From the NCBI GenBank assembly GCA_002898555.1, contig BEHR01000011.1, positions 1,229 to 65,228 of the forward strand: DNA of 64,000 nucleotides, read 5' to 3'. This DNA is from a bacterium HR15 (GTDB lineage: Bacteria; Armatimonadota; Fimbriimonadia; Fimbriimonadales; GBS-DC). Both the position numbers and the translations under genes were made by a program. The notes beneath the pieces were generated by a model. That model was not told the origin of the DNA. It made no database searches and worked only from the letters and a program-made list of their open reading frames with translations. This document shows positions 1-64,000 of this stretch, in pieces (positions within the stretch are counted from its first letter, which is position 1; every line of letters starts with the position of its first letter).

Positions 1-90
1 ACATAGGTCGCGTTCATCCGAAATCCCTCCTATAACTTTACCCCTTCCGAAAAACCCGCATAAATCGGGGGAATGCCGTGGTATCCTTTG

Positions 91-99
91 TGCTATAAT
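91..99 (+). promoter_or_regulatory. putative extended -10 element (TGcTATAAT) for the 166..1023 gene
   Basis: TGCTATAAT at 91-99. GGAGG SD at 153-157. A 7-bp hairpin (123-129/134-140) lies in the leader. Confidence 0.3.
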
Positions 100-165
100 A
101 GAGCAGAACTTTTGGAGGTGCCCATCGGTCTAAACCGATGACATTTTGCTCCGGAGGTCAACGCA

Positions 166-1023
166 ATGCAGGGAAAGGTATTATGGAGCTTGGGGTTGAT
201 GATGAGCCTCGCCAGTTTGCAGGCACACGATCTTTATCGTGCCGACTTTGAGAACCCACCCTTTTCACCCGGTAACATCACGGGGCAAGATGGATGGGAG
301 GAGTACCATATCAGCACGCCCAATCTGGGTCAAATCAGCACCGAGCGCGCCCTCTCTGGCAGCCAGTCGCTTAAAATCACCCCTGTAAATGGCGGCGCGA
401 ACAGCTGGTGGTGGCGACCAACCCCCCACGATACCAGCACCAGCCCGAACAAGATGATCGACATTCGCTGGGATATGTATCTGACCAGCAGCACACGACA
501 GGGCCATTACGGCATCGATGTCTACTCGGATACCGTCGAGCGGGTTTGCGCCTTCAGAGTGAACGAAAACAGCCAAGTGGAGATTATTCTGTTCGTCAAT
601 GGAGTCACGGAGCAACTGGTTTCGACAGGGGTCTTTGTGCAGCGCGACCGTTGGAACCGCTACCGCCTGCTGATTGACTACAACACAGGCACTTTTGCGG
701 CTTTTGTGAACGGTCAGGCAATCGGTGGGGGGCGGATTAACAGTCTCGCCGGCGCGGTGTTCAGCGACGCCGATATATGGCATTTCAATGTGGCCAGCAA
801 TTCGAACGATGTGGCGTTCTACGATAACTTGCGCATCATGGCGGTGGCACAGGCAGGGCAAGAAGGGGATGTGGACGGCAACGGCTGCGTGGAAGATAGT
901 GACCTGTTGACCGTGTTGTTTGCCTTCGGCAGCAACGACCCCGATGCCGATGTCAATCAAGATGGGATAGTGGACGACGCCGACCTGCTAATGGTGCTGT
1001 TTAATTTCGGCAGCGGCTGCTGA
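166..1023 (+). CDS. exported protein with C-terminal dockerin-like (EF-hand type) repeat pair
   Basis: N-terminal signal-like MQGKVLWSLGLMMSLASLQA. C-terminus GDVDGNGCVEDSDLLTVLFAFG...DVNQDGIVDDADLLMVLFNFGSGC. Confidence 0.75.
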   Translation: MQGKVLWSLGLMMSLASLQAHDLYRADFENPPFSPGNITGQDGWEEYHISTPNLGQISTERALSGSQSLKITPVNGGANSWWWRPTPHDTSTSPNKMIDIRWDMYLTSSTRQGHYGIDVYSDTVERVCAFRVNENSQVEIILFVNGVTEQLVSTGVFVQRDRWNRYRLLIDYNTGTFAAFVNGQAIGGGRINSLAGAVFSDADIWHFNVASNSNDVAFYDNLRIMAVAQAGQEGDVDGNGCVEDSDLLTVLFAFGSNDPDADVNQDGIVDDADLLMVLFNFGSGC

Positions 1024-1039
1024 AGGGTACAATCGAGGC

Positions 1040-1537
1040 GTGATCATCCTGGGTGTGGATCCGGGCACGGCGACGATGGGCTATGGCGTCTTAGAGAAGG
1101 TAGGCAACCGTTACCGCGCGCTGGCATATGGCATTCTGGAAACGCCCAAAACGATGCCCGCCCCAGAGCGGTTGCGCCAGCTCTATGAGGGGCTGAACAC
1201 GCTCATCGAACGGTTCCAGCCCGATGTATTGGTGACGGAGCGACTGCTATTCAGCGCGAATCGACGCACCGCGATTCAGGTGGCACGCGCGATCGGAGTG
1301 GCTCTTCTCGCCGCCGCACACCATCAACTGCCTTGGCACGAATATACCCCGATGCAGGTCAAGCAGGCCGTAACGGGCTATGGGGGCGCAGATAAGAAAC
1401 AGGTGCAGCAGATGGTGCAGCGACTGCTCGCCTTAAGCGAGAGGCCCAAGCCCGACGATGCAGCGGACGCGCTCGCGCTTTGCATCTGCCATGCGCATCA
1501 CGAATCGCTAACACGGCTCGTCAAAAGCGCACCATGA
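1040..1537 (+). CDS. ruvC: crossover junction endodeoxyribonuclease RuvC
   Basis: MIILGVDPGTATMGYGVLE... has the typical RuvC N-terminus and the size fits (165 aa). GTG start. Confidence 0.9.
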   Translation: MIILGVDPGTATMGYGVLEKVGNRYRALAYGILETPKTMPAPERLRQLYEGLNTLIERFQPDVLVTERLLFSANRRTAIQVARAIGVALLAAAHHQLPWHEYTPMQVKQAVTGYGGADKKQVQQMVQRLLALSERPKPDDAADALALCICHAHHESLTRLVKSAP

Positions 1538-1728
1538 ACATTCCCTTTGTGCTGGTCTGCCTTGCGCTGATTGCGCTGCTGGTCTGGATGGCATATCGCA
1601 ACATCCAGCGGCTGAACCGACGCATCGAAGAGTTTGATGCGGAGCGCATGCAACACCCCTTGGACCCGTTCCGCGCGCTTGCTGAACTTTATCAACTGCA
1701 GGAGGACGCGCGGCGACGGCGAAAATAG
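1534..1728 (+). CDS. small single-pass membrane protein, unknown function
   Basis: ATG at 1534 overlaps the ruvC stop. Hydrophobic [21 protein letters not shown] followed by a charged tail. The upstream part of ORF 1480 overlaps ruvC. Confidence 0.5.
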
Positions 1729-1733
1729 TTCCC

Positions 1734-2675
1734 ATGCCACGAGCGGTTGTGACCGGGGGCGCGGGCTTTATTGGTTCGCATCTGGTGGATCGGTTGCTTG
1801 CCGAGGGCTGGCAAGTAGTCGTGATTGATAACCTCATCACAGGCAGCCTGCACAACTTGCGCCATCACGAGGGCAACCCTGCGCTGGAATTCATCTTGCA
1901 CGATGTGCGTCAGCCATTCATGGTGGAAGGCGCGGTCGATTATGTGTTCCATCTGGCAGCGACAGCCAGCCCCGTGGACTTCATCAAGCGTCCCCTGGAG
2001 ACGCTGACCGTCGGTTCCTACGGTACGGAACATGCGCTGGAACTTGCTCTGGCAAAAGGGGCAAAATTTCTGTTCACCTCCACCTCGGAGGTATATGGCG
2101 ATCCACTGGTGCATCCCCAATCGGAGGACTACTGGGGTAATGTGAACCCTATTGGGGTGCGGGGCGTGTATGACGAATCCAAGCGATATGCGGAGTCGCT
2201 GGTGATGGCGTATCACCGCTATAAAGGCGCAGATACCCGCATCGTGCGCGTGTTCAACACCTACGGCGAGCGCATGCGACTGGACGACGGGCGCGTGGTG
2301 CCCAACTTCATTCGGCAGGCATTAACGGGTGAACCCATCACCGTTTATGGCGACGGACGCCAAACGCGCAGTTTCTGCTATGTGTCAGACCTGATCGAGG
2401 GTCTCTGGCGCATGGCACATACCGATTATCACTTGCCCGTGAATCTGGGCAATCCCGATGAGCGCACGATTCTGGAGTTCGCACAACTCATCCAGCAGCT
2501 ATCGGGCAGCACCAGTCCGATTGTATTCCGCGAATTTTTGACCCCTGACGATCCCCACCGGCGTCGCCCCGACATCACGCGGGCAAAAAGCTTGCTGGAT
2601 TGGGAGCCGCAGGTGCCTCTGGAGGAGGGCTTACGACGCACGATCGACGATTTCCGCAGGCGGTTGAATGCATGA
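1734..2675 (+). CDS. NAD-dependent epimerase/dehydratase, UDP-glucuronate decarboxylase (UDP-xylose synthase)-like
   Basis: [12 protein letters not shown] Rossmann motif. YDESKR catalytic YxxxK. Overall collinearity with the UXS family. Confidence 0.8.
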
Positions 2676-3139
2676 GACGCGGTTGGATATGGCTGATGGC
2701 AATCATATGGGTACTGGGGCGTGCGGGGCTGCTTGCCCTCCTATTCTGGGGCGTACATCCGCTGTGGCTCGTTGCATTTTGGGGGTTGCAGGGTTATCCC
2801 GCTAACCTGCATGACCTGCAGCGCTGGTATGCAGTAGGCGTATTTAACGCGGTGCCTGCACTGGCATGGCTAATCTGGGGGGTGGTGTTATTACTCGTGC
2901 TGAGCGGATTTCAGGCGCGTTTGTCGTGTCGCTGGGTCATCCTCCTAAGCGCGTTGGGGGGCGGCCTGGTTGTGCCGCCGCTGGCATACATCCTATTGCT
3001 GATCTATGCGGGTGTCTGGCGCTATCGGGCTTGGGATGTGGTGATGCCCCCATTGATCCGTGCTTATCTCATGCTGGCACCTTCCTGCATGCTGGTAGGG
3101 GCATGCGCCGGGAGGTGGATGGTCAAGCGCACCCAATAA
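2672..3139 (+). CDS. polytopic membrane protein, unknown function
   Basis: ATGA start/stop overlap with the upstream gene. Several hydrophobic helices. The longer ORF from 2600 overlaps the upstream CDS. Confidence 0.55.
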
Positions 3140-3140
3140 A

Positions 3141-3215
3141 TGGAGCGGGAGACGGGATTCGAACCCGCGACCCTCGGCATGGGAGGCCGATGCTCTACCC
3201 CTGAGCTACTCCCGC
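3141..3215 (-). tRNA. tRNA-Gly (anticodon CCC)
   Basis: The reverse complement GCGGGAGTAGCTCAGGGGTAGAGCA...CTCCCAT loop...GGTTCGAATCC...CTCCCGCTCCA folds as a cloverleaf with encoded CCA. Confidence 0.9.
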
Positions 3216-3238
3216 TCGCGCCCTTTATTATACCCGAT

Positions 3239-4429
3239 TCACTCCGTCGTCGATGCAAGGGGGTGCGCCTCATGGCATGCTGCTACCCCTTCGATAAGCT
3301 TGCTTGCCAGCCAGCGCGCGTCTGCCACCCGGATATCTTCGGGCACACGCTGACCTGTGGTGAAATAGGCGATAGGTAACGGATAACGCACGCACAGATT
3401 AATGCAGCCGCCGAAGCGCACCGCCTCGTCCACTTTCGTCAGGATGAGCGCTTCCGGATCAAAGAGGCGGAACTGTTGGAGCGATTCTTCCAGCACGGCG
3501 GCATCGGCGGTCGCACTCAGCACCAAATAGACCTGTGCGTTCAAGGGCGCGAGCGCAGCATAGAGCTCATGCAGATGCGCCTTGTCGCGCTGGCTGCGAC
3601 CAACCGTGTCGATGAGCACCAGGTCGCAGGCGCGATGCTGTGCCAGTCCTTCCTGTGCCTCTTCCGCAGTGGTTGCCACATGCAGCGGTAGGTTCATAAT
3701 CCCCGCATAGGTCCGCAACTGCTCGATGGCGCCGATGCGATAGGTGTCCAGCGAGAGCAACACCACTTCGCGATTGTAGTCCAGCGCGTGAATGGCAGCG
3801 AGTTTAGCGATGGTGGTCGTTTTGCCCACGCCTGTAGGTCCCACTAAGGCGACCACTTGGCGCGTTCGGCTCTCGCGTGGAAGCGCACCTCCCACAGGGA
3901 TATGGGCGATAAGGGTGCGTTGCAAAGCGTCTATGGCGGCGTTGTGAGGCAGACGCGGCACGCGACGCAACAGCTGACGAGCAATCTCCGGCTCCACACC
4001 TGCCTTCAACAGGGGACGCAACAGGGGATGTTCATCGAGAATGTTGGCGACAGCGGTTGGCAAGGCAGGCGCTTCCTCGCCTGTCATGCGGGCATACATC
4101 GCTTGTACCAACATGCGCATCTCCTGCATCTCGCGCTCTAATTGGCGGATACGCCCCTGCACAGGGTCGTATTGCTCCACCCCTTTGGGTTCCACTCCAC
4201 CGCGCGGTGCACCCACATCCTGTCGCTGGTTGCCTCTGTCTGGCGCCGGCAATGCCGTCTCAGTAGCTTCTTCCAACCCTGCCACAATCTCGACCATCGC
4301 TTTGCGACGAAATAGGCCGCCTGTGCGTACTATGCGCTCGCTCAGAATCACCGCGCCGGGTCCCAATTCCTCGCGTACTTTCAGCAGGGCTTCCAACTTC
4401 GTCGGTGCCAGATAGGTTTTGACCTGCAT
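3239..4429 (-). CDS. flhF: flagellar biosynthesis SRP-type GTPase FlhF
   Basis: N-terminus MQVKTYLAPTKLEALLKVREELGPGAVILS matches the FlhF B-domain. NG domain motifs GPTGVGKTTT, DTYRIGA, DTVGRS and LTKVDE are present. Start chosen at the ATG aligned to FlhF; the ORF is open to 4510. Confidence 0.8.
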   Translation of the reverse strand: MQVKTYLAPTKLEALLKVREELGPGAVILSERIVRTGGLFRRKAMVEIVAGLEEATETALPAPDRGNQRQDVGAPRGGVEPKGVEQYDPVQGRIRQLEREMQEMRMLVQAMYARMTGEEAPALPTAVANILDEHPLLRPLLKAGVEPEIARQLLRRVPRLPHNAAIDALQRTLIAHIPVGGALPRESRTRQVVALVGPTGVGKTTTIAKLAAIHALDYNREVVLLSLDTYRIGAIEQLRTYAGIMNLPLHVATTAEEAQEGLAQHRACDLVLIDTVGRSQRDKAHLHELYAALAPLNAQVYLVLSATADAAVLEESLQQFRLFDPEALILTKVDEAVRFGGCINLCVRYPLPIAYFTTGQRVPEDIRVADARWLASKLIEGVAACHEAHPLASTTE

Positions 4430-4602
4430 GTTCACTATCCCCATATAAATATCGGCAATTGTTCGCTTTTTCTGGAGCGGGGCCCGAGACGGAACCTGCC
4501 CCGCGCGCAATTCGTACTACTAAACAGGCAGCCTGCTCATCTCTCAGGTGACTATTCCTCTGACAAAGGGAAGTAGCAGGTTGCCGAAAGGAGGCAGAAA
4601 CG

Positions 4603-5100
4603 ATGCGCAATTGGGCGATTCTGGTGATCAGTGTGCTGGCGATAGGTGTCGCTCTGGCGACCACGCGCGATGTCGAAACGGGTCCAAGCTTTCAGCTCAT
4701 CTTCCGAGACACCTACTCAGGTACAAACGAAACGGTGATTAATGTGGGAGACAGCGTGCGCTGGGTCTGGCGTAGTGGCTATCACACGACCACCTCCTAT
4801 GACAACTTGTGGGATGCGGAAGTCAGCTCGGTACAGCGCACCTTTACCTATACCTTCAATCAGCCCGGAACCTATGAATACTATTGCATCCCGCACGAGT
4901 CCATCGGAATGGTTGGCACGGTGCGGGTGCGTATTCCGGGCGATGTGGACTTTAGCTGCGTGGTAGACGACGCTGACCTGTTGCGCGTGCTGTTCGCTTT
5001 TGGGGCGACAGGCGCGCGTGATGAGGACCTGAACTATGATCGCGTGGTGGATGACGCCGATCTGCTGATCGTGCTGTTCAACTTTGGCAACAGCTGCTAA
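4603..5100 (+). CDS. exported type-1 copper (cupredoxin/plastocyanin-like) protein fused to a C-terminal dockerin-like module
   Basis: Signal/anchor MRNWAILVISVLAIGVALA. Cu ligand motif YYCIPHESIGM (C-x2-H-x4-M) plus an upstream His (GYHTT). C-terminus GDVDFSCVVDDADLLRVLFAFG...DDADLLIVLFNFGNSC. Confidence 0.8.
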   Translation: MRNWAILVISVLAIGVALATTRDVETGPSFQLIFRDTYSGTNETVINVGDSVRWVWRSGYHTTTSYDNLWDAEVSSVQRTFTYTFNQPGTYEYYCIPHESIGMVGTVRVRIPGDVDFSCVVDDADLLRVLFAFGATGARDEDLNYDRVVDDADLLIVLFNFGNSC

Positions 5101-5105
5101 TAGTT

Positions 5106-5147
5106 CTGGAGGGGGCGAATGCCTTTATTCCTAACCCCCTCCTCCAG
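5106..5147. terminator. possible bidirectional hairpin between convergent genes
   Basis: CTGGAGGGGG (5106-5115) pairs with CCCCCTCCTCCAG (5135-5147). There is no clear U-tract. Confidence 0.3.
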
Positions 5148-5183
5148 GTTCTCCACTGTAAGCAGGGCGAATCCTGATGTTGG

Positions 5184-6722
5184 TCAAGATGAATCCATTT
5201 CCAGCTCTTTTTTCAGCAGGCGTTTGAGCACCTTGCCTGTGCCGGAGCGGGGCAGTTCTTGTCGGAAAATGACCTCGCGGGGCACCTTGAAGTTTGCCAG
5301 GCGTTCGCGCAGGAAGCGCAATATCTCGCGCGGGTCAGGCTCGGCGTCGGGTTTTGGTACAATCACCGCGACGGGCACTTCGCCACGCTCCGGGTCGGGC
5401 TTGCCAATCACCGCGCAGTCCAGCACCGCCGGATGCTGCAGCAGCACATTTTCCACCTCACTGGGGTAGACATTGATGCCCCCGACGATAATCATGTCCT
5501 TCTTGCGGTCTACAATATAGAGGTAGCCTTCTTCGTCGAACTTGCCCATATCGCCTGTGTGGAACCAGCCGTTGCGCATCGCCTCCGCGGTCGCTTCGGG
5601 ATTGTTGTAGTAGCCGAGCATCACATTGCGCCCGCGCACCACAATCTCGCCAATCTCGCCAGGAGGCAGCTCGCGGTCGTTCTCGTCGAAGATTTTGATC
5701 TCCACGCCGGGAAGTGGGATGCCGACCGAGCCGACTTTGCGCTTGCCCTTATGCGGAGGTGGGTTCACACTGGTGACGGGCGAGCATTCGGTTGGACCGT
5801 CGCCTTCCAAGATGGCGCAGCCGTACTTGGCTTCAAAGGCGCGTTGCACCGGTTCTGGCATCGGGGCACCACCCGACACGCAATATTTGAGCGAACTCAG
5901 GTCATACTCGCGCTCACCAGCCGCCTGCAAAATAGCAGCATACATCGCCGGTACAGCGGGAAAGAGCGTGACGCGATGCTTCTCGATGGCTTCCATCGTG
6001 CTTTGAGGCATGAATCGCTCCAGTAAGATGGTGGTCGCGCCCAGCCACAGCGGAAAGTTCATGCAAACGGTCTGCCCGAACGAATGGAACAAAGGCAGCA
6101 CAGCAAGGAACCGCTCGTCGGGTTCCAGCTCCAGCATCTGCTGGCACGCCTCGATATCGAACAGGATGTTGTCGCTGCTAAGCATCACGCCTTTGGGGAA
6201 GCCCGTCGTGCCGGAAGTGTAGATAAAGACCACCGGGTCATGCTCGCTGACGGGCGCGCGAGGAAGGGGGTCCCCCGAAGGGCGCAAAACCGCATCAAAC
6301 GGTTGTACCCCTTCAGGCAGCTCGCCCTGCGCACCTACCAGCAGCACCGCCTGCAGGCTGGGGATTTCGGGGCGCGCGGTCAGCACCGTTTCCAGCACCA
6401 TCGGAAAGGTGATGGCGGCTTTGATGCCTGCGTCGCGCCAGATATAGGCGATTTCGGGCGCTTTTAATAGCGGATTGACTGGTACAGCAATCGCGCCCAG
6501 GTGCCCCAAGGCGTGGTAGGCAATCACAAATTGTGGTAAGTTGGGTAGCATCAGCCCCACCCGGTCGCCTGCTTGAATGCCCAGCTCATCGCGCAGTCCC
6601 CGGGCGCATGCCTGCACCAACCCCCACAATTGGGCATAAGGGATGGCTTGATCCCGAAAGATGAGCGCGGGCTTCTGTGGAAATCGCTGCGCCGATCGCT
6701 CCACAATCTCGTATAGCAACAT
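5184..6722 (-). CDS. AMP-dependent acyl-CoA synthetase / long-chain fatty acid-CoA ligase
   Basis: AMP-binding motif YTSGTTGFPKGV. C-terminal GEIGEI...GWFHTGD...GKV motifs. Confidence 0.85.
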   Translation of the reverse strand: MLLYEIVERSAQRFPQKPALIFRDQAIPYAQLWGLVQACARGLRDELGIQAGDRVGLMLPNLPQFVIAYHALGHLGAIAVPVNPLLKAPEIAYIWRDAGIKAAITFPMVLETVLTARPEIPSLQAVLLVGAQGELPEGVQPFDAVLRPSGDPLPRAPVSEHDPVVFIYTSGTTGFPKGVMLSSDNILFDIEACQQMLELEPDERFLAVLPLFHSFGQTVCMNFPLWLGATTILLERFMPQSTMEAIEKHRVTLFPAVPAMYAAILQAAGEREYDLSSLKYCVSGGAPMPEPVQRAFEAKYGCAILEGDGPTECSPVTSVNPPPHKGKRKVGSVGIPLPGVEIKIFDENDRELPPGEIGEIVVRGRNVMLGYYNNPEATAEAMRNGWFHTGDMGKFDEEGYLYIVDRKKDMIIVGGINVYPSEVENVLLQHPAVLDCAVIGKPDPERGEVPVAVIVPKPDAEPDPREILRFLRERLANFKVPREVIFRQELPRSGTGKVLKRLLKKELEMDSS

Positions 6723-6858
6723 CGCTTACAACCTCCTCCGCAACTCAATTCGACGACGCGCCATCCCTTCCTGCTGCATCACCAAACGGAGGCGGGACGC
6801 AGTTCTGCGCATGCAGGCACGCAGGAAATGGTGCTGGCGTGCCGAAAGGCATAAGGAA

Positions 6859-7935
6859 ATGAAACGCACAGCCCTTTATGAAGCGCATCGGCGTTTAGGC
6901 GCCCGCATGGTGGAGTTCGCTGGCTGGGAGATGCCCATTCAGTATGAGAGCATTCTGGCGGAGGCGCGTGCTGTGCGCACGCGCTGGGGCGTCTTCGATG
7001 TGAGCCACATGGGACGCGCCCACTTCCGTGGCGAGACCGCTCTCTCCTTGCTTAGCTGGCTTGTGCCCAGCGACCTGCATAAGGTGGGAGACCATCAAGC
7101 ACTCTATACCGTGCTAACCAACGAGCGGGGCGGTGTGGTGGACGACATCATCCTCTATCGAATCGCCCCGGACCACTGGCTTATGGTGTTCAACGCCGCC
7201 AACCATGACAAAGATCTCGCATGGTTCCATCGCTGGCAAACTCGCTTCAGCCCACCGCCCGCTATCGACGACCAGACCGAACAGACCGTGATGCTCGCGG
7301 TGCAGGGACCGCAAGCGACGGCACACCTCATCGCGTTGCTGACGCCAGACCTTGCCGATGTGCCGCGTTTCGGTGCGTTGGCATTCGAATGGCAGGGTAT
7401 CCCCGTATTTGCGGGACGCACCGGCTATACGGGCGAGGACGGTTTTGAGCTAATCGTGCCTGCGGAGGCAGGCGAAACGCTCTGGAATCGGCTGCTTGAG
7501 GCGGGCGCGACACCGTGTGGACTGGGTGCGCGCGATGTGTTGCGCGTGGAGGCAGGGTTGCACCTGTATGGGCATGAGTTGACCGATGAGACGAACCCCA
7601 TCGAAGCAGGGTTGAACTGGCTCGTAAGCGACCGTACCGACTACATCGGAGCAGAAATTATTCAACGCATCAAAGCGGAGGGCCCCACGCGCAAGTTGAT
7701 GGGGATTGTGTTGCAGGAGCGGGGTGTGCCGCGTGAAGGCTATCCCGTGCTGATTGAGGGGCAAGTGGTCGGACATCTGACCAGTGGAGTCTATTCGCCT
7801 ACTTTGGAGCGAGGCATCGGGATGGCGTACCTGCCGAGTGAATACGCAAAGCCCAATACACCCTGCGCCGTCGAGATACGGGGCAGAGCCATACCCGCCC
7901 TGATTACTACACGGCGGTTTCTCAAGCAAAGCTAA
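6859..7935 (+). CDS. gcvT: glycine cleavage system aminomethyltransferase GcvT
   Basis: MKRTALYEAHRRLGARMVEFAGWEMPIQY is the canonical GcvT N-terminus. The ORF extension from 6661 overlaps the divergent gene. Confidence 0.9.
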   Translation: MKRTALYEAHRRLGARMVEFAGWEMPIQYESILAEARAVRTRWGVFDVSHMGRAHFRGETALSLLSWLVPSDLHKVGDHQALYTVLTNERGGVVDDIILYRIAPDHWLMVFNAANHDKDLAWFHRWQTRFSPPPAIDDQTEQTVMLAVQGPQATAHLIALLTPDLADVPRFGALAFEWQGIPVFAGRTGYTGEDGFELIVPAEAGETLWNRLLEAGATPCGLGARDVLRVEAGLHLYGHELTDETNPIEAGLNWLVSDRTDYIGAEIIQRIKAEGPTRKLMGIVLQERGVPREGYPVLIEGQVVGHLTSGVYSPTLERGIGMAYLPSEYAKPNTPCAVEIRGRAIPALITTRRFLKQS

Positions 7936-9022
7936 TCTGGCACCACTCCCTGAGTACCCACTCGATACCGTGCTGTTGTATCCAAGCACGCAGTTGCACC
8001 GATTCGGGGTCGTTCGGGTCGTGATAATGGAGAGCAGCAAGGATGGCTTGGCGGAACGGCTCGCTGTCCTCGCCCTGCGCTTGAAGCAAACGATATGCAC
8101 CTACCAGCCGGTCTTCTGGACGCAGTTTGCGCAACGGCTCCCGTGCCACGCGCGAGACGGGGTCATCCAGTGCGGGATGCTGAATCCGCGCGACGATTTC
8201 CGCAACCGCCTGATGATGCTCTTCGGCATCGAAGGGGAAGGCTTTCAGCAGGGCGCGCTCAAGCGCGATGGCAGCGCGTTCAAACAGAGCGCGAATTGCT
8301 GGGTCATGAAGTGCCTGCTGAATAGTGGTATAGCCCTTCTGTGCGCCCAGATAAGCTACGAGCGCGTGCAGCCCGTTATGCACATAGAGCTTGCGCAGGA
8401 AGTAGATTTCGAAGGGGCGCACAGGCAGAAGCCCATCGATAGGCGGCAGTTCGCCACGAACGGCGTCTGCGTCGATAAGCAGGCGGTCATAGCGGTCGGC
8501 ACGCACGCCAGGTGGGTCGCCGGGCAACTCCGCCACCACCTGCCGTCCCACCACGCAACGCACCAGCCCCACTGCCCCCAACAGCGCTGCCATCTCAGAT
8601 CCGTCTGACTGGGCAGAAAGCAATGCCTCCCGGAGCACCTGGTCGGCATGCAGGTCGTTCTCGCCCAGCAGAATGTTGAAGGGGAGTTTGTGCTGGTCGG
8701 CGCGTTGGCGCAATCCTTCCGCGAGCAGGGGCGCAACCGAGGGCAGAGCATTCACCCCCACAGCGGTCGCCGCGATGACTGCCTGCACACATGCCTCCGC
8801 CACTGCCGCTTGCTCATCGGTGTGCAGAGCGCGCACAGGGGCAATTATCTCGCGTCCACCATCCACCCACTCAATCCAGCAGGCGCGGTGTTGCTGCAGA
8901 CTACAAACCAGCCCCGGGCGAGCTTCTACGAACACAACCTCCAGCCCGGCACGGGTAAAGAGTTGGGCAAAAAGCCCACGCCCAATCTTGCCCGCGCCGA
9001 ACTGGAGGGCTATGGCTCGCAT
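7922..9022 (-). CDS. mannitol dehydrogenase family protein (mannitol-1-phosphate 5-dehydrogenase-like)
   Basis: FGAGKIGRG N-terminal motif. RKLYVHNGLHALVAYLG and DDPVSRVAREPLRKLRPEDRL are collinear with MtlD. Confidence 0.7.
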   Translation of the reverse strand: MRAIALQFGAGKIGRGLFAQLFTRAGLEVVFVEARPGLVCSLQQHRACWIEWVDGGREIIAPVRALHTDEQAAVAEACVQAVIAATAVGVNALPSVAPLLAEGLRQRADQHKLPFNILLGENDLHADQVLREALLSAQSDGSEMAALLGAVGLVRCVVGRQVVAELPGDPPGVRADRYDRLLIDADAVRGELPPIDGLLPVRPFEIYFLRKLYVHNGLHALVAYLGAQKGYTTIQQALHDPAIRALFERAAIALERALLKAFPFDAEEHHQAVAEIVARIQHPALDDPVSRVAREPLRKLRPEDRLVGAYRLLQAQGEDSEPFRQAILAALHYHDPNDPESVQLRAWIQQHGIEWVLREWCQISFA

Positions 9023-9025
9023 CGA

Positions 9026-10366
9026 TTAGCTATCGCCCACCATGCCGAAGTTGAACAGCACGGTGAGCAGATCCGCATCATCGACAACGCCATCGCCATT
9101 CAAATCTTCAGGCAACCCCGGTCCCGACTGCCCGAAAGCGAACAGCACCTGCAATAGGTCGGCGTCGTCGATGATATTGTCTCCATTAATATCGCCGTTC
9201 ACCAAATCGAACACCAATCCCGATACATCGGCATTGAGCGACACATTGCGTATGACGCGCCAGAGGCTGGTGGGAGCACGACAGGCGATGTGATAAGTGC
9301 CCGACATCAGATAGGTGTAGAAAGTGAAATTGCCGCTGGCGTCGGGATAAATCACGCGCTGCTGCCGCACCCGATTGTCGCTCGGCTCACGAATCTCAAA
9401 AGTGAGCGGCACGGTTTGCAACGATTGCCGATTGAAGTTGACGCGCCCAGACACAAATCGACGCAGGGGGGTATAGTCGGTTAGCAAAATATCATACCAG
9501 CCTCCCGCGGGACCACCTGGGTAATTGTAGCCTTCTACACGCAGGTAGTAGATCCCTGCGGGCAGATTGGAAAGGGCAATGCGCGAAGTGAAAGGATTAA
9601 ACGGGTCGTGAGGGTCGTCGTCGTTGGTGGCAAGTGGATTGAGGCTGGAATCGTAGATGGTCAGCACGGTATCGGTCGCCCCAAAGGTGCGCACGGTCAA
9701 GTTCCCCGCACCAATCTCGATTCGGTAGTAATCGATATCGCTTTGTCGATAAGTCAGGAAGGCGTTGGCGATGAGGGTAAAGTCATCTGCCAGGTTGCCG
9801 ACATCGGTCGCCGTGGCTGCGGTGTTGTTGGTGCCGCTGACTTCGTAAGGGTCATAGTCGGGCGCAGTGCTGCCATCGAACATGCGCAGCGTGTAGCGAA
9901 AACGCGCCAGTTCGCCCGATGCTGCGATGGAGCGTACCTGCACATAATAAGTGCCCGCGGAAAGGTTGATGGTGATGCCAGAGTCGGCATTGGTGAACGA
10001 AGTGTCGCGATTGCCTCGCGTGTTGTCCCCAGGCACATCATCGTCATTTTCAGCGATTAATCCGCCACTGCTGTTATAAAGCGCGAGCACCGAGTCGAAG
10101 GGGGTGTCCACGCGGAAGGTGTAAGTACCCGATTGCAATACACGGAACTGGAAATGGTCCAGATCGCCATCGGGGTTGATTATGCCGCGAATGATCTTCA
10201 TCACGCGCTGATTGGTCGAATCGCGCCCGACGATGCCCACATTATGGGCGGTGCCTATTGTGTCGTTCAGTTCCTGTTCGGTCAGAAACTCGATGCGCGG
10301 CGTTTGCGCGCCTGCAAGCGCAAGCGTGAATGCCAGAACCCCTATCCAACTCGCTTTCCTTCCCAT
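9026..10366 (-). CDS. exported protein with two pre-peptidase C-terminal (PPC)-like domains, a CarboxypepD_reg-like domain and a C-terminal dockerin-like module
   Basis: Signal MGRKASWIGVLAFTLALAGA. DLDHFQFRV...LALYNSSGGLIAENDDD and DIDYYRIEI...LTIYDSSLNPLATNDDD. C-terminus GDINGDNIIDDADLLQVLFAFG...DLNGDGVVDDADLLTVLFNFG. Confidence 0.75.
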   Translation of the reverse strand: MGRKASWIGVLAFTLALAGAQTPRIEFLTEQELNDTIGTAHNVGIVGRDSTNQRVMKIIRGIINPDGDLDHFQFRVLQSGTYTFRVDTPFDSVLALYNSSGGLIAENDDDVPGDNTRGNRDTSFTNADSGITINLSAGTYYVQVRSIAASGELARFRYTLRMFDGSTAPDYDPYEVSGTNNTAATATDVGNLADDFTLIANAFLTYRQSDIDYYRIEIGAGNLTVRTFGATDTVLTIYDSSLNPLATNDDDPHDPFNPFTSRIALSNLPAGIYYLRVEGYNYPGGPAGGWYDILLTDYTPLRRFVSGRVNFNRQSLQTVPLTFEIREPSDNRVRQQRVIYPDASGNFTFYTYLMSGTYHIACRAPTSLWRVIRNVSLNADVSGLVFDLVNGDINGDNIIDDADLLQVLFAFGQSGPGLPEDLNGDGVVDDADLLTVLFNFGMVGDS

Positions 10367-10406
10367 GGCTCCTTTCCCTTGCCTCTATTATAGCACAGAT
10401 TGGGCT

Positions 10407-11099
10407 TCAAAGGAGTCCGCGTTCACGAAAACTGGTATATCTTCCGTCGCCAATGATGATGTGGTCGATGAGTTCGATGCCCAGCAGCGCACCTGCCTCG
10501 CGCAATCGGTGCGTAATGGCGATGTCTTCGGGGCTGGGGGCAGGATCACCACTGGGGTGATTGTGGGCGGCAATCCAGCATGCCGCGCCTTCCCGAATGG
10601 CGACGCGATACACCTCACGCGGGTGTACCAGACTGCTGTCCAGTGTGCCGATGGAGATTGTCTCCGTTCGCAATACGCGATTTTTGATATCCAACAGCAC
10701 CGCGATAAAATGCTCGCGCTTCTCAAAGAGGAGGTTCGCATAGAGCAAGTTATACACATCTTCGGGCGAGCGAATTTGGGGGCGTTCCTGGAAGGTGCTG
10801 ATAGCGACGCGCCGCCCCAGTTCCATCGCGGCGGCGATCTGGGTCGCTTTTGCCAGCCCCATGCCTTTAATGCTTGCCAGCTCATGCACGGTGGCATTCA
10901 GCACGCCACGCAGCCCATTGAATCGCTGCAACAACTCCTGCGCCAGTTGCAGGGCGGAACGCTGGCGTGTGCCCGTGCGTAGTAAGATAGCAAGCAACTC
11001 ATGGTCGCGCAGGCTCGCTGCACCCCAGGCAGCAAGTTTCTCGCGCGGGCGTTCCGACGCAGGCAGCTCGCGAATCGTGGTGTAGACTGTCGGCTCCAT
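10407..11099 (-). CDS. radC: RadC-like JAB domain protein (UPF0758)
   Basis: ERPREKL...LSDHELLAILLRTG N-terminus and the HNHPSGDPAPSPEDI JAMM motif. Confidence 0.9.
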   Translation of the reverse strand: MEPTVYTTIRELPASERPREKLAAWGAASLRDHELLAILLRTGTRQRSALQLAQELLQRFNGLRGVLNATVHELASIKGMGLAKATQIAAAMELGRRVAISTFQERPQIRSPEDVYNLLYANLLFEKREHFIAVLLDIKNRVLRTETISIGTLDSSLVHPREVYRVAIREGAACWIAAHNHPSGDPAPSPEDIAITHRLREAGALLGIELIDHIIIGDGRYTSFRERGLL

Positions 11100-11112
11100 C
11101 GTTTTGCTCCTT

Positions 11113-11622
11113 TTAGAGGGCTTTCTTGAGGCGCGTATGGATGAAATCCATCAGGGAATGCACCGCACCACCTGCCACCAGCCCAATCACCAGCGCCAGC
11201 ACCTCGCGCTGATAGGTTAGCACCCAGTCGGTGGCGTGCAGAAGCCAGCTCCGGGCATCGACCTGTAGCGCAATGCCAATGCGTGTTAGCAGCCAGCCGA
11301 ACAGCCAGATCAGCAAGGCAAGCACGCTGATTAAATAGGCGACGCGCAGCAGCGGTCCGATGCCCAGCCCATGAGAAATCCAGCTGCGGTGGGGCACTAA
11401 CTTCTGATAGGGATACCAGAGGATGCGCAAGGGTCCCCAGCGGTAATAGGCACTGGAGCGGGTATCGAGGTCACTGGAGAGCCAGATGCCGGAGAAGGTA
11501 TAGCTGGCGATGGCGAGCCAGGCGAGCGGGCGCGTCTCCGGCGGCAAATACATCGCGGTAAGCGGTATTGCCCCAAGAGCGGTGCTGACCGTGACCCAAT
11601 CATGCACTTGGCCCGACGGCAT
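11113..11622 (-). CDS. membrane-associated metal-binding protein (DUF2227-like)
   Basis: HRSWISHGLGIGPLLR motif and hydrophobic helices. Start chosen at ATG 11622, adjacent to the rpoD stop; the ORF is open to 11712. Confidence 0.5.
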   Translation of the reverse strand: MPSGQVHDWVTVSTALGAIPLTAMYLPPETRPLAWLAIASYTFSGIWLSSDLDTRSSAYYRWGPLRILWYPYQKLVPHRSWISHGLGIGPLLRVAYLISVLALLIWLFGWLLTRIGIALQVDARSWLLHATDWVLTYQREVLALVIGLVAGGAVHSLMDFIHTRLKKAL

Positions 11623-11623
11623 G

Positions 11624-12667
11624 TCAGCTTCCGATGGCTTTGCGCAGTTTCTCGATGGCGCGCGCTTCCAACTGGCGCACGCGCTCGCGACTGAGGCGCA
11701 TGTGCTGCCCAATCTCTTCTAAAGTGAGCTGGGGGGTATCGCCCAATCCATAGCGCAGGCGGATAACCTCACGCTCCTTGTCATTCAGCACGGTGAGCAA
11801 ACGCTCCAGATCGATTTCCTCCATTAGTTCTTCGGGCGGTTCCTCCATTAGCAGGTCAAGCATCGTGGTCTCCTCGCTTTCCCCGACGGGGGTCTCAAGC
11901 GAGAGGGGACGCGCCACCGCATTCAGCAGATTGCTGACCTGCTCCACAGACATCCCGGTGTGCCGAGCAATCTCATGGAGGGTCGGTTTGCGCCCCAACT
12001 CCTGCTGCAGGATGGCGGCGGTCTGGCGTACGCGGCGCAGCGATTTCATCAGATGGACAGGGAGGCGCAACACAGCAGCCTGCTCCTGCAGCGCGCGCCC
12101 AATCTGATGACGGATCCACCACGAGGCATAGGTGGAGAACCGGGTGCCTTTCTCCGGGCGAAATGTGGACGCTGCTTTGATCAAACCCAGATTGCCCTCT
12201 TGAATCAGGTCCGCCAGAGGGAGTCCACGCCCAGTGTAGTGGCGAGCGATCGCTATCACAAGGCGCAGATTTGCCTGGATCAGCCGCTCCCGTGCCGACT
12301 CATCGCCTGCTCGCACACGCAAGGCCAGCTCCTGCTCCTGTTCAGGGGTCAGGCGCGGAATGCGCGACGCCTGCTGAATCCACCAGCGAACCGCGTCATC
12401 GATGACCTCGCTCTCTATCGCCTCAATCTCCCGGTCGGCTTCCTCTGCCAGTTTGCGCAGCTCCAGATCGGCCACTTCACTGTCCGGCAGCACTTGGATG
12501 CCCTGCGATTCGAGAAAGCTTAGTGCGTTCTCAATCGCTTCTGGTTCCAGTTCCTCCGGCAGGCTCTGCAACAGCTCCTCGATCGTTATGTAGCCTCGCA
12601 GCTGCCCTTTTTCCACAAGCGAGCGCATCTCTTCAGAACCAAACAGTTCGTCCATTAGTCGTTTCAA
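11624..12667 (-). CDS. rpoD: RNA polymerase primary sigma factor (RpoD/SigA)
   Basis: Regions 1.2-4 are recognisable: LIQANLRLVIAIARHY, IQEGNLGLIKA, STYASWWIRHQI, REVIRLRYGL, EIGQHMRLSRERVRQLE. Confidence 0.92.
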   Translation of the reverse strand: MKRLMDELFGSEEMRSLVEKGQLRGYITIEELLQSLPEELEPEAIENALSFLESQGIQVLPDSEVADLELRKLAEEADREIEAIESEVIDDAVRWWIQQASRIPRLTPEQEQELALRVRAGDESARERLIQANLRLVIAIARHYTGRGLPLADLIQEGNLGLIKAASTFRPEKGTRFSTYASWWIRHQIGRALQEQAAVLRLPVHLMKSLRRVRQTAAILQQELGRKPTLHEIARHTGMSVEQVSNLLNAVARPLSLETPVGESEETTMLDLLMEEPPEELMEEIDLERLLTVLNDKEREVIRLRYGLGDTPQLTLEEIGQHMRLSRERVRQLEARAIEKLRKAIGS

Positions 12668-12744
12668 CCTCCTCAGAAAGGGTGCATAATAGGTAGCGAG
12701 TAGTGAGTGTCGAATCTATCCACTCGCCATTCATTACTCGCCCT

Positions 12745-14574
12745 TTAAGATTCGACACGCAGGCGCCAATATTCCTGCCACTTTTGAGGATCAGGGGGCT
12801 GGTCGCCGCGCGTGAGTTCGTTCAAGATTTGCAGACGGCGGGCGCGTTCTTTGCGTTTATGGAGATACGCTAAACACTCCGCTACCACTGTGAGTGAGAG
12901 GGGTGGTTCCGTCTGCAGCATCAGGCTGGTAAGTAATGCCTGCTGGGTTTCGTCCGAAAGAGCGTTCAACAGGTCGCGTTCCGCATATCGATAGGGGGGC
13001 TGTGGCAGCTGCTGAATCGTGTGTGCCAGGGCTCTATGTTCCGGCAGGCTCCATTCGATATGGGGCAGCTGTTCCATCGCAAGCGCTGCCGTTTCAGGAG
13101 ACAAGACTGCTCGCAGGATAGTGCGCTCGGCATCCACCACGGCGCGGGGTAGCTGCACCGAGAAAGAGGCAGGGGGGACATCCTGCTCTGTGGTGGCTTC
13201 GTTTGGGCGATGGGTTTCGGTTTGTCGGGAGGCGCGTGCTCCAAGAGGGCGGCTACCCTCGCGCTGAAGACGACGCACATCACGCAGCAACGCCTCCATC
13301 GCCGCTTGGGGGCTGGTCAGGTAAGCAGGGCTGAGTGGGGCTAATCGCTCCAGACAAGCGGTCTGCTCTACGGGACTGCGCAGCTGGGCGACAAATCGCA
13401 GCGCGTCGTGCAACAGGCGCGTGCGAGCAGGCAGGTCCAGCGATTCCACGCGATCGACACCCGCCTGCATCAGATGTTCTCGTATCATCTGCTCCAGTCC
13501 AAAGAAGGCAGCGGGGCGTGCCGTGTCCAGTGCCTGCTCCAAGGCTTCCACGCCCATTTTTTGCAGCAGGCTATCGGGATCCTCGCCTGCGGGCAGCTCC
13601 ACAATCAGCGCGGGGATGCCCGCTGCACCCAACACCTCGGCGGCACGCAGCGCGGCACGAACACCGGCATTATCCGCGTCGTACAGCAAATAGACGCGCT
13701 CCACGATTCGGCGCAGTCGTGCCGCGTGCTGTTCCGTGAACGCAGTGCCCAGCGTCGCCACCGCATGCTCAAAGCCGAACTGGTGCAACCTAATCAGGTC
13801 CATATAGCCTTCCACCACGATGGCGCTCTGTTGTCGCACGATGGCGCTGCGTGCCAGATGCCAGCCGTAGAGGGTGCTGCGCTTTTCGAACAGGGGTGTC
13901 TCGGGTGTATTGAGATATTTGGGTTCTTCGTTGCCCAAAGTGCGCCCCCCAAATGCAATCACTCGCCCTGATGGGTCGTGGATGGGGAACACGATGCGGT
14001 CACGCAAGTAGTCGTAGTATCCATGTTCGCCCTGCCGAATCAGCCCCGCGTTCAGCGCGTCTTCCGTCGTGATGCGATGCTTTTGCAGGAACCGCAGCAG
14101 GTAGTCCCAACCATCCGGCGCATAACCCAACTGGAACCGTTCGATGATTTCGGGGGTTAGCCCGCGCTGTTGCAGGTACTGACGCGCTCGCGCAGCGCGT
14201 TGTAGGCACTGGCGGTAATAGAAGTGGGCAGCGAACACGGCGCGACGCCATCGATCGCGTTCATCCTGCCCTTCTTGATCGGGCGATGGTTCTCGCAATT
14301 CGACGCCCGCACGCTCCGCCAGGCGGTGCAACGCATCGCGAAAGGAAATCCCTTCGATACGCATCAGGAACGCAAAGGCGTCGCCCGAGGCGCCGCAGCC
14401 AAAGCAGTGGAAACGGTTCAGGCTCGGGCTGACATAGAACGAGGGGGTGCGCTCCGTGTGGAAAGGACATAGCCCTTTGAAGTTGCTGCCCGCTCGTTCC
14501 AGTCGCACATAGCCCGAAACCAGTTCCACCAGATCGATGCGCTCACGGATTTCCTCACGCAGGTTGCGCGTCAC
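12745..14574 (-). CDS. dnaG: DNA primase DnaG
   Basis: Zinc finger CPFHTERTPSFYVSPSLNRFHCFGCGASGD and TOPRIM region IVVEGYMD...YLLYDADNAG. Classic dnaG-rpoD linkage. Confidence 0.92.
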   Translation of the reverse strand: MTRNLREEIRERIDLVELVSGYVRLERAGSNFKGLCPFHTERTPSFYVSPSLNRFHCFGCGASGDAFAFLMRIEGISFRDALHRLAERAGVELREPSPDQEGQDERDRWRRAVFAAHFYYRQCLQRAARARQYLQQRGLTPEIIERFQLGYAPDGWDYLLRFLQKHRITTEDALNAGLIRQGEHGYYDYLRDRIVFPIHDPSGRVIAFGGRTLGNEEPKYLNTPETPLFEKRSTLYGWHLARSAIVRQQSAIVVEGYMDLIRLHQFGFEHAVATLGTAFTEQHAARLRRIVERVYLLYDADNAGVRAALRAAEVLGAAGIPALIVELPAGEDPDSLLQKMGVEALEQALDTARPAAFFGLEQMIREHLMQAGVDRVESLDLPARTRLLHDALRFVAQLRSPVEQTACLERLAPLSPAYLTSPQAAMEALLRDVRRLQREGSRPLGARASRQTETHRPNEATTEQDVPPASFSVQLPRAVVDAERTILRAVLSPETAALAMEQLPHIEWSLPEHRALAHTIQQLPQPPYRYAERDLLNALSDETQQALLTSLMLQTEPPLSLTVVAECLAYLHKRKERARRLQILNELTRGDQPPDPQKWQEYWRLRVES

Positions 14575-14594
14575 ACAGGGTCGCCTCGCTTTGG

Positions 14595-15392
14595 TTAGAT
14601 GGCGGGTGCGCCACTCATGCCGCCCTTACCGCCCACGCCACCTCCAGCTGCTGGAGGTGGCCCACCCGTCGGTCCACCTCCGATGCCAGCAGAGGGACCA
14701 CCCGGCATTCCGCCCGGCTGCTGACCACCACCGAGACCGACAAAACCTGGTCCCAAATTCGGCAGCCCAGCAGCGACAATGATCGCCATCACCTTGTTGG
14801 TCTTGGTATCGATCTGGAAGGCGACGCCCAGCTTATTATAGCGTGCCAGGATCACATCCCCGTAGTACTGGTGCTCTTGCGGATAGCCGTATGCCCTGAC
14901 TACCTTGCTGTAGGGGTCGCCCAGCGTAATACCGCGCGAGGTGCGCACATTCGGGTCAGGTTTGTAGCCATGCGCGCTGATTTGCACCACACGCCCGTCC
15001 TTATTCAGCACGAAGGAGTAGGTGGAACCGCTCTTGCCCCGATAGATATAGACGGTTTCCATCTCGATGCGCTGCTCGGTGGATGTGCCTGCACCGGTGG
15101 GCTGTCCACCCGGTGGTGCGCCAAAACCTGGTGGTCCGCCAGGACCAGGCAGACCGCCTTCACCGCCTTGCTGTCCCTGCGCGCCGCCACGCTGCCCGAA
15201 ACGCTGCACCGTCACCTGCACATAATTAATCTCGCGTGGGTTGCCGAACTTCTCCAGCACACGGGTGGCAGGGCTAAACAGACGGATACCCAGCAGCGCA
15301 GTCTCGGCTCGCTGCTTGCCCTGAGCGGTCAAGCCCAGCAGCAGTGCCGTCGCGCCTATCGCCACAAGCCCATAACGCCAAACGCTTTTCAT
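14595..15392 (-). CDS. exported protein with Gly/Pro-rich low-complexity segments, unknown function
   Basis: ATG 15392 preceded by GGAGG. Signal MKSVWRYGLVAIGATALLLGL. G/P-rich tracts flank a beta-rich core. Confidence 0.6.
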   Translation of the reverse strand: MKSVWRYGLVAIGATALLLGLTAQGKQRAETALLGIRLFSPATRVLEKFGNPREINYVQVTVQRFGQRGGAQGQQGGEGGLPGPGGPPGFGAPPGGQPTGAGTSTEQRIEMETVYIYRGKSGSTYSFVLNKDGRVVQISAHGYKPDPNVRTSRGITLGDPYSKVVRAYGYPQEHQYYGDVILARYNKLGVAFQIDTKTNKVMAIIVAAGLPNLGPGFVGLGGGQQPGGMPGGPSAGIGGGPTGGPPPAAGGGVGGKGGMSGAPAI

Positions 15393-15718
15393 TCCTGTCG
15401 CCTCCATCTATAACTATACCCCATCTTCGGTCAAAAGCGTTCGATTCCTGCGCTTCCCTCATGCGTTCACGCTGCCATCGATGACTCTGTTGCTATTGGA
15501 CGCGAGAACCGCGCGGAAGTTCCTTTGGCAAGGTATCCTTGAAGTGTGATGGGTGTACATCGGCGGAGGGGCAGGCGTTTCGGGCGAGGTGTGCGGATTG
15601 TGCTGCTTTTGCTCGCGCTGGGCGGGCTGATTTACTGGTTTTGGTGGTTGCCTTCACGGGAGCCGGCGACACCGCTGCGCATCGAGTTCCGCTCCCTCGG
15701 CTCCTCGGGACATGCGCC

Positions 15719-16780
15719 ATGAAAATCGGGCTTATCGGTTTCTGGTTAAGCGGGCGCACAACGCTGTTTGATGCGCTCTCGCAGGGTCATGCGCGTGAGG
15801 GCGTCGCGACGGTTCCGCTGCCTGACCCACGCTTGGAGCAGCTCGCTGCGTTGGAACATGCCAAAAAGGTGTCCTATGCCGCATTAGAGTGGCACGACGA
15901 TCTGCCCGACGCGCTGCCCGACAAGCCCGACACGATGCGCGCGGCAATGGCGGCGGCGCGTCCGATGGATGCGCTTGTCATCGTGCTGCGCCTGTTCGAC
16001 AGCCCCTATGCGCCTTATCACGCCCCAATCGACCCTGCACGCGACCTGCGCCGCTGGCTGGACGAGTTCGTGCTGAGCGACCTACAAGCCATCGAGAATC
16101 GGCTGGAGCGATTGGAGCGACTCTTCCAATCGCATAAGGAGAGCGCAGGCGATCGTGCCGAGGCACAAGCTCTGGGTGAGCTGCGTGTCAAGCTCAATCG
16201 GGGTGAGAGCCTGCATGCGTTGGAGCTGGGACACGAGCTGGAAGCCCGTCTGCGCGGATTCGGCTTTCTGACGCGCAAGCCTCTGGTCGCGGTCGCCAAT
16301 CTTGCCGAGCGTGTGCTGGGCAACGAGGCCACCCTGCCCGAATGGCAACCCCTGCAACAACTCTGCCAGCAATGGGGTATCCCGCTCGTCGCCCTCTGCG
16401 CCCCCTTCGAGCGCGACTTGCAGCAGCTGCCTGAGGAAGAGCGTGCGCCTTTCCTGGAGATGATGGGGCTGAGCGAAGCCCGCTTGAACACCCTGCTTCA
16501 TACGGTGTACGAGCAATTGGGCGTGCAGCGGTTCTACACACTACTTGGTGGCGATGTGCGGGCATGGCTGGTGCGTCGCGGTGCCACCGCCTTGGAAGCG
16601 GCGGCAACCATCCATACCGATATGGCAAAAGGCTTCATTCGAGCGGAGGTGTGCCATGCCGATGAAGTGATTGCGGCAGGCGGCTGGCACGCTGCCCATC
16701 GCGCCGGCAAAGTGCATCTGGTCGGACGCGAGCATGGGCTGCGCGATGGCGATGTGGTGCAGATTCGGTTCCATGTCTAA
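15719..16780 (+). CDS. YchF/OLA1-like protein with degenerate NTPase motifs (DUF933/TGS-like C-terminus)
   Basis: Collinear with YchF (VPLPDPRLEQLA; IHTDMAKGFIRAEV...DGDVVQIRFHV). However G1 is GFWLSGRTT instead of GLPNVGKST, and the switch I/G3 regions are not recognisable. Confidence 0.65.
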   Translation: MKIGLIGFWLSGRTTLFDALSQGHAREGVATVPLPDPRLEQLAALEHAKKVSYAALEWHDDLPDALPDKPDTMRAAMAAARPMDALVIVLRLFDSPYAPYHAPIDPARDLRRWLDEFVLSDLQAIENRLERLERLFQSHKESAGDRAEAQALGELRVKLNRGESLHALELGHELEARLRGFGFLTRKPLVAVANLAERVLGNEATLPEWQPLQQLCQQWGIPLVALCAPFERDLQQLPEEERAPFLEMMGLSEARLNTLLHTVYEQLGVQRFYTLLGGDVRAWLVRRGATALEAAATIHTDMAKGFIRAEVCHADEVIAAGGWHAAHRAGKVHLVGREHGLRDGDVVQIRFHV

Positions 16781-16844
16781 CCCCCATCGTGGGGTGTATT
16801 TCCTGCAAGGACAGCCTCCTGCACCGTCGAATCACGGGTTTGCT

Positions 16845-17747
16845 ATGAGCCGAGCACACTTGCTCCAAGAGAGCCAGGCGACTTTCACACCGCGCGTGAA
16901 GGAGCGCTATCTCATCATTCACGCGGACGATCTGGGCATGTGCCACGCCAAGAATCGGGGCACCATCCGCGCGTTAGAAGCAGGTGTCGTTAGCAGCACC
17001 AGCATGATGGTGCCCTGCCCATGGTTCCCCGAAGCAGCCGAATGGGTGCGCAAGAATCCAAAGATCGATGCAGGGCTCCACCTGACCCTCACCAGTGAAT
17101 GGCAATTCTATCGGTGGCGTCCCGTCGCGCATCCCGACAAGGTAAAAGGGCTGGTCGATAAAGATGGTTTTCTGTGGCGTTCGGTGGAGGAGGTCGTGCG
17201 CCATGCCAGCCCGTCAGAGGTAGAATCAGAGATTCGTGCCCAGATCGAACGCGCGCTGCATTTCGGCATTCGCCCTACACACCTCGACTCGCATATGGGC
17301 ACGCTCTATGCTGATCCGCGCTTTTTTGAGGTCTTCTTGAAGGTGGCGATGGAATACAAAATCACACCTATGGTATTCAGCCCCACGCCCGAAATCCTGC
17401 TGATGGCGAAGACACGCGGGCTGGACTATCTGCCTATCTATAAGCGACTCCAACAAGCGCGCATCCCCACCATCGATTACCTGAATCCGCAGTATGCACC
17501 GGACGAAGCGTTCGAGCCACACCGCCAGCGACTGCATCAATTTATCCGCAACCTGAAGCCGGGAGTCACCGAGCTCATCGTGCATTTGGGCGAGGATGAC
17601 CCCGAAGGGCATGCCATCACCAGCAGCTGGCGTTATCGTGTGGACGAACTGCGCATCCTGCTGGAGCCAGCCTTCCAATCGTTGCTGCAACAAGAAGGGA
17701 TCCGCCTGACTACCTACCGCGAACTACCCGAGATTCAGGGGGTATAA
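16845..17747 (+). CDS. YdjC/ChbG-family carbohydrate deacetylase
   Basis: IIHADDLGMCHAKNRG...TSMMVPCPW...THLDSHMG motifs. The start is uncertain (ATG 16845 or 16774). Confidence 0.75.
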   Translation: MSRAHLLQESQATFTPRVKERYLIIHADDLGMCHAKNRGTIRALEAGVVSSTSMMVPCPWFPEAAEWVRKNPKIDAGLHLTLTSEWQFYRWRPVAHPDKVKGLVDKDGFLWRSVEEVVRHASPSEVESEIRAQIERALHFGIRPTHLDSHMGTLYADPRFFEVFLKVAMEYKITPMVFSPTPEILLMAKTRGLDYLPIYKRLQQARIPTIDYLNPQYAPDEAFEPHRQRLHQFIRNLKPGVTELIVHLGEDDPEGHAITSSWRYRVDELRILLEPAFQSLLQQEGIRLTTYRELPEIQGV

Positions 17748-17781
17748 TACCCCTTTGGTGGATAAGGAGGAAAAGTAGCAC

Positions 17782-20277
17782 ATGCAAAAGCACTTTGTGT
17801 ATCTGGGCATGATTATCGTGCTGGCAGCCTTGGCTGTCTGGGGCTTATATAAGCTCCCCACTCGTCAGGGACTCGATGTGAAGGGCGGTATCCGCATGAC
17901 ACTTCGCGCCGAAGTGGAGAAGCTCCCACCCGAGGAGCAGCAGCGATGGGATCCCAGTCGGCTAAACCTTGTCGCCGATATCTTACAGAAGCGCATCGAC
18001 AGCCTGGGCGTAGTGGAGCCGGGCGTGTTCAAGCGGGGCGACCGCGAAATTGTGATTGAGCTACCGGGCTACACGAATGAACAGGAGGCGCGTGAGCTGC
18101 TTTCCGTCACTGCTCGGTTGGAGTTTCGCTATCTTAAGGATGTCAAATCGGAGAAGAACCCGAATGCCCGCTATGAGATCGTGATCGAAAAAGATGAGCG
18201 TGGTGAGGAGATTGTACGCTTCCGCGACATGGGCGACCCGAAGGAGCCTGGCAAGCTAATCAAAGAGGGCACGCCGGAATACCTACAGATTATCCAGAAC
18301 TCGCCTCTCATTATCACCGGCGATGACCTTCGTGGCGCTGAGGTGGTCAGCCAGACCTTTAACCCTGAAGTCGCGCTCTTGCTGAAGCCCGAAGCCGCCG
18401 AGAAGTTTGCTCGCGCCACCTCGCTCTATCTGAAGGAGCATATCGCGATCGTGCTGGATGATCGCATCATCTCCGCCCCTGTCGTAGAATCTGCGAACTT
18501 GCGCGAGCCAGTGATTCGGGGTAATTTCACTCTGAAGGAAGCCACACGCCTGCGCGACCTACTGCGTGCAGGTGCGCTGCCTGTGAGCCTGCGAGTGGAA
18601 ACGGTGAACCGTATCGAGCCGATTCTGGGTGCGCGTGCGTGGGAGCGCATCATTCAAGCGGGCGTCATCGGCACGATTCTGGTCGCAGCGTTTATGATGA
18701 TCTACTATCTGCTGCCCGGTGTGCTGGCGGTGATCGCCCTGGGGCTTTATATCGTGTTCTCTATTACCGCGTTTAAATCGGTGGGCGTTACCTTCTCTCT
18801 CCCTGCCATCGCGGGCTTCATTCTGTCTATCGGCATGGCGGTGGACGCTAACATTTTGATTTTTGAGCGAGTGAAGGAGGAGTTGCGACTTGGCAAGACC
18901 TTGCTGGCGGCGATCGATGCGGGTTTCAAGCGTGCCTTCCCCGCGATTTTCGACTCGAACCTCAGCACCATTATCACCTGCCTTATTCTATATAACTATG
19001 GCACAGGTCCTGTGCAAGGCTTTGCAACCACATTAGCTCTCGGTGTGTTGATTAGCTTCTTCACGGCAATCACCTGTACACGCACCCTGCTTTATACCCT
19101 CGTCGGGCTGGGTGTCCATCCCGATGTGAAGTGGTTTGGGCTGCGTCGGCAGATTGGGGTGACCATCGGTGAAGGGTTGGAGCGGGTAAGCGACCGCTTC
19201 GATTTCGTGGGGCGTCGTCGCCTGTTCTATGGGCTAAGCGGCGCACTGATCGCGATAGGGCTGGTGTTCTGGCTGGGGCTGGGCGGTTTGAAGCCTGGCA
19301 TCGACTTCGCTGGAGGGAGCGAACTGGTGGTCGAATCGCGTCAGCCGATTCGAGCGAGTCTGAATGAGGTCGTCGCGCTGATGCGCAAGGCGGGCTTTGA
19401 GAAGGTGGGTGCACAGTTTGCTGAGGGGAATCGCCAGCTGATTGTGCATGTGGCGGAAGCATCGGATACCGACAAGCCGCGCCTGTTGAGCGCACTGCAG
19501 CCGCTGGGCGAGCTGAAAGAGGTAAGCTTTGCCAGTATCAGCCCGCGCATCCGCGCCGAGATTGTGCAGCGTGCCTACACGGCCGTGTTCCTCTCGCTGA
19601 TTGCCATCATGCTCTATATTGCCATTCGCTTCTCCATAGAGGGTGGCTGGAGCGGGTTCAAGTTCGGCATCGCGGCAATGCTGGCGCTGGCACACGATGT
19701 GCTGATCGTGGTCGGCTCGTCGGCAATGCTCGGCTATCTACTCGGTTGGGAGGTCAACTCGCTCTTTCTGACCGCCTTGCTGACCCTTGTCGGTTTCTCG
19801 GTGCACGATACGATTGTGGTTTACGACCGCATTCGCGAGAACCTGCGCTATCGAGCAAAGGGTGAGACGCTGGAAATAATTGTTAACCGGAGCCTGAACC
19901 AAACGCTGGCACGCTCCATCAACACGAGTTTGACGCTCGTGCTGGTGCTGATCGCGCTCATGCTCTGGGGTGCGGTGACGCATGACCTGCGCCACTTCTA
20001 TGTGGCGATGACCATCGGTGCGATTGTGGGAACCTATTCGTCGATCTATATTGCCAGCCAACTGATTGTGGACTGGGAGGCGTTCCGTGCGCGCACGCGG
20101 GCGCGTCAGGAGAGCGCGCTGCGCGCCACCGCTACCAGCACGAAGCCAGCATCCCAGCCCAAACCGTCGAGCAGTGTCGACCAGCAGCAGCCTGTGGCAG
20201 CAGGCACGGCGCCCACTGAGCCGAAGCCCAAAAAGCCACATCGTTCGAACAAGCCGAAACGCAAGCGGCGATACTAA
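17782..20277 (+). CDS. secDF: protein translocase subunit SecDF fusion
   Basis: 831 aa with two blocks of six TM helices. SecD periplasmic region LGLDLKGG-like (QGLDVKGGIRM) and SecF-like GIDFAGGSE. Confidence 0.9.
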   Translation: MQKHFVYLGMIIVLAALAVWGLYKLPTRQGLDVKGGIRMTLRAEVEKLPPEEQQRWDPSRLNLVADILQKRIDSLGVVEPGVFKRGDREIVIELPGYTNEQEARELLSVTARLEFRYLKDVKSEKNPNARYEIVIEKDERGEEIVRFRDMGDPKEPGKLIKEGTPEYLQIIQNSPLIITGDDLRGAEVVSQTFNPEVALLLKPEAAEKFARATSLYLKEHIAIVLDDRIISAPVVESANLREPVIRGNFTLKEATRLRDLLRAGALPVSLRVETVNRIEPILGARAWERIIQAGVIGTILVAAFMMIYYLLPGVLAVIALGLYIVFSITAFKSVGVTFSLPAIAGFILSIGMAVDANILIFERVKEELRLGKTLLAAIDAGFKRAFPAIFDSNLSTIITCLILYNYGTGPVQGFATTLALGVLISFFTAITCTRTLLYTLVGLGVHPDVKWFGLRRQIGVTIGEGLERVSDRFDFVGRRRLFYGLSGALIAIGLVFWLGLGGLKPGIDFAGGSELVVESRQPIRASLNEVVALMRKAGFEKVGAQFAEGNRQLIVHVAEASDTDKPRLLSALQPLGELKEVSFASISPRIRAEIVQRAYTAVFLSLIAIMLYIAIRFSIEGGWSGFKFGIAAMLALAHDVLIVVGSSAMLGYLLGWEVNSLFLTALLTLVGFSVHDTIVVYDRIRENLRYRAKGETLEIIVNRSLNQTLARSINTSLTLVLVLIALMLWGAVTHDLRHFYVAMTIGAIVGTYSSIYIASQLIVDWEAFRARTRARQESALRATATSTKPASQPKPSSSVDQQQPVAAGTAPTEPKPKKPHRSNKPKRKRRY

Positions 20278-20319
20278 GGTCGTTCGGCGTGTCTGACGAG
20301 TTAGGGTCACTTTCGCGTT

Positions 20320-21513
20320 ATGAGTCGCGTGTTGCGCATCACGCCCGCATCGGAGGCGCATTTAAAGAGACGGGCGCTGCTGGCGGTCTTTCTGACGATC
20401 TGCGTCAGCCTGATTGGGTTTGGGATTGTGATCCCGCTGCTGCCTTTTTACGCGCAGCGGTTTCAGGCATCTGAATGGCAGGTTGGGCTGCTGTTCGCCT
20501 CTTTCTCGCTGGCGCAACTGATTGCCGCGCCGATTTTGGGCGACTGGTCTGACCGTTGGGGTCGCCGCCCCGTGCTGATTCTGAGCCTGCTGGGTTCCGC
20601 CCTGAGTTTTGTGATGCTCGCGCTGGCGGGCAATCTGTTCTGGTTGTTCGCGTCGCGGATTGTCGATGGCTTCACAGGGGGCAACATTACCACGGCACGC
20701 GCCTATATTGCTGACATTAGCGAGCCGCGCGAGCGCGCCCGCAACTACGGGCTGATAGGTGCGGCGTTCGGGCTGGGTTTCATTTTGGGACCCGCGTTGG
20801 GTGGCGGGCTGGCACGGTTCGGGCTGGAGGTACCGGCGTGGACCGCGGCAGGCATCTCGCTGCTGGCTGCCGCGCTGGGCTGGTGGTGGTTGCCTGAAAC
20901 AGTGCATACTACGCCTGCCCGACGCCCCTCGCCCTGGCGTGAGCTGCCCATGTTGATACGACGCCCCCTGCTCGGACGCCTCCTCTGGATGGACCTGATA
21001 CTTTGGAGTGCGTTCTCGGTCTATCAGACCACTTTCCCTCTGTTCACGCATAAACGATTCGGTTTCGGTCCTGTGGAGAATGGTTATGTGCTGGCGATGG
21101 TGGGGCTGATTGGCGTGCTGATGCAGGCGATGGTGGTCGGGCGCGTGGTGCATGTGCTGGGTGAACGCGCGACCATGCGAATGGGGTTGGGGCTAAACAT
21201 CGCGGGGCTGATGGGCGCGGCGTTCGTCCCCAGTGTCACGCTCTTCCTTGTCGCCGTATGTTTCGCGGCGATTGGAGGAGCACTTGCCTTGCCCAGTTTC
21301 ACCAGTCTGCTCAGCCAATCGGCAGGCGCAGATGAGCAAGGGCGCATTCAGGGCGTAGGCGGCGCGCTGGAGAGCCTTGCCCGCATCATCGGCCCCGTCT
21401 GGGGCAACGGGCTGCTCCACTATGGCGATGCCCTGCCTTACGCTTCCGCCGCTATGCTCCTTGTGCTTGCAAGCTTCATCGCACGCGACATCCCGGAAAA
21501 GGAGCGCTATTAA
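20320..21513 (+). CDS. MFS transporter (drug:H+ antiporter/Tet-like)
   Basis: About 12 TM helices. MFS motif A GDWSDRWGRRPVL. Confidence 0.8.
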   Translation: MSRVLRITPASEAHLKRRALLAVFLTICVSLIGFGIVIPLLPFYAQRFQASEWQVGLLFASFSLAQLIAAPILGDWSDRWGRRPVLILSLLGSALSFVMLALAGNLFWLFASRIVDGFTGGNITTARAYIADISEPRERARNYGLIGAAFGLGFILGPALGGGLARFGLEVPAWTAAGISLLAAALGWWWLPETVHTTPARRPSPWRELPMLIRRPLLGRLLWMDLILWSAFSVYQTTFPLFTHKRFGFGPVENGYVLAMVGLIGVLMQAMVVGRVVHVLGERATMRMGLGLNIAGLMGAAFVPSVTLFLVAVCFAAIGGALALPSFTSLLSQSAGADEQGRIQGVGGALESLARIIGPVWGNGLLHYGDALPYASAAMLLVLASFIARDIPEKERY

Positions 21514-21611
21514 GAAGGGCGAGTTTAGGCATGAGTGTTGAAAACAAGCAAGTGGTGAGTAGTGAATCGCGATAGGCGACTTGCCGAATGTCGAACACCC
21601 TCCCGAACCTC

Positions 21612-21641
21612 TTGACTCAGGTGGGGCGATTCGAGTATAAT
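21612..21641 (+). promoter_or_regulatory. sigma-70-type promoter of the tRNA cluster
   Basis: TTGACT (21612-21617), an 18-nt spacer, then TATAAT (21636-21641), 15 nt before tRNA-His. Confidence 0.6.
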
Positions 21642-21655
21642 AGAAGTGCTTATAT

Positions 21656-21733
21656 GGCGACCGTAGCTCAGTCGGTTAGAGCGCCTGACTGTGGCTCAGG
21701 AGGTCGTGGGTTCGAATCCCATCGGTCGCCCCA
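21656..21733 (+). tRNA. tRNA-His (anticodon GTG)
   Basis: Extra G-1 paired with discriminator C. Anticodon loop CTGTGGC. GGTTCGAATCC T-arm and encoded CCA. Confidence 0.9.
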
Positions 21734-21739
21734 AGCCGT

Positions 21740-21815
<76 letters not shown>

Positions 21816-21872
21816 GCGAAAATCCTCTTTGGGATAACTCGAAGAGGACGAAGCAAGAGTCTCGGAGCGTGT

Positions 21873-21947
21873 GCGCGGTTAGCTCAGTGGTAGAGCACTT
21901 CCTTGACGTGGAAGGGGTCGGAGGTTCAAATCCTCCACCGCGCACCA
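21873..21947 (+). tRNA. tRNA-Val (anticodon GAC)
   Basis: GCGCGGTTAGCTCAGTGGTAGAGC..., anticodon loop TTGACGT, encoded CCA. Confidence 0.9.
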
Positions 21948-22228
21948 AGTTCAACATCCACCCCTAAAACGCGCACGCAAAAAAGACCACTTCCATGAAG
22001 GAAACGCACGGACGCACCCACACACTCGCGGTAGTTCTGAATCGTGCGGGGCTTGCCCCTTGCGCTTGCAGTGCTTCAAGCCAGAGTTCTACGCATTCAG
22101 TCAGTTCAGTGTATGACTCCACAACCCTTCAGGCTGGATTTATGCATCCCCTTGCCTCGCAGCGGTAGGGGAGGGAAGACACAGCGCGCAGAGGTATGGC
22201 AAGCATGAAGTGGGGAGCAGGTACAACA

Positions 22229-22302
22229 TGGAGCGGGCAGCGGGAATCGAACCCGCACCGCCAGCTTGGAAGGCTGGTGCTCTGCCATTGAGCTATGCCC
22301 GC
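22229..22302 (-). tRNA. tRNA-Gly (anticodon TCC)
   Basis: Reverse complement GCGGGCATAGCTCAATGGCAGAGC..., anticodon loop CTTCCAA, ...GGTTCGATTCC...CCA. Confidence 0.9.
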
Positions 22303-22527
22303 TCGCCTTTTAATATATACCCGACTCGCCCTTTTCTGTAAAGGGTTATCGAGGCCGTTCGGAAAATAAGTAGGCGATCGCAAAGCCCTGAATGCTGTGT
22401 TGAGGGGTGGGAATTCCTACCGAGCTGACCATACACGCGCCCACAATGCTTTTCACATGACGCTTTTTTGTATCCAGAAGGGAGGAATTCCCCTTGTGCG
22501 AAGATAGTCGGTATAACTTAGGATGGT

Positions 22528-24495
22528 ATGAAAGGGTGGACAGAGTTGCAAGAGGGGCAACTCAGCGCTATGTCGGTGCAGGAGGGGCATAGGCGGCGTG
22601 CTGTTTTCCGTCCGCGTGCCCTGCTGATAGGACTGGGGTTGATGACCCTCAATATCTTCTGGATAACCACCATCGAGGTGCGCTGGTATACGCTCGATGT
22701 CACCAGCTTGCCCATTTTCATTACCCCCGTGTTTACCCTCTTTGTGTTGACGCTGCTTAATCTGGGGCTTGCACGCTGGCGTCCAGTGTGGCGGTTCTCG
22801 GCAGTGGAGTTGCTAACGATTTATATCATTATCGTGACGGGGGCGGTGTTCGCGGGGCACGACATGCTCCAGAATCTGTTTGGTGCAATCGGGCATGCCC
22901 AACGGTACGGCACGCCCGAATCTGGCTGGCGCGAGCGGTTCTTTGCCTACATCCCGCGAGAGCTATTCATATGGGATGAAACGGTATTACGCCCTTACTA
23001 TGATGGTGGCGTGCTGCCCTATCGGCTGGATTGGCTGGTGGTTTGGGCAAAGCCTCTTATGCTCTGGGCAGGGCTGATCCTGACCCTCACCATGATGTGC
23101 CTATGCCTGAACTTTCTGGTGCTGAAGCAGTGGACACAGTGGGAGCGGCTGACCTTCCCGTTGATTCAGTTGCCGCTGGCGATGGTGGAGCCATCAGGTG
23201 CGTTATGGCAGTCGCGGGCGATGTGGATGGGCTTCAGCACTGCGATGGCAATCAGTGGGCTGAACGGGCTGCATGTGCTGTTTCCCTCGCTGCCCCATAT
23301 CGAGTGGATTAAACTCTATGACCTCGGACAATACTTCACGACGCGCCCGTGGAGCGCGGTGGGTTCGTTTCGCATTTCCGCTTATCCCTTTGCCATAGGG
23401 CTTGCCTATCTCATGCCGCCAGATTTGGCGTTCTCGTCCTGGTTCTTTTTCTTTGCCCGTAAAGTGTTTCAAGTGTTCGGTGCGGTGATGGGTTGGGATG
23501 CAGCTGAGAATCGCGGCTTCCCCTTTTTGAATGAGCAAGCGGCAGGTGCATGGTTGATGCTGGGCATCTTATTGCTCTGGAGCGCGCGGGCGACCTTTCG
23601 CGAGGCGTGGCATTTGGCGTGGGGTGCAGCACACCCAGAACGCTTGCTCTATCGGCTGAGCTGGCTGGGATTGGGCGCAGGCGTGGGCGTGCTGGTGCTT
23701 TATAACCTGTTTCTGCTGCAAATGGATGCATGGGTTGCCCTCCTCTTTTTTGGCATCTACTTCTTGCTTGCGTTGACCATCACGCGCGTGCGGGCGGAGC
23801 TGGGTGCGCCCCATGAAATCTATTTCGTGAATCCACAACGCATCCTGTTCGATGTGTTCACCCTACGCGGACTGGGCGTGGAGAATCTGACAGTGCTGCA
23901 ATCACTTTACTGGTTCAATCGGGGCTATCGTTGCCACCCAATGCCCAACCAGCTGGAGGCGTTGCGCATGGGGCAGCAGTACGCGCTCTCACCTCTGCAG
24001 ATGGGTCTGCTGATTCTGGGGGTGTCGGTGCTGGCATTCGTGATTGTGTGCTGGGCAAACTTGCATGTGACCTATCTGTATGGCGCGGAGGCGAAGTGTA
24101 GTGGCTTCAAGAACTGGGTGGGCAGTGAATCGTTCGGGCGGTTGAACACCTGGCTCGTGGAGGAGCCGTTCCGCAATCCGAACCGCTGGTACTATCTGTT
24201 CGGGGGCGCGCTGATGGTGCTGGGTTTACGCACATTGCGCAACGCTTTTGCCGGTTTCCCCTTCCACCCAACGGGCTACGCGCTGGGGGTCAGCTACGCC
24301 GTGGATTATTTCTGGTTCGCCTTCTTCCTGGGCTGGTGCTTGAAAGTGATCTTGATGCGGCTGGGTGGGCTGCGCGCGCACCGATTCGGACTGCCCTTCG
24401 CGCTGGGGCTTATTCTGGGCGACTTCACGATGGGGTCTCTCTGGTCGCTTATCACGCTGCTCTTTCAAGTGCCTACCTATCGAATCTACATCTAA
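22528..24495 (+). CDS. large polytopic integral membrane protein, unknown function
   Basis: 655 aa with more than 12 hydrophobic helices throughout. I can name no catalytic motif. Confidence 0.6.
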   Translation: MKGWTELQEGQLSAMSVQEGHRRRAVFRPRALLIGLGLMTLNIFWITTIEVRWYTLDVTSLPIFITPVFTLFVLTLLNLGLARWRPVWRFSAVELLTIYIIIVTGAVFAGHDMLQNLFGAIGHAQRYGTPESGWRERFFAYIPRELFIWDETVLRPYYDGGVLPYRLDWLVVWAKPLMLWAGLILTLTMMCLCLNFLVLKQWTQWERLTFPLIQLPLAMVEPSGALWQSRAMWMGFSTAMAISGLNGLHVLFPSLPHIEWIKLYDLGQYFTTRPWSAVGSFRISAYPFAIGLAYLMPPDLAFSSWFFFFARKVFQVFGAVMGWDAAENRGFPFLNEQAAGAWLMLGILLLWSARATFREAWHLAWGAAHPERLLYRLSWLGLGAGVGVLVLYNLFLLQMDAWVALLFFGIYFLLALTITRVRAELGAPHEIYFVNPQRILFDVFTLRGLGVENLTVLQSLYWFNRGYRCHPMPNQLEALRMGQQYALSPLQMGLLILGVSVLAFVIVCWANLHVTYLYGAEAKCSGFKNWVGSESFGRLNTWLVEEPFRNPNRWYYLFGGALMVLGLRTLRNAFAGFPFHPTGYALGVSYAVDYFWFAFFLGWCLKVILMRLGGLRAHRFGLPFALGLILGDFTMGSLWSLITLLFQVPTYRIYI

Positions 24496-24533
24496 GTCAC
24501 CAGGTATAATCCCTGGAGGCGAGGGAGCCAGCG

Positions 24534-25913
24534 ATGCCTTTTCGCACGATTATCGAACCGTTTCGAATCAAGGTGGTGGAACCTATCCGAATGACCACCC
24601 CAGAGGAACGCGAGCGGATTCTGCAACGCGCTCACTATAACCTCTTTCTGGTGCGTTCCGATGATGTGCTGATCGATCTCTTGACCGATTCGGGGACGGC
24701 GGCGATGAGTGCCGCTCAGTGGGCGGGCGTGATGCATGGCGACGAGTCGTATGCGGGCAGCCGCAGCTTCTATTTCTTTGAGTCGGTCGTGCGCGAGATT
24801 TTCGGCTTCAAGCATGTGATTCCTGTGCATCAGGGGCGTGCCGCGGAGCGCATCCTGTTTTCGTTGGTGTGCAAGCCGGGCAGCATCATCCCCAACAACA
24901 CCCATTTCGATACCACCCGCGCGAATATTGAGTATCTGGGTGGTCAGGCAATTGATCTCCCATGCACCGAGTCGCAGGACACCCAAACTCCCCATCCCTT
25001 CAAGGGCAATATGGATGTGGATGCGTTGGAACGGCTCATTCGCGAGGTGGGTGCAACCCGCATTCCGCTGGTCATGCTCACCGTCACGAACAACTCTGGG
25101 GGCGGGCAACCCGTCTCGATGGCGAACATTCGGGCGGTGAGCCAGATCTGTCGGCAGCACAATATCCCACTTTACCTCGATACCTGTCGCTTTGCCGAGA
25201 ACGCTTATCTGATTAAGATGCGTGAGCCGGGCTATCAGCACAAAAGTGTGCGCGAGATTGTGCGTGAGATGTTCTCCTATGCCGATGGTTGCACTATGTC
25301 TGCCAAGAAGGATGGATTGGCGAATATCGGCGGCTTTCTCTGCACGAATGACGACCAGTTGGCACAGCAGGAGAAGGAGCTGCTGATCTTGACGGAGGGT
25401 TTCCCGACCTATGGGGGGCTGGCAGGACGCGACTTGGAGGCGATGGCGATTGGCTTGCAGGAGGTGCTGGACGAGCATTATCTGGAGTATCGGCTGGCGT
25501 CGGTACGCTATTTGGGTGAGCATATCGCGCGTGAAGGCGTACCCATCGTACAGCCACCAGGTGGGCATGCAATCTATATTGACGCGGGGCTGATGCTGCC
25601 CCAGATTCCCCCGCTGCAATATCCCGGCCAGGCACTGGTGGTGGAACTGTATCGGGAGGGGGGTATCCGCTCCACGGAGATTGGCTCCGTGATGTTCGGC
25701 AAGTTTGACCCTGATACGGGGCAAGAAATCCCGGCTCGTAAGGAGCTGGTTCGCCTCGCCATTCCGCGTCGTGTCTACACCCAGAGCCATGTGGATTATG
25801 TGGTGGAGGCGATCTTGAATGTGCATTCTCGGCGGGAGCAGCTGCGCGGCTACCGCATCGTGTGGCAGACACCGTTTCTGCGCCATTTTAGCTGCCATTT
25901 TGAGCCGATATAG
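24534..25913 (+). CDS. beta-eliminating lyase: tryptophanase / tyrosine phenol-lyase family (PLP-dependent)
   Basis: EPFRIKVVEP..., DLLTDSGT, HQGRAAE and the PLP-lysine region SAKKDGLANIGGFL are all collinear with TnaA/TPL. Substrate is not assignable by eye. Confidence 0.85.
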   Translation: MPFRTIIEPFRIKVVEPIRMTTPEERERILQRAHYNLFLVRSDDVLIDLLTDSGTAAMSAAQWAGVMHGDESYAGSRSFYFFESVVREIFGFKHVIPVHQGRAAERILFSLVCKPGSIIPNNTHFDTTRANIEYLGGQAIDLPCTESQDTQTPHPFKGNMDVDALERLIREVGATRIPLVMLTVTNNSGGGQPVSMANIRAVSQICRQHNIPLYLDTCRFAENAYLIKMREPGYQHKSVREIVREMFSYADGCTMSAKKDGLANIGGFLCTNDDQLAQQEKELLILTEGFPTYGGLAGRDLEAMAIGLQEVLDEHYLEYRLASVRYLGEHIAREGVPIVQPPGGHAIYIDAGLMLPQIPPLQYPGQALVVELYREGGIRSTEIGSVMFGKFDPDTGQEIPARKELVRLAIPRRVYTQSHVDYVVEAILNVHSRREQLRGYRIVWQTPFLRHFSCHFEPI

Positions 25914-26193
25914 CACGCACCCCGCTACATCTACTGAAAGAGTCGGGAACGAGTTGGATGGAGGCATATCTATTTTCGGGCAACGCGCTGGGATATAGTC
26001 TGAATTGGCAGGATCGGGCACACAGGCGGTAAGCTGCTGATAGTGTGAGAGCCACCTCCTTACAAGGCAGAAAACCAAATCTTGTAGTCATGCCCTTCTG
26101 GCTCCACAACAAGTAGGAAATAGCGAGCAATCAGTTGAAAAAGCGTGAAATTCGCTGCAAAAGCAGGGAAAAGCTTCCCGAAAGCCATCCAGT

Positions 26194-26202
26194 TGGTATA
26201 AT
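26194..26202 (+). promoter_or_regulatory. putative extended -10 (TGgTATAAT) upstream of dnaA
   Basis: TGGTATAAT at 26194-26202, about 90-140 nt upstream of the candidate dnaA starts. Confidence 0.35.
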
Positions 26203-26292
26203 CTGGTGTATAAGGCCCTACAGAGGGTTTGATCAGAGCAGGATTCGAGCAGGAGGAGGGTTATTATTGGGGTGCGTGGCGAATAGCGAGCG

Positions 26293-27759
26293 GTGAGTCG
26301 CTGCGGGTTGCTCACCACTCGCTTGCAGGCGAGCAGGGATGCGATGGAGATGATGCGTCGCAGGGAAGAGGTACCGGCGGAACAGCTCCGTTTCGGGGAG
26401 AGCGAGGCACAGGTCCAGTTGCGTCGGGCGTGGCGCAATGTGTTGCAAGCGTTGCTGCCACAGATTGCCATTAGCAGCCGGCGCTATCTGGAATCTGTCG
26501 AGCCGTTGGAGCTCGAGGGTGACCTGGTGCGTCTGCGGTTGGACAGCGCGTTTGGACGCCAGTGGATCGCTCATCGCCTGCGCCACGAGATCGAGAACCT
26601 GCTCGCTCAGCAACTGGGGTTCTCGGTGTGCATCGAGCTGGTAGGCGAGGAGGACACGCCCCCTACTGAATCGCAAACGCAGACAGAGGTGCCACTTATC
26701 GAGCCGATTGCTGCCGCGCCACCGCTGCCACCCTCTCATTTCAATCGCGGCTATACTTTCGAGACCTTTATCGTGGGCAGGAGCAATCGGCTGGCGTATG
26801 GTGCCGCACAAGCGGTGGTCGATGCACCCGGTAAACGGTACAACCCCCTGTTTATTTACAGCCTGCCCGGACTGGGCAAGACCCACCTGTTGCATGCGAT
26901 TGGGCAGGCTTTCCTTGCCCGATTCCCACGGGCGCGCGTGCTGTATCTTAGCGGGGAAGAGTTTCTGCGGAGCTATGTGCAGGCGGTGCGGCATGGGCAA
27001 GCGGACGAGTTCCGCGAGCGGCACCGCAGCGTGCATCTGTGGTTGGTGGATGATGTGCAGTTCATCGCGGGACGCGAGCGCACGCAGGAAGAGTTTTTCC
27101 ATATCTTCAACGCCCTGTTTGCCACCTCACGCCCGATTGTATTGACCAGTGACAAGCCGCCACGCGAGCTGCTGGGGCTGGAGGAACGGCTACGCTCCCG
27201 CTTCGAACAGGGGTTGTGCGCCGACATCGCACCTCCCGATTTCGAGTTGCGCGTCGCTATCCTCTTGGCGAAAGCGGAACGCGAGGGCATCGAGTTGCCA
27301 ATAGAGGTCGCCGAATTTATTGCGGATAAAGTGCAGTCGAATGTGCGTGCCTTAGAAGGCGCCCTCACGCGCCTTATTGCTCACAGTTCGCTCCATCGGG
27401 AACCAATAAGCCTCGAAACCGCAGCCGCGGTCCTGCGTACCTTCTTTGTGGATGCAAAGGCACAACCTGTCACGGTGCAGCGCGTGCTGGAGGTGGTCTG
27501 TCACGAGTTTGGCGTCGATCCACAGGAACTGACCGGCAGAAGCCGTCGGGGAGATATAGTGCCGATTCGGCAAATCGCGATGTATGCCGCACGCGACCTC
27601 ACAGGCGAGCCATGGGCGCGTATCGCGCAAGTGTTTGGACGCAACGATCACACGACCATCCTGCATGCTTATCAGCAGATTAGCCAGCGATTGCCACGCG
27701 ACCCACATTTGCGGGCCCGAATCGAGGCGATTCGGCGACGCCTCGGCTGTGCCGAGTAG
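26293..27759 (+). CDS. dnaA: chromosomal replication initiator protein DnaA
   Basis: YTFETFIVGRSNRLAY, Walker A LPGLGKTHLL, box VII/sensor motifs, and a C-terminal DNA-binding domain (IAMYAARDLTGEPWARIAQVFGRNDHTTILHAYQQI). The start is uncertain (GTG 26293, ATG 26344 or later). Confidence 0.92.
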   Translation: MSRCGLLTTRLQASRDAMEMMRRREEVPAEQLRFGESEAQVQLRRAWRNVLQALLPQIAISSRRYLESVEPLELEGDLVRLRLDSAFGRQWIAHRLRHEIENLLAQQLGFSVCIELVGEEDTPPTESQTQTEVPLIEPIAAAPPLPPSHFNRGYTFETFIVGRSNRLAYGAAQAVVDAPGKRYNPLFIYSLPGLGKTHLLHAIGQAFLARFPRARVLYLSGEEFLRSYVQAVRHGQADEFRERHRSVHLWLVDDVQFIAGRERTQEEFFHIFNALFATSRPIVLTSDKPPRELLGLEERLRSRFEQGLCADIAPPDFELRVAILLAKAEREGIELPIEVAEFIADKVQSNVRALEGALTRLIAHSSLHREPISLETAAAVLRTFFVDAKAQPVTVQRVLEVVCHEFGVDPQELTGRSRRGDIVPIRQIAMYAARDLTGEPWARIAQVFGRNDHTTILHAYQQISQRLPRDPHLRARIEAIRRRLGCAE

Positions 27760-27765
27760 ACTCCT

Positions 27766-28515
27766 ATGTACGCTGCTACCTTGAGCGCGATTTACGACTG
27801 GCTCGTTGCGCTGGAGCTGCCCGCGGTGCTGCTTCAGCCGCGCGGGGTAGATGCGCACGAGGTCTTGTTGAATGTGCGCATGGTGCAACGGGCAGCACAG
27901 GCACGGCGCGTGATTGCCGTTGGAGGCGGGTTGGAAAGCTACTTGCCCATATTGGAGCGGGCGTTGGGCAGCCGTTGCCCACCCATCATGCGCTTGACAG
28001 TGCATCTGCAACCGCCGCCCCATGATCTCCATATCTGGCTCGATTTGGCGTATGCCCGTCAGAGCTGCACATGGCTCATGCGTTGGGCACAAATGGACGG
28101 TCTGGCCACGCGCGCGGTGCGTCCGGCGTGGCGGCGGGTGCAGCTGCTATTCCGTCATCTGGAGGTTCGGCGCGATGTGTTGCGTTCGCATCTGCAGGGC
28201 AAATATTATCTGGCACAGCACGATGCCTATCGCCCCTTGACTCGCTCGCTGGGGATGCAGTCGCTGGGCAGTCTGCAGCCTGATGAAGAGCAGTCACCCA
28301 GCCTGCCGCGTTTGAAACATTTGCTGGAGCAGGCGCGTCGTGTGCCACTCGTTGGCGTGTTGAGCGCGGCACCAGGCGGCATCGCGGCGACCGTTGCCCG
28401 ACACTTAGGCGTGCCCATGATTATTGCCGACACGCTGGAGCAGCCCGTTCCGGAGCGCGACTATTTTCAGCGCTATGCCGCTTTGCTCACAGCGCTGCAA
28501 CGGCTCGCACGATAG
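27766..28515 (+). CDS. ZnuA/TroA-like metal-binding solute-binding-protein homologue lacking a signal peptide
   Basis: GVDAHE, HDLHIWLD and AQHDAY are collinear with cluster-9 SBP metal-ligand motifs. There is no N-terminal hydrophobic signal. Confidence 0.55.
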   Translation: MYAATLSAIYDWLVALELPAVLLQPRGVDAHEVLLNVRMVQRAAQARRVIAVGGGLESYLPILERALGSRCPPIMRLTVHLQPPPHDLHIWLDLAYARQSCTWLMRWAQMDGLATRAVRPAWRRVQLLFRHLEVRRDVLRSHLQGKYYLAQHDAYRPLTRSLGMQSLGSLQPDEEQSPSLPRLKHLLEQARRVPLVGVLSAAPGGIAATVARHLGVPMIIADTLEQPVPERDYFQRYAALLTALQRLAR

Positions 28516-29383
28516 CGCCATGATCGCGCGTGAGGAAATGCACTTCACGGACACCATTCTGCAGGAGATGCTCCCGTGCAGCGTCCAGTCCAAAGCCGAC
28601 CTGGGAGGGGCGGTGGCTGTCGTCGCTGATGCAGAAGGGGATGCCCATCTGGGCTGCTGCTTGCACAATCCATGCGGCGGGATAGGGCGTGCCCAATCCC
28701 TTGCGAATGCCCGCCGTATTGACTTCCAACAGCGAGCCCGCCTCGCGCACTGCTTCGAGCGCGTGAAGGGCGGCGGTGGACACGCGCGGCGTCTCGCAAA
28801 GATGCGCCTCGCCCAGACGATGCGCCAGCAGGCGCACCAGATCGAAATGCGCCACCACTTCCGGGCGCACAGCGCGCACCATCTCCGCAACGGCTTGATA
28901 ATACTCCAGAGCCAGGTTCTCGATGCCTCCACATTCCCGCAGGGCGCGGCGCGTGTCGGGGTCGTCTACACTGCTGTCGATGCCCCCGTCGCGCACGAAA
29001 TGCACGGAACCGACGATGTAGTCGAAGCCGTAATCGCGGCGGTATCGCTCCACGAGCTGCACCCACCGATCGGGCGGCACCACCTCGATTTCGAAGCCGC
29101 ACAGCACGGTCAGCCGACCCTCGAACTCCTTCGCCAGTTGACGCACGGCAAGCGCATACTGCTCGAAAAGCTGCTCTAAGGTGTGCACGGTCCAACCTTT
29201 TTGGCGTTCGGTCGCATACAGATAACGCGGCTCCACGCGGGGCATATGCTCGCTGACGCCGAACACGGCGTAGTTCGCGCGGCATGCCGCTTCCAGAATC
29301 GAGCGCAGGGAGCCTTCTGCATGTTCGCAGAACTCCCCGCTATGCCCGCCATGCAACGAGATTCGCCATCCGCTACTCGCCAT
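28487..29383 (-). CDS. histidinol-phosphatase, PHP family (HisJ/HisK type)
   Basis: SLHGGHSGEFCEHA, GVSEHMP and ISDDSH are PHP-domain metal motifs. The start may be slightly downstream (TTG 29356), because the first codons lie in a dispersed motif. Confidence 0.8.
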   Translation of the reverse strand: MASSGWRISLHGGHSGEFCEHAEGSLRSILEAACRANYAVFGVSEHMPRVEPRYLYATERQKGWTVHTLEQLFEQYALAVRQLAKEFEGRLTVLCGFEIEVVPPDRWVQLVERYRRDYGFDYIVGSVHFVRDGGIDSSVDDPDTRRALRECGGIENLALEYYQAVAEMVRAVRPEVVAHFDLVRLLAHRLGEAHLCETPRVSTAALHALEAVREAGSLLEVNTAGIRKGLGTPYPAAWIVQAAAQMGIPFCISDDSHRPSQVGFGLDAAREHLLQNGVREVHFLTRDHGAIVRAVAAL

Positions 29384-29482
29384 TCGCTACTCACCACCCA
29401 AATTGTGCGTTTGGGTCGGAGGAAAAGATTTTGCTCGCTACTCACCCTATAATACCCTACGGGCGGGTACAATAAGGGTGCT

Positions 29483-30895
29483 GTGGGCGAGGCGCGTGAG
29501 GAGTGTGGTCTGTTCGGTATCTATGCCCCCGGCGAGGACGCAGCGCGGCTAACCTACTTCGGACTGTTCGCGCTTCAACATCGTGGGCAAGAGAGCGCGG
29601 GCATTGCCGTCTCTAACGGCAAAACGGTGCGCATGTACAAAGACTTGGGGCTGGTCACGCGCGTGTTTACCGAACCCATCTTGCAGAGCCTGCGCGGGCA
29701 TATTGCCGTTGGGCACACCCGCTACTCAACCACCGGCTCCTCCACGATGCGCAATGTGCAGCCCTTGGCATGCCCCACATTGGATGGCAATATTGCCATC
29801 GCTCATAATGGTAATCTGGTGAACGCGCACCATCTGCGTGCCGCGTTGGAGGCGGAGGGAGAGGTTTTTGAGACAACCAACGACTCCGAAGTGATTCTGC
29901 GCCTGATTGCCCGCCATTATCGAGGCGACATCGTGGCAGCGATCCGGGCGATGATGCATCAGGTGCGAGGCGCGTATTCCTTGGCGATTCTGACCTCCAC
30001 GCAGCTGATTGGCGTGCGTGACCCGTTTGGCGTGCGTCCGCTGTGCCTGGGGCGTCTGGGTGAGGCGTGGGTGCTGGCGTCCGAGACCTGCGCCCTACCG
30101 CCTATCGGGGCGCAATTCATTCGGGAGGTGGAGCCGGGCGAGATCGTGCTGATTGACGAGGAGGGGCTTCACTCCTTTACAGGGTTGCCCCGCCAGCGCG
30201 AATCGCTCTGCATGTTTGAGCTCATCTACTTCGCGCGTCCCGACAGCCATCTTTATGGTCAACTGATTTACGAGGTGCGTCGTCGGATGGGTATGGAACT
30301 GGCGCGTGAGCATCCCGCAGATGCCGATCTGGTCATCCCTATTCCCGATTCGGGCGTGCCTGCTGCCGTGGGCTATGCCCAGCAATCGGGCATTCCGTAT
30401 GGCGAGGGGCTGATTAAAAATCGCTATGCACCGCGCACCTTCATTCAACCTGACCAGCGCATGCGCGAGCTAAGTGTGCGCCTGAAACTCACCCCCCTGC
30501 GCGAGATTATCGAGGGCAAGCGATTAGTGGTGGTGGATGATTCCATCGTGCGGGGCACGACCACGCGCCAAATTGTGAAGCTGCTCTTCGATGCGGGGGT
30601 GAAAGAGGTGCATATGCGCATCACCGCGCCGCCCATCCGATTCCCATGCCACTACGGAATCGATATGGCCACTCAGCGCGAACTGGTCGCCGCGCACCAC
30701 ACGGTGGAAGATGTGCGCCGGCAGATTGGGGCGACCACACTGGGCTATCTCAGCATCGAAGGGCTGCTGCGCGCCTGTGATCAGCCACGCGAGCGATTCT
30801 GCCTTGCCTGCTTCAACGGTGACTACCCCATCGCTATCCCCGACGATGTGGAACTGGACAAGTACCTGTTTGAAGAGAAGGTGACCGTGCCGTAG
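29483..30895 (+). CDS. purF: amidophosphoribosyltransferase PurF
   Basis: ECGLFGIY...LQHRGQESAGIA Ntn-amidotransferase N-terminus. PRTase motif VVVDDSIVRGTT. C-terminal Fe-S cysteines (CHYGID, CLACFNG). GTG start. Confidence 0.92.
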   Translation: MGEAREECGLFGIYAPGEDAARLTYFGLFALQHRGQESAGIAVSNGKTVRMYKDLGLVTRVFTEPILQSLRGHIAVGHTRYSTTGSSTMRNVQPLACPTLDGNIAIAHNGNLVNAHHLRAALEAEGEVFETTNDSEVILRLIARHYRGDIVAAIRAMMHQVRGAYSLAILTSTQLIGVRDPFGVRPLCLGRLGEAWVLASETCALPPIGAQFIREVEPGEIVLIDEEGLHSFTGLPRQRESLCMFELIYFARPDSHLYGQLIYEVRRRMGMELAREHPADADLVIPIPDSGVPAAVGYAQQSGIPYGEGLIKNRYAPRTFIQPDQRMRELSVRLKLTPLREIIEGKRLVVVDDSIVRGTTTRQIVKLLFDAGVKEVHMRITAPPIRFPCHYGIDMATQRELVAAHHTVEDVRRQIGATTLGYLSIEGLLRACDQPRERFCLACFNGDYPIAIPDDVELDKYLFEEKVTVP

Positions 30896-30900
30896 CCCTG

Positions 30901-33900
30901 CTACTCGCTCGGCTCGGCAGGAGCCTCGCCCTCCAAGGATTTCGGCTCGGCAGGAGCCTCGCCCTCCAAGGATTTCGGCTCGGCAGGAGCCTCGCCCTCC
31001 AAGTTCGGCTTGGCAGGAGCCTCGCCCTCCAACTTGCCACTCACCTCGACTTGGAACGGCGCGGCAGGCTGTACGATGCGCACAATCAGCCCCCGCTCGT
31101 GGCGCGTCCAGCCACTGGTTAGATTCGGCTGTTGCCAGATGAGTGCGTCCATATCGCTGACCTGCGACAGTGGCTGCCCGTCGAGCAGCACCTGTTCCAC
31201 ATCCTTCAAATCGCTGATCAAGACGAACAGGGCAGGCAACGGGGCGAACGGTTCAATTTGAATCTGGAGTCTATCCCCCTCCAACTTAATGCTTTTCAAG
31301 CCGGGCGCGGTAATGGCTATAGCGCGTCCGTTGACATGCACCACGCGCGTAATGGGTTCGAGCGCGGAACCGCTCTTGCGGACGAGACAGGGCGGAATCA
31401 GCCGTGGGTTTATGTCCCAGTGATACTCCTCGGTGCCGCGCGTGATGCTGAACGCATCGGGGTAGAAGCCTTCGTCGCTCGGATAACGCTCCGTGACCCA
31501 TTCCTGCTGCTGAACAGCGCACAGCGTGAGGGTATCGGCAAGCCGTCGCCATTCGATAGAAGTGTCATACTCAGCAAGGCGATAGAGCGCGTGCGCATAG
31601 ACCAGTCCGTTCCATTGCACCGCGACGCCAAACCATGGCTGCTGCGAGAGCCATGTGACGCCGAACACAGGAATGCTTGCGCCCAACATAATGGGGCGAT
31701 CGGGCGCACGCCAGAGATAGATAAAAGGAACACCGCGCAGTGCCCAAAGCCGCGCTTGCTTCAAGTACCGCGCCTCGCCCGTCGCCTCATAGGCGTTCAG
31801 AAAAGCGTTGATGCAGTGCGGCGCAGCCAACACATCGGGCACATGCAGCGGCAGCTCCCAGGTCTGTGCGCCTTCAGGACGACGCTGCTTTTCGAGGAAC
31901 TGCAGGGCACGCTGCAGGCTTTTCAGCGCATCAGGGTCCAGCGTGCCGAGGGCGTAGCTTCCCACACGCGCGGCATGCTCACCGGTGTGCCCACTGGAGG
32001 TGTCGCCCTGCTTGCCAAAAATCTTATGGCGTTCACTCGCAGGTTGCCATGCCCAGCTACCATCTGAACGCTGGGCGCGTAGAAGCGCTTCGGTCGCTTG
32101 CTTCCAGTGGTTCAGCAGGCGCGGGAGCCTGCCAAGATAGAACGCCATCTCCCAACCCATCGATTCGGGGGCAATCGCTTCCACCGCTTCACGCACTTGC
32201 TGCACAGCACGAGCGCGCTCTCTGTCATCCGGCGGAAGCCGATGCGCCAGCACCCACAGCCCCAGCGCAACAAGCGGGTCATAGAAAACGGGACCTGTGT
32301 TCGTGTGGCGCCATGCACGCTGATTCGAATCCCAGCTATTGAGCAGACCTCGCAGGCTGAGGGTCAGCGCCGCCGCGTCGTTGCGCTGGGGAGCGGGTGG
32401 AAAGGGCATCCCATAGTGCTGTAGATAGACTTCAATCGCCTCGCTGATGTCGCGGGCATCGGAGCGAATAAACAGCGTTGCGCTGAGTTGCACCGACTCG
32501 CTTTTGAGCAGGCGGAACGGTTCACGCGCCTGCAAGGTGTTCTCGTCTGCCCAGCGTGGGATGGTGGGCACCCAGAGCGCAAAGCGGTGGTGTGCCCCAT
32601 GCTCTAACCAATTCGGTGAAAGAAACAAAGCGTTCGGCGCCTGCAACACACCGGACCAGCTTTGCTGCGCATTCCAATGCATGCCGATCAGCCAATTGCG
32701 CCAGCGTACTGCCATCATCGGTATCGTGATTTTGTACGGATGGGGCGCGAAGCGCAGATGATGTGGTGGTGCAGCGTTCTCTTCACCCGATGAGCGTTCC
32801 TCGCCAAGCAAGTACTCCAGCCCGGGGAAAAGTGCTTCGTCCTTACGCTCGCCAAAGGAACCGTCGCCGATGCGCCAGTCAGGGAAGCGAAATTGATATA
32901 GGTGTGCGTTCACCGTGCTGCTCAGACGAGCCGTGCATTCCAGCTGATTCTCCGCGAGTCGAAACTCGATGCTGACGCGCCCGACCCGTCCCATCCGCCC
33001 CTGCAATGTAAGGCGCAGGTTCGTCTCGTCGAAGCTCGTACTCTCCAGCGCAAACGGCGCAGGTTTGGGGGGCGCGTTCTCCGCGTTCAGCACGGCATCT
33101 ATAACGGATGGCATGTTGGCTAACGGCACCCATGCATTGCCCTGCTTACCGAACAATCGACCGCTTAGCCCCGCACCCCATGCAGGTGACAGCACAAAGC
33201 GTAATCGCTCATTCTGAAGCACCAGATGCTCGCCGATTCGGCGCGCGATGCGTCCCGTGTCGGGGATGCCTTCGGGCAAACGGGCAACCACGGGCGTTAG
33301 GATAAAAGCATCGTTGCCCGCGCCGGAACGCAGCATCAAGGCGAGCCGCGGACGCGCCCCCACCCGTATCCTGAAGCGCAGCGGGTGGCTCTCATCCGGG
33401 GCAAGCAGGGTCAAATCGGTTTGTGGCTTCTCCAACACTTGCACATCCTGCAAAGGGTTTACTTCGAGTCGCAGGGTATCGTTGCGCCATGTGCCTTGCC
33501 CGCGATTATGCACGATAGCCGTCACTTCCACCCCATCGCCCGGACGCAGGAGCGCTTGGCGCGTATAGACCCCTTTGAACTGCAAACGCGGAAGGTACTT
33601 ATAGATACGGGCATCCACATTCGCCCCCTCCACCTCCAAGGTTGCCTCATGCGCGCCCCGAAAGCCATATTCGAGCCAGACCCTTTGATTCGCAGGCAAG
33701 GCAACCTGAATTGGCTGCAAGGCACTCCCCTTATGGGGTACAGGTTTTAGGCTCAAAGTTATACTTTTATCGCTGCGGAGTTCCAACACACCCTCAGGCG
33801 GTAGAAGGCGTGCTACTTTATGGGCGAACCGCTCGCGCAGGCGCACGATGCGCGGCTCGGCAATATATGCCCAGTCGTAGATTGTGTTCGCCTTGCCATC

Positions 33901-34389
33901 GATAACAAACTCCAACCGTACCACTTGCCCGCTGAAGGGTGAAAGGTCGGCAGAAAGCGGTTTCCATCCAGCATCGATGCAGTCAACTTCTGCCAATGTT
34001 TGGTCGTTCACACGGATTTGTGCCTTAACGCCATCATATAGATGCGCAGGATCGTCGCGCTGAATGTGGTCGTCTACACCTGCCCAGGCAAGCAGCACCA
34101 ATTTCTCGCCTGCCCCGATGGTGGGCAGGCTCAGCGTAAATCGGATACGAGCGGGGCGTTGTGTTGGGTGCAGAAAGCCGCTTCGCTTCCGAACCCCACC
34201 CGAAGCGATAATGCGGATGGTCGTCGGTACGAGCAATCCCTCGGTCTGACCCGTTTGCCATTGTGCCAGTAAGTCAATCAAGGTATGCACGCCATCGGCA
34301 GCCGGCTGCGCCGCCATGCCAAGAAGCCCCATCAGCAGCAGGGGTAGACCGATGCGCCTGCCCATCCATGTCAAAAGCATCATTATCAC
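30901..34389 (-). CDS. large exported protein (1162 aa), unknown function, with a C-terminal EGEAPAEPKSL repeat tail
   Basis: Hydrophobic N-terminus MIMMLLTWMGRRIGLPLLLMGLLGMAA. The central region looks alpha/alpha-toroid-like (SDGSWAW...), which is a weak impression only. Confidence 0.6.
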   Translation of the reverse strand: MIMMLLTWMGRRIGLPLLLMGLLGMAAQPAADGVHTLIDLLAQWQTGQTEGLLVPTTIRIIASGGVRKRSGFLHPTQRPARIRFTLSLPTIGAGEKLVLLAWAGVDDHIQRDDPAHLYDGVKAQIRVNDQTLAEVDCIDAGWKPLSADLSPFSGQVVRLEFVIDGKANTIYDWAYIAEPRIVRLRERFAHKVARLLPPEGVLELRSDKSITLSLKPVPHKGSALQPIQVALPANQRVWLEYGFRGAHEATLEVEGANVDARIYKYLPRLQFKGVYTRQALLRPGDGVEVTAIVHNRGQGTWRNDTLRLEVNPLQDVQVLEKPQTDLTLLAPDESHPLRFRIRVGARPRLALMLRSGAGNDAFILTPVVARLPEGIPDTGRIARRIGEHLVLQNERLRFVLSPAWGAGLSGRLFGKQGNAWVPLANMPSVIDAVLNAENAPPKPAPFALESTSFDETNLRLTLQGRMGRVGRVSIEFRLAENQLECTARLSSTVNAHLYQFRFPDWRIGDGSFGERKDEALFPGLEYLLGEERSSGEENAAPPHHLRFAPHPYKITIPMMAVRWRNWLIGMHWNAQQSWSGVLQAPNALFLSPNWLEHGAHHRFALWVPTIPRWADENTLQAREPFRLLKSESVQLSATLFIRSDARDISEAIEVYLQHYGMPFPPAPQRNDAAALTLSLRGLLNSWDSNQRAWRHTNTGPVFYDPLVALGLWVLAHRLPPDDRERARAVQQVREAVEAIAPESMGWEMAFYLGRLPRLLNHWKQATEALLRAQRSDGSWAWQPASERHKIFGKQGDTSSGHTGEHAARVGSYALGTLDPDALKSLQRALQFLEKQRRPEGAQTWELPLHVPDVLAAPHCINAFLNAYEATGEARYLKQARLWALRGVPFIYLWRAPDRPIMLGASIPVFGVTWLSQQPWFGVAVQWNGLVYAHALYRLAEYDTSIEWRRLADTLTLCAVQQQEWVTERYPSDEGFYPDAFSITRGTEEYHWDINPRLIPPCLVRKSGSALEPITRVVHVNGRAIAITAPGLKSIKLEGDRLQIQIEPFAPLPALFVLISDLKDVEQVLLDGQPLSQVSDMDALIWQQPNLTSGWTRHERGLIVRIVQPAAPFQVEVSGKLEGEAPAKPNLEGEAPAEPKSLEGEAPAEPKSLEGEAPAEPSE
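30904..31036 (-). repeat. four tandem copies of a 30-33-nt coding repeat (EGEAPAEPKSL)
   Basis: ggctcggcaggagcctcgccctccaaggatttc is repeated nearly perfectly at 30911, 30944, 30977 and 31007. Confidence 0.85.
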
Positions 34390-34392
34390 TCC

Positions 34393-35385
34393 TCATCCCA
34401 TTCCCATGTTGCCTTCGGCATCGCCCATCATGCGCGGAGGGGGCGTGCCTGGCGGTGCATGTTCAGGCTGGTAGAGATCGACATGTGTGCCAAACGGCGG
34501 GCTGGCGTAGGGTAAGTGCGTGCTACCCCGTGCCAAAATGTGCAGATAGTTCGCACTGTCGCCTTCGAACGGCTCACCATGGTTCCACGGCACCCACGAA
34601 CGCGCGTTGCAATAGTGGCACACGAAGGAGCGACGCCAGCGGTCGCGCGTGCGGTTCGGGTAGGAGCGATGGAGCAGATGCCCGTCGAAAAACAGCACAT
34701 CGCCCGGCCCCATCGGCACTGGGATGGGCGGCGGATATTTGCGCACGATGCGCGTTAGCGTGTTGACCTCGTCGTCCAAGTGGCTCACATTCTCCACGGC
34801 GTGTAAATCCTCAAAGGCGTTCGCGGCGTGGACCTGCCCGAAAGGCGTGGAATGGGGTGGATAGATGGGTTCGCAATGCGAACCGGGCACCACCCATAGG
34901 CAGCCGTTTGACTCATCCGCTGGTTCCAGCGCGAGCCATGCACCAATCAGCGTGTCGGGGTAAGTCGTGATATAGTAGGCATCCTGATGCCAGCCCTGCC
35001 CGCCTGTGCCCGGTGGGTTATAAAAGAGCATGGTTTGGAGCGCCAGCACATCGGGACCGATGAGTGCCTCCAACACATCCAGCACGCGCGGGTGGAGCAG
35101 ACCCCATTCCGCGACGGGATCGATGCGATGGAGTTGATGCACGCGTGTGCCTTTGGCAATTTCGTGAAGGGCGGCTTTTTCAGGTTGAGCGAGCGTGTCT
35201 GACGCTTGCCAGCGCGAGTTCGCCCATTCAAGCAGCCGCGCCACATCTTCTGGCGGTACCAACTGCCTCACCAACAGGTAGCCCTCGCGCCGATAATGCA
35301 CATACTGCTCTACCTTGACCCGATAGCGATCGGGTCGCTCGACGGCATATGGCAAGTAAGGCATAGCAATCAGAAAGATTCGCAT
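34393..35385 (-). CDS. phytanoyl-CoA dioxygenase (PhyH) family Fe(II)/2-OG oxygenase
   Basis: GWHQDAYY (HxD), LWVVPGSH and HRSYPNRT motifs. Confidence 0.75.
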   Translation of the reverse strand: MRIFLIAMPYLPYAVERPDRYRVKVEQYVHYRREGYLLVRQLVPPEDVARLLEWANSRWQASDTLAQPEKAALHEIAKGTRVHQLHRIDPVAEWGLLHPRVLDVLEALIGPDVLALQTMLFYNPPGTGGQGWHQDAYYITTYPDTLIGAWLALEPADESNGCLWVVPGSHCEPIYPPHSTPFGQVHAANAFEDLHAVENVSHLDDEVNTLTRIVRKYPPPIPVPMGPGDVLFFDGHLLHRSYPNRTRDRWRRSFVCHYCNARSWVPWNHGEPFEGDSANYLHILARGSTHLPYASPPFGTHVDLYQPEHAPPGTPPPRMMGDAEGNMGMG

Positions 35386-35404
35386 AGGGAGCAGTTGAAT
35401 CCTG

Positions 35405-36553
35405 CTATCGGACGGCGAGCCGAGCTGTAATAGTTAACGCCTCTGCCGGTGGGAGATTGGGAGCCACCTTTTGCGTTGAAAGGAGCTGTACGCCAGGGAG
35501 TTGCTCCAGCTGCTCCCAGCCTGCGCCCAGCCTGCCTGCAAGGATGCACACAGGTTTGCCCAGCGCAGCTGCTTGTCCCACCAGTTCGCCCACACCTTTG
35601 CCCATAAGGGTTTGCGCATCGACCTGACCTTCGCCCGTGATGAGCAGGTCAGCATTTCGCAGCCGTTCACGCCAACCGATGTGCTGCAACAACCATTCGA
35701 TACCTGAGACAATGGGCGTGTTCCAAAACGCGACAAAGCCTGCGGGTAGCCCGCCCGCCGCGCCTGTGCCGGGCATCGTGGCGACATCGATACCTGTTTG
35801 ACGCTGAAGCACTCCCGCCAGGCGGTACAGCCCGGTGTCCAGCAGTGCCACCTGTTGCGGGTTAGCACCCTTCTGCGGGGCGAACACGCGCGCCGCGCCT
35901 TCCGCACCACAGAGCGGGTTGCGCACATCGGCGCAGAGAATGAGCGTTTTGCCCTGCAGAGGAAGTGGGGTGGGCGGTTCGATGTGTTCGAGTACGGTTA
36001 AGCCGCGACCGCCAGTAGGAATGGTCGAGCCGTCCGCTTGCAAAAATCGGAAGCCCAGCGCACGCAGCGCGCCCGTCCCACCGTCGGTGGTCGCGCTCCC
36101 GCCGAGTCCCAACCAGATTACCTCAATTTCAGGGCGATCAACCGCTCGCAGCAGATCGCCCACTCCTTCTGTGCTGGCGTCCAGCGGGCGCCGCTCATCT
36201 GGTGCCAGCAGATGCAGTCCACATGCCTGTGCCGATTCGAGAATGGCGACCCCATTCCCCACAAGATACTCCGCTTCGATAGGTCTGCCCAGCGGGTCGC
36301 GTACGGATGTTCGCTTTAAGGCAACACCTCCCGCCTGCAAGTTCCCCCGATGCTGGGAGGGGAGCCAAGTCTGGTCCGGGGCACTCAGATGGAACCTCCA
36401 CGCTTCCAGCCAGCCTGTGCCGCCATCCGAAATGGGACACATGTCCAGCACCGCATCGGGAAGCACCTGCCGGATACCCGCTGCAATTGCCTCGCAGGCT
36501 TGCAACGGGCTGAGCGTGCCCTTGTAGGCGGTGGGTGCAATTAGGATGCGCAT
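35405..36553 (-). CDS. glycerate kinase
   Basis: MRILIAPTAYKGTLS..., DGGTG and LLITGEGQVDAQTLMGK are typical of the GlxK/GarK family. Confidence 0.85.
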   Translation of the reverse strand: MRILIAPTAYKGTLSPLQACEAIAAGIRQVLPDAVLDMCPISDGGTGWLEAWRFHLSAPDQTWLPSQHRGNLQAGGVALKRTSVRDPLGRPIEAEYLVGNGVAILESAQACGLHLLAPDERRPLDASTEGVGDLLRAVDRPEIEVIWLGLGGSATTDGGTGALRALGFRFLQADGSTIPTGGRGLTVLEHIEPPTPLPLQGKTLILCADVRNPLCGAEGAARVFAPQKGANPQQVALLDTGLYRLAGVLQRQTGIDVATMPGTGAAGGLPAGFVAFWNTPIVSGIEWLLQHIGWRERLRNADLLITGEGQVDAQTLMGKGVGELVGQAAALGKPVCILAGRLGAGWEQLEQLPGVQLLSTQKVAPNLPPAEALTITARLAVR

Positions 36554-36556
36554 GGG

Positions 36557-37351
36557 CTACTCCAGCCGACCGCGCTCACGAGCATAGCGCGTGGCTATCG
36601 CCTCCAGAATGCCTTCACGCGGCACATCGGGAGGCACATAGAGACCCAGTCGCTGAATCAGGTGCTGATACAACTCGTTCGCCAGCCGTTCGCGCACATC
36701 TGCGGGGAACTGCTCGCGCCGCTCCAGAAACGCCCGCAGCGCACGATACTCGCTTGCGCTCAACGCGAACACGGTCGGCACATAGATTTCCAGTGGATGC
36801 TCCTCTGTCTGCATAGCAGAGAGCGACTGGAGGGTGGGCAAAGCGACGCGACGCTCCTTGATCACAAAAGTACCTGCCAACATATCCCCCAACCGCTGAC
36901 CATACGGGTTGAAAAAGGCGACCAGCCCCGCCACATTATAACCAAAGATGCAGATAGGAAAGGCGTCTACCAAACGCACCAGTTCACGAATGAGTATAGC
37001 ACCGGGGGGAGCAGGCGTACCATCGAGCCGAATCACACGCAAGCCGAACGCCCGCTTGGCGGGCGTCTGACCGTTCCACCAGATCTCAAACAGTATATAG
37101 TAGGCGAACCAAGAGATAAAGGCGAAGAACGCCAGTCCTGCCAGCGCCCAACCCTCGCCGATGCGCCCAATGATGGTCGTAATCAGGCGCATCGTGTCCT
37201 CCAGCACGGTCAGAATCAGCAGCACAATCGCATTGAGCAGCAGCACCAGCAGGTCGTCCAGCACCGCTGCCAGCGCACGGGAACCCAACCCGGCGATATC
37301 GTAGCGGATTTCCACCTTTTCGGGGCTTAGCAATACATACTCATATGGCAT
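36557..37351 (-). CDS. RDD-family membrane protein
   Basis: RALAAVLDDLLV...TPAKRAFGLRV is an RDD-domain pattern with 3 TM helices. The soluble C-terminal extension has no recognisable family. Confidence 0.6.
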   Translation of the reverse strand: MPYEYVLLSPEKVEIRYDIAGLGSRALAAVLDDLLVLLLNAIVLLILTVLEDTMRLITTIIGRIGEGWALAGLAFFAFISWFAYYILFEIWWNGQTPAKRAFGLRVIRLDGTPAPPGAILIRELVRLVDAFPICIFGYNVAGLVAFFNPYGQRLGDMLAGTFVIKERRVALPTLQSLSAMQTEEHPLEIYVPTVFALSASEYRALRAFLERREQFPADVRERLANELYQHLIQRLGLYVPPDVPREGILEAIATRYARERGRLE

Positions 37352-37360
37352 GGTGCCCTC

Positions 37361-38581
37361 CTACGGAGCCTGTTGCAGCCACTCGTCCCAGCGTGTGGCG
37401 CGTGCCAGAGCCAGATTGCTATAGCGTCCCAGGTAGTCGCCTGCACTGGGATAATAGATTGACAATCCATGCGAGTTGCGCACCCGATTGCTATCTGCAT
37501 GCGCCTCATACAGCACCGCCTCACGCAACGCGGTCTGCAGCGCGTCCACCCGTGTCGCGATAAGCCCATCCCCTGTGTACTCCTTGATTAATTGCGCCGC
37601 GTGCCACAGATCTTTGTATTCGGGGTAAGAGGCATAGCTCTGGGCGTTCTCCCGCGCGTTGCGCAGCGCGTTCACATAAAGTGTTCGCCGCTCCAGTAAA
37701 ACTCCTGCCAGGTTGTCCAGCGCGAGGGCGACATTTTCCAGCTTGGAGGCGTCCACCACCGACTGGGTGATGTTATAGTAGCTGGGGAAGTTCTGCTGAT
37801 AGAAGTTCACGAACTGGCGCACCACATCCTTCGCCCATTCGACAGGCGGTATATCGGAGTTGTCCATCAGCGCGAGCAGGATGCGATGATACGGGTAGCC
37901 TTCGCCAGGCGGGCTTTCCTCCGAACCCACAATATAACGCGCCACATTGCGGCACTCATAGGCGACCTCCAGCATCTGCATCAGCGAAGCATCGAACAGC
38001 AGCACATCCATCACAGGGTCCGCAGAGGTGGGGCGGATAGCGGTGGGCAGCTCCCAGGTTTTGATACTGGAACCGAATTCATCGTCGAAGGAAACGGCGC
38101 GGGTAGTGCGCGTGCGCCAGCCCGAACCGTGGTTCCAAATAATCAGTGCGTAGCGGTCGGCAGGGTAGCGGGACCGTGCCCAGCGAATAAACTCGCGCAA
38201 GGTTTCGGCATGACCCATATCCACGCTCTGCCCCAAATCCTCCAGCAACTGCGATTTAATCTCCCGCGCATCTGTATCATAGCGCACCAGATAGCGGCGT
38301 GTGCCTGTCCAACTGCCATCCGGGGCAAATGTCGCAATACGCTTCCACTGCACCACGATCCGCACATTCGGGTTGGTCATCACCGATTCCATCTGGTTCA
38401 TGTTCAGGTCGCTGAACTCGTCCAGATCGTTCGCGGCATTTAGATAGACCATCACGGTCCAGGTAAGCGTGCCGCGCCCGCCGGGCGGTATCACGCGGCT
38501 CACACGATGGCAGCACCCTGTGAAGAGCGCGATGGTCAGCAGCAATCCTATCCATGTGCCTGTTCGAATCGACCGTCTCAT
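37361..38581 (-). CDS. clostripain-family (C11) cysteine peptidase lipoprotein
   Basis: Lipobox LFTGC. VMVYLNAANDL and LIIWNHGSGW are motifs characteristic of peptidase C11. Confidence 0.75.
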   Translation of the reverse strand: MRRSIRTGTWIGLLLTIALFTGCCHRVSRVIPPGGRGTLTWTVMVYLNAANDLDEFSDLNMNQMESVMTNPNVRIVVQWKRIATFAPDGSWTGTRRYLVRYDTDAREIKSQLLEDLGQSVDMGHAETLREFIRWARSRYPADRYALIIWNHGSGWRTRTTRAVSFDDEFGSSIKTWELPTAIRPTSADPVMDVLLFDASLMQMLEVAYECRNVARYIVGSEESPPGEGYPYHRILLALMDNSDIPPVEWAKDVVRQFVNFYQQNFPSYYNITQSVVDASKLENVALALDNLAGVLLERRTLYVNALRNARENAQSYASYPEYKDLWHAAQLIKEYTGDGLIATRVDALQTALREAVLYEAHADSNRVRNSHGLSIYYPSAGDYLGRYSNLALARATRWDEWLQQAP

Positions 38582-38608
38582 CGCTATCGCTCCAGTTTAC
38601 CCATTTTG

Positions 38609-38657
38609 CAGAATTTTTTCTCTGGTGTACCCATGCGGGTTGGAGAAGAAAATTCTG
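38609..38657. repeat. degenerate copy (copy 1) of the nested palindromic intergenic repeat family
   Basis: cagaattttttctctggtgtaccc...gggttggagaagaaaattctg; the arms are imperfectly complementary. Confidence 0.6.
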
Positions 38658-38794
38658 GGGTAAGGAATGCTCTCTATCATCCCCCGCAGGGTGGGGAATT
38701 TTGCTCCTGCAAAGATAGACGCTCGACGCTTTTGCGGTGCTTCATAGGACTAAAGTCCCTTGCATGCCGCCTATTTTGCGAGATACCATGCCAC

Positions 38795-41521
38795 ATGGAG
38801 ATGCTTGCGCGTGTCGAATGTGCTACAATAGAGCGTGGTACCAAAGAGGGTCGCGGCGTGGATGTAAGCGGTGCGTGGACAGGGGAAGCCCCTCGTGGGG
38901 TCATCACACTGGTGTTTACCGACATCCAGAGCTACTCCGAGATGTCGGAGCGTTATCGGGGCGCGTTCCGTTCCCTGCTGGAACAGCACAACGCGCTGCT
39001 GCGTGCGCTCTGCCGTCAATATGGGGGCTACGAGGTGAAGGCATGGGGCGATGCCTTCTTTTTCGCGTTTGGCAGCGCGGAAGAGGCAGCACGATTCGCC
39101 TTGCACGCGCAGCACGCCATCCTCAACACTTCTTGGCAGCTCACCTTAACGGATGGCTCCATCGAGCAAGTGCCCCTGCGGATTCGAATCGGCATGCACA
39201 CAGGCGAGCCGGAACCGATTCTTCATCCTGATGGCACAGTGGACTATGTGGGTCCCGATGTGAATCGCGCGTCGCGCGTCTGCGCAGCTGCCCATGGGGG
39301 GCAGATTCTGCTCTCCTCTGCCACGCATGCGCTGGTGATGAACGCGCTGGGCAACACGGTGCAGTTTCGCAATCTCGGTCAATACTGGTTGAAGGGGGTG
39401 GGGCGCGAACGGCTTTGGCAGATGTGGCAGCAGGAGCTGCCCGCAACCTTCCCACCGCCGAATGCGCCCCGTGCCGAGCTGCATAATCTCACGGTGGCAG
39501 AGACACCCCTCGTGGGACGCGAGCGTGAGGTGGAGGAACTCGCAGCGCTGGTATTACGCCCCAACCATATGCTGATTACGCTGGTGGGCCCCAGCGGAGT
39601 GGGCAAGACACGGCTGGCGCAGGCAGTCGCGGAAGCGCTGTTAGAACATTTCGCCGACGGCGTATGGTTCGTGCCATTGGATGGCTTAACTACTCCGGAA
39701 GCGGTTGCCCAACGCATTATTCAGGAGCTACCGATGCAGCTCCGCGCGGACACCGACCCTCTCCAGCAGCTCGTGGAATATGCGCATGGGCGCACCATGT
39801 TGCTCGTGTTGGACGGCATCGAGTCGACCGCCGCGGTCACTGAGGTGGTGCGTGCTCTTATTCAAGGGGCGGTGGGGCTGCGCTTACTTGTAGCCAGTCT
39901 GAATCCGTTGCACCTGCGTGTGGAACATCTGTACGAGGTGAAACCGCTCAATGTGCCGCCTCCATCCGCGGACCGCGACCCGATGCTGCTGGAGCGTTAC
40001 GGCGCAGTGCAGTTGCTGCTAATAGGGGCGCGTCGCCATGCGCCCGATTTTGAAATCACGCCGACGAACGCCTCCGCTATTGCCGAGCTGTGCCGCCAGC
40101 TGGACGGGTTGCCCCTCGCGCTGGAGTTGACCGCTGCCCGCCTTGCCTTGCTTTCACCGACGGAGCTGCTCAAACGCCTCGATGAGCGTTTCCAGATTTT
40201 GCAGACACGCAATCCCGACATGCCACCGCGCCAGCGCGCGCTCCAAAGCGCGATTGAATGGTCCTATGGTCAGTTAGACGCCCCCATACGTGCCTTCTTT
40301 GAGCAACTCAGTGTGTTCAGCGGCAGCTTTTCGGTGGAGGATGTGGAGGCGATTTGTGAATCGGCAAGTCCCATCGATGATCTGCTGGAGCTGCACCAGC
40401 GTGCCATGCTTATCGAGATCCATCACAAGGATGAGCGTCGCTTCCGCCTGTTGAACCCGATGCGTCTTTTCGCGCTCGGCATGCTGCGTGAGAAACCTGA
40501 GATGGATGCCAAGATTCGCCAGCGCCATGCGGAATATTTCCTGCAGGTGGCAAGGGCTTGCCTCGCGCAAGTGCGCACACCCTTCGAGAACGAGGCGATG
40601 CGCCTGGCAGAGCTGCAGATGGACAATATGCGCGCCGCGATGGAGTGGTTCACCCGGCAGGGCGATTGGGCACGACGAGCGGAGATTGCGCTCCGGCTCT
40701 CCCAGCTGTGTGATCGGCTCGGCTGGCTGCTGAAGGCAACCACCTACCTACAAGACGCGCTCGATTCCGCGCTCTTTCTGGACGAGGCACAAATGGAACT
40801 GTTGACCGAACTGACCTTACAACGCGCCGCGCTTCAGTATGAACAGCACCACTGGGAGGATGCCCTGCAAACCGCGCAGGACGCGCTCGCTCGCTACGAA
40901 TCGCTCGGCTCCTTACCGGGGCAGGCGCGGTCGCATAACCTCATCGGGCTGATCCTGCTTCGGGTGTCGCGCTTCGATGAAGCCTATACGCATTTCCAGC
41001 GTGCCTTGCAGGGATTCATGCAGGCAAACGAGCCAGTATGGGTTGCTCTGGCACTAAATAACTTGGGATTATTGGAATATGAACGCGGCAGGTTCGACGA
41101 AGCGACGCGCTTTCTGCAGCAGGCGGCGCAAAGACAACGCACCTTAGGCGACATGCGCGGACTCTCTGAAACTTTGAACAACCTGGGCGCGGTTCACCAA
41201 CTCCAAGGAAACACTGCCGCCGCGCTGCGATACTTTTCCGAATCGCTGGAGTATGAGGCCCAAATCGGCAACCGATTGGGTATCGCGCGTGGACTGTGCA
41301 ATCTGGGGGAAGTGCTGATGCTGCAGGGGGAAACGCTTCCTGCAGCGCGCCATCTGCTTGCCGCGATGCAGCTGTTTCAGCAGTACGGTTCACCAGACTA
41401 CGACTACGCGCTCGCGCTCTACCAACGGCTGATGTTAGATGAGGACACAGACGCTCGGCTCCAAACCGAATGCCAGAACCGCGCGTTGGAGGATTTGCTG
41501 CAATGGGCGCGAATCTTATAA
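38795..41521 (+). CDS. class III adenylate/guanylate cyclase fused to a STAND/AAA NTPase and C-terminal TPR array
   Basis: Cyclase motifs VFTDI, KAWGDAFFFAF, IGMHTGE and GPDVNRASRV. Walker A GPSGVGKTRLA. Multiple TPRs (NNLGLLEY..., NNLGAVHQ...). Start taken at ATG 38795; the ORF is open from 38507. Confidence 0.85.
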   Translation: MEMLARVECATIERGTKEGRGVDVSGAWTGEAPRGVITLVFTDIQSYSEMSERYRGAFRSLLEQHNALLRALCRQYGGYEVKAWGDAFFFAFGSAEEAARFALHAQHAILNTSWQLTLTDGSIEQVPLRIRIGMHTGEPEPILHPDGTVDYVGPDVNRASRVCAAAHGGQILLSSATHALVMNALGNTVQFRNLGQYWLKGVGRERLWQMWQQELPATFPPPNAPRAELHNLTVAETPLVGREREVEELAALVLRPNHMLITLVGPSGVGKTRLAQAVAEALLEHFADGVWFVPLDGLTTPEAVAQRIIQELPMQLRADTDPLQQLVEYAHGRTMLLVLDGIESTAAVTEVVRALIQGAVGLRLLVASLNPLHLRVEHLYEVKPLNVPPPSADRDPMLLERYGAVQLLLIGARRHAPDFEITPTNASAIAELCRQLDGLPLALELTAARLALLSPTELLKRLDERFQILQTRNPDMPPRQRALQSAIEWSYGQLDAPIRAFFEQLSVFSGSFSVEDVEAICESASPIDDLLELHQRAMLIEIHHKDERRFRLLNPMRLFALGMLREKPEMDAKIRQRHAEYFLQVARACLAQVRTPFENEAMRLAELQMDNMRAAMEWFTRQGDWARRAEIALRLSQLCDRLGWLLKATTYLQDALDSALFLDEAQMELLTELTLQRAALQYEQHHWEDALQTAQDALARYESLGSLPGQARSHNLIGLILLRVSRFDEAYTHFQRALQGFMQANEPVWVALALNNLGLLEYERGRFDEATRFLQQAAQRQRTLGDMRGLSETLNNLGAVHQLQGNTAAALRYFSESLEYEAQIGNRLGIARGLCNLGEVLMLQGETLPAARHLLAAMQLFQQYGSPDYDYALALYQRLMLDEDTDARLQTECQNRALEDLLQWARIL

Positions 41522-41533
41522 CAAGGCGGACAC

Positions 41534-41584
41534 CTCGGAGAAGAAAAATTTTGAGCGAAGCAGGGTCAGAGAAAAAATTTCAGT
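41534..41584. repeat. half copy (right arms only, copy 2) of the palindromic repeat family
   Basis: tcggagaagaaaaattttgagcgaagcagggtcagagaaaaaatttcag, starting 13 nt after the stop of the cyclase gene. Confidence 0.75.
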
Positions 41585-41614
41585 GGCTGCCATTAGTCGC
41601 TGGAGGAGTTCAGA

Positions 41615-44600
41615 ATGAGGAAATACTTGGTGATCGGGTTCCTGTTGATGGTGTCCATGCGGATAACGGGGCAGGCGCAGACTCGTGCCCACCCCGAGGT
41701 GGATGCCTTGATTCGCAAAGCGCTTGAAGCACGCCAGCAAGACCGCTGGCAGGATGCGCTGAGCTACTATCAGCAAGCCGTTGAGCGCGCGCGCACTCTG
41801 AATGACCGTGCTGGCGAAGCCAGCGCGTGGCATAACCTTGGGGTCGCGCAGATTCTCATGTCGCGTCCGCAGGATGCCCTCAACAGCCTGGAAAGGGCAC
41901 TCCCTATCTGGCGCGAAATCGGCAACCGCATGGGGGAAGCGAACACGCTGCACAATCTGGGCACTGCCTACGCCAATCTCGGCAGGGCACGCGAAGCACT
42001 TAACACCTATCAGCAAGCGCTGCAACTGCGCCAGCAATTAGGTCATCAAGCAGGTGTTGCGCTCACCTTGCAGGGCATCGGCTCCGTCTACTACGCCTTG
42101 CGCGAGTTGCCAACTGCCCAGCGCTACTTCGAACAGGCACTCGCCCTCTATCGCGAGCTGGGGAACAAGCAAGGTGAAGCCGAAACGCTGCGCTATCTCG
42201 GCAATATTCTGTATGTGAGTGGGCAGTGGCAGAAGGCGCTCGCGGTTTACGAAAACGCGCTCGCCCTGTTCCGCGAGACGAATGACTCCGAAGGGGAAGC
42301 GACCACTTTGGCGGGCATGGGCGCGCTCTTCCTGGACATGGGTCAGCCCGAACTGGCGTTAGGCTACTACCAGCAGACGCTCGAACTACATCAGAAGGGG
42401 GGCAAGCGACGCGAGGTCATCGCCGCCCAGTTAGGCATCGGGCACATCTATGCGACTATGGGTGAGATGGAGCAGGCGAAAAAAGCGTATGAGCAGGCGC
42501 TTGCCCTCAGCCGTGAAGCGAATGATAAACGCGCGGAAGCCGCTGCCCTGATCGCGCTCGCCACCGTCGAAACACGACTCCAGACCAGCCGTCCTGCTCA
42601 AGCCAGCGAGGGAACCGTTGAAGGAGTCAGCCGCGCTGAATCGCTCTATCGGCAGGCGATTCTCGTCACGCAGGCGACAGGCGATCAACTGGGTCAAGCC
42701 AATGCCTTGCAACAGTTGGGCACGCACTATGCGATTCTCAACCGCGCGGAGGAGGCGATCCGCTGCTTCGAGAAGTCCCTCGCGCTGTATCGCGAGGCAG
42801 GCGATCGGCGCGGCGAGATGATCGCGCTTTCCAATCTGGGCGCGGTCTATGCCGCTCGTGGCGAAAAGACAAAAGCGGCTGACTACTATCAGCAGGCGGT
42901 CAACCTCGCCGAAGCGATGCGCGAAGCGCTGGGCAGCCTCGCAGAAGGGAAGCTGGCATTTCAAGAGAATCGCCACGCGCTCTACGCCCGCTATATCAGC
43001 CTGCTATTGAGCTTGAACCGTCTCGAGGAAGCCTTTGCCGTCGCGCAGAAAGCGAAGGCGCGTGCTTTGACCGATCTGATGAGCGAAGGGCGAGTCAACC
43101 TCGCCTCGCACCTGCCCCCAGAGGAGCGTGAACAGGAGCGGCTGCTGCGCTATCGGCTCGATCGTGCCACCCAGAGCTTCCTTGCTGTCCGCGCAGACCC
43201 AGATGCCGACCCCGCTCTCGTTGCCCAATGGCGTGAAACCGTGCAGCAAGCCGAACGGGAATGGCAGGCGTTTATGGATAGCCTCTCTGCACGCTACCCT
43301 GCGCTGACGCGCCAGCAAGGAATACGCCCCGTGACGCTGGAACAGATCGCGCAAAGCCTACCCTCGGATGCTGCCCTGCTGGAATACCTGCTGCTTCAAC
43401 CCTCTGCACAAGCAGAGAAGAGCTATCTCCTTCTGTTCTGCTTGACGAACGAGGGAGGCAAGCCGCGCCTCAGTGCGCATTTGACCCCCCTGGGCGACAA
43501 ACCCCTTGCGGAGCGCACCGAATCGTTCGTGCTGACCTGTGCCGTGCCGAACGCACCGTATAAAGAGGAGGCACGCGCTATGTACCGCCTGCTTATCGGT
43601 CCCGTCGAAGCACGCATTGCTGGCAAGAAACGACTGATTATCTGCCCCGACAGCACCCTCTGGGATGTCCCCTTCCAGGCATTATGGAGCGATAAGGGCT
43701 TTCTGCTGGAGCAATACGAACTGACCTACGCGCCCAGCGCCACGGTTGCCATGCTACTGCGCGAATTGCGGTCCGTGCCGAATCGCCCTCGCCCAACACG
43801 CGAGCTACTGTTGGTGGCGAACCCACAGTTTGGCATGTTGACGCTGGCATCCGCGAACGAAAATCGTCCGCTGACAGCAGGCTCCCGTCCCTTGACCACA
43901 GGCGCACGCCCATTAACGACAGGCTCTCGCCCCCTAACGACAGGGGCGCGCCCGCTAACCACAGGCGCACGCCCACTGACGACGGGGGCACGCCCGCTGA
44001 CCACAGGCGCACGCCCACTGACCACAGGTGCACGCGACATTACGGGCGAATATCTGGCGGAAGTGGGTATTCGTGTCACCCCCTTGCCCGGCACGGAGCG
44101 TGAAGCCCAACAGATTGCTGCACTGTTCCCCGAAGCCACTTTGCTGACCAAAGCCGAAGCCCAGGAGGCAACCCTGAAGTCGATCATGGGGCAATATCGC
44201 TATCTGCACCTTGCCACGCATGGCTACTTCAGTGATGTGGCGCCTCTGCAAAGCGGGGTGCTGCTGGCGGAGCCACCTGCCGATGCCAGCGAGGATGGCA
44301 TTCTGACTGCACGCGAGTTGATGGAATTACCCCTGAGCGCGGAGATGGTGGTGCTATCCGCTTGTGAAAGCGCACGAGGGCGGGCGCGACCTGGTGAAGG
44401 CGCGATAGGGATGGTCTGGGCGCTGACGGTGAGCGGCATCCCCACGCAGGTGTTGAGCCAGTGGAAGGTGAGCGATGAAAGCACAGCGCTGCTGATGACC
44501 CGCTACTATCAAGAATTGAAAGCGGGCCGGTCGCCTGCAAGCGCCCTGCGCGAAGCTGCGCTCGCCGTGAAACAAGATACCCGCTTCCAACACCCCTACT

Positions 44601-44635
44601 ACTGGTCTCCCTTCATCTGCATTAGCAGCTGGTGA
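41615..44635 (+). CDS. exported TPR-repeat protein with C-terminal CHAT (caspase-like) protease domain
   Basis: Signal MRKYLVIGFLLMVSMRITGQA. About 12 TPRs (WHNLGVA, LHNLGTAY...). CHAT catalytic dyad context LHLATHGYF and VVLSACESARG. Confidence 0.85.
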   Translation: MRKYLVIGFLLMVSMRITGQAQTRAHPEVDALIRKALEARQQDRWQDALSYYQQAVERARTLNDRAGEASAWHNLGVAQILMSRPQDALNSLERALPIWREIGNRMGEANTLHNLGTAYANLGRAREALNTYQQALQLRQQLGHQAGVALTLQGIGSVYYALRELPTAQRYFEQALALYRELGNKQGEAETLRYLGNILYVSGQWQKALAVYENALALFRETNDSEGEATTLAGMGALFLDMGQPELALGYYQQTLELHQKGGKRREVIAAQLGIGHIYATMGEMEQAKKAYEQALALSREANDKRAEAAALIALATVETRLQTSRPAQASEGTVEGVSRAESLYRQAILVTQATGDQLGQANALQQLGTHYAILNRAEEAIRCFEKSLALYREAGDRRGEMIALSNLGAVYAARGEKTKAADYYQQAVNLAEAMREALGSLAEGKLAFQENRHALYARYISLLLSLNRLEEAFAVAQKAKARALTDLMSEGRVNLASHLPPEEREQERLLRYRLDRATQSFLAVRADPDADPALVAQWRETVQQAEREWQAFMDSLSARYPALTRQQGIRPVTLEQIAQSLPSDAALLEYLLLQPSAQAEKSYLLLFCLTNEGGKPRLSAHLTPLGDKPLAERTESFVLTCAVPNAPYKEEARAMYRLLIGPVEARIAGKKRLIICPDSTLWDVPFQALWSDKGFLLEQYELTYAPSATVAMLLRELRSVPNRPRPTRELLLVANPQFGMLTLASANENRPLTAGSRPLTTGARPLTTGSRPLTTGARPLTTGARPLTTGARPLTTGARPLTTGARDITGEYLAEVGIRVTPLPGTEREAQQIAALFPEATLLTKAEAQEATLKSIMGQYRYLHLATHGYFSDVAPLQSGVLLAEPPADASEDGILTARELMELPLSAEMVVLSACESARGRARPGEGAIGMVWALTVSGIPTQVLSQWKVSDESTALLMTRYYQELKAGRSPASALREAALAVKQDTRFQHPYYWSPFICISSW
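43865..44032 (+). repeat. eight tandem 21-nt coding repeats (RPLTTGA heptads) inside the CHAT protein
   Basis: Units start at 43865, 43886, 43907, 43928, 43949, 43970, 43991 and 44012. The peptide is conserved while third codon positions vary. Confidence 0.9.
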
Positions 44636-44789
44636 AATTTTTTCTCTGGGGTACTCAGCGAAGTGGGTCAGAGAAAAAATTTCAGGGGAAATTTTTTCTC
44701 TGGGGTACTCCAAAATTTTCTTCTCCGGGGTACCCAGATGGGTCGGAAAAGAAAATTTTGCTCGAAGCGGGTCAGAGAAAACATTTCAG
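44634..44789. repeat. compound copy (copy 3) of the nested palindromic repeat family
   Basis: A short hairpin (aaattttttctctggggtactc / gggtcagagaaaaaattt) is followed by a full two-level nested unit. The element overlaps the CHAT gene stop codon. Confidence 0.85.
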
Positions 44790-44802
44790 ATGAGGAAGTG
44801 CA

Positions 44803-46689
44803 ATGCGAGGACTGCTCTTTTGGCTGGTAAGTGCGCTGCTGGCGCCTGCGTTTCTGAACGCCCCGACGGGCGATCTCAACGCCTTTTTGCAGGAGGCGCG
44901 ACGCATCGTTAAAGCGGGTGATGTGCGTGCCCTGCGCGAACTGGGCGAAAACAATGACACTATTCACTGGTATATCTGGCTACGCGAGCAGGATCGCCTG
45001 CCCAACTGGGCGGTGGATTTGTTTCCCGCCCCCAAAGGCTATGGCAAGCCCGGCGAACAGTGGCTTATTTTCCACAAGTTCCAGCTGGTGGAAGAGCTGT
45101 GCGATCGGGTGCATCCCGTCGTGCAAACGCCCAACGGCTGGCGTCTGGGCGCGGAAGTGCCGGAAGGCGTCGAGACGCCTTTCCGCATCGAGAGACACGA
45201 GATAGAGATCTGGTTTGAGCCAAAGGCACGTGCAGCACGGTTCCGAGACGCTTTTGTCGTACGCCGTGTTTCGCCCGATGACCGCGCCCTACTGATGCGC
45301 CTGAATGCACCCTACAAGGTCAAAAGTGCGAAACTGAGCGGTGAGGGCATTCCATTGCTTATCTTTGAGGGCGAGAGCCGTCCTCAGCCACCTGTGCAAG
45401 GCACATGGATGGGGCGTGCAGGCGGACTGCTCTGGCTACAATCGGACAAGCCTCTGCCCGACCAGATACAAATCGAAATCGAGTATGAGGGTACGGTCTG
45501 GTTCCCCCCAAACGACCGCATCAGCGAAAAGTACGCGCTGCTTTGTTCCTACTGGTATCCGCATATTGGACGGTTGCCCGCACGCCATCGCGTCACGATG
45601 CATGTCCCACCTGACTGGATTGCCATCGGGCAGGGCGAATTACAAGAGGAGGCGCGCACTGAACACGAATACCGTGCCATCTGGCAGAACGATTTGCCGG
45701 TGTGCTTTTTCTCGGTAGTGGCAGGCCCATTCCAGATTGGCGCAGAGATTCGCTCCCAACACAGCCGCCGCCTGATACGGGTCTATCAGCTGCGCATCGA
45801 GAAGGGCCGCGCGGAGCAGCTTGCCCGCAAAGTGGCGCAGGGAATGGACTTCTTCGAGCAACATTTCATTCCATTCCCCTACTCCCACTATGATGTGGTG
45901 GAGACGCCCGATTTCGGCTTTTCGGGGCTGGAGGCGTACTCGTTCACCTTCCTGGACCCCGCTATTAGCCTCTGGGCATGCACCCATGAGTTGGCGCATA
46001 GCTGGTGGGGCGGCATCGTGCCTAACACCTACCTGCACTCCATCTGGAACGAATCGATGACCCAATATAGCGATTCGGTGCTGTTTCAGAACGATGCTGA
46101 TCAGACGCTGGCGATGGGCGCCGCCTCCATTCGAATGGGGCGCACCGTGCCCATCGGCAAAGCGAATGTGCCACGCGATACCATAATGGCGTTAGCAGGT
46201 TATCTGCGCGGCGCGTATGTGCTGCGCATGCTGGAGTACGAGATTGGGCGTGACAAAATGCTGGAGGCGATGCGCCAGTTCGCCCGAAAACGCGCGGGGC
46301 AAGCCTCCGAGTGGAGCCACTTTCTGGAAGCAGTGAACGAGGTGATGGGCAGCGACTATCGCTGGTTCTTCCGCCAGTGGATCGAAAGCGCGGATGTGCC
46401 GACCCTGAAAATACAGCCCTTACCCCCGCGTAAGCACGGCGACCGCTGGCAGCTCACGGTGCGGCTTACCCAATCAGGCACGCCACAGCCCTATCGGTTG
46501 CGCATTCCCATCCAGCTGAAAAGTGCAGAGGGCGAGAGCCGACTGGAGATTGTGCAGATGCACAGTGCATCGGCAGAGTTTCAATTTACCACGCCCTTCC
46601 GAGTGAAGCGGGTCGTCATCCCGGAAGCCACAGGACATACCTTGCTACGCCCTCCTCCTGCTGGTAGCCTCAGCGTGGAGGTGGAGTAA
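44803..46689 (+). CDS. exported M1-family zinc metallopeptidase (aminopeptidase N-like)
   Basis: HELAHSWWG(X18)E: THELAHSWWGGIVPNTYLHSIWNESMTQY. N-terminal signal MRGLLFWLVSALLAPAFL. Confidence 0.8.
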   Translation: MRGLLFWLVSALLAPAFLNAPTGDLNAFLQEARRIVKAGDVRALRELGENNDTIHWYIWLREQDRLPNWAVDLFPAPKGYGKPGEQWLIFHKFQLVEELCDRVHPVVQTPNGWRLGAEVPEGVETPFRIERHEIEIWFEPKARAARFRDAFVVRRVSPDDRALLMRLNAPYKVKSAKLSGEGIPLLIFEGESRPQPPVQGTWMGRAGGLLWLQSDKPLPDQIQIEIEYEGTVWFPPNDRISEKYALLCSYWYPHIGRLPARHRVTMHVPPDWIAIGQGELQEEARTEHEYRAIWQNDLPVCFFSVVAGPFQIGAEIRSQHSRRLIRVYQLRIEKGRAEQLARKVAQGMDFFEQHFIPFPYSHYDVVETPDFGFSGLEAYSFTFLDPAISLWACTHELAHSWWGGIVPNTYLHSIWNESMTQYSDSVLFQNDADQTLAMGAASIRMGRTVPIGKANVPRDTIMALAGYLRGAYVLRMLEYEIGRDKMLEAMRQFARKRAGQASEWSHFLEAVNEVMGSDYRWFFRQWIESADVPTLKIQPLPPRKHGDRWQLTVRLTQSGTPQPYRLRIPIQLKSAEGESRLEIVQMHSASAEFQFTTPFRVKRVVIPEATGHTLLRPPPAGSLSVEVE

Positions 46690-46752
46690 AACTTTGGCTT
46701 GCAGCAGGAACTGTCGCTGCGCTGTTGAACTCTTCCTGTGGAGGCAAACGGC

Positions 46753-47583
46753 ATGCATATCGGGATTTTAACGGCTCCCTTTGGACGAGAGCCACTGGAA
46801 TATCTCTTCGAGTTTGCGGCAAAGCACGGCTTCAAGACGCTGGAGCTGGCATGTGGCTATGGGCATCCGCACCTGGATCTGGATAGCCCTGATGTGGACA
46901 CGCTCAAGCGGCTGATGGATCGCTACGGAGTGGGGTTATCCGCCATCGCCTTCTACACGAACAACACCCATCCCGACCCCCAGGAGCGTCAGCGCAATAA
47001 TGAGGGTGTACGCCGTGCGATCGATATCGCTCGCGCGCTCGGCGTCGGCGTTGTCTGTACCTTAGCGGGACACCCTGTGCCCGGCAAAAGCAAGATGCAG
47101 ACCATCGAGGAGGATTGCGCCCAAGTGTTCAACCCACTGGCAGAATATGCGGGCGAACGCGAGATACAGATCGCCCTTGAAAACTGGTTTGCGACCAACA
47201 TTCAGGCATTAGACCACTGGCAACGGCTGTTCGAGGTCGTGCCCCATCCCAACTTCGGGCTGAACTTCGACCCGTCGCACCTGCTTTGGCAGCAGATCGA
47301 CTATATTAATGCCGTCTTTCTCTTTGGTTCGCGTATCTTTCACACGCACGCCAAAGACACCGAGATTATGCGTCAGCGGCTGGAATATGTGGGCAATCAG
47401 GGCAGTGGCTGGTGGCGCTATGTGATTCCGGGGCTGGGCGCGGTGCGCTGGGGCGAATATATCGGCGCGTTGCGCCGAGTTGGCTATAATGGGGTGCTGT
47501 CTATTGAGCATGAGGATAGCGCACTGGGACGCGAAGAGGGCTTCCTGATCGGCAAACGCTATCTGGAGCAGTATGTGCTTTAA
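46753..47583 (+). CDS. sugar phosphate isomerase/epimerase (xylose isomerase-like TIM barrel)
   Basis: The pattern IALENW, FDPSHL, HAKD and SIEHED is typical of the AP endonuclease 2/xylose isomerase-like fold. Confidence 0.75.
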   Translation: MHIGILTAPFGREPLEYLFEFAAKHGFKTLELACGYGHPHLDLDSPDVDTLKRLMDRYGVGLSAIAFYTNNTHPDPQERQRNNEGVRRAIDIARALGVGVVCTLAGHPVPGKSKMQTIEEDCAQVFNPLAEYAGEREIQIALENWFATNIQALDHWQRLFEVVPHPNFGLNFDPSHLLWQQIDYINAVFLFGSRIFHTHAKDTEIMRQRLEYVGNQGSGWWRYVIPGLGAVRWGEYIGALRRVGYNGVLSIEHEDSALGREEGFLIGKRYLEQYVL

Positions 47584-47653
47584 GCGAGTATAACACGCAT
47601 TCTCGCCTCAAAAGCCCCTTGCCCGTGGCAACTCTCCACGCCCTCGCGGTGGT

Positions 47654-50053
47654 TTATTGACCCCCGCCCGAAGCGCCGTTAATTGCCCATTGCCCCCCTG
47701 AAGGTATGCTGGCTATCCACTTTAGCGAGTCCTCAACAAGGGCATACTCACTCCATATCCCCCCTTTTTGTTCCTTCCGCCTCTCAACGGAAGGTGGTAA
47801 TTGTGTCATGGCAATTGCCACAAACTCGAGCCCTTCGGATTCCAGCATAAGATGCATTTGCGAACTTCTCCTTCCATCCAGCCGTTCCAGAGCCTCGTGC
47901 AACGGGGGAGAGCGGCGTTTTGGATAGAGCATGGATTTCCCACGCAGATCATCCCATCCGAGCAGAGGCTCACGCTTGCCATTTGCTGTATCACACTGGT
48001 ATACCTGCACCCAACAAGGTTGGTTTGCAAATACGGTAAGGATGATATTTTTATCTCTTAAAGGAACAATTTTTACATAAACCTTAAGTTTCCCACCTTG
48101 CTCGAAAAGCGGAAGTGCATTTAAGCTATTCAACAAAGCAAGCCAGTGTCTAATTCGCTCGCTCCGGTCGTCGGATTGGTTATCAGGAGGGTGAGGAGTG
48201 GGCGTGGGAGGAGGGCTGGAGGAGCTTGTCTTAAGGGGTTTCAGCAGCGCATCTATTCTGAGTTGTCCTCCTGCTCGAACTGACCGGTGTGTCTCATAGT
48301 TTTCATAACCATCCAATTTGAGTAAAATGGCGACCTCTTTCTTTCCGGAGGGCAACTCATGGAAGCCCTCATAGGGTGTCACGCCCACTGCCTGACCATC
48401 CAAGTAAACAGTAGCTCCAGGGGGCTTGCTGGATACTGATAGGCTGTATTCAGGTCGATATGGTACTGGTCTCCCCAGTTTCACTGGTGGTGGAGGTAGA
48501 CCCGATCTCACCTTGGCACGCCCGGAACTCTGATGACCACGAATATCGGAGCGTGCAATAATTTCTAAGGTTGCCTCACTGCCCTTTTCCACTTGTCCCG
48601 TCAAGTCAAAGGATACTATAGGCTGTGTTGGATGTCCTCCCGAAAGGGAAACCTTTTTAGGTCCCTCCTTACAGGGCGCTCCATTGATTCTGGCTTCAAC
48701 CGTAACCTCGGTATCTTCTTTTGGCCATCCTGCAGGTAAATGCACAGGAACCTCAAGCCTTTCTCTGCGTGGAATCGTGACAATGACCAGCGGAGGAACC
48801 ACTCCTGGTTCCGCTGGGTCTACCATCCAGTTGGGGTCTACCTGAAGCTGCTCTAAGTCATAGGGCTTTAATTTTGCGGACACATGCCCCGTTTGATCTC
48901 GTTTTGGGTCGGGTTCTATCTTAAGACTGAGGGGCAGGGCGGTCCACAAAAATCGTAAACCCCTTTTTTCCCACGGCCATCGCTTGTAGAATTCTACGCC
49001 CGTGCGTGTCCCATCAGTGTAGAGGCGATACAAACATGGATATGGGCGCTTAATACCTTTGGTATCGGTTATCTCTACTGTAACCTTTAAATCACGCGGC
49101 ATCAGTCCAGGAGGCAATTGTCCCTCCGGTAAGCCTTCGAAATGCAGGCGTATACGTGCCTCAGGGCGATAAATAGGGGGGAAACCAAATAGAATCCCTA
49201 TAAGTAGCATTAGAACCACACCCGCAATTATCCAATCTGGCCACCAAGTTTTTAGAAAAGGCATAGGCACTATATGAATATGTCGCTCCATTTGACGCCG
49301 AATGCGCTCGCCATTGGCACGCACGGTTGCCTCCACTACGGGCAGCACACGCAAAGGCTCTTGCAAGCGTTGCTCCAGTGGCATTCGGCATACAACGCTC
49401 TGCCGCTGCCATCCATCTAGCCTCCCCATGTCCAGCACTTGCTCCCCACCGTCATCTAAGGGGAGCGGCTTGCCTTTATTATCTAGAATGTTCAGTCGAA
49501 GTTGAGCGTCGACAGGCAAATAGCTGTGATTTGTAACAGAAACCTCTATTCGCACTGTTCGATGCCATGGACGAGCTAATACAATTTTCGGATGGACATC
49601 TATCTTAATCGATTGAGCATTGACCGGTGGCACGAGCTGATACTCTTTGAGGAAATAAATCTCTCCTTGCCCTGTAGTATCGGGGATCCAATATTCCGTT
49701 ACAACGATCTCGAAGGGGCAAGGGGTAGTGCGTGGATGTTCGGGATCACTTACCAAGAGAAGAGTGAAACCACGACTCTCGTTGCTGCCCAACTCGATCA
49801 ATTCATCAGTGCTTACTACTTCGAGGTTGGAGTAAAGTGAGTATTCAGTAGGGTATAGATTCGTAACAACGACTTGATACCATCGTGGATAGTTTGTGCT
49901 ATTGGAAATAGAAAACTCGATACACTGCCCTGGCAGAACTATATACTCGCTTGACTCCTCCACAGCAAGCGAGCCATGCCGCGCCTCACCTTCTGGTGAT
50001 GGTGGTCTTAGAGTTTGATGTTCCCGAACAACCCACTGCGCTTTCCCGAACAT
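47654..50053 (-). CDS. single-pass membrane protein (799 aa): beta-rich cytoplasmic N-domain, one TM, PEGA domain, P/S/T linker, DUF4384-like C-terminus
   Basis: TM WWPDWIIAGVVLMLLIGILFGF. PEGA-like SSKPPGATVYLDGQAVGVTPYEG...LKLDGYENYE. Linker SSSSPPPTPTPHPP. Last gene of the low-GC operon. Confidence 0.7.
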   Translation of the reverse strand: MFGKAQWVVREHQTLRPPSPEGEARHGSLAVEESSEYIVLPGQCIEFSISNSTNYPRWYQVVVTNLYPTEYSLYSNLEVVSTDELIELGSNESRGFTLLLVSDPEHPRTTPCPFEIVVTEYWIPDTTGQGEIYFLKEYQLVPPVNAQSIKIDVHPKIVLARPWHRTVRIEVSVTNHSYLPVDAQLRLNILDNKGKPLPLDDGGEQVLDMGRLDGWQRQSVVCRMPLEQRLQEPLRVLPVVEATVRANGERIRRQMERHIHIVPMPFLKTWWPDWIIAGVVLMLLIGILFGFPPIYRPEARIRLHFEGLPEGQLPPGLMPRDLKVTVEITDTKGIKRPYPCLYRLYTDGTRTGVEFYKRWPWEKRGLRFLWTALPLSLKIEPDPKRDQTGHVSAKLKPYDLEQLQVDPNWMVDPAEPGVVPPLVIVTIPRRERLEVPVHLPAGWPKEDTEVTVEARINGAPCKEGPKKVSLSGGHPTQPIVSFDLTGQVEKGSEATLEIIARSDIRGHQSSGRAKVRSGLPPPPVKLGRPVPYRPEYSLSVSSKPPGATVYLDGQAVGVTPYEGFHELPSGKKEVAILLKLDGYENYETHRSVRAGGQLRIDALLKPLKTSSSSPPPTPTPHPPDNQSDDRSERIRHWLALLNSLNALPLFEQGGKLKVYVKIVPLRDKNIILTVFANQPCWVQVYQCDTANGKREPLLGWDDLRGKSMLYPKRRSPPLHEALERLDGRRSSQMHLMLESEGLEFVAIAMTQLPPSVERRKEQKGGIWSEYALVEDSLKWIASIPSGGQWAINGASGGGQ

Positions 50054-50111
50054 GGCTTATCCCCAAAGATATAGGTTATCATACCCTAAAGATATCTTCC
50101 ACCAATTGCGC

Positions 50112-50591
50112 TCAGGGCTGCAACACAACGGGATAGTATTGTTTATTCCCACGCGTCCCTCTCAACATTTGCTCGATAATTATCTTGCTGGCTGACGGTG
50201 TGAGATTGTTTTCGGCGGGAAATCTTTCTTTCAGCCATTGCATAAATTGTTTCGTCTCCATCCAAGTGACCCGTATCTGCGTATCATTACCGGATAGTCG
50301 ACGATCACGGCTAAAAGTCAGTTCCATAGTCGTACCCACGGGGCGTGTGAGTTGACAGCCAGTGCCGGTTGCCACAGGTTCCCACGGCTGAGAGCCAACT
50401 TGAACAAGATAGGCTTTTATAGGAGCGCCTTCTGGCGTGAATGTATGAAAGATTAAAGTAATATCTGCTGGATGGGGGGAAGGGGATTTTGGTACTTGCA
50501 AGCCCAGCCAAAGCGCAACGCCGAATACAAACAGCCAAACCACCAAAAACCACCATGAAAAGCAGCGTAGGGGGGCAGGCAAACGGTTCAT
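50112..50591 (-). CDS. N-terminally anchored small membrane protein (159 aa), unknown function
   Basis: ATG preceded by GGAGGG. TM FSWWFLVVWLFVFGVALWLGL. Lies 15 nt downstream of the preceding gene. Confidence 0.65.
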   Translation of the reverse strand: MNRLPAPLRCFSWWFLVVWLFVFGVALWLGLQVPKSPSPHPADITLIFHTFTPEGAPIKAYLVQVGSQPWEPVATGTGCQLTRPVGTTMELTFSRDRRLSGNDTQIRVTWMETKQFMQWLKERFPAENNLTPSASKIIIEQMLRGTRGNKQYYPVVLQP

Positions 50592-50606
50592 CCAAACCCT
50601 CCTTTT

Positions 50607-51710
50607 CTACTTAGCTTTGCCCACACAGTTCGGACACCGACCAGGGTCAACCTGACCTGGGCGAACTGTGTAGTACGCATTGCAGGAACATTTCCGAATT
50701 ATCAAAGAACCCTGAGAGGAGACCGGCGTCACGGGTATGAACCCAGGACTGGGTTCAGGTCTTTCGTAAGGCTGTTCTGGTTCACGCAACTCTCCATAGA
50801 GAGGAATAAGAGCTTCCATGGCTTTTTGTACGTGGTCGAGTGCGTCCCATATTTGCAACTGGGCTTCGGCACGATGCTTAATGTAGCTAATAGCGTTTTC
50901 GATTTGATCCTTTGCAGGTACCCAGCTGGCGAGCGGTGGTTGTAGGTTGGCTAATGGTAAAATCAGTTGAAAGAGAGAGACCAGCATCTCGGTCAGGCGA
51001 TTAAGCCAATCCCGTAGGTAGATCTGCCAGTCACTTATTATTGAAGCAGGGGCAAGCGCGGCAGCCATGTTCGCTGCGATTAGATGAGAAAAACCGCACC
51101 CAGACCTCGCATATTGCCCCAAAATTTGCTGTGAAGCTTGGGCAGTTTGTAGAATGGTCTTCACCTTATTGACCAGAAGCGGATGGCTATTCAAATAGAC
51201 CGACTCCGGGATATACTGATTGTCCACAACAAATCGCGCTCCCTCCTTGCGCATCTGCCCAATCTGGAGCCTGTCGTAAGCGTTCGCACTGGGTTCTGTT
51301 GTCAAGGCATAGGCCCAGCGAAGGGAACGAGCTTCCAGCAAGACAGTACTCTGAGCAGTTGTGGTTGGTACCGATTCCTTACCCCGAACCTCCAGGTAAA
51401 TCGGTACAATCGACTCTCGGTGCTGATCATTACTTCCCCTCAAGGGAGCCGGGCGGTTTGACTCGTTTACCTCTATTAGGTAACCTTGAGGACTTATTGC
51501 CCGGCATGCTTGCAGTACAATCTCATAATCGGAAGGCGACCCAGAAACGATTAGATCACCCTCTCGCATTGCGAGGACTCCCCGAGGATATGTGCTGGAA
51601 AGAACCCAGCGTATTAGCTCCTCCATATAGGCTGTCTCGCCAAATAGATGGTCAGCGTGCAGAAGCTGCACGCTGCTCCAGTCGACCGATGTAAGCTTGA
51701 ACCATGTCAA
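50607..51710 (-). CDS. TssK-like (baseplate shoulder-domain-like) protein with C-terminal CxC...CxxC zinc ribbon
   Basis: TTG start preceded by AGGAGGTG. The N-terminus VDWSSVQLLHADHLFGETAY...YPRGVLAM...LQACRAISPQGYLIEV parallels the TssK pattern W.EG.FL.PQHFQ...WGV...RFPDGTLID. C-terminus KCSCNAYYTVRPGQVDPGRCPNC. Family call is a by-eye inference. Confidence 0.5.
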   Translation of the reverse strand: MTWFKLTSVDWSSVQLLHADHLFGETAYMEELIRWVLSSTYPRGVLAMREGDLIVSGSPSDYEIVLQACRAISPQGYLIEVNESNRPAPLRGSNDQHRESIVPIYLEVRGKESVPTTTAQSTVLLEARSLRWAYALTTEPSANAYDRLQIGQMRKEGARFVVDNQYIPESVYLNSHPLLVNKVKTILQTAQASQQILGQYARSGCGFSHLIAANMAAALAPASIISDWQIYLRDWLNRLTEMLVSLFQLILPLANLQPPLASWVPAKDQIENAISYIKHRAEAQLQIWDALDHVQKAMEALIPLYGELREPEQPYERPEPSPGFIPVTPVSSQGSLIIRKCSCNAYYTVRPGQVDPGRCPNCVGKAK

Positions 51711-51774
51711 AGCATGTCACCTCCTGCATTCCACACTGCTGTGTTCTCTTTATCAGGCGTATCCCGATCATCGG

Positions 51775-53442
51775 TTATTGTACCCCCTCCAATATATCGC
51801 CCATTATGGGCGAACCACCGGCCAAGCGTGCCAAAGGCGTTTCAGCCCACTCTGCTCCATAACCCTGCGCCTCTTGGGCAAGATAGGCGGTTTCGCCAAG
51901 GATCGCCCAGTCCACTAACCATCTATAGCATATCGGCAAATGCACAGGAACAAAAAGACATGCCAAAACTTCGAGTTTCTTTTCAATCACCTCGATCCAC
52001 TCTGACGGCTGAGTGCGATCCATCGGGATATAAACTACCACTTGCGGTGAATGCAGCAGAGGGATCATGCTAACAAAAAGTGTCTGCCCGACTTGGGCAA
52101 GCGTTGTACCTAACCTACTGGGAGCAGGAGCCAGAGGTTCAATACGCACCTGGATATCGCGATGCACCAGCAGGCGTAATGCAGTCTGAAAAAGAGCGAA
52201 CCAGTCTATCAGGTGTCGCCGAAGAAGAATAAGCATTTCCAACACCACTTTTTCTTCAGGTAGAAAAAAGTTCATCGATTCCTGCTTGATACCCAAAAAA
52301 GCGTCATTATGCCACCAACTTCGCATCAGGTGTATTAAAGCGCCGCTCAGATTAAGCCCTTCGAAGATGCTACATTGTGAGGGATAAAAAGGGATATATT
52401 CTGGCAGGTAGCGGCGTACAAGTGCAAGTACCTCGTCGGGCGTCAGGTCCTCAGTACGCCCTGCCTCATACTGTTGACGAATAGCTTTGTAGACCTCCTG
52501 GACAGCTGGGTCTTGTGCTGTCCATAAAGTTTGCTCTGCTTGAGTCGGATCTCCTTGTTCATTATCTCTCGTGATGCTATCCCCCTGGCGTGGTATCCCT
52601 CTGCTTCCTTTGCCGTAGTTGAGAAATGATAATGGACGATGTGGGTAGAGATGAAGCCATTGCACCACATCCTCAACGCGGGATTGAGCACCCAAAGTCA
52701 CCGGGATGTGTCTTCCTTCGGGTTCAAAGGGAAAGAAGAATTCACAGCCCCCAAGCAGATCGGTCATGGCAACGAATAAAAAAGCGTTGGTAAAGATAAG
52801 CTCGGCAAATTCCTGTGCTAAGCGCGAATATAGAGATTCTTCTGTAAGATCTTCAGTTTCATAAAAATAAATATCTTCTTTGGATAGTTCCATAACATGT
52901 CCGTGTCGAATGAAAAGCAAGCGATCATGTGGTCGCTCGTTAGGAGGCGATGATTCGCCAAGATCGGGATACTGCTCATAGAGCTGTCGCATAAGGCACT
53001 CGACGGGAGTCTCCGCTGTGGAGAAATCCGCATGTCCTGTATGGCGATGTATATACTGCTCCCGATACCAACTTAGCATGGAAACACCAAAAGGCTTGTC
53101 TCCTTTAAGCCGTGCCAACGCTACTTCTGTGGGAGGCATGCCAAGCATGACAAGAGAGATAAAAGGAGCTAAGCGATTGTCCACCCGAACATTGACCCCT
53201 AAACGAATACGTAGATCTTTTAAACTCTGCTCAACTAAACTCTGCTTAACAAAATTGTCCACGCTCTCGCACAAGAGGTCACGATAGGGCAGGATTTCAC
53301 GGTGTGCTGGATGTCCGATAACAGGCAGGAGACGCACACCCGTCGCAGGTACCCCCATATCTGTAAGCACCTGCACCACATGCGCAAGCGAGGCGGGACC
53401 ATTCCACGAGGAGAAAGACGGTATGCGAAAGACTTTAATCAT
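51775..53442 (-). CDS. hypothetical cytoplasmic protein (555 aa), no family recognised
   Basis: ATG preceded by AAGGTGA. No TM or signal. Sits between the TssF-like and TssK-like genes. Confidence 0.6.
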   Translation of the reverse strand: MIKVFRIPSFSSWNGPASLAHVVQVLTDMGVPATGVRLLPVIGHPAHREILPYRDLLCESVDNFVKQSLVEQSLKDLRIRLGVNVRVDNRLAPFISLVMLGMPPTEVALARLKGDKPFGVSMLSWYREQYIHRHTGHADFSTAETPVECLMRQLYEQYPDLGESSPPNERPHDRLLFIRHGHVMELSKEDIYFYETEDLTEESLYSRLAQEFAELIFTNAFLFVAMTDLLGGCEFFFPFEPEGRHIPVTLGAQSRVEDVVQWLHLYPHRPLSFLNYGKGSRGIPRQGDSITRDNEQGDPTQAEQTLWTAQDPAVQEVYKAIRQQYEAGRTEDLTPDEVLALVRRYLPEYIPFYPSQCSIFEGLNLSGALIHLMRSWWHNDAFLGIKQESMNFFLPEEKVVLEMLILLRRHLIDWFALFQTALRLLVHRDIQVRIEPLAPAPSRLGTTLAQVGQTLFVSMIPLLHSPQVVVYIPMDRTQPSEWIEVIEKKLEVLACLFVPVHLPICYRWLVDWAILGETAYLAQEAQGYGAEWAETPLARLAGGSPIMGDILEGVQ

Positions 53443-53464
53443 TTTTTCACCTTCTTATAAATGA

Positions 53465-55090
53465 TCAAATCCTGGTCAGGCATCCCTCCACTTGATACCA
53501 CCCAATCATGAAATATTGGGCAATGATCGAGGCGGCATAACGCGTTGCGTCCTCCAGTAAGAAACGAGGTACATCCATGCGTCTGGGGTAAAAAACAAGG
53601 CGCATCTTGGGCATAATGGCACACCGCGAACGGGCCAGATAACCCGCACGCATCTCTAATAAGATCGTGTCACCAATCAAAGATGGATAGAGATAAGTCT
53701 CCCACACAGTTCGCTCTTCCCATGGAGCAGCTGCCACATCCAGTTGGATTGCAGTTTGATCAATATCAAACCACAATCGGCATGAAGATAAATGAGACAA
53801 TATTTCTTTTATATCACCCTCTGTCAGTAATGTAGGGCGAAAAATAGTGTGATACCAATAGTAGCGTGCGGCGTTATTATCAGGCTGACTCATTAGCAAA
53901 CTCATGCCACCTACTGCAGGCAAAGGTGTGCGGAAACGCTGCCCACCAGGACGAATGAGGTATTCAGGATGCAAGCGTCCAGGAACAGGATTTTCACCTA
54001 AGCAGGCATAATAGACCTTGATCTCGGAAACCGTTTGATCGCATATTATATCAACATCATATGGACAGCTCTCAGGCGATGATGTTCCCTCAAAGGTAGT
54101 TGCATGGGTACGAACGAAGCGTACGCGATGAATAACATCACCTGTGCGAGCAATAGCGGCAAAAAAGTTGGTTATCCCCGCAAAGCTAACTTTGTATGCA
54201 TCCCCCACGGCATGGAGGGTTGCTACCACGGGGTGATGGAGCACTCCCATCTGTGCCACAGGAATCGCGTTAATCACAAGTGGAGGCTGCACACTGTTAG
54301 AGGCCACGCGATCAGCGAGGGTTTGATCAATCAGTGCCGCAAGACGAATGAATTCATCGCTAATCCCGAGCCATTCCCACTCAGCGGAATCCGTTATGGA
54401 TGAGGAAGGAGACGGTTGATAAAAACGAAGAAACTTTCGAGAATAGGGATGGAAAGGGGGTAGCCAAGCCGCCAGATGCCATTGGGAAAGGCGGGCTACC
54501 CCCATCTCACGCTCAAATTCCAGATACCCCGTATAACGTTCCACCTTAACTACCTCAAACGATCGCCCAGGATACTGAATCGCCCACCTCGCATTCGCTA
54601 ATAAAGCGACGAGTGGCTCATCTCCCCAGACAAAGGCGAGTAATCCATTCTCCGAGAAGAGCGTTGCAATGTCCGATTCGCGGCTCTCGCACCGGAGGAT
54701 TAACACTAAAGCAACTTGCCCCTCCGTTGACCGCGTGAGTGTCCACTCGACAAGTTCTAAAGGCAGTGTCCAGCCATATCCACAGGGTGTCCAAAAAGTT
54801 CCTGTAAACGGATCCGTAAAGGTTGTTCCCATCGTAATCTCGCGATAGCGTGGTTCCTGGGGCACAGCAATTGTTTGCGCGGGAAAATGCCACTCCCCTG
54901 AAGGGAAAAACTGTTCCATAAAGCGAAGCAGCGTTCTTTGCTCTGCCTCAGCAATCTGTTCAGCAATCGCTGTCTTCCAAGCAGCGAGCATTCCTAAAAA
55001 AGGAGCATATTTGCTTATTTCTGACTCCACTCGCTGACGCACTGTTGGATCCATCTGATCCAATATCTCTTTCTCGTCGTATCTGTTCAC
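53465..55090 (-). CDS. TssF-like (gp6-like baseplate wedge) protein
   Basis: GTG start preceded by GGAGG. DPTVRQRVES resembles TssF DPHVERLIES, and RTLLRFMEQFFPSGEWHFPAQTIAVPQEP resembles TssF LLGQLFPDYHAPIPSMSIVQFE. The size is compatible (541 aa). By-eye inference. Confidence 0.45.
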   Translation of the reverse strand: MNRYDEKEILDQMDPTVRQRVESEISKYAPFLGMLAAWKTAIAEQIAEAEQRTLLRFMEQFFPSGEWHFPAQTIAVPQEPRYREITMGTTFTDPFTGTFWTPCGYGWTLPLELVEWTLTRSTEGQVALVLILRCESRESDIATLFSENGLLAFVWGDEPLVALLANARWAIQYPGRSFEVVKVERYTGYLEFEREMGVARLSQWHLAAWLPPFHPYSRKFLRFYQPSPSSSITDSAEWEWLGISDEFIRLAALIDQTLADRVASNSVQPPLVINAIPVAQMGVLHHPVVATLHAVGDAYKVSFAGITNFFAAIARTGDVIHRVRFVRTHATTFEGTSSPESCPYDVDIICDQTVSEIKVYYACLGENPVPGRLHPEYLIRPGGQRFRTPLPAVGGMSLLMSQPDNNAARYYWYHTIFRPTLLTEGDIKEILSHLSSCRLWFDIDQTAIQLDVAAAPWEERTVWETYLYPSLIGDTILLEMRAGYLARSRCAIMPKMRLVFYPRRMDVPRFLLEDATRYAASIIAQYFMIGWYQVEGCLTRI

Positions 55091-55192
55091 CGTCTGCCTC
55101 CGTTAGCGAATAATCTTTAGAAGCTTTGCCCACCAGATTCCGACTTTGAGTCGCCTATTTCCCATTATACCTGCGAATACTCTATTCCCAGT

Positions 55193-55650
55193 CTAAGTGG
55201 GGGTGAGTAGGGTCTGCAGCCAATCACGGAGTTGTCTCGCTTGTGTTCCTATGCCACCTGCTGTGCATCCAAGGGTTGTGCCTGGGGGAACCCAAAGGGT
55301 TGTCGGTTGGAGCACCTCCCGATAGAGTCGTCCCATTGCGAGAAAGATTTCACCATAGGGTATGGTTTCCATACGCCTTTGGAGGGCTGCTATCACCCGA
55401 GGCGACAGCTGTTGCGCACGCGCTCGATCCATCTTGCGGTTATAGTACGGGATGGGTGTGGCAGCTTCTATTAGACCAAATTCTGACGAGAGCAGAAGAA
55501 TGTCCACGGACCGAACTTGCGCTGGCGATGCTTGCTGCAACCATCGACGCACGATGCGATAGAATACCCATCACAGCGCTCTATCGCGGGTAGCAGACCC
55601 GCGTCCACGCGCTTCTGTGCGGAGCATGCCAGTATCAGCAGATGCTTCAT
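55193..55650 (-). pseudogene. DUF6884-like gene interrupted by a frameshift near 55567-55569
   Basis: ATG 55650 preceded by GGAGG. MKHLLILACSAQKR...LPAIERCDG (frame A) continues sensibly only in another frame as (V)FYRIVRRWLQQ...DILLLSSEFGLIEAATPIPYYNRKM. A G3 run lies at the junction. Confidence 0.55.
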
Positions 55651-55728
55651 TGCAATACCTCCTCGAGCGCAACACGAGCAGTTATTTCGGGAGCGAATGG
55701 TCCGCCACCGAGTAGACTTTGACAATGG

Positions 55729-56613
55729 CTAACGAACAATCTCACAGGACCATGGGACGGTGATTTCCGTACGACCTGCCTTTAATATAAGCCTGCCCTG
55801 AAACTTACCAGTTGCTTTGGGGGCAGGAATGAACTCAACACCCAGGATAAGGGTATTTTGCTGTCGATCAATGGAGCGTACCAGAAACTGTCCAGCCATC
55901 GTATGAGGATTGACCAGCTGCACTTTCGTATATTGATCGGCAATATAATTAGAGTCAAAAATAATTTTTAGATATCTAATAACCCGTTTTTCTTTTGAAA
56001 TGATTCCCAACCCCAGTGATGAAGGCAAGGTTTGTACAGGGCTGCATGGCTCTATATTGACATTGATTGTTTTTATTATACTATCTTTAAGTTTTACTAT
56101 AATTTTTCCATATCTAAAAGTTTTATATTTAATTACTTTGATTTTCAAAGCTCTCGATTTTCGATCGATACTCAAAATTATTCCTGGTATATTCGATAAA
56201 ATTCTTATATCGTTCAAATCAATTGAATTGCAGAAATTAAAAAAGAGTATATTTTTATGATCACATTTTATGTGAAGATAATTGGGCGCATTGAGCAAGC
56301 AATTTATCTGTTTACCGGAAAGTTTAGCAACCAAGATAGCTTTCTTTTGATTATCAGTTTCAACTTCGACCCAGAAGGTGTCCTGAATGGGCTTTTCCTG
56401 TATTCCCTCCCAATGTGGTGGTAAATCGAGGCGCGCTTTTACATGGAGCGTTCCACCAGGAGGTACGATTCGAGGAGCATAGCTATAAGTTGCCTGCGTA
56501 TTTGGTAAAGGTGCCACATGGCCTGGGTTCATAGTCACATACAGAGCCAGGGGCTGGACGGCATCGTGGATACCGGACACGGTTCGACACAAACTCCTCA
56601 CAAATCGTGCCAC
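55729..56613 (-). CDS. beta-rich (Ig-like/DUF1573-like?) protein with an extremely AT-rich central coding segment
   Basis: ORF of 294 aa. An alternative start at ATG 56532 is possible. It overlaps the upstream Cys-rich ORF by 50-131 nt. C-terminus GKFQGRLILKAGRTEITVPWSCEIV. Confidence 0.5.
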   Translation of the reverse strand: MARFVRSLCRTVSGIHDAVQPLALYVTMNPGHVAPLPNTQATYSYAPRIVPPGGTLHVKARLDLPPHWEGIQEKPIQDTFWVEVETDNQKKAILVAKLSGKQINCLLNAPNYLHIKCDHKNILFFNFCNSIDLNDIRILSNIPGIILSIDRKSRALKIKVIKYKTFRYGKIIVKLKDSIIKTINVNIEPCSPVQTLPSSLGLGIISKEKRVIRYLKIIFDSNYIADQYTKVQLVNPHTMAGQFLVRSIDRQQNTLILGVEFIPAPKATGKFQGRLILKAGRTEITVPWSCEIVR

Positions 56614-56899
56614 AGAAAGTAACTCTACCTATTCTAATACATCCAGAAAAGCACCGGCAAGGGATATCTTGGCAGCTCGCTATAAGCCAAGGCGTGCATT
56701 TCTGATCGTTGACTCGGATAGGATTTGGCTTAGTGGCACATGGTTTGACAGACGCAACAACTACTTCATCGGGCGCTGTTGCCAGGCCACAAGCGTCTTT
56801 CTCAGAGGATATACCTACGCCAATTGGCACCCAACTGAGCAGGATGCCGACTACAACCCTCAAGCCAATGCTCCAGCACGACAAACCGATTTTGCGCAT
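56483..56899 (-). CDS. small exported/anchored Cys-rich protein (139 aa)
   Basis: ATG 56899 preceded by GGAGGTGG. Hydrophobic N-terminus LSCWSIGLRVVVGILLSWVPIGVG. At least 14 Cys residues. Confidence 0.55.
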   Translation of the reverse strand: MRKIGLSCWSIGLRVVVGILLSWVPIGVGISSEKDACGLATAPDEVVVASVKPCATKPNPIRVNDQKCTPWLIASCQDIPCRCFSGCIRIGRVTFCGTICEEFVSNRVRYPRCRPAPGSVCDYEPRPCGTFTKYAGNL

Positions 56900-57007
56900 C
56901 TTTTGTCCACCTCCATTTAAAAATAACGCTCCCATCGTTCCTTTGGGGACATCATAGTACCATCTCCGAGTGGATGCTTACTTTTTTCTGCCAATGCTCC
57001 CGCATAA

Positions 57008-57544
57008 CTACGAGCAACTCTCTGTCTGTAGAGGATAGACCACCGCCGAAATTACCCCCCCACTTTGTACCCAGTTCTGGAGTTTCTTGATGGCTCGCTG
57101 ACAAGTCTTCTTGACATTCTCTTTAGAGTGGCCATCGCCTATCTGTCGCGCGATGACGGAAAACGATAGGCCTTCCAAGTAATGAAGTATCACAATCAAT
57201 CGCTCTCGCTCCGAAAGCCGAGCAAGTGCTTGCTCCAGCATCAAACGCTGCTCTACCTGCTCATAGCCCATCTCGTCCATGGCGTATTCTGTACCCAGCT
57301 CCTCCAGCGACACCGTGGCAGGTTTGCGTTTGCGACGGCGCAGATAGTCGTTTTTTACACTTTGACAGACACGGTGAAGGTAGGCACGTGTAACTGCTTG
57401 CTGGCGTTGCTGACAGCGCAATAGGCGCAGCAGGACATCTTGGATCATGTCCTCTATGCAGTTAGCATCCCGTTCATGTTGCAGGAACCAACGCCGTGCT
57501 TCATTATACCATTCGCTTTCTTTAAGCAAGTCACGCTCCTCCAT
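57008..57544 (-). CDS. ECF-type sigma-70 family RNA polymerase sigma factor
   Basis: Region 2 (IQDVLLRLLRC...YLHRVCQSVKNDYLRRR) and region 4 (LSERERLIVILHYLEGLSFSVIARQIG...VKKTCQRAIKKL). The ORF extension to 57820 is just translation of the palindromic repeat. Confidence 0.8.
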   Translation of the reverse strand: MEERDLLKESEWYNEARRWFLQHERDANCIEDMIQDVLLRLLRCQQRQQAVTRAYLHRVCQSVKNDYLRRRKRKPATVSLEELGTEYAMDEMGYEQVEQRLMLEQALARLSERERLIVILHYLEGLSFSVIARQIGDGHSKENVKKTCQRAIKKLQNWVQSGGVISAVVYPLQTESCS

Positions 57545-57671
57545 GGCGCGCTCCTCCTCAAAAAGAGGATTCGCCTTGCTCGAGGCGATTCCTGCATGGT
57601 GTGTGGTTGCTTCATGCCATAATAAAAGGGGCGTGATGGGATGAGACTGCCCGCAACGCCGCCCGATGCTG

Positions 57672-57826
57672 CAGAATTTGCTTCTTCGGGGTAGCCCAAA
57701 ATTTTTTCTCTGGGGTACTCCAAAATTTTCTTCTCCGGGGTACCCATCTGGGTCGGAGAAGAAAATTTTGAGCGCAGCGGGGTCAGAGAAAAAATTTTGC
57801 CGTCTGACTCGGAGAAGCAAATTCTG
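57672..57826. repeat. full three-level nested palindromic repeat (copy 4) between the ECF sigma gene and ppdK
   Basis: Perfect stems 57672-57685/57813-57826 (14 bp), 57697-57712/57784-57799 (16 bp) and 57721-57737/57754-57770 (17 bp). A GGGTACCC palindrome sits at the apex. Confidence 0.9.
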
Positions 57827-57841
57827 GAGGAGGTTGGAAGA

Positions 57842-60514
57842 ATGAAGCGAGTCTATCTGTTTGAGGAAGGGCGCGCGGATATGCGCGACCTCTTAGGCGG
57901 GAAGGGCGCGAATCTGGCGGAGATGACCCATATCGGTCTGCCCGTGCCGCCGGGCTTTACGATCACGACCGATGTGTGCCGCGACTATATGCGGCGCGGG
58001 CGGCTGCCAGACGACCTGATGGACGAAGTGCGCGAAAAGCTCCAGGTCGTGGAGCAGCGCGTGGGCAAACGCTTCGGCGACCCCGAGAACCCGCTGCTTG
58101 TCTCCGTGCGCTCCGGCGCCAAGTTCTCTATGCCGGGCATGATGGATACTATCCTCAATCTCGGGTTGAACGATCGCACCGCCCAGGCGATGATCCGCCT
58201 GACCCAGAACCCGCGCTTCGTCTACGATGCCTACCGCCGATTTATCATGATGTTCAGCGATGTCGTCATGGACATCCCCAAGAAACTGTTCGAAGAACGG
58301 TTCGCTGAGCTCAAAGCGCGACTCGGTGTCACGCAGGATACCGAAGTGCCTGCCGACGCGCTCAAAACGCTCGTGGAAGAGTTCAAACAGATCGTGCATG
58401 AGCATGGCAAGGAGTTCCCCCAGGACCCATCTCTACAATTAGAGATGGCGATCGAGGCGGTATTCCGTTCTTGGAATAATGAGCGTGCAGTCATCTATCG
58501 CGAGCGGGAAAAAATCCCCCATGACCTGGGCACGGCGTGCAATGTGCAAGCGATGGTGTTCGGCAACATGGGCGACGACTCGGGCACTGGCGTCGCCTTC
58601 ACGCGTAACCCCGCTACCGGCGAGAAGGTGCTGTATGGCGAGTTCCTGCCGAATGCACAGGGTGAGGATGTGGTCGCGGGCATCCGAACGCCACTGCCGT
58701 TGGACGCCTTGCGCGACATGATGCCCGAAGTCTATCGGCAATTTTTGGAGATTGCAGACCGACTGGAGCGACACTATCGCGACATGATGGATCTGGAGTT
58801 CACCATCGAGCGAGGCACCCTCTGGATGCTGCAATGTCGCGTGGGCAAGCGCACCGGGCGTGCCGCCGTCAAAATCGCTGTCGATATGGTGCATGAAGGG
58901 CTCATTGGGCGCGACGAGGCAGTCCTACGCGTCCAGCCCAGCCATCTGGACCAAGTGCTGCATCCCCACCTGGACGAACGCGCATTGGCAACGGGCGAGT
59001 ACCCACTCATTGCGCAGGGACTAAGTGCCTCGCCAGGCGCCGCCAGCGGACGCGCTGTTTTTGACGCTAAACGCGCCATCGAAAGAGGCAAAGCGGAACC
59101 TGTGATCCTCGTGCGCCCTGAAACAAATCCCGACGATGTAGGCGGGATGCTCGCCTCAAAAGGCATCCTGACCGAGCGAGGCGGAATGACCAGCCACGCC
59201 GCCGTCGTTGCGCGCGGCTTTGGCATCCCATGTGTGGCTGGCTGTGAAGCTATCCATGTAGACGAGGAGAACGCTCTCTTCACAGTGGAGGTGAACGGGG
59301 AAACCCTCACCGTGCGCGAGGGCGATTATATCAGCATCGACGGCAGCACAGGCAATGTCTACTTAGGGGCAGTGCCCACACAAGAGCCTGAAATCAGCCC
59401 CGAAATGATGACCCTACTCCACTGGGCAGACCAGTTCCGTCGCCTGCGCGTACGCGCCAACGCCGACACCCCCAAAGACGCTGCGAAAGCACTCGCATTT
59501 GGCGCAGAAGGGATCGGACTGGCACGCACCGAGCATATGTTCTTTGGGGCGGAGCGGCTGCCCATCGTGCAGGAGATGATCCTCGCCAAGACCGCCAAAG
59601 AGCGGCGGGAGGCGCTCTCACGCCTGCTTCCCTTCCAGCGCGAGGACTTCCTCGGTCTCTTTGAGGTGATGCGCGGGCTGCCTGTCACCATCCGCCTGAT
59701 TGACCCCCCTCTGCATGAGTTCCTGCCCCGTTATGAGGACCTCCTGCGCGAAGTGCTCCTCTTGGAGTTGACCGCGCCCGATTCACCCCAATTAGCCGAG
59801 AAACGGCGTCTATTGCAGCGCGTGGAGGAGCTGCGCGAGGCGAACCCGATGCTGGGGCTGCGTGGCGTGCGCCTCTCCATCCTCTACCCGGAGATTGTGG
59901 AGATGCAAGTCACGGCGATTATGGAAGCCGCTGCGGAAGCCCAGCGCCGCGGCTATGACCCCCATGTGGAGATAATGATCCCTCTCGTGGGGCATGTGAA
60001 CGAGCTCAAGGTGGTGCGCGAGAATTTGGAGCGCGTCGCCAAGGAGGTCATGGCACACGAGGGCGTGCAAATCGATTACAAATTCGGCACGATGATCGAG
60101 ATTCCGCGCGCCGCGCTCACAGCAGGCGAAATCGCGCAAGAGGCCCAATTCTTCTCCTTCGGCACGAACGACTTGACGCAGACCGTGTTCGGCTTTAGCC
60201 GCGATGACGCCGAGGGGAAGTTCCTCGCCTACTATGTGGAGCAGAAAATCTTGCCCGAAAATCCCTTTGTCACCCTGGATCGGGCAGGGGTTGGCAGATT
60301 GATTGAGATGGCAGTGCGAGCAGGACGCGCTGCACGACGCGAGTTGAAAATCGGCATCTGTGGTGAGCATGGCGGAGACCCTGCCTCCATCGAATTCTGC
60401 CATGAGTTGGAGCTGGACTATGTGAGCTGTTCTCCCTATCGCGTGCCGATTGCCCGTTTGGCAGCCGCGCAAGCCGCCCTGCGCCACCGCGTCGCCGTGA
60501 CGGTCGATAAATAA
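57842..60514 (+). CDS. ppdK: pyruvate, phosphate dikinase
   Basis: MKRVYLFEEG...LGGKGANLAEM N-terminus. Phosphohistidine region GGMTSHAAVVARG. C-terminal PEP-utilising motif SFGTNDLTQ...CGEHGGDP. ATG 57842 preceded by GGAGGAGG. Confidence 0.93.
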   Translation: MKRVYLFEEGRADMRDLLGGKGANLAEMTHIGLPVPPGFTITTDVCRDYMRRGRLPDDLMDEVREKLQVVEQRVGKRFGDPENPLLVSVRSGAKFSMPGMMDTILNLGLNDRTAQAMIRLTQNPRFVYDAYRRFIMMFSDVVMDIPKKLFEERFAELKARLGVTQDTEVPADALKTLVEEFKQIVHEHGKEFPQDPSLQLEMAIEAVFRSWNNERAVIYREREKIPHDLGTACNVQAMVFGNMGDDSGTGVAFTRNPATGEKVLYGEFLPNAQGEDVVAGIRTPLPLDALRDMMPEVYRQFLEIADRLERHYRDMMDLEFTIERGTLWMLQCRVGKRTGRAAVKIAVDMVHEGLIGRDEAVLRVQPSHLDQVLHPHLDERALATGEYPLIAQGLSASPGAASGRAVFDAKRAIERGKAEPVILVRPETNPDDVGGMLASKGILTERGGMTSHAAVVARGFGIPCVAGCEAIHVDEENALFTVEVNGETLTVREGDYISIDGSTGNVYLGAVPTQEPEISPEMMTLLHWADQFRRLRVRANADTPKDAAKALAFGAEGIGLARTEHMFFGAERLPIVQEMILAKTAKERREALSRLLPFQREDFLGLFEVMRGLPVTIRLIDPPLHEFLPRYEDLLREVLLLELTAPDSPQLAEKRRLLQRVEELREANPMLGLRGVRLSILYPEIVEMQVTAIMEAAAEAQRRGYDPHVEIMIPLVGHVNELKVVRENLERVAKEVMAHEGVQIDYKFGTMIEIPRAALTAGEIAQEAQFFSFGTNDLTQTVFGFSRDDAEGKFLAYYVEQKILPENPFVTLDRAGVGRLIEMAVRAGRAARRELKIGICGEHGGDPASIEFCHELELDYVSCSPYRVPIARLAAAQAALRHRVAVTVDK

Positions 60515-60520
60515 CACCCA

Positions 60521-60647
60521 TGAAATTTTTTCTTCGGGGTAGCCCAAAATTTTTTCTCTGGGGTACCCAAAATTTTCTTTTCCGGGGTACCCTGTTGGGT
60601 CGGAGAAGAAGATTTTGAGCGCGGCGAGGTCAGAGAAAAAATTTCAG
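60521..60647. repeat. nested palindromic repeat (copy 5), 7 nt after the ppdK stop
   Basis: Three tandem left units (…TTTTTTCTTCGGGGTAGCC, CAAAATTTTTTCTCTGGGGTACC, CAAAATTTTCTTTTCCGGGGTACCC) and two right units (GGGTCGGAGAAGAAGATTTTG, GGTCAGAGAAAAAATTTCAG). Confidence 0.9.
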
Positions 60648-60668
60648 GTCAGATAGGTCAATAAAACC

Positions 60669-61517
60669 ATGAACGAGGAAATTACCGCTGAGCTGAGTGT
60701 GGAGCAGCTGCAGCCCGTGCCTGCCGAGCCGTTGCGTGTGTTACCTATCGTGAAGTTCGTCGCCCGCAGCGAAATCGGCAAGGTGCGCGAGAACAACGAG
60801 GACAAGTTCGACTTCTACGAGCCAGACGAACCTGAGCGACTGGCTGCACGCGGCAGCGTCTACCTGGTGTGCGATGGCATGGGCGGACACGAGGCAGGGC
60901 AAATCGCCAGCGAACTGGCGTCGAAGCTGTTTTTGCACCACTATTATCACAGTGACGGCACGCCCCAAGAGGCGGCGGAGCGTGCCGTGCTGCACGCCCA
61001 CAGCTACATCCAGCGGATGGGACAAACCATCCCTTCCCGCCGCGATATGGGCACGACGCTCACCGCCCTCATCCTGCGTCAGGAGGAAGGGATTTTGGTG
61101 CATGTGGGCGATAGCCGATGCTACCGTATGCGCAACGGCGAACTTCAGCAACTCACACGCGACCATACGCTCGTGCAGGAGTGGGTGAGGCAGGGTCTGC
61201 TGACGCCCGAAGCCGCCCGTTATCATCCCTACAGCAGCGTCATTACGCAGGCGATTGGCGTGGAGGGCGAGCAGGGGCCGCTCAAACCCGATATCGAAAC
61301 TTTCGCCCTGCAGGAGGGCGACCTCTTCCTGCTCTGTTCCGACGGCTTGACCGACATGCTGGAGGACACCGAAATCGCCGAAATTCTGCGTACCCACTCG
61401 CCCACGCACGCCGCGTGGACACTGGTCGACCGCGCCTTAGCCGAAGGTGGGCGGGACAACATCACCGTGGTGCTGGTGCAGATTCGCGAACTCAGGCGTG
61501 TGGCGAGCAGTGAGTAG
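60669..61517 (+). CDS. PP2C-family serine/threonine protein phosphatase
   Basis: RENNEDKF, VCDGMGGHEAG, GTTLTAL, SDGLTD and DNITVV motifs. Confidence 0.88.
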   Translation: MNEEITAELSVEQLQPVPAEPLRVLPIVKFVARSEIGKVRENNEDKFDFYEPDEPERLAARGSVYLVCDGMGGHEAGQIASELASKLFLHHYYHSDGTPQEAAERAVLHAHSYIQRMGQTIPSRRDMGTTLTALILRQEEGILVHVGDSRCYRMRNGELQQLTRDHTLVQEWVRQGLLTPEAARYHPYSSVITQAIGVEGEQGPLKPDIETFALQEGDLFLLCSDGLTDMLEDTEIAEILRTHSPTHAAWTLVDRALAEGGRDNITVVLVQIRELRRVASSE

Positions 61518-61533
61518 TGAGCGGCGACAGGAA

Positions 61534-62478
61534 GTGGGCATTAGGCAACTCTATGTGATCTTGGGGCCGACGGCGGTGGGGAAAACGGCGGTCGGACTGC
61601 GTGTGGCGGAGCGAATCGGTGCCGAAATCATCTCTGCCGATTCGGCGGCTGTTTATCGCGGGATGGACATCGGCACGGCGAAGCCCACACCCGAAGAACG
61701 CGCTCGCGTGCCTGTTCACCTGATTGATGTGGCGGAGCCGGACGAGCCGTTCACCGCGGCGAAGTTCCGTGAACTGGCGCTGCAAGCCATCCATGACATT
61801 CAAGCGCGTGGCAAGCCTGTGCTGATTGTTGGGGGCACCGGGCTGTACCTGCGCGTGTTGCTGCACGGATTCCGTCTGGCGCCACCCAGCGACCCCGAAC
61901 TGCGCCGATACCTCCAACAGCAAGCGCAGCAGCAGGGATTACACACCCTCTATGAACGGCTCAAGCAGATCGATCCGCAAGCGGCAGCGCGTATCCATCC
62001 CAACGACGCCATGCGCATCCTCCGAGCGCTGGAGGTGTACGGAATGACGGGCAAGCCGATTAGTGAATGGCAGTCGCGTGCCGAATCGGAGCTGCCTGCG
62101 CTGAAGTTTGGGCTGACCATGCCTCGCCCGCTGCTCTATCGTCGGATTAATGAGCGGGTGGATCAGATGATGGCGCAAGGGTTTTTGCAAGAGGTGCAGA
62201 ATCTGCTCTCGAAAGGGTACAATAGGGAACTACCCGCCCTTAAAGGGTTGGGCTATCGACATCTCATCGCCTATCTCATGGGCGAGGTGGAGCTGGACGA
62301 GGCGGTTCGGCTGTGGAAACGCGACACGCGCCGCTTCGCAAAGCGTCAGATGACTTGGTTTCGTCGCGAGCCAGGCGTGATCTGGCTTGATGCCAGTGCG
62401 GGCGCGGAAGCGACCGCCCAGACCATCGTGCAGATGATTATGGAGCAGGGAGGGCAACACAATGGCAAAGGCGATTAA
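61534..62478 (+). CDS. miaA: tRNA dimethylallyltransferase MiaA
   Basis: [18 protein letters not shown]...[22 protein letters not shown]. The start is uncertain (GTG 61534 or GTG 61510; the ORF is open from 61447, overlapping the PP2C gene). Confidence 0.88.
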
Positions 62479-62725
62479 CTTGCAGGACATGTTTTTGAAT
62501 CAGGTGCGTAAGGAAGGCATCGGCGTTACCGTCTACCTCAGCGGTGGCATCCAGCTGCGGGGGGTTGTGCGCGGATTCGATGCGTTTACCATCCTCCTCG
62601 AAAGCCCGGGCAAGCCGGTTCAACTGGTCTATAAGCATGCCATTACCACGATTGTGCCGTCACGCCCAGTGACAGGCTATGGTCCCAGCCGCCCCCAACC
62701 CGAGCCCAGCGAGTTTGAAGAGTGA
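62462..62725 (+). CDS. hfq: RNA chaperone Hfq
   Basis: [42 protein letters not shown]...[10 protein letters not shown] contains the Sm1/Sm2 motifs. Conserved miaA-hfq linkage. Confidence 0.92.
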
Positions 62726-63588
62726 GTGCGCACCGGTTTTATAAGTTGCAGGGCAACGGCAACGACTTTGTGTTGCTCGATGCGCTGACCCAGGGCGGGC
62801 AGGTCGGACATGGGGCGTCCCTGCCTGACTGGAAGGCATGGGCAATCCGTTTGTGCGATCGCCGTTTTGGGGTCGGTGCGGACGGCTTGTTGGTCGTGGA
62901 ACGGGGCGAGCGCGCACCTTACCGCATGCGTATTTTCAACCCCGACGGCAGCGAGGCGGAGATGTGTGGCAACGGTATTCGCTGCTTCGCCCGCTACTTG
63001 AGGCTTCGCCATGAACCCCACGCCGAACGGCTGACCATCGAGACGGGGGCCGGTGTGCGCATCGTGCACCGCGCTGACGCGGAGGGGCGCATCTGGACCG
63101 TGGAGATGGGTGTGCCCCGTCTGGCACGCCAAGCAGTACCCGCGTTGGGCAGTCCGCCAGACCAACCCATGCTGCAGGAACCTCTGCAGGTGGCAGGACA
63201 TACTTTGCCACTCAGCGCAGTCAACACGGGCACACCACACGCTGTGCTGTTCGTGGACGATGTGCAGCAGTTCCCGCTGGAAACGCTCGGGCCCGCCATC
63301 GAACATCATCCCCTCTTCCCCGAACGCGCCAATGTACAGGTGGCACAGGTGATGCGTCCCGATTATGTCATGGTGCGCACATGGGAGCGGAGCGCGGGAG
63401 CAACGCTTGCCTGCGGCACAGGCGCATGTGCTGTGCTGGTGATCGGACACCTGCTTGGCTGGCTCGACCGTCAGGCAACCGTCCGCATGCCCGGCGGTGA
63501 GCTGCGCATCGAATGGCGCGAGGACAATCAGCTGCTCATGACAGGACCAGCTGTGGAGGTGTTTGAAGGGGTATGGCTAAGAGAGTGA
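62722..63588 (+). CDS. dapF: diaminopimelate epimerase DapF
   Basis: [15 protein letters not shown], catalytic MCGNGIRC and ACGTGACA motifs. GTGA overlap with the hfq stop. Confidence 0.9.
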
Positions 63589-63592
63589 GCTT

Positions 63593-64000
63593 TTATTCCG
63601 ATGGGTCAAACGGCTCCGACCTGCCTAACGATTCGGGCGCCATGCTCCACAACACACCGTAGCGCAAGCCGTAGGTGCTGATGCGTACACTGGACTGGTT
63701 CACTGCGGAGAGTGCGCGTGCCAGAATCAGCGCACCCAGATGGAGTATGGGGGCCCGTGCGGGTTCAACGCCCGGTAGCCGTGCCCGCTCCGAATCGCTC
63801 AGGCTCAGCAACAGCCTTAGCATTTTGTGCAGCATGAGCTGGGTTAATCGGGAGCCGTGAACCCGTTCCAAGGAAAGCGCTTCTGGGGCGTGCAGTCCGC
63901 GCCAGAGCAATGCCAGATTGACCCCTGTGCCGCCAACCGTCACGACCTGTTCGGGTGGAGGTAATAAGCTTAGGAACCGAAATTGTCGGTCCAGCCACTG
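63593..64000 (-). CDS. Ppx/GppA-family phosphatase-like protein, 5'-truncated by the window edge
   Basis: The frame stays open to position 64000 (…LSLLPPPEQVVTVGGTGVNLA…). LPGVEPARAPILHLGALIL...VRISTYGLRYGVL resembles the Ppx/GppA domain II end. Confidence 0.45.
   Translation of the reverse strand, partial: QWLDRQFRFLSLLPPPEQVVTVGGTGVNLALLWRGLHAPEALSLERVHGSRLTQLMLHKMLRLLLSLSDSERARLPGVEPARAPILHLGALILARALSAVNQSSVRISTYGLRYGVLWSMAPESLGRSEPFDPSE

Follow-up and report, generated by a model that had tools for sequence, protein, structure and literature searches.

Nested palindromic repeats in a Fimbriimonadales (Armatimonadota) bacterium, probably lineage-specific miniature mobile elements

The window, i.e., the whole stretch of 64,000 nt that was analyzed, derives from a lineage of Fimbriimonadales (Armatimonadota) that is known through metagenomes. 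The organism was found in three or four samples, and the identities of the genes in the window were confirmed by Pfam. Copies of a palindromic repeat are present at six loci. Five of these had been described in a first-pass annotation, and in each case the described sequence was found in place; the total is six instead of five, because a solo right arm occurs at 29396-29433. The arms of the repeat fall into at least three subtypes (O, A and B), with left and right arms matched within each, and A(B) stands for a B unit within an A unit. The features are as follows:

29396..29433, + strand: partial copy, consisting of the apex mini-hairpin (ACCC...GGGT) and a B-type right arm GGGTCGGAGGAAAAGATTTTG, without left arm
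38609..38657, + strand: simple 49-nt hairpin unit with termini CAGAATTT...AAATTCTG (-20.2 kcal/mol; covariance model 55 bits, E 2.6e-11)
41534..41583, + strand: right half of an A(B) composite (direct-repeat family D7), left arms absent
44632..44685, + strand: simple A-type unit with uninterrupted apex (GGGTACTCAGCGAAGTGGGT; -22.8 kcal/mol; 69 bits)
44686..44789, + strand: A(B) composite (direct-repeat family D2; B unit 72.5 bits)
57615..57623, + strand: extended -10 box TGcCATAAT, given as context and located outside the element; the same motif occurs in the relatives L043, L047 and L051
57672..57826, + strand: triple nest O(A(B)) (B unit 76 bits)
60521..60647, + strand: compound locus (-55 kcal/mol; 68.8 bits)

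The partial copy at 29396-29433 is located upstream of purF. Fragments of a second family of repeats, with GCGARTR heptads, enclose it on both sides. The unit at 38609-38657, of which the arms are chimeric (left A-like, right B-like), lies in a divergent spacer between a C11 peptidase gene on the - strand and a cyclase-STAND gene on the + strand. The stop codon of the latter gene is at 41519-21 and, 12 nt further on, the half composite begins at 41534, with a B right arm (41534-41553), a linker AGCGAAGCA and an A right arm (41563-41583). At the next locus, the simple A unit provides, with its terminus cTGAAATTT, the TGA at which the TPR-CHAT gene stops (44633-35). In the adjoining composite, the A left arm (44686-44710) is followed by a whole B unit in the A apex (44711-44760, after GGGGTACTC) and by a linker with the A right arm (44761-44789), and the start codon of an M1-peptidase gene is 13 nt past its end. 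The triple nest opens with the O and A left arms (57672-57696 and 57697-57720), continues with the B unit (57721-57770) and closes with a linker plus A right arm (57771-57799) and a spacer plus O right arm (57800-57826). Lastly, the compound locus fills the spacer between ppdK (stop at 60512-14) and the PP2C gene. It combines a solo O-like left arm (60521-60544) with an A(B) composite that is made up of an A left arm (60545-60567), a B unit (60568-60617) and a linker plus A right arm (60618-60647).

The distances that had been given for three copies, i.e., a start 0-13 nt past the stop codon of a + strand gene (cyclase-STAND, CHAT and ppdK), are correct, and the next + strand start codon follows 13-50 nt past the end of every copy. 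One copy had also been said to mark the right border of a low-GC operon. This is true of the triple nest. More exactly, this copy belongs to the ppdK 5′ UTR, follows the extended -10 box and ends 1 nt before the ribosome-binding site GGAGGAGG. The -10 box, which is conserved in relatives at 87-94% ppdK identity, is probably that of the ppdK promoter, and since it lies upstream of the element, the latter would be inside the ppdK transcript.

The right-arm motif GGGTCRGAGAARAAAATTT, with at most three mismatches, has 10 matches in the window compared to 0.02 expected from 100 shuffles. All 10 are on the + strand, which bears out the single polarity noted earlier. Left-arm units start at 38611, 44635, 44689, 44712, 57673, 57697, 57722, 60523, 60545 and 60569. 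The 23-nt consensus of the first-pass annotation, taken literally, has zero matches even with three mismatches, because two arm subtypes differ in length by one base. Its shared core of copies 3, 4 and 5 (44686, 57696 and 60543) was recovered as direct-repeat family D2, with about 102 nt and 81-82% identity; families D2-D4, D7 and D9 were all found among the repeat copies. The six loci share one orientation (6 of 6, two-sided p ~0.03). A replication origin was considered as a possible cause of this polarity, with dnaA at 26.3 kb, but no GC-skew switch is found there.

The basic unit is a hairpin of 48-54 nt with two arms of about 17 nt, which have the sequence 5′-C(A/T)GAAATTTT(T/C)...CTCYG and its complement on the other side. 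The termini are C(A/T)GAAATTT and AAATTTC(A/T)G in 10 of 10 units. The apex is asymmetric, with an unpaired GGGT bulge followed by ACCC-N4-8-GGGT, and it is this asymmetry that gives the unit its polarity. The hairpin has been maintained through compensatory changes, as shown by the pairing of the arms: 94.2% of cells are paired, 7 pairs and 20 cells have changed on both sides, and the covariation score of 0.305 (0.170 in shuffles) was reached by none of 500 shuffles. When the partners are slid by 1-3 columns, pairing drops to 36-64%. Folding of region 57660-57840 returned three nested stems on the + strand (-87 kcal/mol, z = -8.3) and a value of -72.5 kcal/mol (z = -7.1) on the - strand. The three nested stems reported for this copy are thus indeed three deep, but near-perfect rather than perfect. 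At most window loci the better fold energy is that of the + strand, but at 44686, and for the queE copy described below, it is that of the other strand. As to the strand of function, G.T and A.C mismatches in the stems number 10 and 6, respectively.

Stable stems at the 3′ ends of genes, whose feet carry A-runs and T-runs, may suggest that the repeats are intrinsic, possibly bidirectional, transcription terminators, a role that had been proposed earlier. As an explanation for the family this is highly improbable. A terminator scan called none of the elements and the T-run is part of the stem, being paired with the A-run, while AAAA separates it from the G+C-rich part. Moreover, the copies include one in a 5′ UTR and one in a coding sequence, and the downstream genes have no visible promoter of their own in spacers of just 13-30 nt. 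Even less credible are attC-like recombination sites between integron-type gene cassettes. Imperfect palindromes of 50-155 nt do follow successive same-strand genes, all in one orientation, but the ends of the repeats do not carry RYYYAAC / GTTRRRY core sites, their termini being C(A/T)GAAATTT. Besides, there is no integrase in the window, the flanked genes are about 3 kb long or core genes (ppdK, purF), and the units are nested, one of them lying in frame within queE.

From their anatomy, we infer that the compound loci consist of whole units placed within the apex of others, with three levels at most, in O(A(B)), and that a nested unit always follows directly after GGGGTAS(Y)C and always has the orientation of its host unit. 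The arms of each nesting level pair with their own partner and differ across levels. The A apex is unbroken at 44632-44685, and it is split at the identical point in four composites. Similarity is 90-94% among B units and 82-91% among the A units that host them. As the nesting order O>A>B is constant, composites could have been copied as blocks, in which case independent nesting events would be few. The B units are open in all six reading frames, whereas shuffled sequences average about 2.2 open frames (P<=0.001).

Comparison with related genomes indicates that the copies were gained and are no ancient structure, as close relatives have no copy at the orthologous sites. Covariance model R1 and a mismatch-tolerant scan for the arm motif detected no copy in about 110 kb of sequence from L043-L047 and L051, relatives with 87-94% identical ppdK. 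Between ppdK and the PP2C gene, L043 has 2 nt and L051 has 26 nt, compared to 154 nt here. The element on the 5′ side of ppdK is not a clean insertion but stands in place of about 100 nt. L047 lacks a 19-kb segment (38.6-57.8 kb) that here separates the C11-peptidase cluster from ppdK. The sequence CCATGAA at 60518 and 60667 was considered as a 7-bp target-site duplication and rejected, because L051 has the right copy and the 21-nt tail as well, both being native sequence.

One further copy, inside queE of a related metagenome organism (L040), came from a search of JGI metagenomes with an exact 22-mer. Comparison of filled and empty site identifies it as an exact 48-nt in-frame insertion without any duplicated base, and it is the one insertion resolved to the base. 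The copy is antisense to the coding sequence and adds 16 amino acids, which are absent from ten QueE homologs that are 50-86% identical to the carrier, including that of bacterium HR15 from the same samples as the window. The flanks of the insert have no homology to those of any window locus. The insertion is tolerated: in 6 of 6 QueE variants at 97-100% identity (JGI, Logan, ENA) the insert is kept and the ORF intact. An AlphaFold model of QueE (pTM 0.80) is confident except for a disordered loop, residues 43-69, which holds the insert.

These comparisons also bear on the possibility that the hairpins exist as regulatory RNA of the host, either as intercistronic stabilizers or processing sites, of which REP in malE-malF is an example, or as 5′ UTR structures that set expression. 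The six window loci are all in probably transcribed spacers and oriented as the downstream gene, the stems fold with high stability and have retained their pairing through compensatory change, and the 57672 copy is downstream of a conserved -10 box. Nevertheless, this explanation is unlikely. The hairpins are absent from the same junctions in relatives with 87-94% identical ppdK, one of which has a ppdK-PP2C spacer of 2 nt, and the queE copy is located within a coding sequence and antisense to it. Furthermore, both strands fold almost equally, the mismatch counts do not single out the RNA-sense strand, and half copies persist. Since the relatives lack the sequences, a role as mRNA stabilizer or protein-binding site, as had been proposed, is not the reason for their existence; individual copies could have been co-opted by the host.

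The sequences could also have spread without an enzyme of their own, by recombination, gene conversion or template switching between palindromes, combined with block duplication around a rearrangement-prone region. In its favor, five of the six loci fall within the 19-kb segment missing in L047 or border on it, two O-type units (CAGAATT termini) flank this segment as direct repeats, the composites at 57696 and 60543 resemble each other to the same degree in A and in B, and the nesting order does not vary. This explanation is slightly less likely than that of a regulatory RNA, as the queE copy is a clean insertion of 48 nt at an unrelated locus of another organism, without flanking homology. 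In addition, arms that differ by nesting level and still match their own partners would not result from local duplication.

The repeats are therefore best read as non-autonomous elements resembling REP, MITE, RPE or SDR, and probably constitute lineage-specific miniature, non-coding, palindromic mobile elements of this Fimbriimonadales bacterium. New copies would be the work of a trans-acting enzyme for which the folded hairpin is the recognition signal and which makes no staggered cuts on insertion, with a recombinase of the HUH/Y1 type (IS200/IS605- or RAYT-like) or one like IS110/IS1111 as candidates. Hairpin tips or sites containing GGTAC may be favored as targets: GGTAC or GTACC is found 2-5 nt from both resolvable non-nested insertion points, against a background of about 1 per kb. 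Existing copies would in turn become targets, which would generate the nested hairpins. Copies may persist where harm is small, as in transcribed spacers between same-direction genes, in the 5′ UTR and in the in-frame surface loop of QueE, and the near absence of stop codons in six frames may help them to do so. Effects on mRNA stability or processing would be a by-product. A more specific version of the mobile-element reading, which we consider possible but doubtful, is that of a self-targeting hairpin transposon, for which the apex GGTAC plus 1-2 nt would serve as insertion site. It would leave no target-site duplication, its unit would have been shaped to be stop-free in six frames and so to sit inside genes, and an HUH/RAYT-like or IS110/bridge-type recombinase would act on a substrate of 48 nt. 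Every copy would then be a new landing pad, so that the family would grow as nested hairpins. In that case, few of the complete mobile units known so far would be as small.

Searches beyond the window returned no further copy besides the one in queE. About 18 kb of extra sequence of the same organism (edge proteins and the HR15 queE contig) contains no new copy. In the GTDB species representatives, the exact 19-mer AAATTTTTTCTYYGGGGTA has 35 single matches in unrelated, mostly A+T-rich taxa, which are probably chance matches. Plasmids, phages and viral contigs gave no real match, with four viral matches to the right arm lacking the left arm. Rfam yielded no hit at gathering score and, at E<1, only sub-threshold look-alikes of microRNA precursors. 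The concatenated six-frame translation of the element matched nothing in the protein database at E<=0.001. Genes for a transposase, recombinase or integrase were not found within the window, and PADLOC and PHROGs returned nothing informative on the neighboring genes. Among DRR101361, DRR101362 and DRR101364, no presence/absence polymorphism was seen, the contigs breaking inside elements. Every Logan contig examined around the repeats also begins or ends within an element. Such breaks were considered as a sign of many more copies, but they are explained by the window's own copies and are no evidence of others, because identical stretches of 32-35 nt suffice to break k=31 assemblies.

For practical purposes, the repeats break short-read assemblies of the lineage, yield false ORF extensions (ENFGVPQRKNFGLP and similar) and coincide with gene-order breaks around ppdK, and should therefore be masked by annotators of metagenome-assembled genomes. 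With its clean insertion, self-nesting and in-frame survival in a radical-SAM enzyme, the 48-nt unit would be a compact natural substrate for finding the mobilizing recombinase and for studying the target choice of hairpin elements. If single copies alter mRNA fate, this would explain lineage-specific expression of ppdK and the neighboring STAND and CHAT genes.

No repeat family of this kind was found for Armatimonadota in Rfam or in the full-text papers that were searched. The family is new and lineage-specific in this little-studied phylum, while the kind of element is familiar. REP, BIME and REPIN sequences are short palindromes mobilized by RAYT transposases (Di Nocera et al. 2013, PMC3733652; Bertels & Rainey 2011, PMC3116915). 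Like these, the repeats lie mainly between same-direction genes, 3′ of coding regions (three loci are 0-12 nt past + strand stops), are plausibly transcribed, sometimes occur inside genes, and probably represent non-autonomous mobile DNA whose insertion leaves no duplication. However, they have no unpaired GTAG or CGTC end tag, GTAG being present only within the apex of two O-type arms. Their units of 48-54 nt compare to 20-40 nt in REP, their clusters are nested in one orientation (all +) where REPINs and BIMEs are pairs in opposite orientation, and there is no sequence similarity to REP.

Classical bacterial MITEs include Correia/NEMIS, ERIC, Chunjie and Nezha (reviewed in PMC10969869). The repeats resemble them in being small, non-coding and lineage-specific, with terminal inverted repeats that form hairpins in transcripts and leave operons unbroken; their 17-nt arms are 94% paired in units of about 50 nt. 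Unlike DDE-derived MITEs, which leave a target-site duplication, they have none at the base-resolved queE site, nor at the nested junctions. Moreover, the whole unit is one palindrome here, and its length of about 50 nt places it at the bottom of the MITE size range. The earlier classification as a REP/BIME- or MITE-like dispersed element consequently stands in a broad sense, given the empty sites in relatives and the precise 48-nt copy in queE. Strict membership of REP/BIME or classical MITEs does not, as end tags of the GTAG/CGTC type, inverted dimers and target-site duplications are lacking.

Rickettsia palindromic elements (RPEs) and Coxiella QMITEs (PMC10969869; PMC5896051) are palindromic as well and lie in frame in protein-coding genes, with the ORF open through the element and apparently functional proteins. 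The QueE insert, 16 amino acids in frame in an intact ORF, behaves likewise. In contrast to RPEs, which are about 100-150 bp long and of which a large share is intragenic, the present units measure 48-54 nt and are intragenic at one of seven known loci. They also belong to an unrelated phylum (Armatimonadota) and are unrelated in sequence, without an Rfam match.

In cyanobacteria, Elhai et al. are said to have described in 2008 very small mobile repeats, the small dispersed repeats (SDRs), nested in each other and inside genes, and the short palindromic motif HIP1 was reportedly proposed as the insertion site of SDR5. No enzyme is known to mobilize SDRs. They are reported only in Nostocaceae (PMC5861425), while the present host belongs to Armatimonadota. 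SDRs are reportedly shorter and unrelated in sequence. The likeness is one of behavior and not of family membership: nesting up to three deep, one intragenic copy and, as with SDR5 and HIP1, a short palindromic motif, here GGTAC, as the proposed site of insertion.

The repeat family is real, cleanly defined and non-random. A right-arm pattern, GGGTCRGAGAARAAAATTT, gave 10 matches in the window at ≤3 mismatches against 0.02 expected from shuffles, all of them on the + strand, and left arms likewise occur 10 times, on the + strand every time. The single polarity described in the first-pass annotation is thereby borne out, and the sequences at its five loci (38609, 41534, 44634, 57672 and 60521) are present as described. 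Its total of five does not stand, however, as a new sixth locus, an apex mini-hairpin plus a solo right arm, lies at 29396–29433 upstream of purF. A core of approximately 100 nt is indeed common to copies 3, 4 and 5 and was found independently by a repeat finder (102 nt, 81–82% identical at 44686, 57696 and 60543). The literal 23-nt consensus proposed for the arms has no match in the window, because the two main arm subtypes differ by one base in length.

The hairpin is under constraint, as shown by an alignment of ten simple units, with nested parts removed, over 55 columns. The unit is organized as follows.

Parts of the hairpin unit and its arm subtypes
Left arm, 17 nt: C(A/T)GAAATTTT, then a pyrimidine run with a final G
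Apex: unpaired GGGT, then ACCC, 4–8 variable bases and GGGT
Right arm: purine-rich, complementary to the left arm
Arm subtype A: left TTTTTTCTCTG, right CAGAGAAAAAA
Arm subtype B: left TTTTCTTCTCCG, right CGGAGAAGAAAA
Arm subtype O: left CAGAATTTGCTTCTTCG, right CGGAGAAGCAAATTCTG

Within each subtype, left and right arms match one another. Paired cells in the alignment amount to 94.2%, and two-sided changes are found at 7 pairs (20 cells). The covariation score is 0.305 compared to 0.170 in shuffles, with none of 500 shuffles reaching 0.305, and sliding the partners by 1–3 columns lowers pairing to 36–64%. Folding of the copies agrees with the nested stems described earlier: 57660–57840 forms three concentric stems (−87 kcal/mol, z = −8.3 on the + strand; −72.5 kcal/mol, z = −7.1 on the − strand), and the remaining loci fold similarly on either strand. 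No Rfam family was matched by any element.

The compound loci are best read as whole units that inserted into the apices of others. At 44632–44685, the A apex is intact, with GGGTACTC running directly into AGCGAAGTGGGT, and it is split by a B unit at exactly this point in the composites at 44686, 57697 and 60545. The half copy at 41534 contains the right-hand junction only, i.e., a B right arm, a linker and an A right arm. At 57672 and 60521, a composite of a B unit inside an A apex directly follows GGGGTAGCC of an O-type arm. Inner units have the orientation of their host unit without exception. Identity is 90–94% among B units and 82–91% among their A hosts which, within these small numbers, fits B being the youngest layer. 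The composites at 57 and 60 kb may have been copied as one block.

All loci lie in spacers, with 13–50 nt between the element end and the next + strand start codon. The genes concerned are listed below; no transposase was found by Pfam among the window genes.

Gene context of the elements in the window (Pfam)
− strand: C11 peptidase
+ strand: adenylate cyclase-NB-ARC-TPR
+ strand: TPR-CHAT
+ strand: M1 peptidase
− strand: low-GC operon headed by a sigma factor
+ strand: ppdK, PP2C, miaA
+ strand: purF, dnaA

The stop codon of the CHAT gene is provided by the element terminus. Relatives conserve the extended −10 box found at 57615–57623 upstream of ppdK (TGcCATAAT), which places the 57672 element within the ppdK 5′ UTR; the box presumably acts as the ppdK promoter. 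A role of the elements as terminators, one of those initially considered, was not supported, as none resembles an intrinsic terminator in a terminator scan. The scan did flag a short G+C-rich hairpin at 38680–38697, CCCCGCAGGGTGGGG then AATTTTGC, 25 nt downstream of the 38609 element and within the cyclase-STAND leader. Upstream of the dnaA gene (26293–27759) lies a ~200-nt spacer that contains a TATAAT-like box; cumulative GC skew has no minimum or switch at dnaA, and the window gives no clear sign of a replication origin.

The family is absent at orthologous sites in relatives. Exact ppdK, purF, dapF and M1-peptidase proteins were found only on short Logan contigs (DRR101361, DRR101362, DRR101364) and one ENA contig, all of which start or stop within elements. 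The labels of ppdK homologues at 85–94% identity are Armatimonadota or Fimbriimonadales. Across ~110 kb of the relatives' ppdK surroundings (ppdK identity 94% in L051, 93% in L043, 92% in L044–L046 and 87% in L047), no unit was detected by a mismatch-tolerant arm-motif scan or, at E ≤ 10, by R1, the covariance model made for this family. This comparison with related genomes supports the dispersed-element reading. A role in mRNA structure is possible for individual copies, but it cannot account for the existence of the family, since the relatives do without the repeats.

Between ppdK and PP2C, L043 has the junction TAGccATG and L051 a spacer of 26 nt, compared to 154 nt in the window. Homology to the L051 spacer extends over the 21 nt 3′ of the element, and the element at this position is therefore an insertion of ~127 nt. 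Upstream of ppdK, homology with the relatives stops at ...CCGCCCGAYGCTG, after which the element follows in the window; beyond this point, L043 and L051 have a hairpin of GCGARTR heptads, which is a different repeat family, and L047 has neither. In L047 (1–10000), a glycerate kinase–RDD–C11 peptidase cluster is located ~3.4 kb from ppdK, compared to 19 kb in the window, where the gap contains cyclase-STAND, TPR-CHAT, M1 peptidase, sugar-phosphate isomerase and the low-GC operon. The position of the cluster in L047 indicates that the window segment 38.6–57.8 kb is lineage-specific. The segment is bracketed by two O-type units in direct orientation (38609 and 57672), the only units with CAGAATT...AATTCTG termini.

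The low-GC operon (47654–57550, − strand) has a GC of 0.43–0.51 versus ~0.60 in the surrounding DNA. Its first gene encodes an ECF-like sigma factor (57008–57550), and further products include a PEGA-domain protein, a DUF6884 protein and one with a weak TssK/VasE-like match; for most of the products, Pfam, PHROGs and PADLOC gave no match. The fetched ppdK neighborhoods of the relatives lack the operon, which was therefore probably acquired horizontally. Inteins occur around ppdK elsewhere: ppdK P0068, P0098, P0100 and P0102 from some Fimbriimonadales, outside the window, are 1311 aa long with intein domain PF14528, and the RtcB gene beside ppdK in the 92%-identity relatives (L044–L046, 4925–7900) contains an intein too. 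The window ppdK has none.

The second palindromic family is built from the 7-nt units GCGARTR, for example AGCGAGTGGCGAGTAGCGAGTGGCGAATGGCGAGCG, which pairs with ACTACTCGCTGCTCACTACTCGCCACT.

Locations of the GCGARTR family
Window: 29358–29398, 29436–29449 and 26270–26300
L051: 255–345 and its 3′ end
L043: 5640–5690

Where the window has the AAAATTTT element in the ppdK 5′ UTR, relatives at 93–94% ppdK identity have this second family instead; hairpin repeats seem to have a hot spot in this UTR. The solo arm at 29413 is likewise flanked by GCGARTR pieces and by an 11-nt direct repeat, CGCTACTCACC, with one copy to either side; the family is also found immediately upstream of dnaA. The window also has repeats within genes. 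At 30909–31037, a 33-nt unit, TCGGCTCGGCAGGAGCCTCGCCCTCCAAGGATT, is repeated four times in tandem; the encoded LEGEAPAEPKS x4 lies C-terminally in a 1162-aa protein (30901–34389, − strand) without Pfam match. Three Logan contigs end within this repeat and contig L048 ends in a similar motif, GGAGAGCGAGCCTCC, so the repeat may be multi-copy in the genome. In the TPR-CHAT gene, a 21-nt tandem repeat of ~7–9 copies (43865–44065) separates the TPR region from the CHAT domain and encodes (RPLTTGA)n. Paired repeats of ~46 nt, 81–84 nt apart in two different genes (884–1010 and 4958–5087), encode a dockerin-like motif, VDDADLLxVLFxFG.

A related organism has one exact insertion, without target-site duplication, at an unrelated locus; it persists in an intact gene. 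A JGI metagenome scan yielded one real copy, on contig Ga0105160_1006747 (GC 0.59), where it lies in frame within queE but runs antisense to it. Comparison with queE of bacterium HR15 reveals an insertion of exactly 48 nt, CAAAATTTTTTCTCTGGGGTACCCGATTGGGTCAGAGAAAAAATTTCG when read in the orientation of the element, and neither junction has a duplicated base. The HR15 queE was recovered from the DRR10136x samples that also contain the window and so very probably comes from the window's organism. The resulting 16 residues are absent from all 10 homologues (50–86% identity to the carrier protein), and B. subtilis QueE likewise lacks them. The insert is retained in all six QueE variants at 97–100% identity (JGI, Logan, ENA), each with its 251-aa frame complete; three of them have the consensus terminus AAAATTTTG. 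In an AlphaFold model that is confident overall (pTM 0.80), residues 43–69, including the insert, form a low-confidence loop. B units are stop-free in 6/6 frames against a shuffle mean of ~2.2 (P ≤ 0.001), and the queE unit is open in 5/6.

The repeats are most likely miniature mobile elements of palindromic structure that form a lineage-specific family; taken broadly, the earlier REP/MITE-like reading is supported by the empty orthologous sites and the precise queE insertion. A trans-acting enzyme would recognize the hairpin; since target-site duplication is lacking, an HUH/Y1 or IS110-type enzyme is favored over a DDE transposase. Insertion may favor hairpin tips or GGTAC-containing sites. 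At the queE junction GGTAC is 2 nt away, and at the junction estimated for the L051 spacer it is ~5 nt away, against a background of ~1 per kb; this proximity, noted post hoc, weakly suggests a target preference. All 6/6 loci share one polarity, which in the window is also that of the genes, but the queE copy runs antisense to its gene.

Four kinds of repeats resemble the family most closely in behavior: REP/REPIN elements, bacterial MITEs, RPEs/QMITEs and cyanobacterial small dispersed repeats. The latter, from Elhai et al. in 2008, reportedly share small size and nesting with the family. By the tested features, it is a member of none of the four: a GTAG or CGTC tag, inverted dimers, target-site duplication and sequence similarity to them are all lacking, and the phylum differs. 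An attC-like site was rejected as well. The likeness to REP/REPIN elements (PMC3733652, PMC3116915) and bacterial MITEs (PMC10969869) is one of behavior, and that to Rickettsia RPEs and Coxiella QMITEs is in-frame insertion (PMC10969869, PMC5896051); cyanobacterial small dispersed repeats are mentioned in PMC5861425. What is uncommon in the window family is its self-nesting, together with a coding-compatible unit of 48 nt that leaves no target-site duplication.

Follow-up and report, generated by a model that had tools for sequence, protein, structure and literature searches.

The 64,000-nt stretch of DNA analysed here (the window) comes from the hot-spring bacterium HR15, and 47654-57544 carries nine to ten co-directional ORFs on the minus strand. 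Neighbouring ORFs are separated by 15-102 nt, except that the 294-aa ORF overlaps the Cys-rich ORF; these computed ORFs match the layout and gap sizes described in a sequence-only reading of the same DNA. The features of this island, from its right edge to its left, are as follows:

57669-57829, no strand: array of ~25-nt repeats with three direct and three inverted units (direct families D1-D3; inverted pairs I1 and I3-I5)
57008-57544, minus: ECF-type sigma factor, of 178 aa if counted from the ATG at 57544 (TIGR02937 E 2.2e-20; Sigma70_r2 and r4_2)
56483-56935, minus: Cys-rich exported protein, 150 aa, with a predicted signal-anchor transmembrane (TM) segment at residues 16-34
55729-56613, minus: 294-aa protein of an unnamed family, whose gene has the lowest GC in the island (40%, GC3 0.37)
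55193-55725, minus: DUF6884-like gene, present as two frames of one gene (Pfam DUF6884, PHROG 5935, PADLOC PDC-M57A)
53465-55090, minus: TssF-like baseplate wedge protein, 541 aa (family F1, HRbin15_01128), identified by Foldseek of an AF2 model
51775-53442, minus: 555-aa protein (family F0), encoded where TssG would be expected, with the TssF-like gene on one side and the TssK-like gene on the other
50607-51710, minus: TssK-like baseplate protein, 367 aa, shoulder and neck (TIGR03353, T6SS_VasE, hhalign)
50112-50591, minus: bitopic membrane protein, 159 aa, at the position of family F9, with a predicted N-terminal TM segment at residues 15-33
47654-50053, minus: bitopic membrane protein, 799 aa (family F3), with a predicted TM segment at residues 274-292 and a PEGA domain

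The island has 49.1% GC versus 59.3% for the remaining window, and GC3 is 0.46-0.51 in the core genes versus 0.68-0.72 in the flanking housekeeping genes. The island had already been judged AT-richer than its flanks, and the computed values agree (GC3 about 46% versus about 70%), as does the 25.5% GC found at 56040-56290, where 25-30% had been estimated. The nested repeat seen at the right edge is also real, mapping to 57669-57829 between the sigma gene and ppdK. Horizontal acquisition, as proposed from the sequence, is plausible, but the system is equally low in GC in its nearest relatives and no mobility genes were seen. Promoter and terminator scans of the ten-ORF stretch performed no better than on shuffled sequence.

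The four genes on the right of the island are lineage-specific cargo outside the machine described below. None of them (ECF sigma, Cys-rich, 294-aa and DUF6884-like) has a homologue in about 30 related loci, so that an ECF-sigma-led ten-gene operon is not supported as a unit. The Cys-rich protein matches no family, and both it and the 294-aa protein are HR15-specific. The DUF6884-like gene matches Pfam DUF6884 (E 5.5e-6, 27 bits, under the 30-bit cut-off), PHROG 5935 (E 4e-6), and PADLOC PDC-M57A (E 9e-5); its N-terminal part, MKHLLILACSAQKR..., lies in another frame, so the gene is either a pseudogene or the product of an assembly error.

The remaining five genes form the core. The 541-aa protein has no sequence match in Pfam, NCBIfam, or the PDB, but its AF2 model (pLDDT 83.8, pTM 0.83) has the TssF fold, with Foldseek matches in the PDB to TssF chains 6n38_H (E 7.5e-14) and 6n38_I (E 7.5e-13), both at probability 1.00, and lower, weaker matches to the phage P1 baseplate, AlgoCIS (7aeb_G), and 6giy_A. 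Homologues number 23 in the protein database and occur in 19 GTDB-representative loci, almost all in Armatimonadota. The 367-aa protein is, judged by profile comparison, a TssK homologue. TIGR03353 (TssK) aligns with residues 9-255 over model positions 3-256 of 429 at E 2.7e-12, a score well under the 100-bit cut-off of that family, while Pfam T6SS_VasE reaches 24.8 bits (cut-off 23.4) and a profile of the 367-aa family aligns with that of T6SSi TssK by hhalign at 95.3% probability (E 2e-8). A C-terminal CxC...CxxC zinc ribbon replaces the TssK head, a feature common only to the related locus L027. Both calls had been made by eye, and the structure search for TssF and the profile searches for TssK bear them out. 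The 555-aa protein matches no family or PDB chain by sequence, and its AF2 model is poor (pLDDT 48.7). Among ten T6SS profiles, hhalign ranked TssG first for this family, at a non-significant E of 0.12. Its gene adjoins the TssF-like gene in every related locus that has it, and in the distant locus L041 an F0-like gene (F0 HMM E 8e-9) follows the TssF-like gene. It is possibly the TssG equivalent.

The last two core genes encode the bitopic proteins, whose predicted single TM segments agree with the earlier view of them as membrane anchors. The 159-aa protein, a putative membrane-complex subunit, is 60% identical to its L027 orthologue, and in most related loci an N-terminally anchored protein of about 150-217 aa occupies the same position; its link to F9 goes no further than gene position and topology (hhalign E 0.0064 across the TM segment). 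The 799-aa protein, a putative envelope anchor of the baseplate, consists of an N-terminal domain of about 270 aa, the TM segment, and a C-terminal part, predicted to be exported, that carries a PEGA domain (residues 536-606, E 4e-12) and a Pro-rich linker. Its homologues were found by tblastn in 19 related loci. Matches to distant relatives cover mostly the N-terminal third and the TM segment, while the C-terminal domains of F3 are variable, with fn3 in other lineages.

The five core genes occur in the same order in about 25 loci, almost all from Armatimonadota, and this order is held across L003-L027. The triad of 541-, 555-, and 367-aa proteins recurs as a cluster, with the ECF sigma in none of these loci. 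Every family member stems from an uncultured or metagenome-assembled genome. Most relatives have, contiguous with the core, genes for VgrG (Pfam Phage_GPD and Phage_base_V), a small tube-like protein (F6), a highly conserved protein of about 850 aa (F4), and a tail-anchored protein (F7). This nine-gene set is conserved and syntenic, the usual order, F7-F4-F6-TssF-F0-TssK-F9-F3-VgrG-DcrB, being found in at least 13 loci of Armatimonadales and Capsulimonadaceae; a distant locus reads PAAR-F4-tube-VgrG-TssF-like-F0-like. The tube-like protein has weak matches to T4 gp19 in 10 of 20 members (best E 0.0087) and to Hcp/TssD in 8 of 20. PAAR, DUF4123, CesT, DcrB, Tsi6, and deaminase or WHH toxin genes flank the loci of relatives. 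Searches against Pfam, NCBIfam, and PDB sequences recognised no sheath, TssE/gp25, TssA, ClpV, or TssJ/L/M in any locus.

The window had been described as lacking sheath, tube, and spike. This is true within the 64 kb, where tblastn found no homologue of VgrG, the tube, F4, or F7 outside the cluster, but the related loci have VgrG, tube-like F6, and F4 beside the core. A homologue of F4 is present on a different contig of HR15 (P0091, HRbin15_02381), and in the closest relatives of HR15 F7-F4-F6-VgrG forms a separate locus; those loci whose F4 is 77-78% identical to that of HR15 contain F7 (HMM E 5e-21), F4, F6 (E 4e-52), and VgrG (E 1e-236). Because F4 lies elsewhere in HR15 and its relatives keep it within such a locus, the window probably contains one half of a system divided between two loci, not an assembly without a spike. 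From the synteny of relatives, the HR15 F4 locus should read Hsp70-F7-DnaJ-F4-F6-VgrG.

Whichever two loci were compared, F4 and F6 showed the highest conservation of all the proteins, as expected for polymerising sheath and tube proteins. The F4 gene always immediately precedes the tube-like gene and VgrG, and the usual order places the sheath gene upstream of the tube gene. F4 has no predicted TM segment. Its best profile matches, both weak, are to TssB in the N-terminal part and to the core motif of the P2 sheath in the C-terminal part, and both exceed 30 column-shuffled decoys; against sheath profiles hhalign gives an E of about 0.03, which is not statistically significant. This missing match weighs little, because with the same shallow profiles the true homologues TssC and phage sheath reach only E 0.49. 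F4 is the system's only sheath candidate and may serve as one.

It is likely that 47654-55090 encodes the baseplate wedge and envelope anchor of a highly divergent T6SS-like injection system, characteristic of Armatimonadota and split in HR15. The system is apparently undescribed; no published description of it was found, in line with the sequence-only reading, which knew of no described system with this composition. The wedge would consist of the TssF-fold 541-aa protein, its 555-aa partner in the TssG position, and the 367-aa TssK homologue. The 159-aa and 799-aa bitopic proteins would take the place of TssJ/L/M and fasten the wedge to the envelope; the N-terminal domain of the 799-aa protein would lie in the cytoplasm and its PEGA-bearing part would be exported. 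The VgrG spike, tube-like F6, tail-anchored F7, and F4, possibly the sheath, would complete the machine, which could inject toxins linked to VgrG or PAAR, with immunity conferred by genes of the DcrB and Tsi6 types. That the membrane proteins act as anchors, that the machine contracts, and that it delivers toxins are inferences.

Other readings of the locus are less probable. An unlikely one is a sheath-less, non-contractile device, in which a membrane-anchored TssF/TssK baseplate carries a VgrG spike and a short tube and F4 is a scaffold, tape measure, or cap, which extends the idea of the sequence-only reading across the family. No locus has a recognisable TssB/C, phage sheath, gp25/TssE initiator, or ClpV, and F4 matches no sheath significantly, as such a device would predict; F4 is, however, the most conserved protein, lacks a TM segment, shows above-decoy matches to TssB and the P2 sheath, and sits where a sheath gene usually does, immediately before the tube-like gene and VgrG. 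Less probable still is that the window locus is an orphaned, non-functional T6SS-like remnant that has lost its spike, tube, and sheath genes. The absence of VgrG, F4, F6, and F7 from the 64-kb window, the frameshift in the adjacent gene, and the atypical composition of the island are compatible with decay, but all five core ORFs are intact and full length, and L027 keeps the same isolated five-gene arrangement at 52-60% amino-acid identity, which argues for selection. HR15 also still has F4 elsewhere, and its relatives retain the complementary F7-F4-F6-VgrG locus.

That the genes belong to a prophage tail, a tailocin, or an eCIS, rather than to a cell-anchored secretion system, is very improbable. 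The TssF fold is common to phage gp6-type and eCIS baseplate proteins, and phage P1, AlgoCIS, and AFP appear lower in the Foldseek list, but TssF of T6SS outranks the other fold matches by nine orders of magnitude, and TssK, which is characteristic of T6SS, is present together with two putative membrane anchors in the cluster. No capsid, terminase, tape-measure, tail-fibre, or Pfam-detectable sheath gene was found in any locus, the TssF-like family has no relative among 2.9 million viral contigs, and T6SS adaptor and effector genes (DUF4123, PAAR, Tsi6) adjoin the loci.

The injection system proposed here resembles T6SSi (EAEC Sci-1; TssKFGE wedge, PDB 6N38/6GIY) in combining a TssF fold with a TssK homologue in the order F, G-position, K, in the VgrG with gp27/gp5 domains, tube-like protein, PAAR, DUF4123 adaptor, and toxin and immunity genes of its relatives, and in its anchoring by dedicated membrane proteins, which are putative here. 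It differs in that TssB/C, TssE, TssA, ClpV, and TssJ/L/M are undetectable, TssF is invisible to sequence profiles, the protein in the TssG position is 555 aa long and unrecognisable, and TssK is headless at its C-terminus and, in the HR15 clade, ends in a zinc ribbon. Its membrane complex would be made of two or three unrelated bitopic or tail-anchored proteins, and in HR15 the system is spread over two loci. There is precedent for a T6SS with unrelated, lineage-specific membrane proteins in place of TssJLM: the T6SSiii of Bacteroidota retains the phage-like core and has a TssN/O/P/Q/R membrane complex instead (PMC10781749). When the window proteins were scanned against Pfam and NCBIfam as a whole, no TssN-R-type match appeared. 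The Bacteroidota-type Hcp family (Pfam TssD) is among the tube families that F6 weakly matches. Unlike the Armatimonadota system, T6SSiii has Pfam-recognisable TssB, TssC, TssE, TssF, TssG, and ClpV. The T6SSiv of Amoebophilus asiaticus and the eCIS-like cytoplasmic or thylakoid-anchored CIS are contractile, as the Armatimonadota system would be, and likewise divergent and anchored within the cell, with unconventional anchors and no ClpV; these, however, belong to the eCIS/Afp lineage, with a Pfam-detectable sheath, gp25, tape measure, and tail-fibre-like proteins but no TssK, in contrast to the TssK and the VgrG/PAAR/DUF4123-type effector loading of the Armatimonadota system.

[quoted passage not shown] The 367-aa protein matched TIGR03353 (TssK) over residues 9-255 with an E-value of 2.7e-12 and 46.5 bits, under the 100-bit equivalog cut-off, and scored 24.8 bits against Pfam T6SS_VasE, just over the cut-off of 23.4. 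The profile of its family aligned with a T6SSi TssK profile, built from eight annotated loci, at an hhalign probability of 95.3% over 191 columns. Judged by these profile comparisons, it is a genuine, distant TssK homologue, with the homology limited to the N-terminal shoulder and neck. The protein ends in a CxC...CxxC zinc ribbon (window 50607-51710, C-terminal 30 residues) only in HR15 and in L027 (13331-14464), the nearest relative of the window locus; the TssK-like proteins of other lineages have an acidic or Pro-rich C-terminal tail. The 541-aa protein (HRbin15_01128) was without a sequence-profile match in Pfam, NCBIfam, PDB chains or hhalign comparisons. When its AlphaFold model (pLDDT 83.8) was compared with the PDB by Foldseek, the top matches were two TssF chains of the TssK-TssF-TssG complex 6N38 (6n38_H/I; E 7.5e-14 and 7.5e-13, probability 1.00, TM ~0.42), with phage P1 and eCIS baseplate proteins ranked far behind; by this predicted fold alone, it is a TssF. 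The sequence-only reading had described the locus as TssF-like and TssK-like proteins combined with membrane anchors, and the 6n38 and TIGR03353 matches uphold its TssF and TssK calls.

The gene for the 555-aa protein, F0, is invariably flanked by those for the TssF-like and TssK-like proteins, and wherever it occurs the TssF-like gene accompanies it. The protein had no sequence match to families or PDB chains, and its AF2 model (pLDDT 48.7) gave as best fold match an S. coelicolor CIS baseplate protein (9gtp_A) at an unusable E of 0.33. When the family was compared with T6SS profiles by hhalign, TssG ranked first at a non-significant E of 0.12; TssG accompanies TssF in canonical systems. The two remaining core proteins, of 159 and 799 aa, are each predicted to have one TM segment. 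A PEGA domain is present in the 799-aa protein, whose tblastn matches to distant relatives fell mostly in the N-terminal third and the TM segment, and the exported part of this family differs by lineage, being PEGA or fn3. Searches of all window proteins against Pfam, NCBIfam, PHROGs and PADLOC returned nothing besides sigma, PEGA, TssK and DUF6884.

With 23 clusters among 5.8 billion proteins, the TssF-like family is small, and it is essentially restricted to Armatimonadota, a phylum that has received little study and is common in soil, hot-spring and lichen habitats. Its 19 GTDB-representative loci there belong to Chthonomonadaceae, Abditibacteriales, Armatimonadales and Capsulimonadaceae. 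One further contig (L024, JBPBQB010000014.1), from a MAG labelled Janthinobacterium lividum, has a nine-gene cluster typical of Armatimonadales and is probably misbinned. Five genes are kept together across the loci, encoding the TssF-like protein, F0, the TssK-like protein, an N-anchored protein of ~150-217 aa (F9 where the family is named) and a bitopic protein of ~790-940 aa (F3). Most relatives have them in a longer array, F7 - F4 - F6 - TssF-like - F0 - TssK-like - F9 - F3 - VgrG - DcrB, in which F7 (~215 aa) has a C-terminal TM segment, F4 has ~845 aa, F6 has ~147 aa and VgrG carries the Pfam domains Phage_GPD and Phage_base_V. Adjoining these arrays are genes for Tsi6, SseB, deaminase/WHH toxins, PAAR, DUF4123 and CesT, which are usual T6SS effector, adaptor and immunity genes.

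Other genes near the cluster vary among lineages. In three lineages the five-gene core is bordered by genes for caspase-like Peptidase_C14 proteins, some of which also have DUF4384 (L003 18799-21674; L009 17548-19620; L027 5831-9725). Between the VgrG and TssF-like genes, locus L003 has a Ser/Thr kinase fused to an FGE-sulfatase domain (8150-9910), and a member of a homologous family occupies the same position in L009 (8016-9890); a kinase/FHA/PP2C trio is found in L041 (5128-8764). These kinase genes recall the Pseudomonas H1-T6SS, which is under threonine-phosphorylation control.

None of F4, F6, F7 or VgrG was found in the 64-kb window by tblastn. A search with the F4 profile retrieved HRbin15_02381, an 860-aa HR15 protein on another contig of 29.9 kb. 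Relatives 77-78% identical to this protein are encoded in an array of Hsp70 - F7 - short J-domain protein - F4 - F6 - VgrG, confirmed by HMM, with PG-binding, DUF4123, CesT and DcrB genes downstream, and L027 is likewise an isolated five-gene core. The F4 gene on the other HR15 contig, the F7-F4-F6-VgrG array of its relatives and the lone core of L027 together indicate that the system is laid out as two loci in the HR15 clade. The window is therefore the baseplate and membrane-anchor half of a two-locus system, the second HR15 locus being inferred from relatives beyond F4. The earlier description of an assembly with no sheath, tube or spike gives way accordingly, as VgrG and F6 adjoin the core in relatives and F4 lies on another HR15 contig. 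This layout is a caution for genome scans, since a locus that lacks sheath, tube and spike says little about the genome as a whole.

The candidates for tube and sheath are F6 and F4. F6 showed weak, recurring Pfam matches to tail-tube families, with T4 gp19 matched by 10 of 20 members and Hcp/TssD by 8 of 20. F4 had no Pfam, NCBIfam or PDB sequence match, distant relatives included, and no Pfam family recurred among its 33 close and 66 distant members. Profiles of F0, the TssF-like family, F4 and F6 likewise gave no informative match to PDB chains, with zero matches for F0 and the TssF-like family and helical-repeat noise only for F4. The F4 gene is always directly upstream of the tube-like gene and VgrG, its product is predicted to be without a TM segment, and in each pair of loci compared, F4 and F6 show the highest conservation (in one example, 84% and 80% versus 54-69% for the others). 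The best profile-profile matches of F4 were to TssB for an N-terminal segment and to the P2-type sheath core motif for a C-terminal segment; at E ~0.03 each these are non-significant, yet they rank above 30 of 30 column-shuffled decoys. Lack of significance is uninformative for F4, because shallow profiles fail on true homologues as well (TssC versus phage sheath, E 0.49; the TssF-like family versus TssF, E 0.067). The hhalign inputs were single E. coli sequences and then T6SSi and P2-sheath profiles of 5-9 sequences, with only TssK detected, and negatives from these comparisons carry little weight because the true TssF relationship was missed. On balance, we favor F4 as the sheath with somewhat better than even confidence. 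If not a novel type of sheath, this large uncharacterized family would be evidence of a sheath-independent mechanism.

The F4 profile matched at least 258 proteins (50% clustering) at E <= 1e-3 among 1.84 billion representatives. One distant cluster, L040 (39% GC), has F4-like, F6-like and VgrG-like genes and, more weakly matched, a TssF-like gene, as well as OmpA and Hsp70. Another, L041 (59% GC), has the order PAAR - F4-like - two small proteins - VgrG - TssF-like (E 2.7e-10) - F0-like (E 8e-9) and is adjoined by genes for a Ser/Thr kinase, an FHA protein, PP2C and Hsp70/GrpE; its TssF-like and F0-like pair indicates that F0 accompanies TssF beyond Armatimonadota.

In the proposed mechanism, wedges built of TssF-like, F0 and TssK-like proteins would surround a VgrG hub. 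TssJLM would be replaced by the 159-aa protein, F7, whose gene lies elsewhere, and the conserved N-domain of the 799-aa protein, which together would tie this baseplate to the envelope. The F6 tube would polymerize within the F4 sheath, and firing would deliver VgrG- or PAAR-bound toxins. Such a machine would putatively work like the T6SS, with which it has TssK, TssF, VgrG, PAAR and DUF4123 in common. To our knowledge, T6SS classification at present has four subtypes, all defined by recognizable TssB/C sheaths. The system differs from T6SSi-iii in several features that define membership, as TssB/C, TssE, TssA, ClpV and TssJLM are unrecognizable here. TssB and TssC were not found in the window by Pfam, NCBIfam or tblastn; TssE (gp25-like), TssA, ClpV and TssJ/TssL/TssM had no Pfam or NCBIfam match, either in the window or among genes called in related loci; and hhalign with TssE, TssA, TssJ and TssL profiles gave nothing significant. 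F7 is like TssL in its tail-anchored topology only.

A baseplate might also belong to a prophage, tailocin or eCIS, and phage P1 and eCIS proteins do appear in the Foldseek ranking of the TssF-like model. This origin was rejected, because Foldseek favors TssF and no relatives of the TssF-like family were found in viral contigs; in contrast to an eCIS, phage tail or tailocin, every related locus is missing a tape measure, a tail fiber and a Pfam-detectable sheath. An Hsp70 gene and a gene for a 174-aa J-domain protein bracket F7 directly upstream of F4-F6-VgrG in HR15-clade loci (L028 6857-9869; L030 5868-8888; L031 301-3321), and Hsp70 lies beside the two distant F4-type clusters (L040 16295-17375; L041 2217-4752, with GrpE). 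The pair might be a putative substitute for ClpV; these genes might equally be a housekeeping dnaK operon. We put at slightly less than even the chance that the window belongs to an undescribed "F4-type" class of type VI-like injection systems, in which the sheath (F4), tube, TssG equivalent and membrane complex have diverged past sequence recognition, ClpV, TssE and TssA are absent, several lineages are linked to an Hsp70/J-protein pair possibly recycling the apparatus in place of ClpV, and the F4 family reaches beyond Armatimonadota. If this is true, there would be a fifth T6SS lineage, in which only TssK is visible from sequence and TssF from its fold. Contact-dependent toxin delivery would then extend to Armatimonadota as well, and the lineage would illustrate how extensively a baseplate-spike module can be remodeled to fit new membrane anchors. 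Conceptually, the closest precedent comes from Bacteroidota, whose T6SSiii has a replaced membrane complex (PMC10781749). No description of an Armatimonadota T6SS, of a new T6SS subtype or of this gene set was found in the open-access literature, in keeping with the novelty initially claimed. Thus novelty and the baseplate-and-anchor interpretation survive from the sequence-only reading, while the missing sheath, tube and spike and the ECF-led ten-gene operon do not.

The operon had been drawn to include an ECF sigma gene and three neighbors. The sigma factor is identified as such (TIGR02937, E 2e-20), and the run of minus-strand ORFs from 57544 to 47654 noted by eye was confirmed by ORF calling. 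However, tblastn found no homologues of the sigma, Cys-rich, 294-aa and DUF6884 genes in any related locus, and these genes are therefore placed outside the system. The anticipated recurrence of the cluster with its sigma gene was accordingly seen for the TssF-like/F0/TssK-like trio and not for the ECF sigma gene. An anti-sigma role for the Cys-rich protein was rejected, as TM prediction leaves nearly no cytoplasmic N-terminal segment before the TM segment. The frameshifted neighbor is as follows.

55193-55725, minus strand, DUF6884-like gene, frameshifted; matches PADLOC candidate defence family PDC-M57A (E 9e-5) and PHROG 5935

This gene is probably cargo of the island, mobile or defence-related, with no connection to the system. 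A stand-alone PP2C phosphatase gene (window 60669-61517), downstream of ppdK, has 29% identity to the PP2C that adjoins cluster L041. A regulatory role for it was rejected, since its surroundings are housekeeping genes and the link to the cluster is probably coincidental.

The deviant composition noted at the outset was borne out by calculation, with a GC content of 49.1% in the island versus 59.3% in the remainder of the window (25.5% at 56040-56290) and GC3 of ~0.46-0.51 for core genes versus 0.68-0.72 for flanking genes. The flanking genes are housekeeping (M1 peptidase, xylose-isomerase-like protein, ppdK, PP2C, miaA and dapF); no integrase or transposase was found among the cluster proteins, and the flanking genes examined next to the island were of this housekeeping kind. 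Low GC of the system is also seen in the related genomes L027, L028 and L030, which suggests either that the lineage acquired it at an earlier time or that its composition is constrained. Both halves lie ~8-12 GC points under their flanks in several independent assemblies of the HR15 clade (window 47654-57544; L027 10000-17545; the F4-VgrG region of L028 and L030), and in other Armatimonadota the GC of the cluster equals that of its flanks. Between the sigma gene and ppdK (window 57669-57829), a ~25-nt unit (CAAAATTTTCTTCTCCGGGGTACCC-like) is repeated in three direct and three inverted copies, and the set makes up a nested palindrome, which may be a putative binding-site array for divergent promoters.

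What the first reader, a model, noticed from the sequence alone, without database searches (positions are those of the whole stretch)
50607..51710. TssK-like protein whose C-terminal head is replaced by a zinc ribbon
Seen: the N-terminal 110 aa is MTWFKLTSVDWSSVQLLHADHLFGETAYMEEL...YPRGVLAM...IVLQACRAISPQGYLIEVNE...VPIYLEV. This follows the order of conserved TssK shoulder-domain landmarks (W-EG-FL-PQHFQ, hpWGV, RFPDGTLID, then a beta strand). The protein has only 367 aa and ends in KCSC-x16-CPNC, a four-Cys zinc-ribbon pattern. Canonical TssK has a C-terminal head domain there, which contacts the membrane complex. Established: the TssK shoulder is homologous to siphophage receptor-binding-protein shoulders. 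Inference: this is a baseplate adaptor re-targeted through a zinc ribbon.
Basis: partly seen in the sequence, partly recalled or inferred. Interest (0 to 1): 0.6.

Follow-up and report, generated by a model that had tools for sequence, protein, structure and literature searches.

The report
Headless TssK homologue with zinc-finger tail
This gene encodes a real but shortened relative of the type VI secretion baseplate protein TssK with a small zinc-finger tail, and it belongs to a conserved five-gene operon that looks like the base-and-membrane part of a very divergent, undescribed secretion machine in uncultured bacteria.

Summary
The ORF is real. It lies on the minus strand at 50607-51710, has 367 aa and a TTG start behind a GGAGG, and equals GBC92650.1 of bacterium HR15 (Armatimonadota). 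Residues 1-~306 are a true TssK shoulder and neck: TIGR03353 E 2.7e-12, Pfam PF05936 above its cut-off, hhalign 97.7%. An AlphaFold model (pLDDT 88.8) has 16 best PDB matches, all TssK or IglD. The C-terminal head is absent. In its place are a Pro-rich linker and a four-Cys finger (CxC-x15-CxxC, not x16).

The whole family of about 35 representatives (301-385 aa) lacks a head. Only the four closest homologues carry the cysteines, so the finger is a late, clade-specific addition.

The gene is third in a conserved operon: 541 aa, 555 aa, TssK-like, a 159-aa membrane protein and a 799-aa membrane protein. In distant relatives these five genes sit in clusters with VgrG, a tube-like protein, PAAR toxins, DUF4123 and Tsi6. 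In the HR15 clade they sit alone beside caspase/CHAT genes.

Most likely it is the baseplate-to-membrane adaptor of a divergent T6SS-like system. No sheath or wedge homology could be shown.

The parts
50607..51710 (-). TssK-like gene (367 aa, TTG start, stop at 50607-50609); GBC92650.1 of bacterium HR15
51201..51710 (-). Residues 1-170: N-terminal helix plus beta-sandwich 'shoulder' domain
   Evidence: AF2 model pLDDT mostly >90; TIGR03353 alignment; hhalign 1-218 on TssK 1-232; Foldseek hits to the TssK N-terminal domain 5MWN/5M30/6N38
50793..51182 (-). Residues 177-306: helical 'neck' (five predicted helices)
   Evidence: helices 177-201, 207-223, 232-255, 263-280, 287-306; Pfam PF05936 match 124-235; Foldseek alignments of about 320 columns
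50706..50792 (-). Residues 307-335: Pro-rich flexible linker containing the family-wide 'P-V/EP[VI]' motif
   Evidence: pLDDT 55-66; alignment of the tails
50610..50705 (-). Residues 336-367: four-Cys (C341, C343, C359, C362) treble-clef-like zinc finger, specific to this clade
   Evidence: Cys invariant in window, P0002, P0003, P0004 and L023/L024; pLDDT 72-92, two strands plus a helix at CPNC; DUF4379-like, 14 bits against <=2.8 in shuffles
53465..55090 (-). First gene of the operon, 541 aa, no known domain. Candidate wedge (TssF-like) subunit; not demonstrated
   Evidence: Conserved synteny in L001-L004, L006, L024, L108, L109, L110; 23 homologues, none with an informative Pfam family or name; hhalign to the TssF N-terminus P 0.13 and 0.027, not significant
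51775..53442 (-). Second gene, 555 aa, no known domain. Candidate wedge (TssG-like) subunit; not demonstrated
   Evidence: Same synteny; hhalign to TssG P 0.0038, probability 8.8%, not significant
50112..50591 (-). Fourth gene, 159 aa, with one N-terminal transmembrane segment (about residues 7-35). It follows the TssK-like gene in nearly every locus examined
   Evidence: Hydropathy; homologues directly downstream of the TssK-like gene in L001-L006, L009, L010, L106, L107, and a small gene of matching size and position in L109/L110; AAGGAGG plus ATG 12 nt after the TssK-like stop codon
47654..50053 (-). Fifth gene, 799 aa. About 265 N-terminal residues without a signal peptide, one transmembrane segment (about 269-297), then a long C-terminal region with a PEGA domain
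   Evidence: Pfam PEGA E 4e-12; hydropathy; N-terminal ~400 aa conserved in L006/L107 relatives
41615..44635 (+). TPR-CHAT (caspase-like) protein 3 kb from the operon. Possible accessory, because caspase-family genes flank the cassette in other loci
   Evidence: Pfam CHAT E 1e-75; Peptidase_C14/DUF4384 next to the cassette in L001, L002, L006, L024, L107, L109

Best explanation
The gene encodes a cytoplasmic, headless TssK homologue. It probably acts as the adaptor between a baseplate-like complex and the cell membrane in a very divergent T6SS-related apparatus.

Shown:
1. Residues 1-~306 have the TssK shoulder-plus-neck sequence signature and predicted fold.
2. The head is absent throughout the family.
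3. The gene is third in a tightly spaced, same-strand five-gene operon conserved down to about 30% identity: 541 aa, 555 aa, TssK-like, a 159-aa single-pass membrane protein and a 799-aa single-pass membrane protein with PEGA.
4. In four divergent relatives the same five genes are embedded between a ~870-aa protein, a ~145-aa tube-like protein and a VgrG. Those clusters also carry typical T6SS cargo: PAAR toxins, a DUF4123 adaptor, Tsi6 immunity and a WHH/deaminase polymorphic toxin.

Inferred:
1. The shoulder docks onto the 541/555 proteins, as TssK docks onto TssF/TssG.
2. The neck trimerises.
3. The flexible Pro-rich tail, rather than a head domain, contacts the cytoplasmic parts of the two membrane proteins encoded immediately downstream. 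This would replace the TssK-head to TssL/TssM contact.

The four-Cys finger is a late addition in the HR15/Fimbriimonadales clade. It is grafted exactly onto the ancestral basic C-terminus. Most likely it is a small zinc-stabilised protein-protein interaction knob that strengthens or alters that membrane-proximal contact.

In this clade the cassette stands alone in a low-GC island next to caspase/CHAT genes. The spike, tube and ~870-aa genes must therefore be encoded elsewhere, or be missing.
For: TssK homology:
- TIGR03353 E 2.7e-12.
- PF05936 above its gathering score.
- PDB TssK sequences E 3.5e-4.
- hhalign 97.7% to a T6SS-i TssK alignment and 95.3% to a T6SS-iii TssK.
- AF2 model pLDDT 88.8, pTM 0.77.
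- Top 16 Foldseek PDB hits are all TssK or IglD; the best are the TssK N-terminal-domain structures.

Headless family and clade-specific Cys.

Operon:
- Gaps of 22, 64, 15 and 58 nt on one strand.
- Shine-Dalgarno sequences before the TssK-like and 159-aa genes.
- Synteny in L001-L004, L024, L006, L107/L108, L109 and L110.

T6SS-type neighbours in relatives:
- VgrG: Phage_GPD/Phage_base_V, TIGR03361 E 1.5e-12.
- Tube-like protein: T4 gp19, E 0.0046.
- PAAR-LysM-NlpC/P60, DUF4123/Tla1-like, PAAR-RHS, Tsi6, Toxin-deaminase/WHH.

Membrane topology: hydropathy of the 159-aa and 799-aa proteins.

TssK domain roles: shoulder, 4-helix middle domain and head, with the baseplate linking tail and membrane complex (PMC8406304).
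Against: - No sheath (TssB/C), TssE, TssF, TssG, ClpV, TssJ/L/M, Hcp, VgrG or PAAR is detectable anywhere in the 64-kb window.
- The 541-aa and 555-aa proteins show no significant similarity to TssF/TssG, or to anything else. This holds for Pfam, NCBIfam, PHROGs, PADLOC, PDB sequence profiles and hhalign.
- The ~870-aa and tube-like proteins of the extended clusters are also essentially unrecognisable. A contractile mechanism is therefore not shown even in the relatives.
- The most constant neighbours of the cassette in the HR15 clade are caspase-family proteases, not secretion genes.
- Trimerisation, partner contacts and zinc binding were not tested.
- The score to the TssK equivalog model is well below its cut-off (46.5 against 100 bits).
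Confidence: 0.55

Rival explanations
1. In the HR15 clade the cassette is uncoupled from any injection device. The TssK-like protein, the 541/555 proteins and the two membrane proteins would form a membrane-anchored scaffold. It would work with the neighbouring caspase-like proteases (CHAT, Peptidase_C14-DUF4384) and STAND NTPase as a conflict or cell-death module. The zinc finger would be the clade's new docking or sensing element.
For: - No spike, tube or sheath genes lie in the window or in the 12-21-kb HR15-type contigs L001, L002 and L024.
- Caspase-family genes are adjacent in every HR15-type locus long enough to show neighbours, and also in the extended clusters.
- A cyclase-STAND-TPR gene and a clostripain gene lie nearby.
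- In the loci examined, the zinc finger occurs only with the minimal architecture.
- TssK-like genes also occur without the 541/555 genes, next to HSP70/DnaJ or a HerA-like ATPase.
Against: - T6SS loci are often split across a genome, so absence from 64 kb proves little.
- The five proteins are orthologous to those inside VgrG/PAAR clusters.
- No known caspase-based system uses a TssK fold.
- The finger/architecture correlation comes from a single clade, so it counts as one evolutionary event.
Confidence: 0.22
2. It is an ordinary TssK of a known T6SS subtype (i-iv) that is merely truncated, frameshifted or mis-called. On this view the Cys motif is incidental.
For: Pfam PF05936 passes its gathering score. 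A TssK of only 359 aa is annotated in a T6SS-iii locus on a Capnocytophaga plasmid.
Against: - Length and C-terminus are conserved in about 35 family representatives.
- The stop codon is followed 12 nt later by the Shine-Dalgarno sequence and start of a conserved downstream gene, so there is no room for a lost head.
- The score is below the TssK equivalog cut-off.
- None of the other T6SS core genes of any subtype is detectable beside it.
- The Cys are invariant across sequences only 54-58% identical.
Confidence: 0.03
3. It is a prophage or phage-tail remnant. The protein would be a siphophage-type receptor-binding or baseplate protein with a TssK-like shoulder, and the neighbours would be tail proteins.
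For: - The TssK shoulder is structurally related to siphophage receptor-binding proteins (PMC8406304).
- There is a weak Foldseek hit to a Bacillus phage tail fibre, E 5.9e-4.
- The cassette lies in a low-GC island.
Against: - None of the cassette proteins hits a PHROG family.
- The window has no capsid, terminase, integrase or tape-measure genes.
- PDB hits to TssK are about 4 orders of magnitude better than any viral hit.
- The helical neck is TssK-like.
- Two of the five proteins are integral membrane proteins.
Confidence: 0.04
4. The zinc finger is a nucleic-acid-binding or regulatory module rather than a structural contact. An example would be autoregulation or RNA binding by the free protein.
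For: Treble-clef and zinc-ribbon fingers often bind nucleic acids. The tail is basic (IRKC...GKAK) and sits on a flexible linker. The closest sequence pattern is the DUF4379 repeat, whose function is unknown.
Against: Nothing in the context points to nucleic acids. The rest of the family keeps a basic terminus without the finger, which suggests the basic patch already has a protein or membrane partner.
Confidence: 0.08

Closest known systems
TssK of T6SS-i (EAEC Sci-1; PDB 5M30, 5MWN, 6N38, 6GIY)
   Same: N-terminal beta-sandwich shoulder followed by a helical neck. The profile match is co-linear from residue 1 to about 255, and these are the best structural matches. The gene sits directly upstream of membrane-protein genes, as tssK-tssL does in the Citrobacter and Pantoea loci.
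   Different: It lacks the C-terminal alpha/beta head (about 130 aa) and has only 14-18% identity. It scores below the equivalog cut-off. It has a flexible Pro-rich tail plus a Cys4 finger instead of the head. Its neighbours are not recognisable as TssL/TssM/TssF/TssG.
T6SS-iii (Bacteroidota) baseplate/membrane module: TssK-TssG-TssO-TssO-TssP-TssR
   Same: The TssK is short (359 aa on the Capnocytophaga plasmid). It is followed by small single-pass membrane proteins and a large protein rich in beta-sandwich domains, with no TssJLM. The family profile matches this TssK at 95.3%. The next-best library hits of the family resemble Bacteroidota TssK.
   Different: The 159-aa and 799-aa proteins show no detectable similarity to TssO/TssP/TssR/TssN. 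T6SS-iii loci have recognisable TssF, TssG, gp25, TssD and sheath genes, and these loci do not. I did not test whether the 359-aa T6SS-iii TssK truly lacks a head.
IglD (Francisella T6SS-ii TssK homologue; PDB 8DQL)
   Same: A divergent TssK-fold protein recovered by Foldseek at E 2.5e-6. This shows that very diverged TssK homologues exist in atypical T6SSs.
   Different: The system, neighbours and host are different, and IglD has no zinc finger.
Siphophage receptor-binding-protein shoulders
   Same: The fold is distantly related to the TssK shoulder (PMC8406304). There is a weak hit to a phage tail fibre.
   Different: The match is much weaker than to TssK. There is no phage context, and the helical neck is TssK-type.
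DUF4379 (PF14311), 'probable treble clef zinc finger'
   Same: The tail pattern h-h-[KR]-x-C-x-C/H-x2-Y-x-V-x-P-x6-G-x-C-P-x-C-x-G matches the nine repeats of P0048.
   Different: The tail alone does not reach any Pfam family at E<=1. It is a single copy at the end of a structural protein, and the first ligand pair is CxC (CxxC in P0002).

Membership tests
TssK (ImpJ/VasE) protein family | Significant match to the family sequence models | tested here: met
   Pfam PF05936 gives 24.8 bits against a gathering score of 23.4, covering only profile 129-238. TIGR03353 gives E 2.7e-12 over profile 3-256, but 46.5 bits is below the equivalog cut-off of 100. It is therefore a homologue, not an equivalog.
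TssK (ImpJ/VasE) protein family | N-terminal beta-sandwich shoulder plus helical middle (neck) domain | tested here: met
   AF2 pLDDT 88.8. Foldseek top 16 hits are all TssK/IglD, with about 320 aligned columns and TM 0.55-0.65 normalised to the TssK N-terminal-domain structures.
TssK (ImpJ/VasE) protein family | [quoted passage not shown] | tested here: not met
   Profile positions after about 256 of 429 are unmatched. The model shows a linker plus a 30-residue finger after residue 306. The whole family is 301-385 aa long.
TssK (ImpJ/VasE) protein family | Homotrimer that binds TssG foot loops and TssF in a (TssK3)2-TssF2-TssG wedge | not testable with these tools
   No multimer prediction was available. 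The candidate partners (541 aa, 555 aa) are adjacent and co-conserved but are not demonstrably TssF/TssG.
Type VI secretion system (any described subtype i-iv) | Contractile sheath (TssB/TssC) and tube (Hcp/TssD) genes | tested here: not met
   None in the window. Relatives have a ~145-aa protein with only a weak T4 gp19 match (E 0.0046). They also have a ~870-aa protein with no significant sheath similarity.
Type VI secretion system (any described subtype i-iv) | Wedge proteins TssE/TssF/TssG | tested here: inconclusive
   No HMM hits. By hhalign the 541 family matches the TssF N-terminus at P 0.13 (255 co-linear columns) and 0.027. The 555 family matches the TssG C-terminus at P 0.0038. All are below significance. 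No gp25-like gene was seen.
Type VI secretion system (any described subtype i-iv) | VgrG/PAAR spike and associated effectors, adaptors and immunity genes | tested here: inconclusive
   Absent from the window. Present next to the orthologous cassette in L006, L107/L108, L109 and L110 and next to a lone TssK-like gene in L007.
Type VI secretion system (any described subtype i-iv) | Membrane complex TssJ/L/M (subtype i) or TssN-R (subtype iii) | tested here: not met
   The 159-aa and 799-aa membrane proteins show no similarity to TssL, TssM, TssN, TssO, TssP or TssR. They occupy the equivalent gene position.
Zinc ribbon / treble-clef zinc finger | Four conserved metal ligands in two knuckles | tested here: met
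   C341, C343, C359 and C362 are invariant in 5 distinct sequences. P0002 has CxxC in the first knuckle.
Zinc ribbon / treble-clef zinc finger | Fold: knuckle and beta-hairpin, with the second ligand pair at a second hairpin (ribbon) or at a helix N-terminus (treble clef) | tested here: inconclusive
   The AF2 model has strands 337-340 and 346-349 and a helix 360-363 starting at CPNC, which favours a treble clef. The tail is DUF4379-like at 14 bits against <=2.8 in shuffles, but it has no Pfam hit on its own.
Zinc ribbon / treble-clef zinc finger | Actual zinc binding | not testable with these tools
   Needs metal analysis of the purified tail.

The most novel reading that the evidence does not exclude
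The five-gene cassette may be the conserved core of an undescribed class of T6SS-related machine. That class would have about eight core genes: a ~870-aa protein, a ~145-aa tube-like protein, the 541 family, the 555 family, a headless TssK, a small membrane protein, a large membrane protein and VgrG. Its sheath, wedge and membrane parts would have diverged beyond sequence recognition. It is habitually linked to caspase-like proteases, a kinase and Hsp70/DnaJ. In the HR15/Fimbriimonadales clade it would be reduced to a stand-alone baseplate-membrane module with a zinc-finger-tipped TssK. That module may operate without a contractile tail.
Probability: 0.35. Interest if true: 0.8.

Novelty: new variant of a known kind. 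Interest (0 to 1): 0.6.

Why it matters
TssK links a phage-derived baseplate to the cell envelope, and its head domain is thought to be the adaptation that allowed this link. A whole family of headless TssK proteins always travels with its own pair of membrane proteins and two unrecognisable large proteins. This shows a second solution to the same docking problem.

The family also points to a T6SS-like lineage that current annotation pipelines miss entirely. Every cassette protein is annotated 'hypothetical' in bacterium HR15. That lineage occurs in Armatimonadota and other uncultured bacteria, and it carries recognisable toxins such as PAAR-RHS, NlpC/P60 and WHH/deaminase.

The zinc finger itself is a small, easily testable handle. 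It is one clade-specific module on a flexible tail, and its partner would identify the membrane-proximal contact.

Tried and rejected
- Plus-strand reading of the coordinates: full of stops. The gene is on the minus strand.
- AF2 with the 5-sequence alignment: the N-terminus was unusable, pLDDT 22-49. It was redone with 28 sequences.
- PDB sequence search with the shallow profile A1: nothing. The wider profile A2 found TssK.
- Genome-collection scan with the family alignment: the first attempt failed for lack of conserved stretches. The second found no relative in 185,579 species genomes.
- Word-indexed protein search with the 28-sequence alignment: only 5 hits.
- Identifying the 541-aa and 555-aa proteins: Pfam, NCBIfam, PADLOC, PHROGs, PDB profiles, BLASTP and hhalign against TssF/TssG/TssE/TssB/TssC/Hcp/TssL/TssM/TssA and T6SS-iii TssN-R alignments that I assembled from plasmid loci. 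All were non-significant.
- Identifying the ~870-aa and tube-like proteins of the extended clusters: no significant hits.
- Literature searches found nothing describing this family. Terms tried: TssK + zinc ribbon; TssK + Chloroflexi; TssK + contractile injection + cyanobacteria; DUF4384/PAAR/Hsp70; T6SS + Chloroflexota; new subtype; Armatimonadota + T6SS.
- The 83-nt direct repeats 13 kb apart looked like island boundaries. The unit also occurs at 38611 and 60547, so it is a dispersed intergenic repeat.
Full report
**1. The observation**

The coordinates 50607-51710 hold a 367-codon ORF on the minus strand. The plus strand is full of stops. The start is TTG at 51710, with GGAGG 9 nt upstream.

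One metagenome gene caller started at Met47 (P0001, 320 aa). Residues 1-46 are conserved in all homologues, which begin at the same position. NCBI also annotates the 367-aa form as GBC92650.1, 'hypothetical protein HRbin15_01126 [bacterium HR15]'.

Pyruvate phosphate dikinase from the window is 85% identical to that of a Fimbriimonadales MAG. The next best matches are Chthonomonadia and Armatimonadetes at 68% and 64%. The host is therefore an Armatimonadota bacterium.

**2. Is it TssK-like?**

Yes. The evidence is as follows.
- NCBIfam TIGR03353 (TssK) aligns residues 9-255 to profile positions 3-256 of 429 at E 2.7e-12.
- Pfam PF05936 scores 24.8 bits, above its gathering score of 23.4.
- A profile of 28 family members hits the EAEC TssK chains 6N38, 5MWN, 6GIY and 5M30 at E 3.5e-4 to 1.7e-3.
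- hhalign of that family against a small T6SS-i TssK alignment built from plasmid loci gives 97.7% and E 2e-12, with columns 1-218 on 1-232. Against a T6SS-iii TssK it gives 95.3%.
- AlphaFold2 with five sequences failed on the N-terminus. With 28 sequences it gave pLDDT 88.8 and pTM 0.77.
- The model has an N-terminal helix and beta-sandwich (residues 1-~170), five helices (177-306), a low-confidence linker (307-335) and a small C-terminal module (336-367).
- Foldseek against the PDB returned only TssK structures and the Francisella homologue IglD in the top 16, at E 9e-9 to 2.5e-6. Alignments were about 320 columns long. The best normalised scores were to the TssK N-terminal-domain structures.
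- The viral structure library gave only weak hits, the best named one a Bacillus phage tail fibre at E 5.9e-4.

[quoted passage not shown] The window protein has the first two domains and no head.

**3. The cysteine tail**

The tail is ...SLIIRKC-S-C-NAYYTVRPGQVDPGR-C-PN-C-VGKAK. Four of the six cysteines of the protein lie in the last 27 residues.

All four are invariant in the four distinct close homologues, P0002, P0003 (and its near-identical copies in L023/L024) and P0004, at 54-58% identity. P0002 has CPQC in the first knuckle.

The model places two short strands around the first knuckle and a helix that starts at CPNC, with pLDDT 72-92. This geometry suggests a treble clef rather than a classical two-hairpin ribbon.

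In the exhaustive library search, the tail part of the profile matched nine repeats of P0048. Pfam calls those repeats DUF4379, 'probable treble clef zinc finger'. An HMM of those repeats scores the window tail at 14 bits, P0003 at 14.6 and P0004 at 16.9. No shuffle of the last 45 residues exceeded 2.8 bits in 200 trials. The tail alone reaches no Pfam family.

**4. Head 'replaced' by the finger?**

Only in a loose sense. The exhaustive profile search found 60 proteins, of which about 35 are full-length relatives of 301-385 aa. None has room for a head.

Only the window protein and its four closest relatives carry the cysteines. The others end in a Pro-rich linker with a recurrent EP[VI]/PV motif and a basic terminus such as RRRR, RRKP, RRT or GRR. 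The finger begins exactly at that basic motif (IRKC/IRRC).

Headlessness is therefore ancestral to the family. The finger is a late, clade-specific graft.

**5. Context in the window**

The gene is third of five same-strand genes separated by 22, 64, 15 and 58 nt.

| Gene | Coordinates | Notes |
|---|---|---|
| 541 aa | 55090-53465 | no known domain |
| 555 aa | 53442-51775 | no known domain |
| TssK-like, 367 aa | 51710-50607 | the finding |
| 159 aa | 50591-50112 | one N-terminal transmembrane segment |
| 799 aa | 50053-47654 | no signal peptide, one transmembrane segment at ~269-297, PEGA domain at 536-606 |

The 159-aa gene has its own AAGGAGG and starts 12 nt after the TssK-like stop codon.

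The cassette and four small upstream genes form a low-GC island: GC 0.43-0.51, against 0.57-0.62 in the flanks. The upstream genes are a 119-aa DUF6884 protein, a 294-aa protein, a 150-aa protein and an ECF sigma factor.

The rest of the window is ordinary chromosome. It holds ftsY-like, dnaG, secDF, dnaA, purF and ppdK genes, plus a TPR-CHAT protein, a cyclase-STAND-TPR protein and a clostripain-family peptidase. Nothing in the window resembles a sheath, tube, VgrG, PAAR, ClpV, TssE/F/G or TssJ/L/M.

**6. Context elsewhere**

The five genes are syntenic in every HR15-type contig long enough to show them (L001, L002, L003, L004, L023/L024). There they are flanked by divergently transcribed Peptidase_C14 and DUF4384 genes and then by housekeeping genes.

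Orthologues at 30-40% identity lie in larger clusters:

| Locus | Gene order |
|---|---|
| L006 and L107/L108 | [~870 aa][142-aa tube-like][VgrG][Ser/Thr kinase-FGE][541 fam][555 fam][TssK-like][small TM][large TM x1-2][caspase-DUF4384][PAAR or PAAR-LysM-NlpC/P60][DUF4123][..][HSP70] |
| L109 | the same, plus a caspase-WD40 protein and a PG_binding protein |
| L110 (31% identity) | [842 aa][147 aa][541 fam][555 fam][TssK-like][small TM][large TM with fn3][VgrG][Tsi6][SseB][..][DcrB][Toxin-deaminase/WHH toxin] |

Lone TssK-like genes, usually with the small membrane protein, also occur in three other settings. One is next to DnaJ, HSP70 and PAAR-RHS (L007/L008). One is next to DUF6386, HSP70 and DnaJ (L009). 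One is next to a HerA-like ATPase (L005).

VgrG, PAAR, DUF4123 and Tsi6 are hallmark T6SS spike, adaptor and immunity families. The family therefore belongs to a T6SS-related world.

**7. What could not be shown**

The 541-aa and 555-aa families have no significant similarity to anything I could test. This covers Pfam, NCBIfam, PADLOC, PHROGs, PDB sequence profiles, BLASTP and hhalign.

Each family's longest co-linear hhalign alignment is to the positionally expected partner:
- 541 family N-terminus to TssF N-terminus: P 0.13 over 255 columns against T6SS-i, and P 0.027 against T6SS-iii.
- 555 family C-terminus to TssG C-terminus: P 0.0038.
- ~870-aa family C-terminal region to TssC: P 0.18 over 163 columns.

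These are leads, not evidence. A contractile mechanism is therefore not demonstrated, even for the extended clusters.

**8. Most likely mechanism**

I judge the overall model at about 0.55. That the protein is a TssK homologue I put at more than 0.95.

The protein would form the TssK-type shoulder and neck. Its shoulder would dock on a wedge made of the 541/555 proteins. Its flexible tail would reach the cytoplasmic faces of the two membrane proteins encoded just downstream, which takes the place of the head-TssL/TssM contact of canonical systems.

The nearest analogy is the Bacteroidota T6SS-iii. There a 359-aa TssK is followed by TssG, small TssO membrane proteins, a PKD protein and TssR, and no TssJLM is present. 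No homology between the membrane parts was detectable.

The Cys4 finger is probably a zinc-stabilised interaction knob acquired in the HR15 clade. In the loci seen, it coincides with the minimal, VgrG-unlinked architecture. That is one clade, so it counts as a single evolutionary event.

**9. Rivals**

- Caspase-linked scaffold uncoupled from injection in this clade: 0.22.
- Nucleic-acid-binding role for the finger: 0.08.
- Phage remnant: 0.04.
- Ordinary truncated TssK: 0.03.

**10. Novelty**

No paper in the held library describes this family. All cassette proteins are 'hypothetical' in GenBank. The family is absent from 185,579 species-representative genomes at the sensitivity of the scan, and it is rare in the protein collections.

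I rate it a new variant of a known kind: a headless, zinc-finger-tipped TssK in a divergent T6SS-like cassette. There is a substantial chance that the cassette marks an undescribed class of T6SS-related machine.

Noticed in passing
window 47600-57800: A low-GC island (GC 0.43-0.51, against 0.57-0.62 in the flanks). It contains the five-gene cassette, a DUF6884 gene, an AT-rich 294-aa gene (GC 0.40), a 150-aa gene and an ECF sigma factor. This suggests horizontal acquisition.
   Followed up: partly
window 38611, 44631-44790, 57674-57830, 60547: A dispersed intergenic repeat built from 25-27-nt units (AAATTTTTTCTCTGGGGTACTC...). It includes an 83-nt, 93%-identical direct repeat at 44689-44771 and 57699-57781. 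The pair brackets the island plus two normal-GC genes, but the unit also occurs elsewhere, so it is REP/MITE-like rather than an att site.
   Followed up: partly
window 55193-55552 (-): A 119-aa DUF6884 protein just upstream of the operon. It weakly matches the PADLOC candidate defence family PDC-M57A (E 9e-5) and phrog_5935 (E 4e-6).
   Followed up: no
window 41615-44635 (+) and 38507-41521 (+): A 1006-aa TPR-CHAT protein with about eight tandem 'RPLTTGA' peptide repeats before the CHAT domain. Next to it is a 1004-aa adenylate/guanylate cyclase-STAND NTPase-TPR protein, and a clostripain (C11) peptidase lies at 37361-38581. Together they form a cluster of conflict-system-type genes beside the cassette.
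   Followed up: partly
window 55729-56613 (-): A 294-aa AT-rich ORF with no family. Its only hint is a BLASTP E 0.001 match of 57 residues to the PKD-domain TssP of the Capnocytophaga T6SS-iii locus. It overlaps the 150-aa ORF 56483-56935 by 130 nt, so one of the two starts is probably wrong.
   Followed up: no
L006, L107/L108, L109, L110 (relatives): A conserved gene pair, [~840-880-aa protein][~142-147-aa protein], precedes the cassette. The order matches sheath-then-tube, but only the small protein has a weak T4 gp19 hit (E 0.0046). Caspase-DUF4384, Ser/Thr kinase-FGE-sulfatase and HSP70/DnaJ genes recur in these clusters.
   Followed up: partly
541-aa family (window 53465-55090 and homologues): Four cysteines (C103, C350, C363, C437) are invariant across members down to 39% identity. 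Motifs such as PCGxGWTLP and WLPPFxPYxRKFLRF are also invariant. This may be a metal or disulfide site in the unknown protein.
   Followed up: no
TssK-like family C-termini (P0005-P0030): Family members without the finger share a short EP[VI]/PV motif in the Pro-rich tail and a basic last few residues (RR/RK). This looks like a conserved short linear docking motif.
   Followed up: partly
window 26293-27759 (+): dnaA lies in the window, so the region is probably near the chromosomal replication origin. Four tRNA genes (His, Lys, Val, Gly) cluster at 21657-22302, and a further tRNA-Gly lies at 3141-3215.
   Followed up: no
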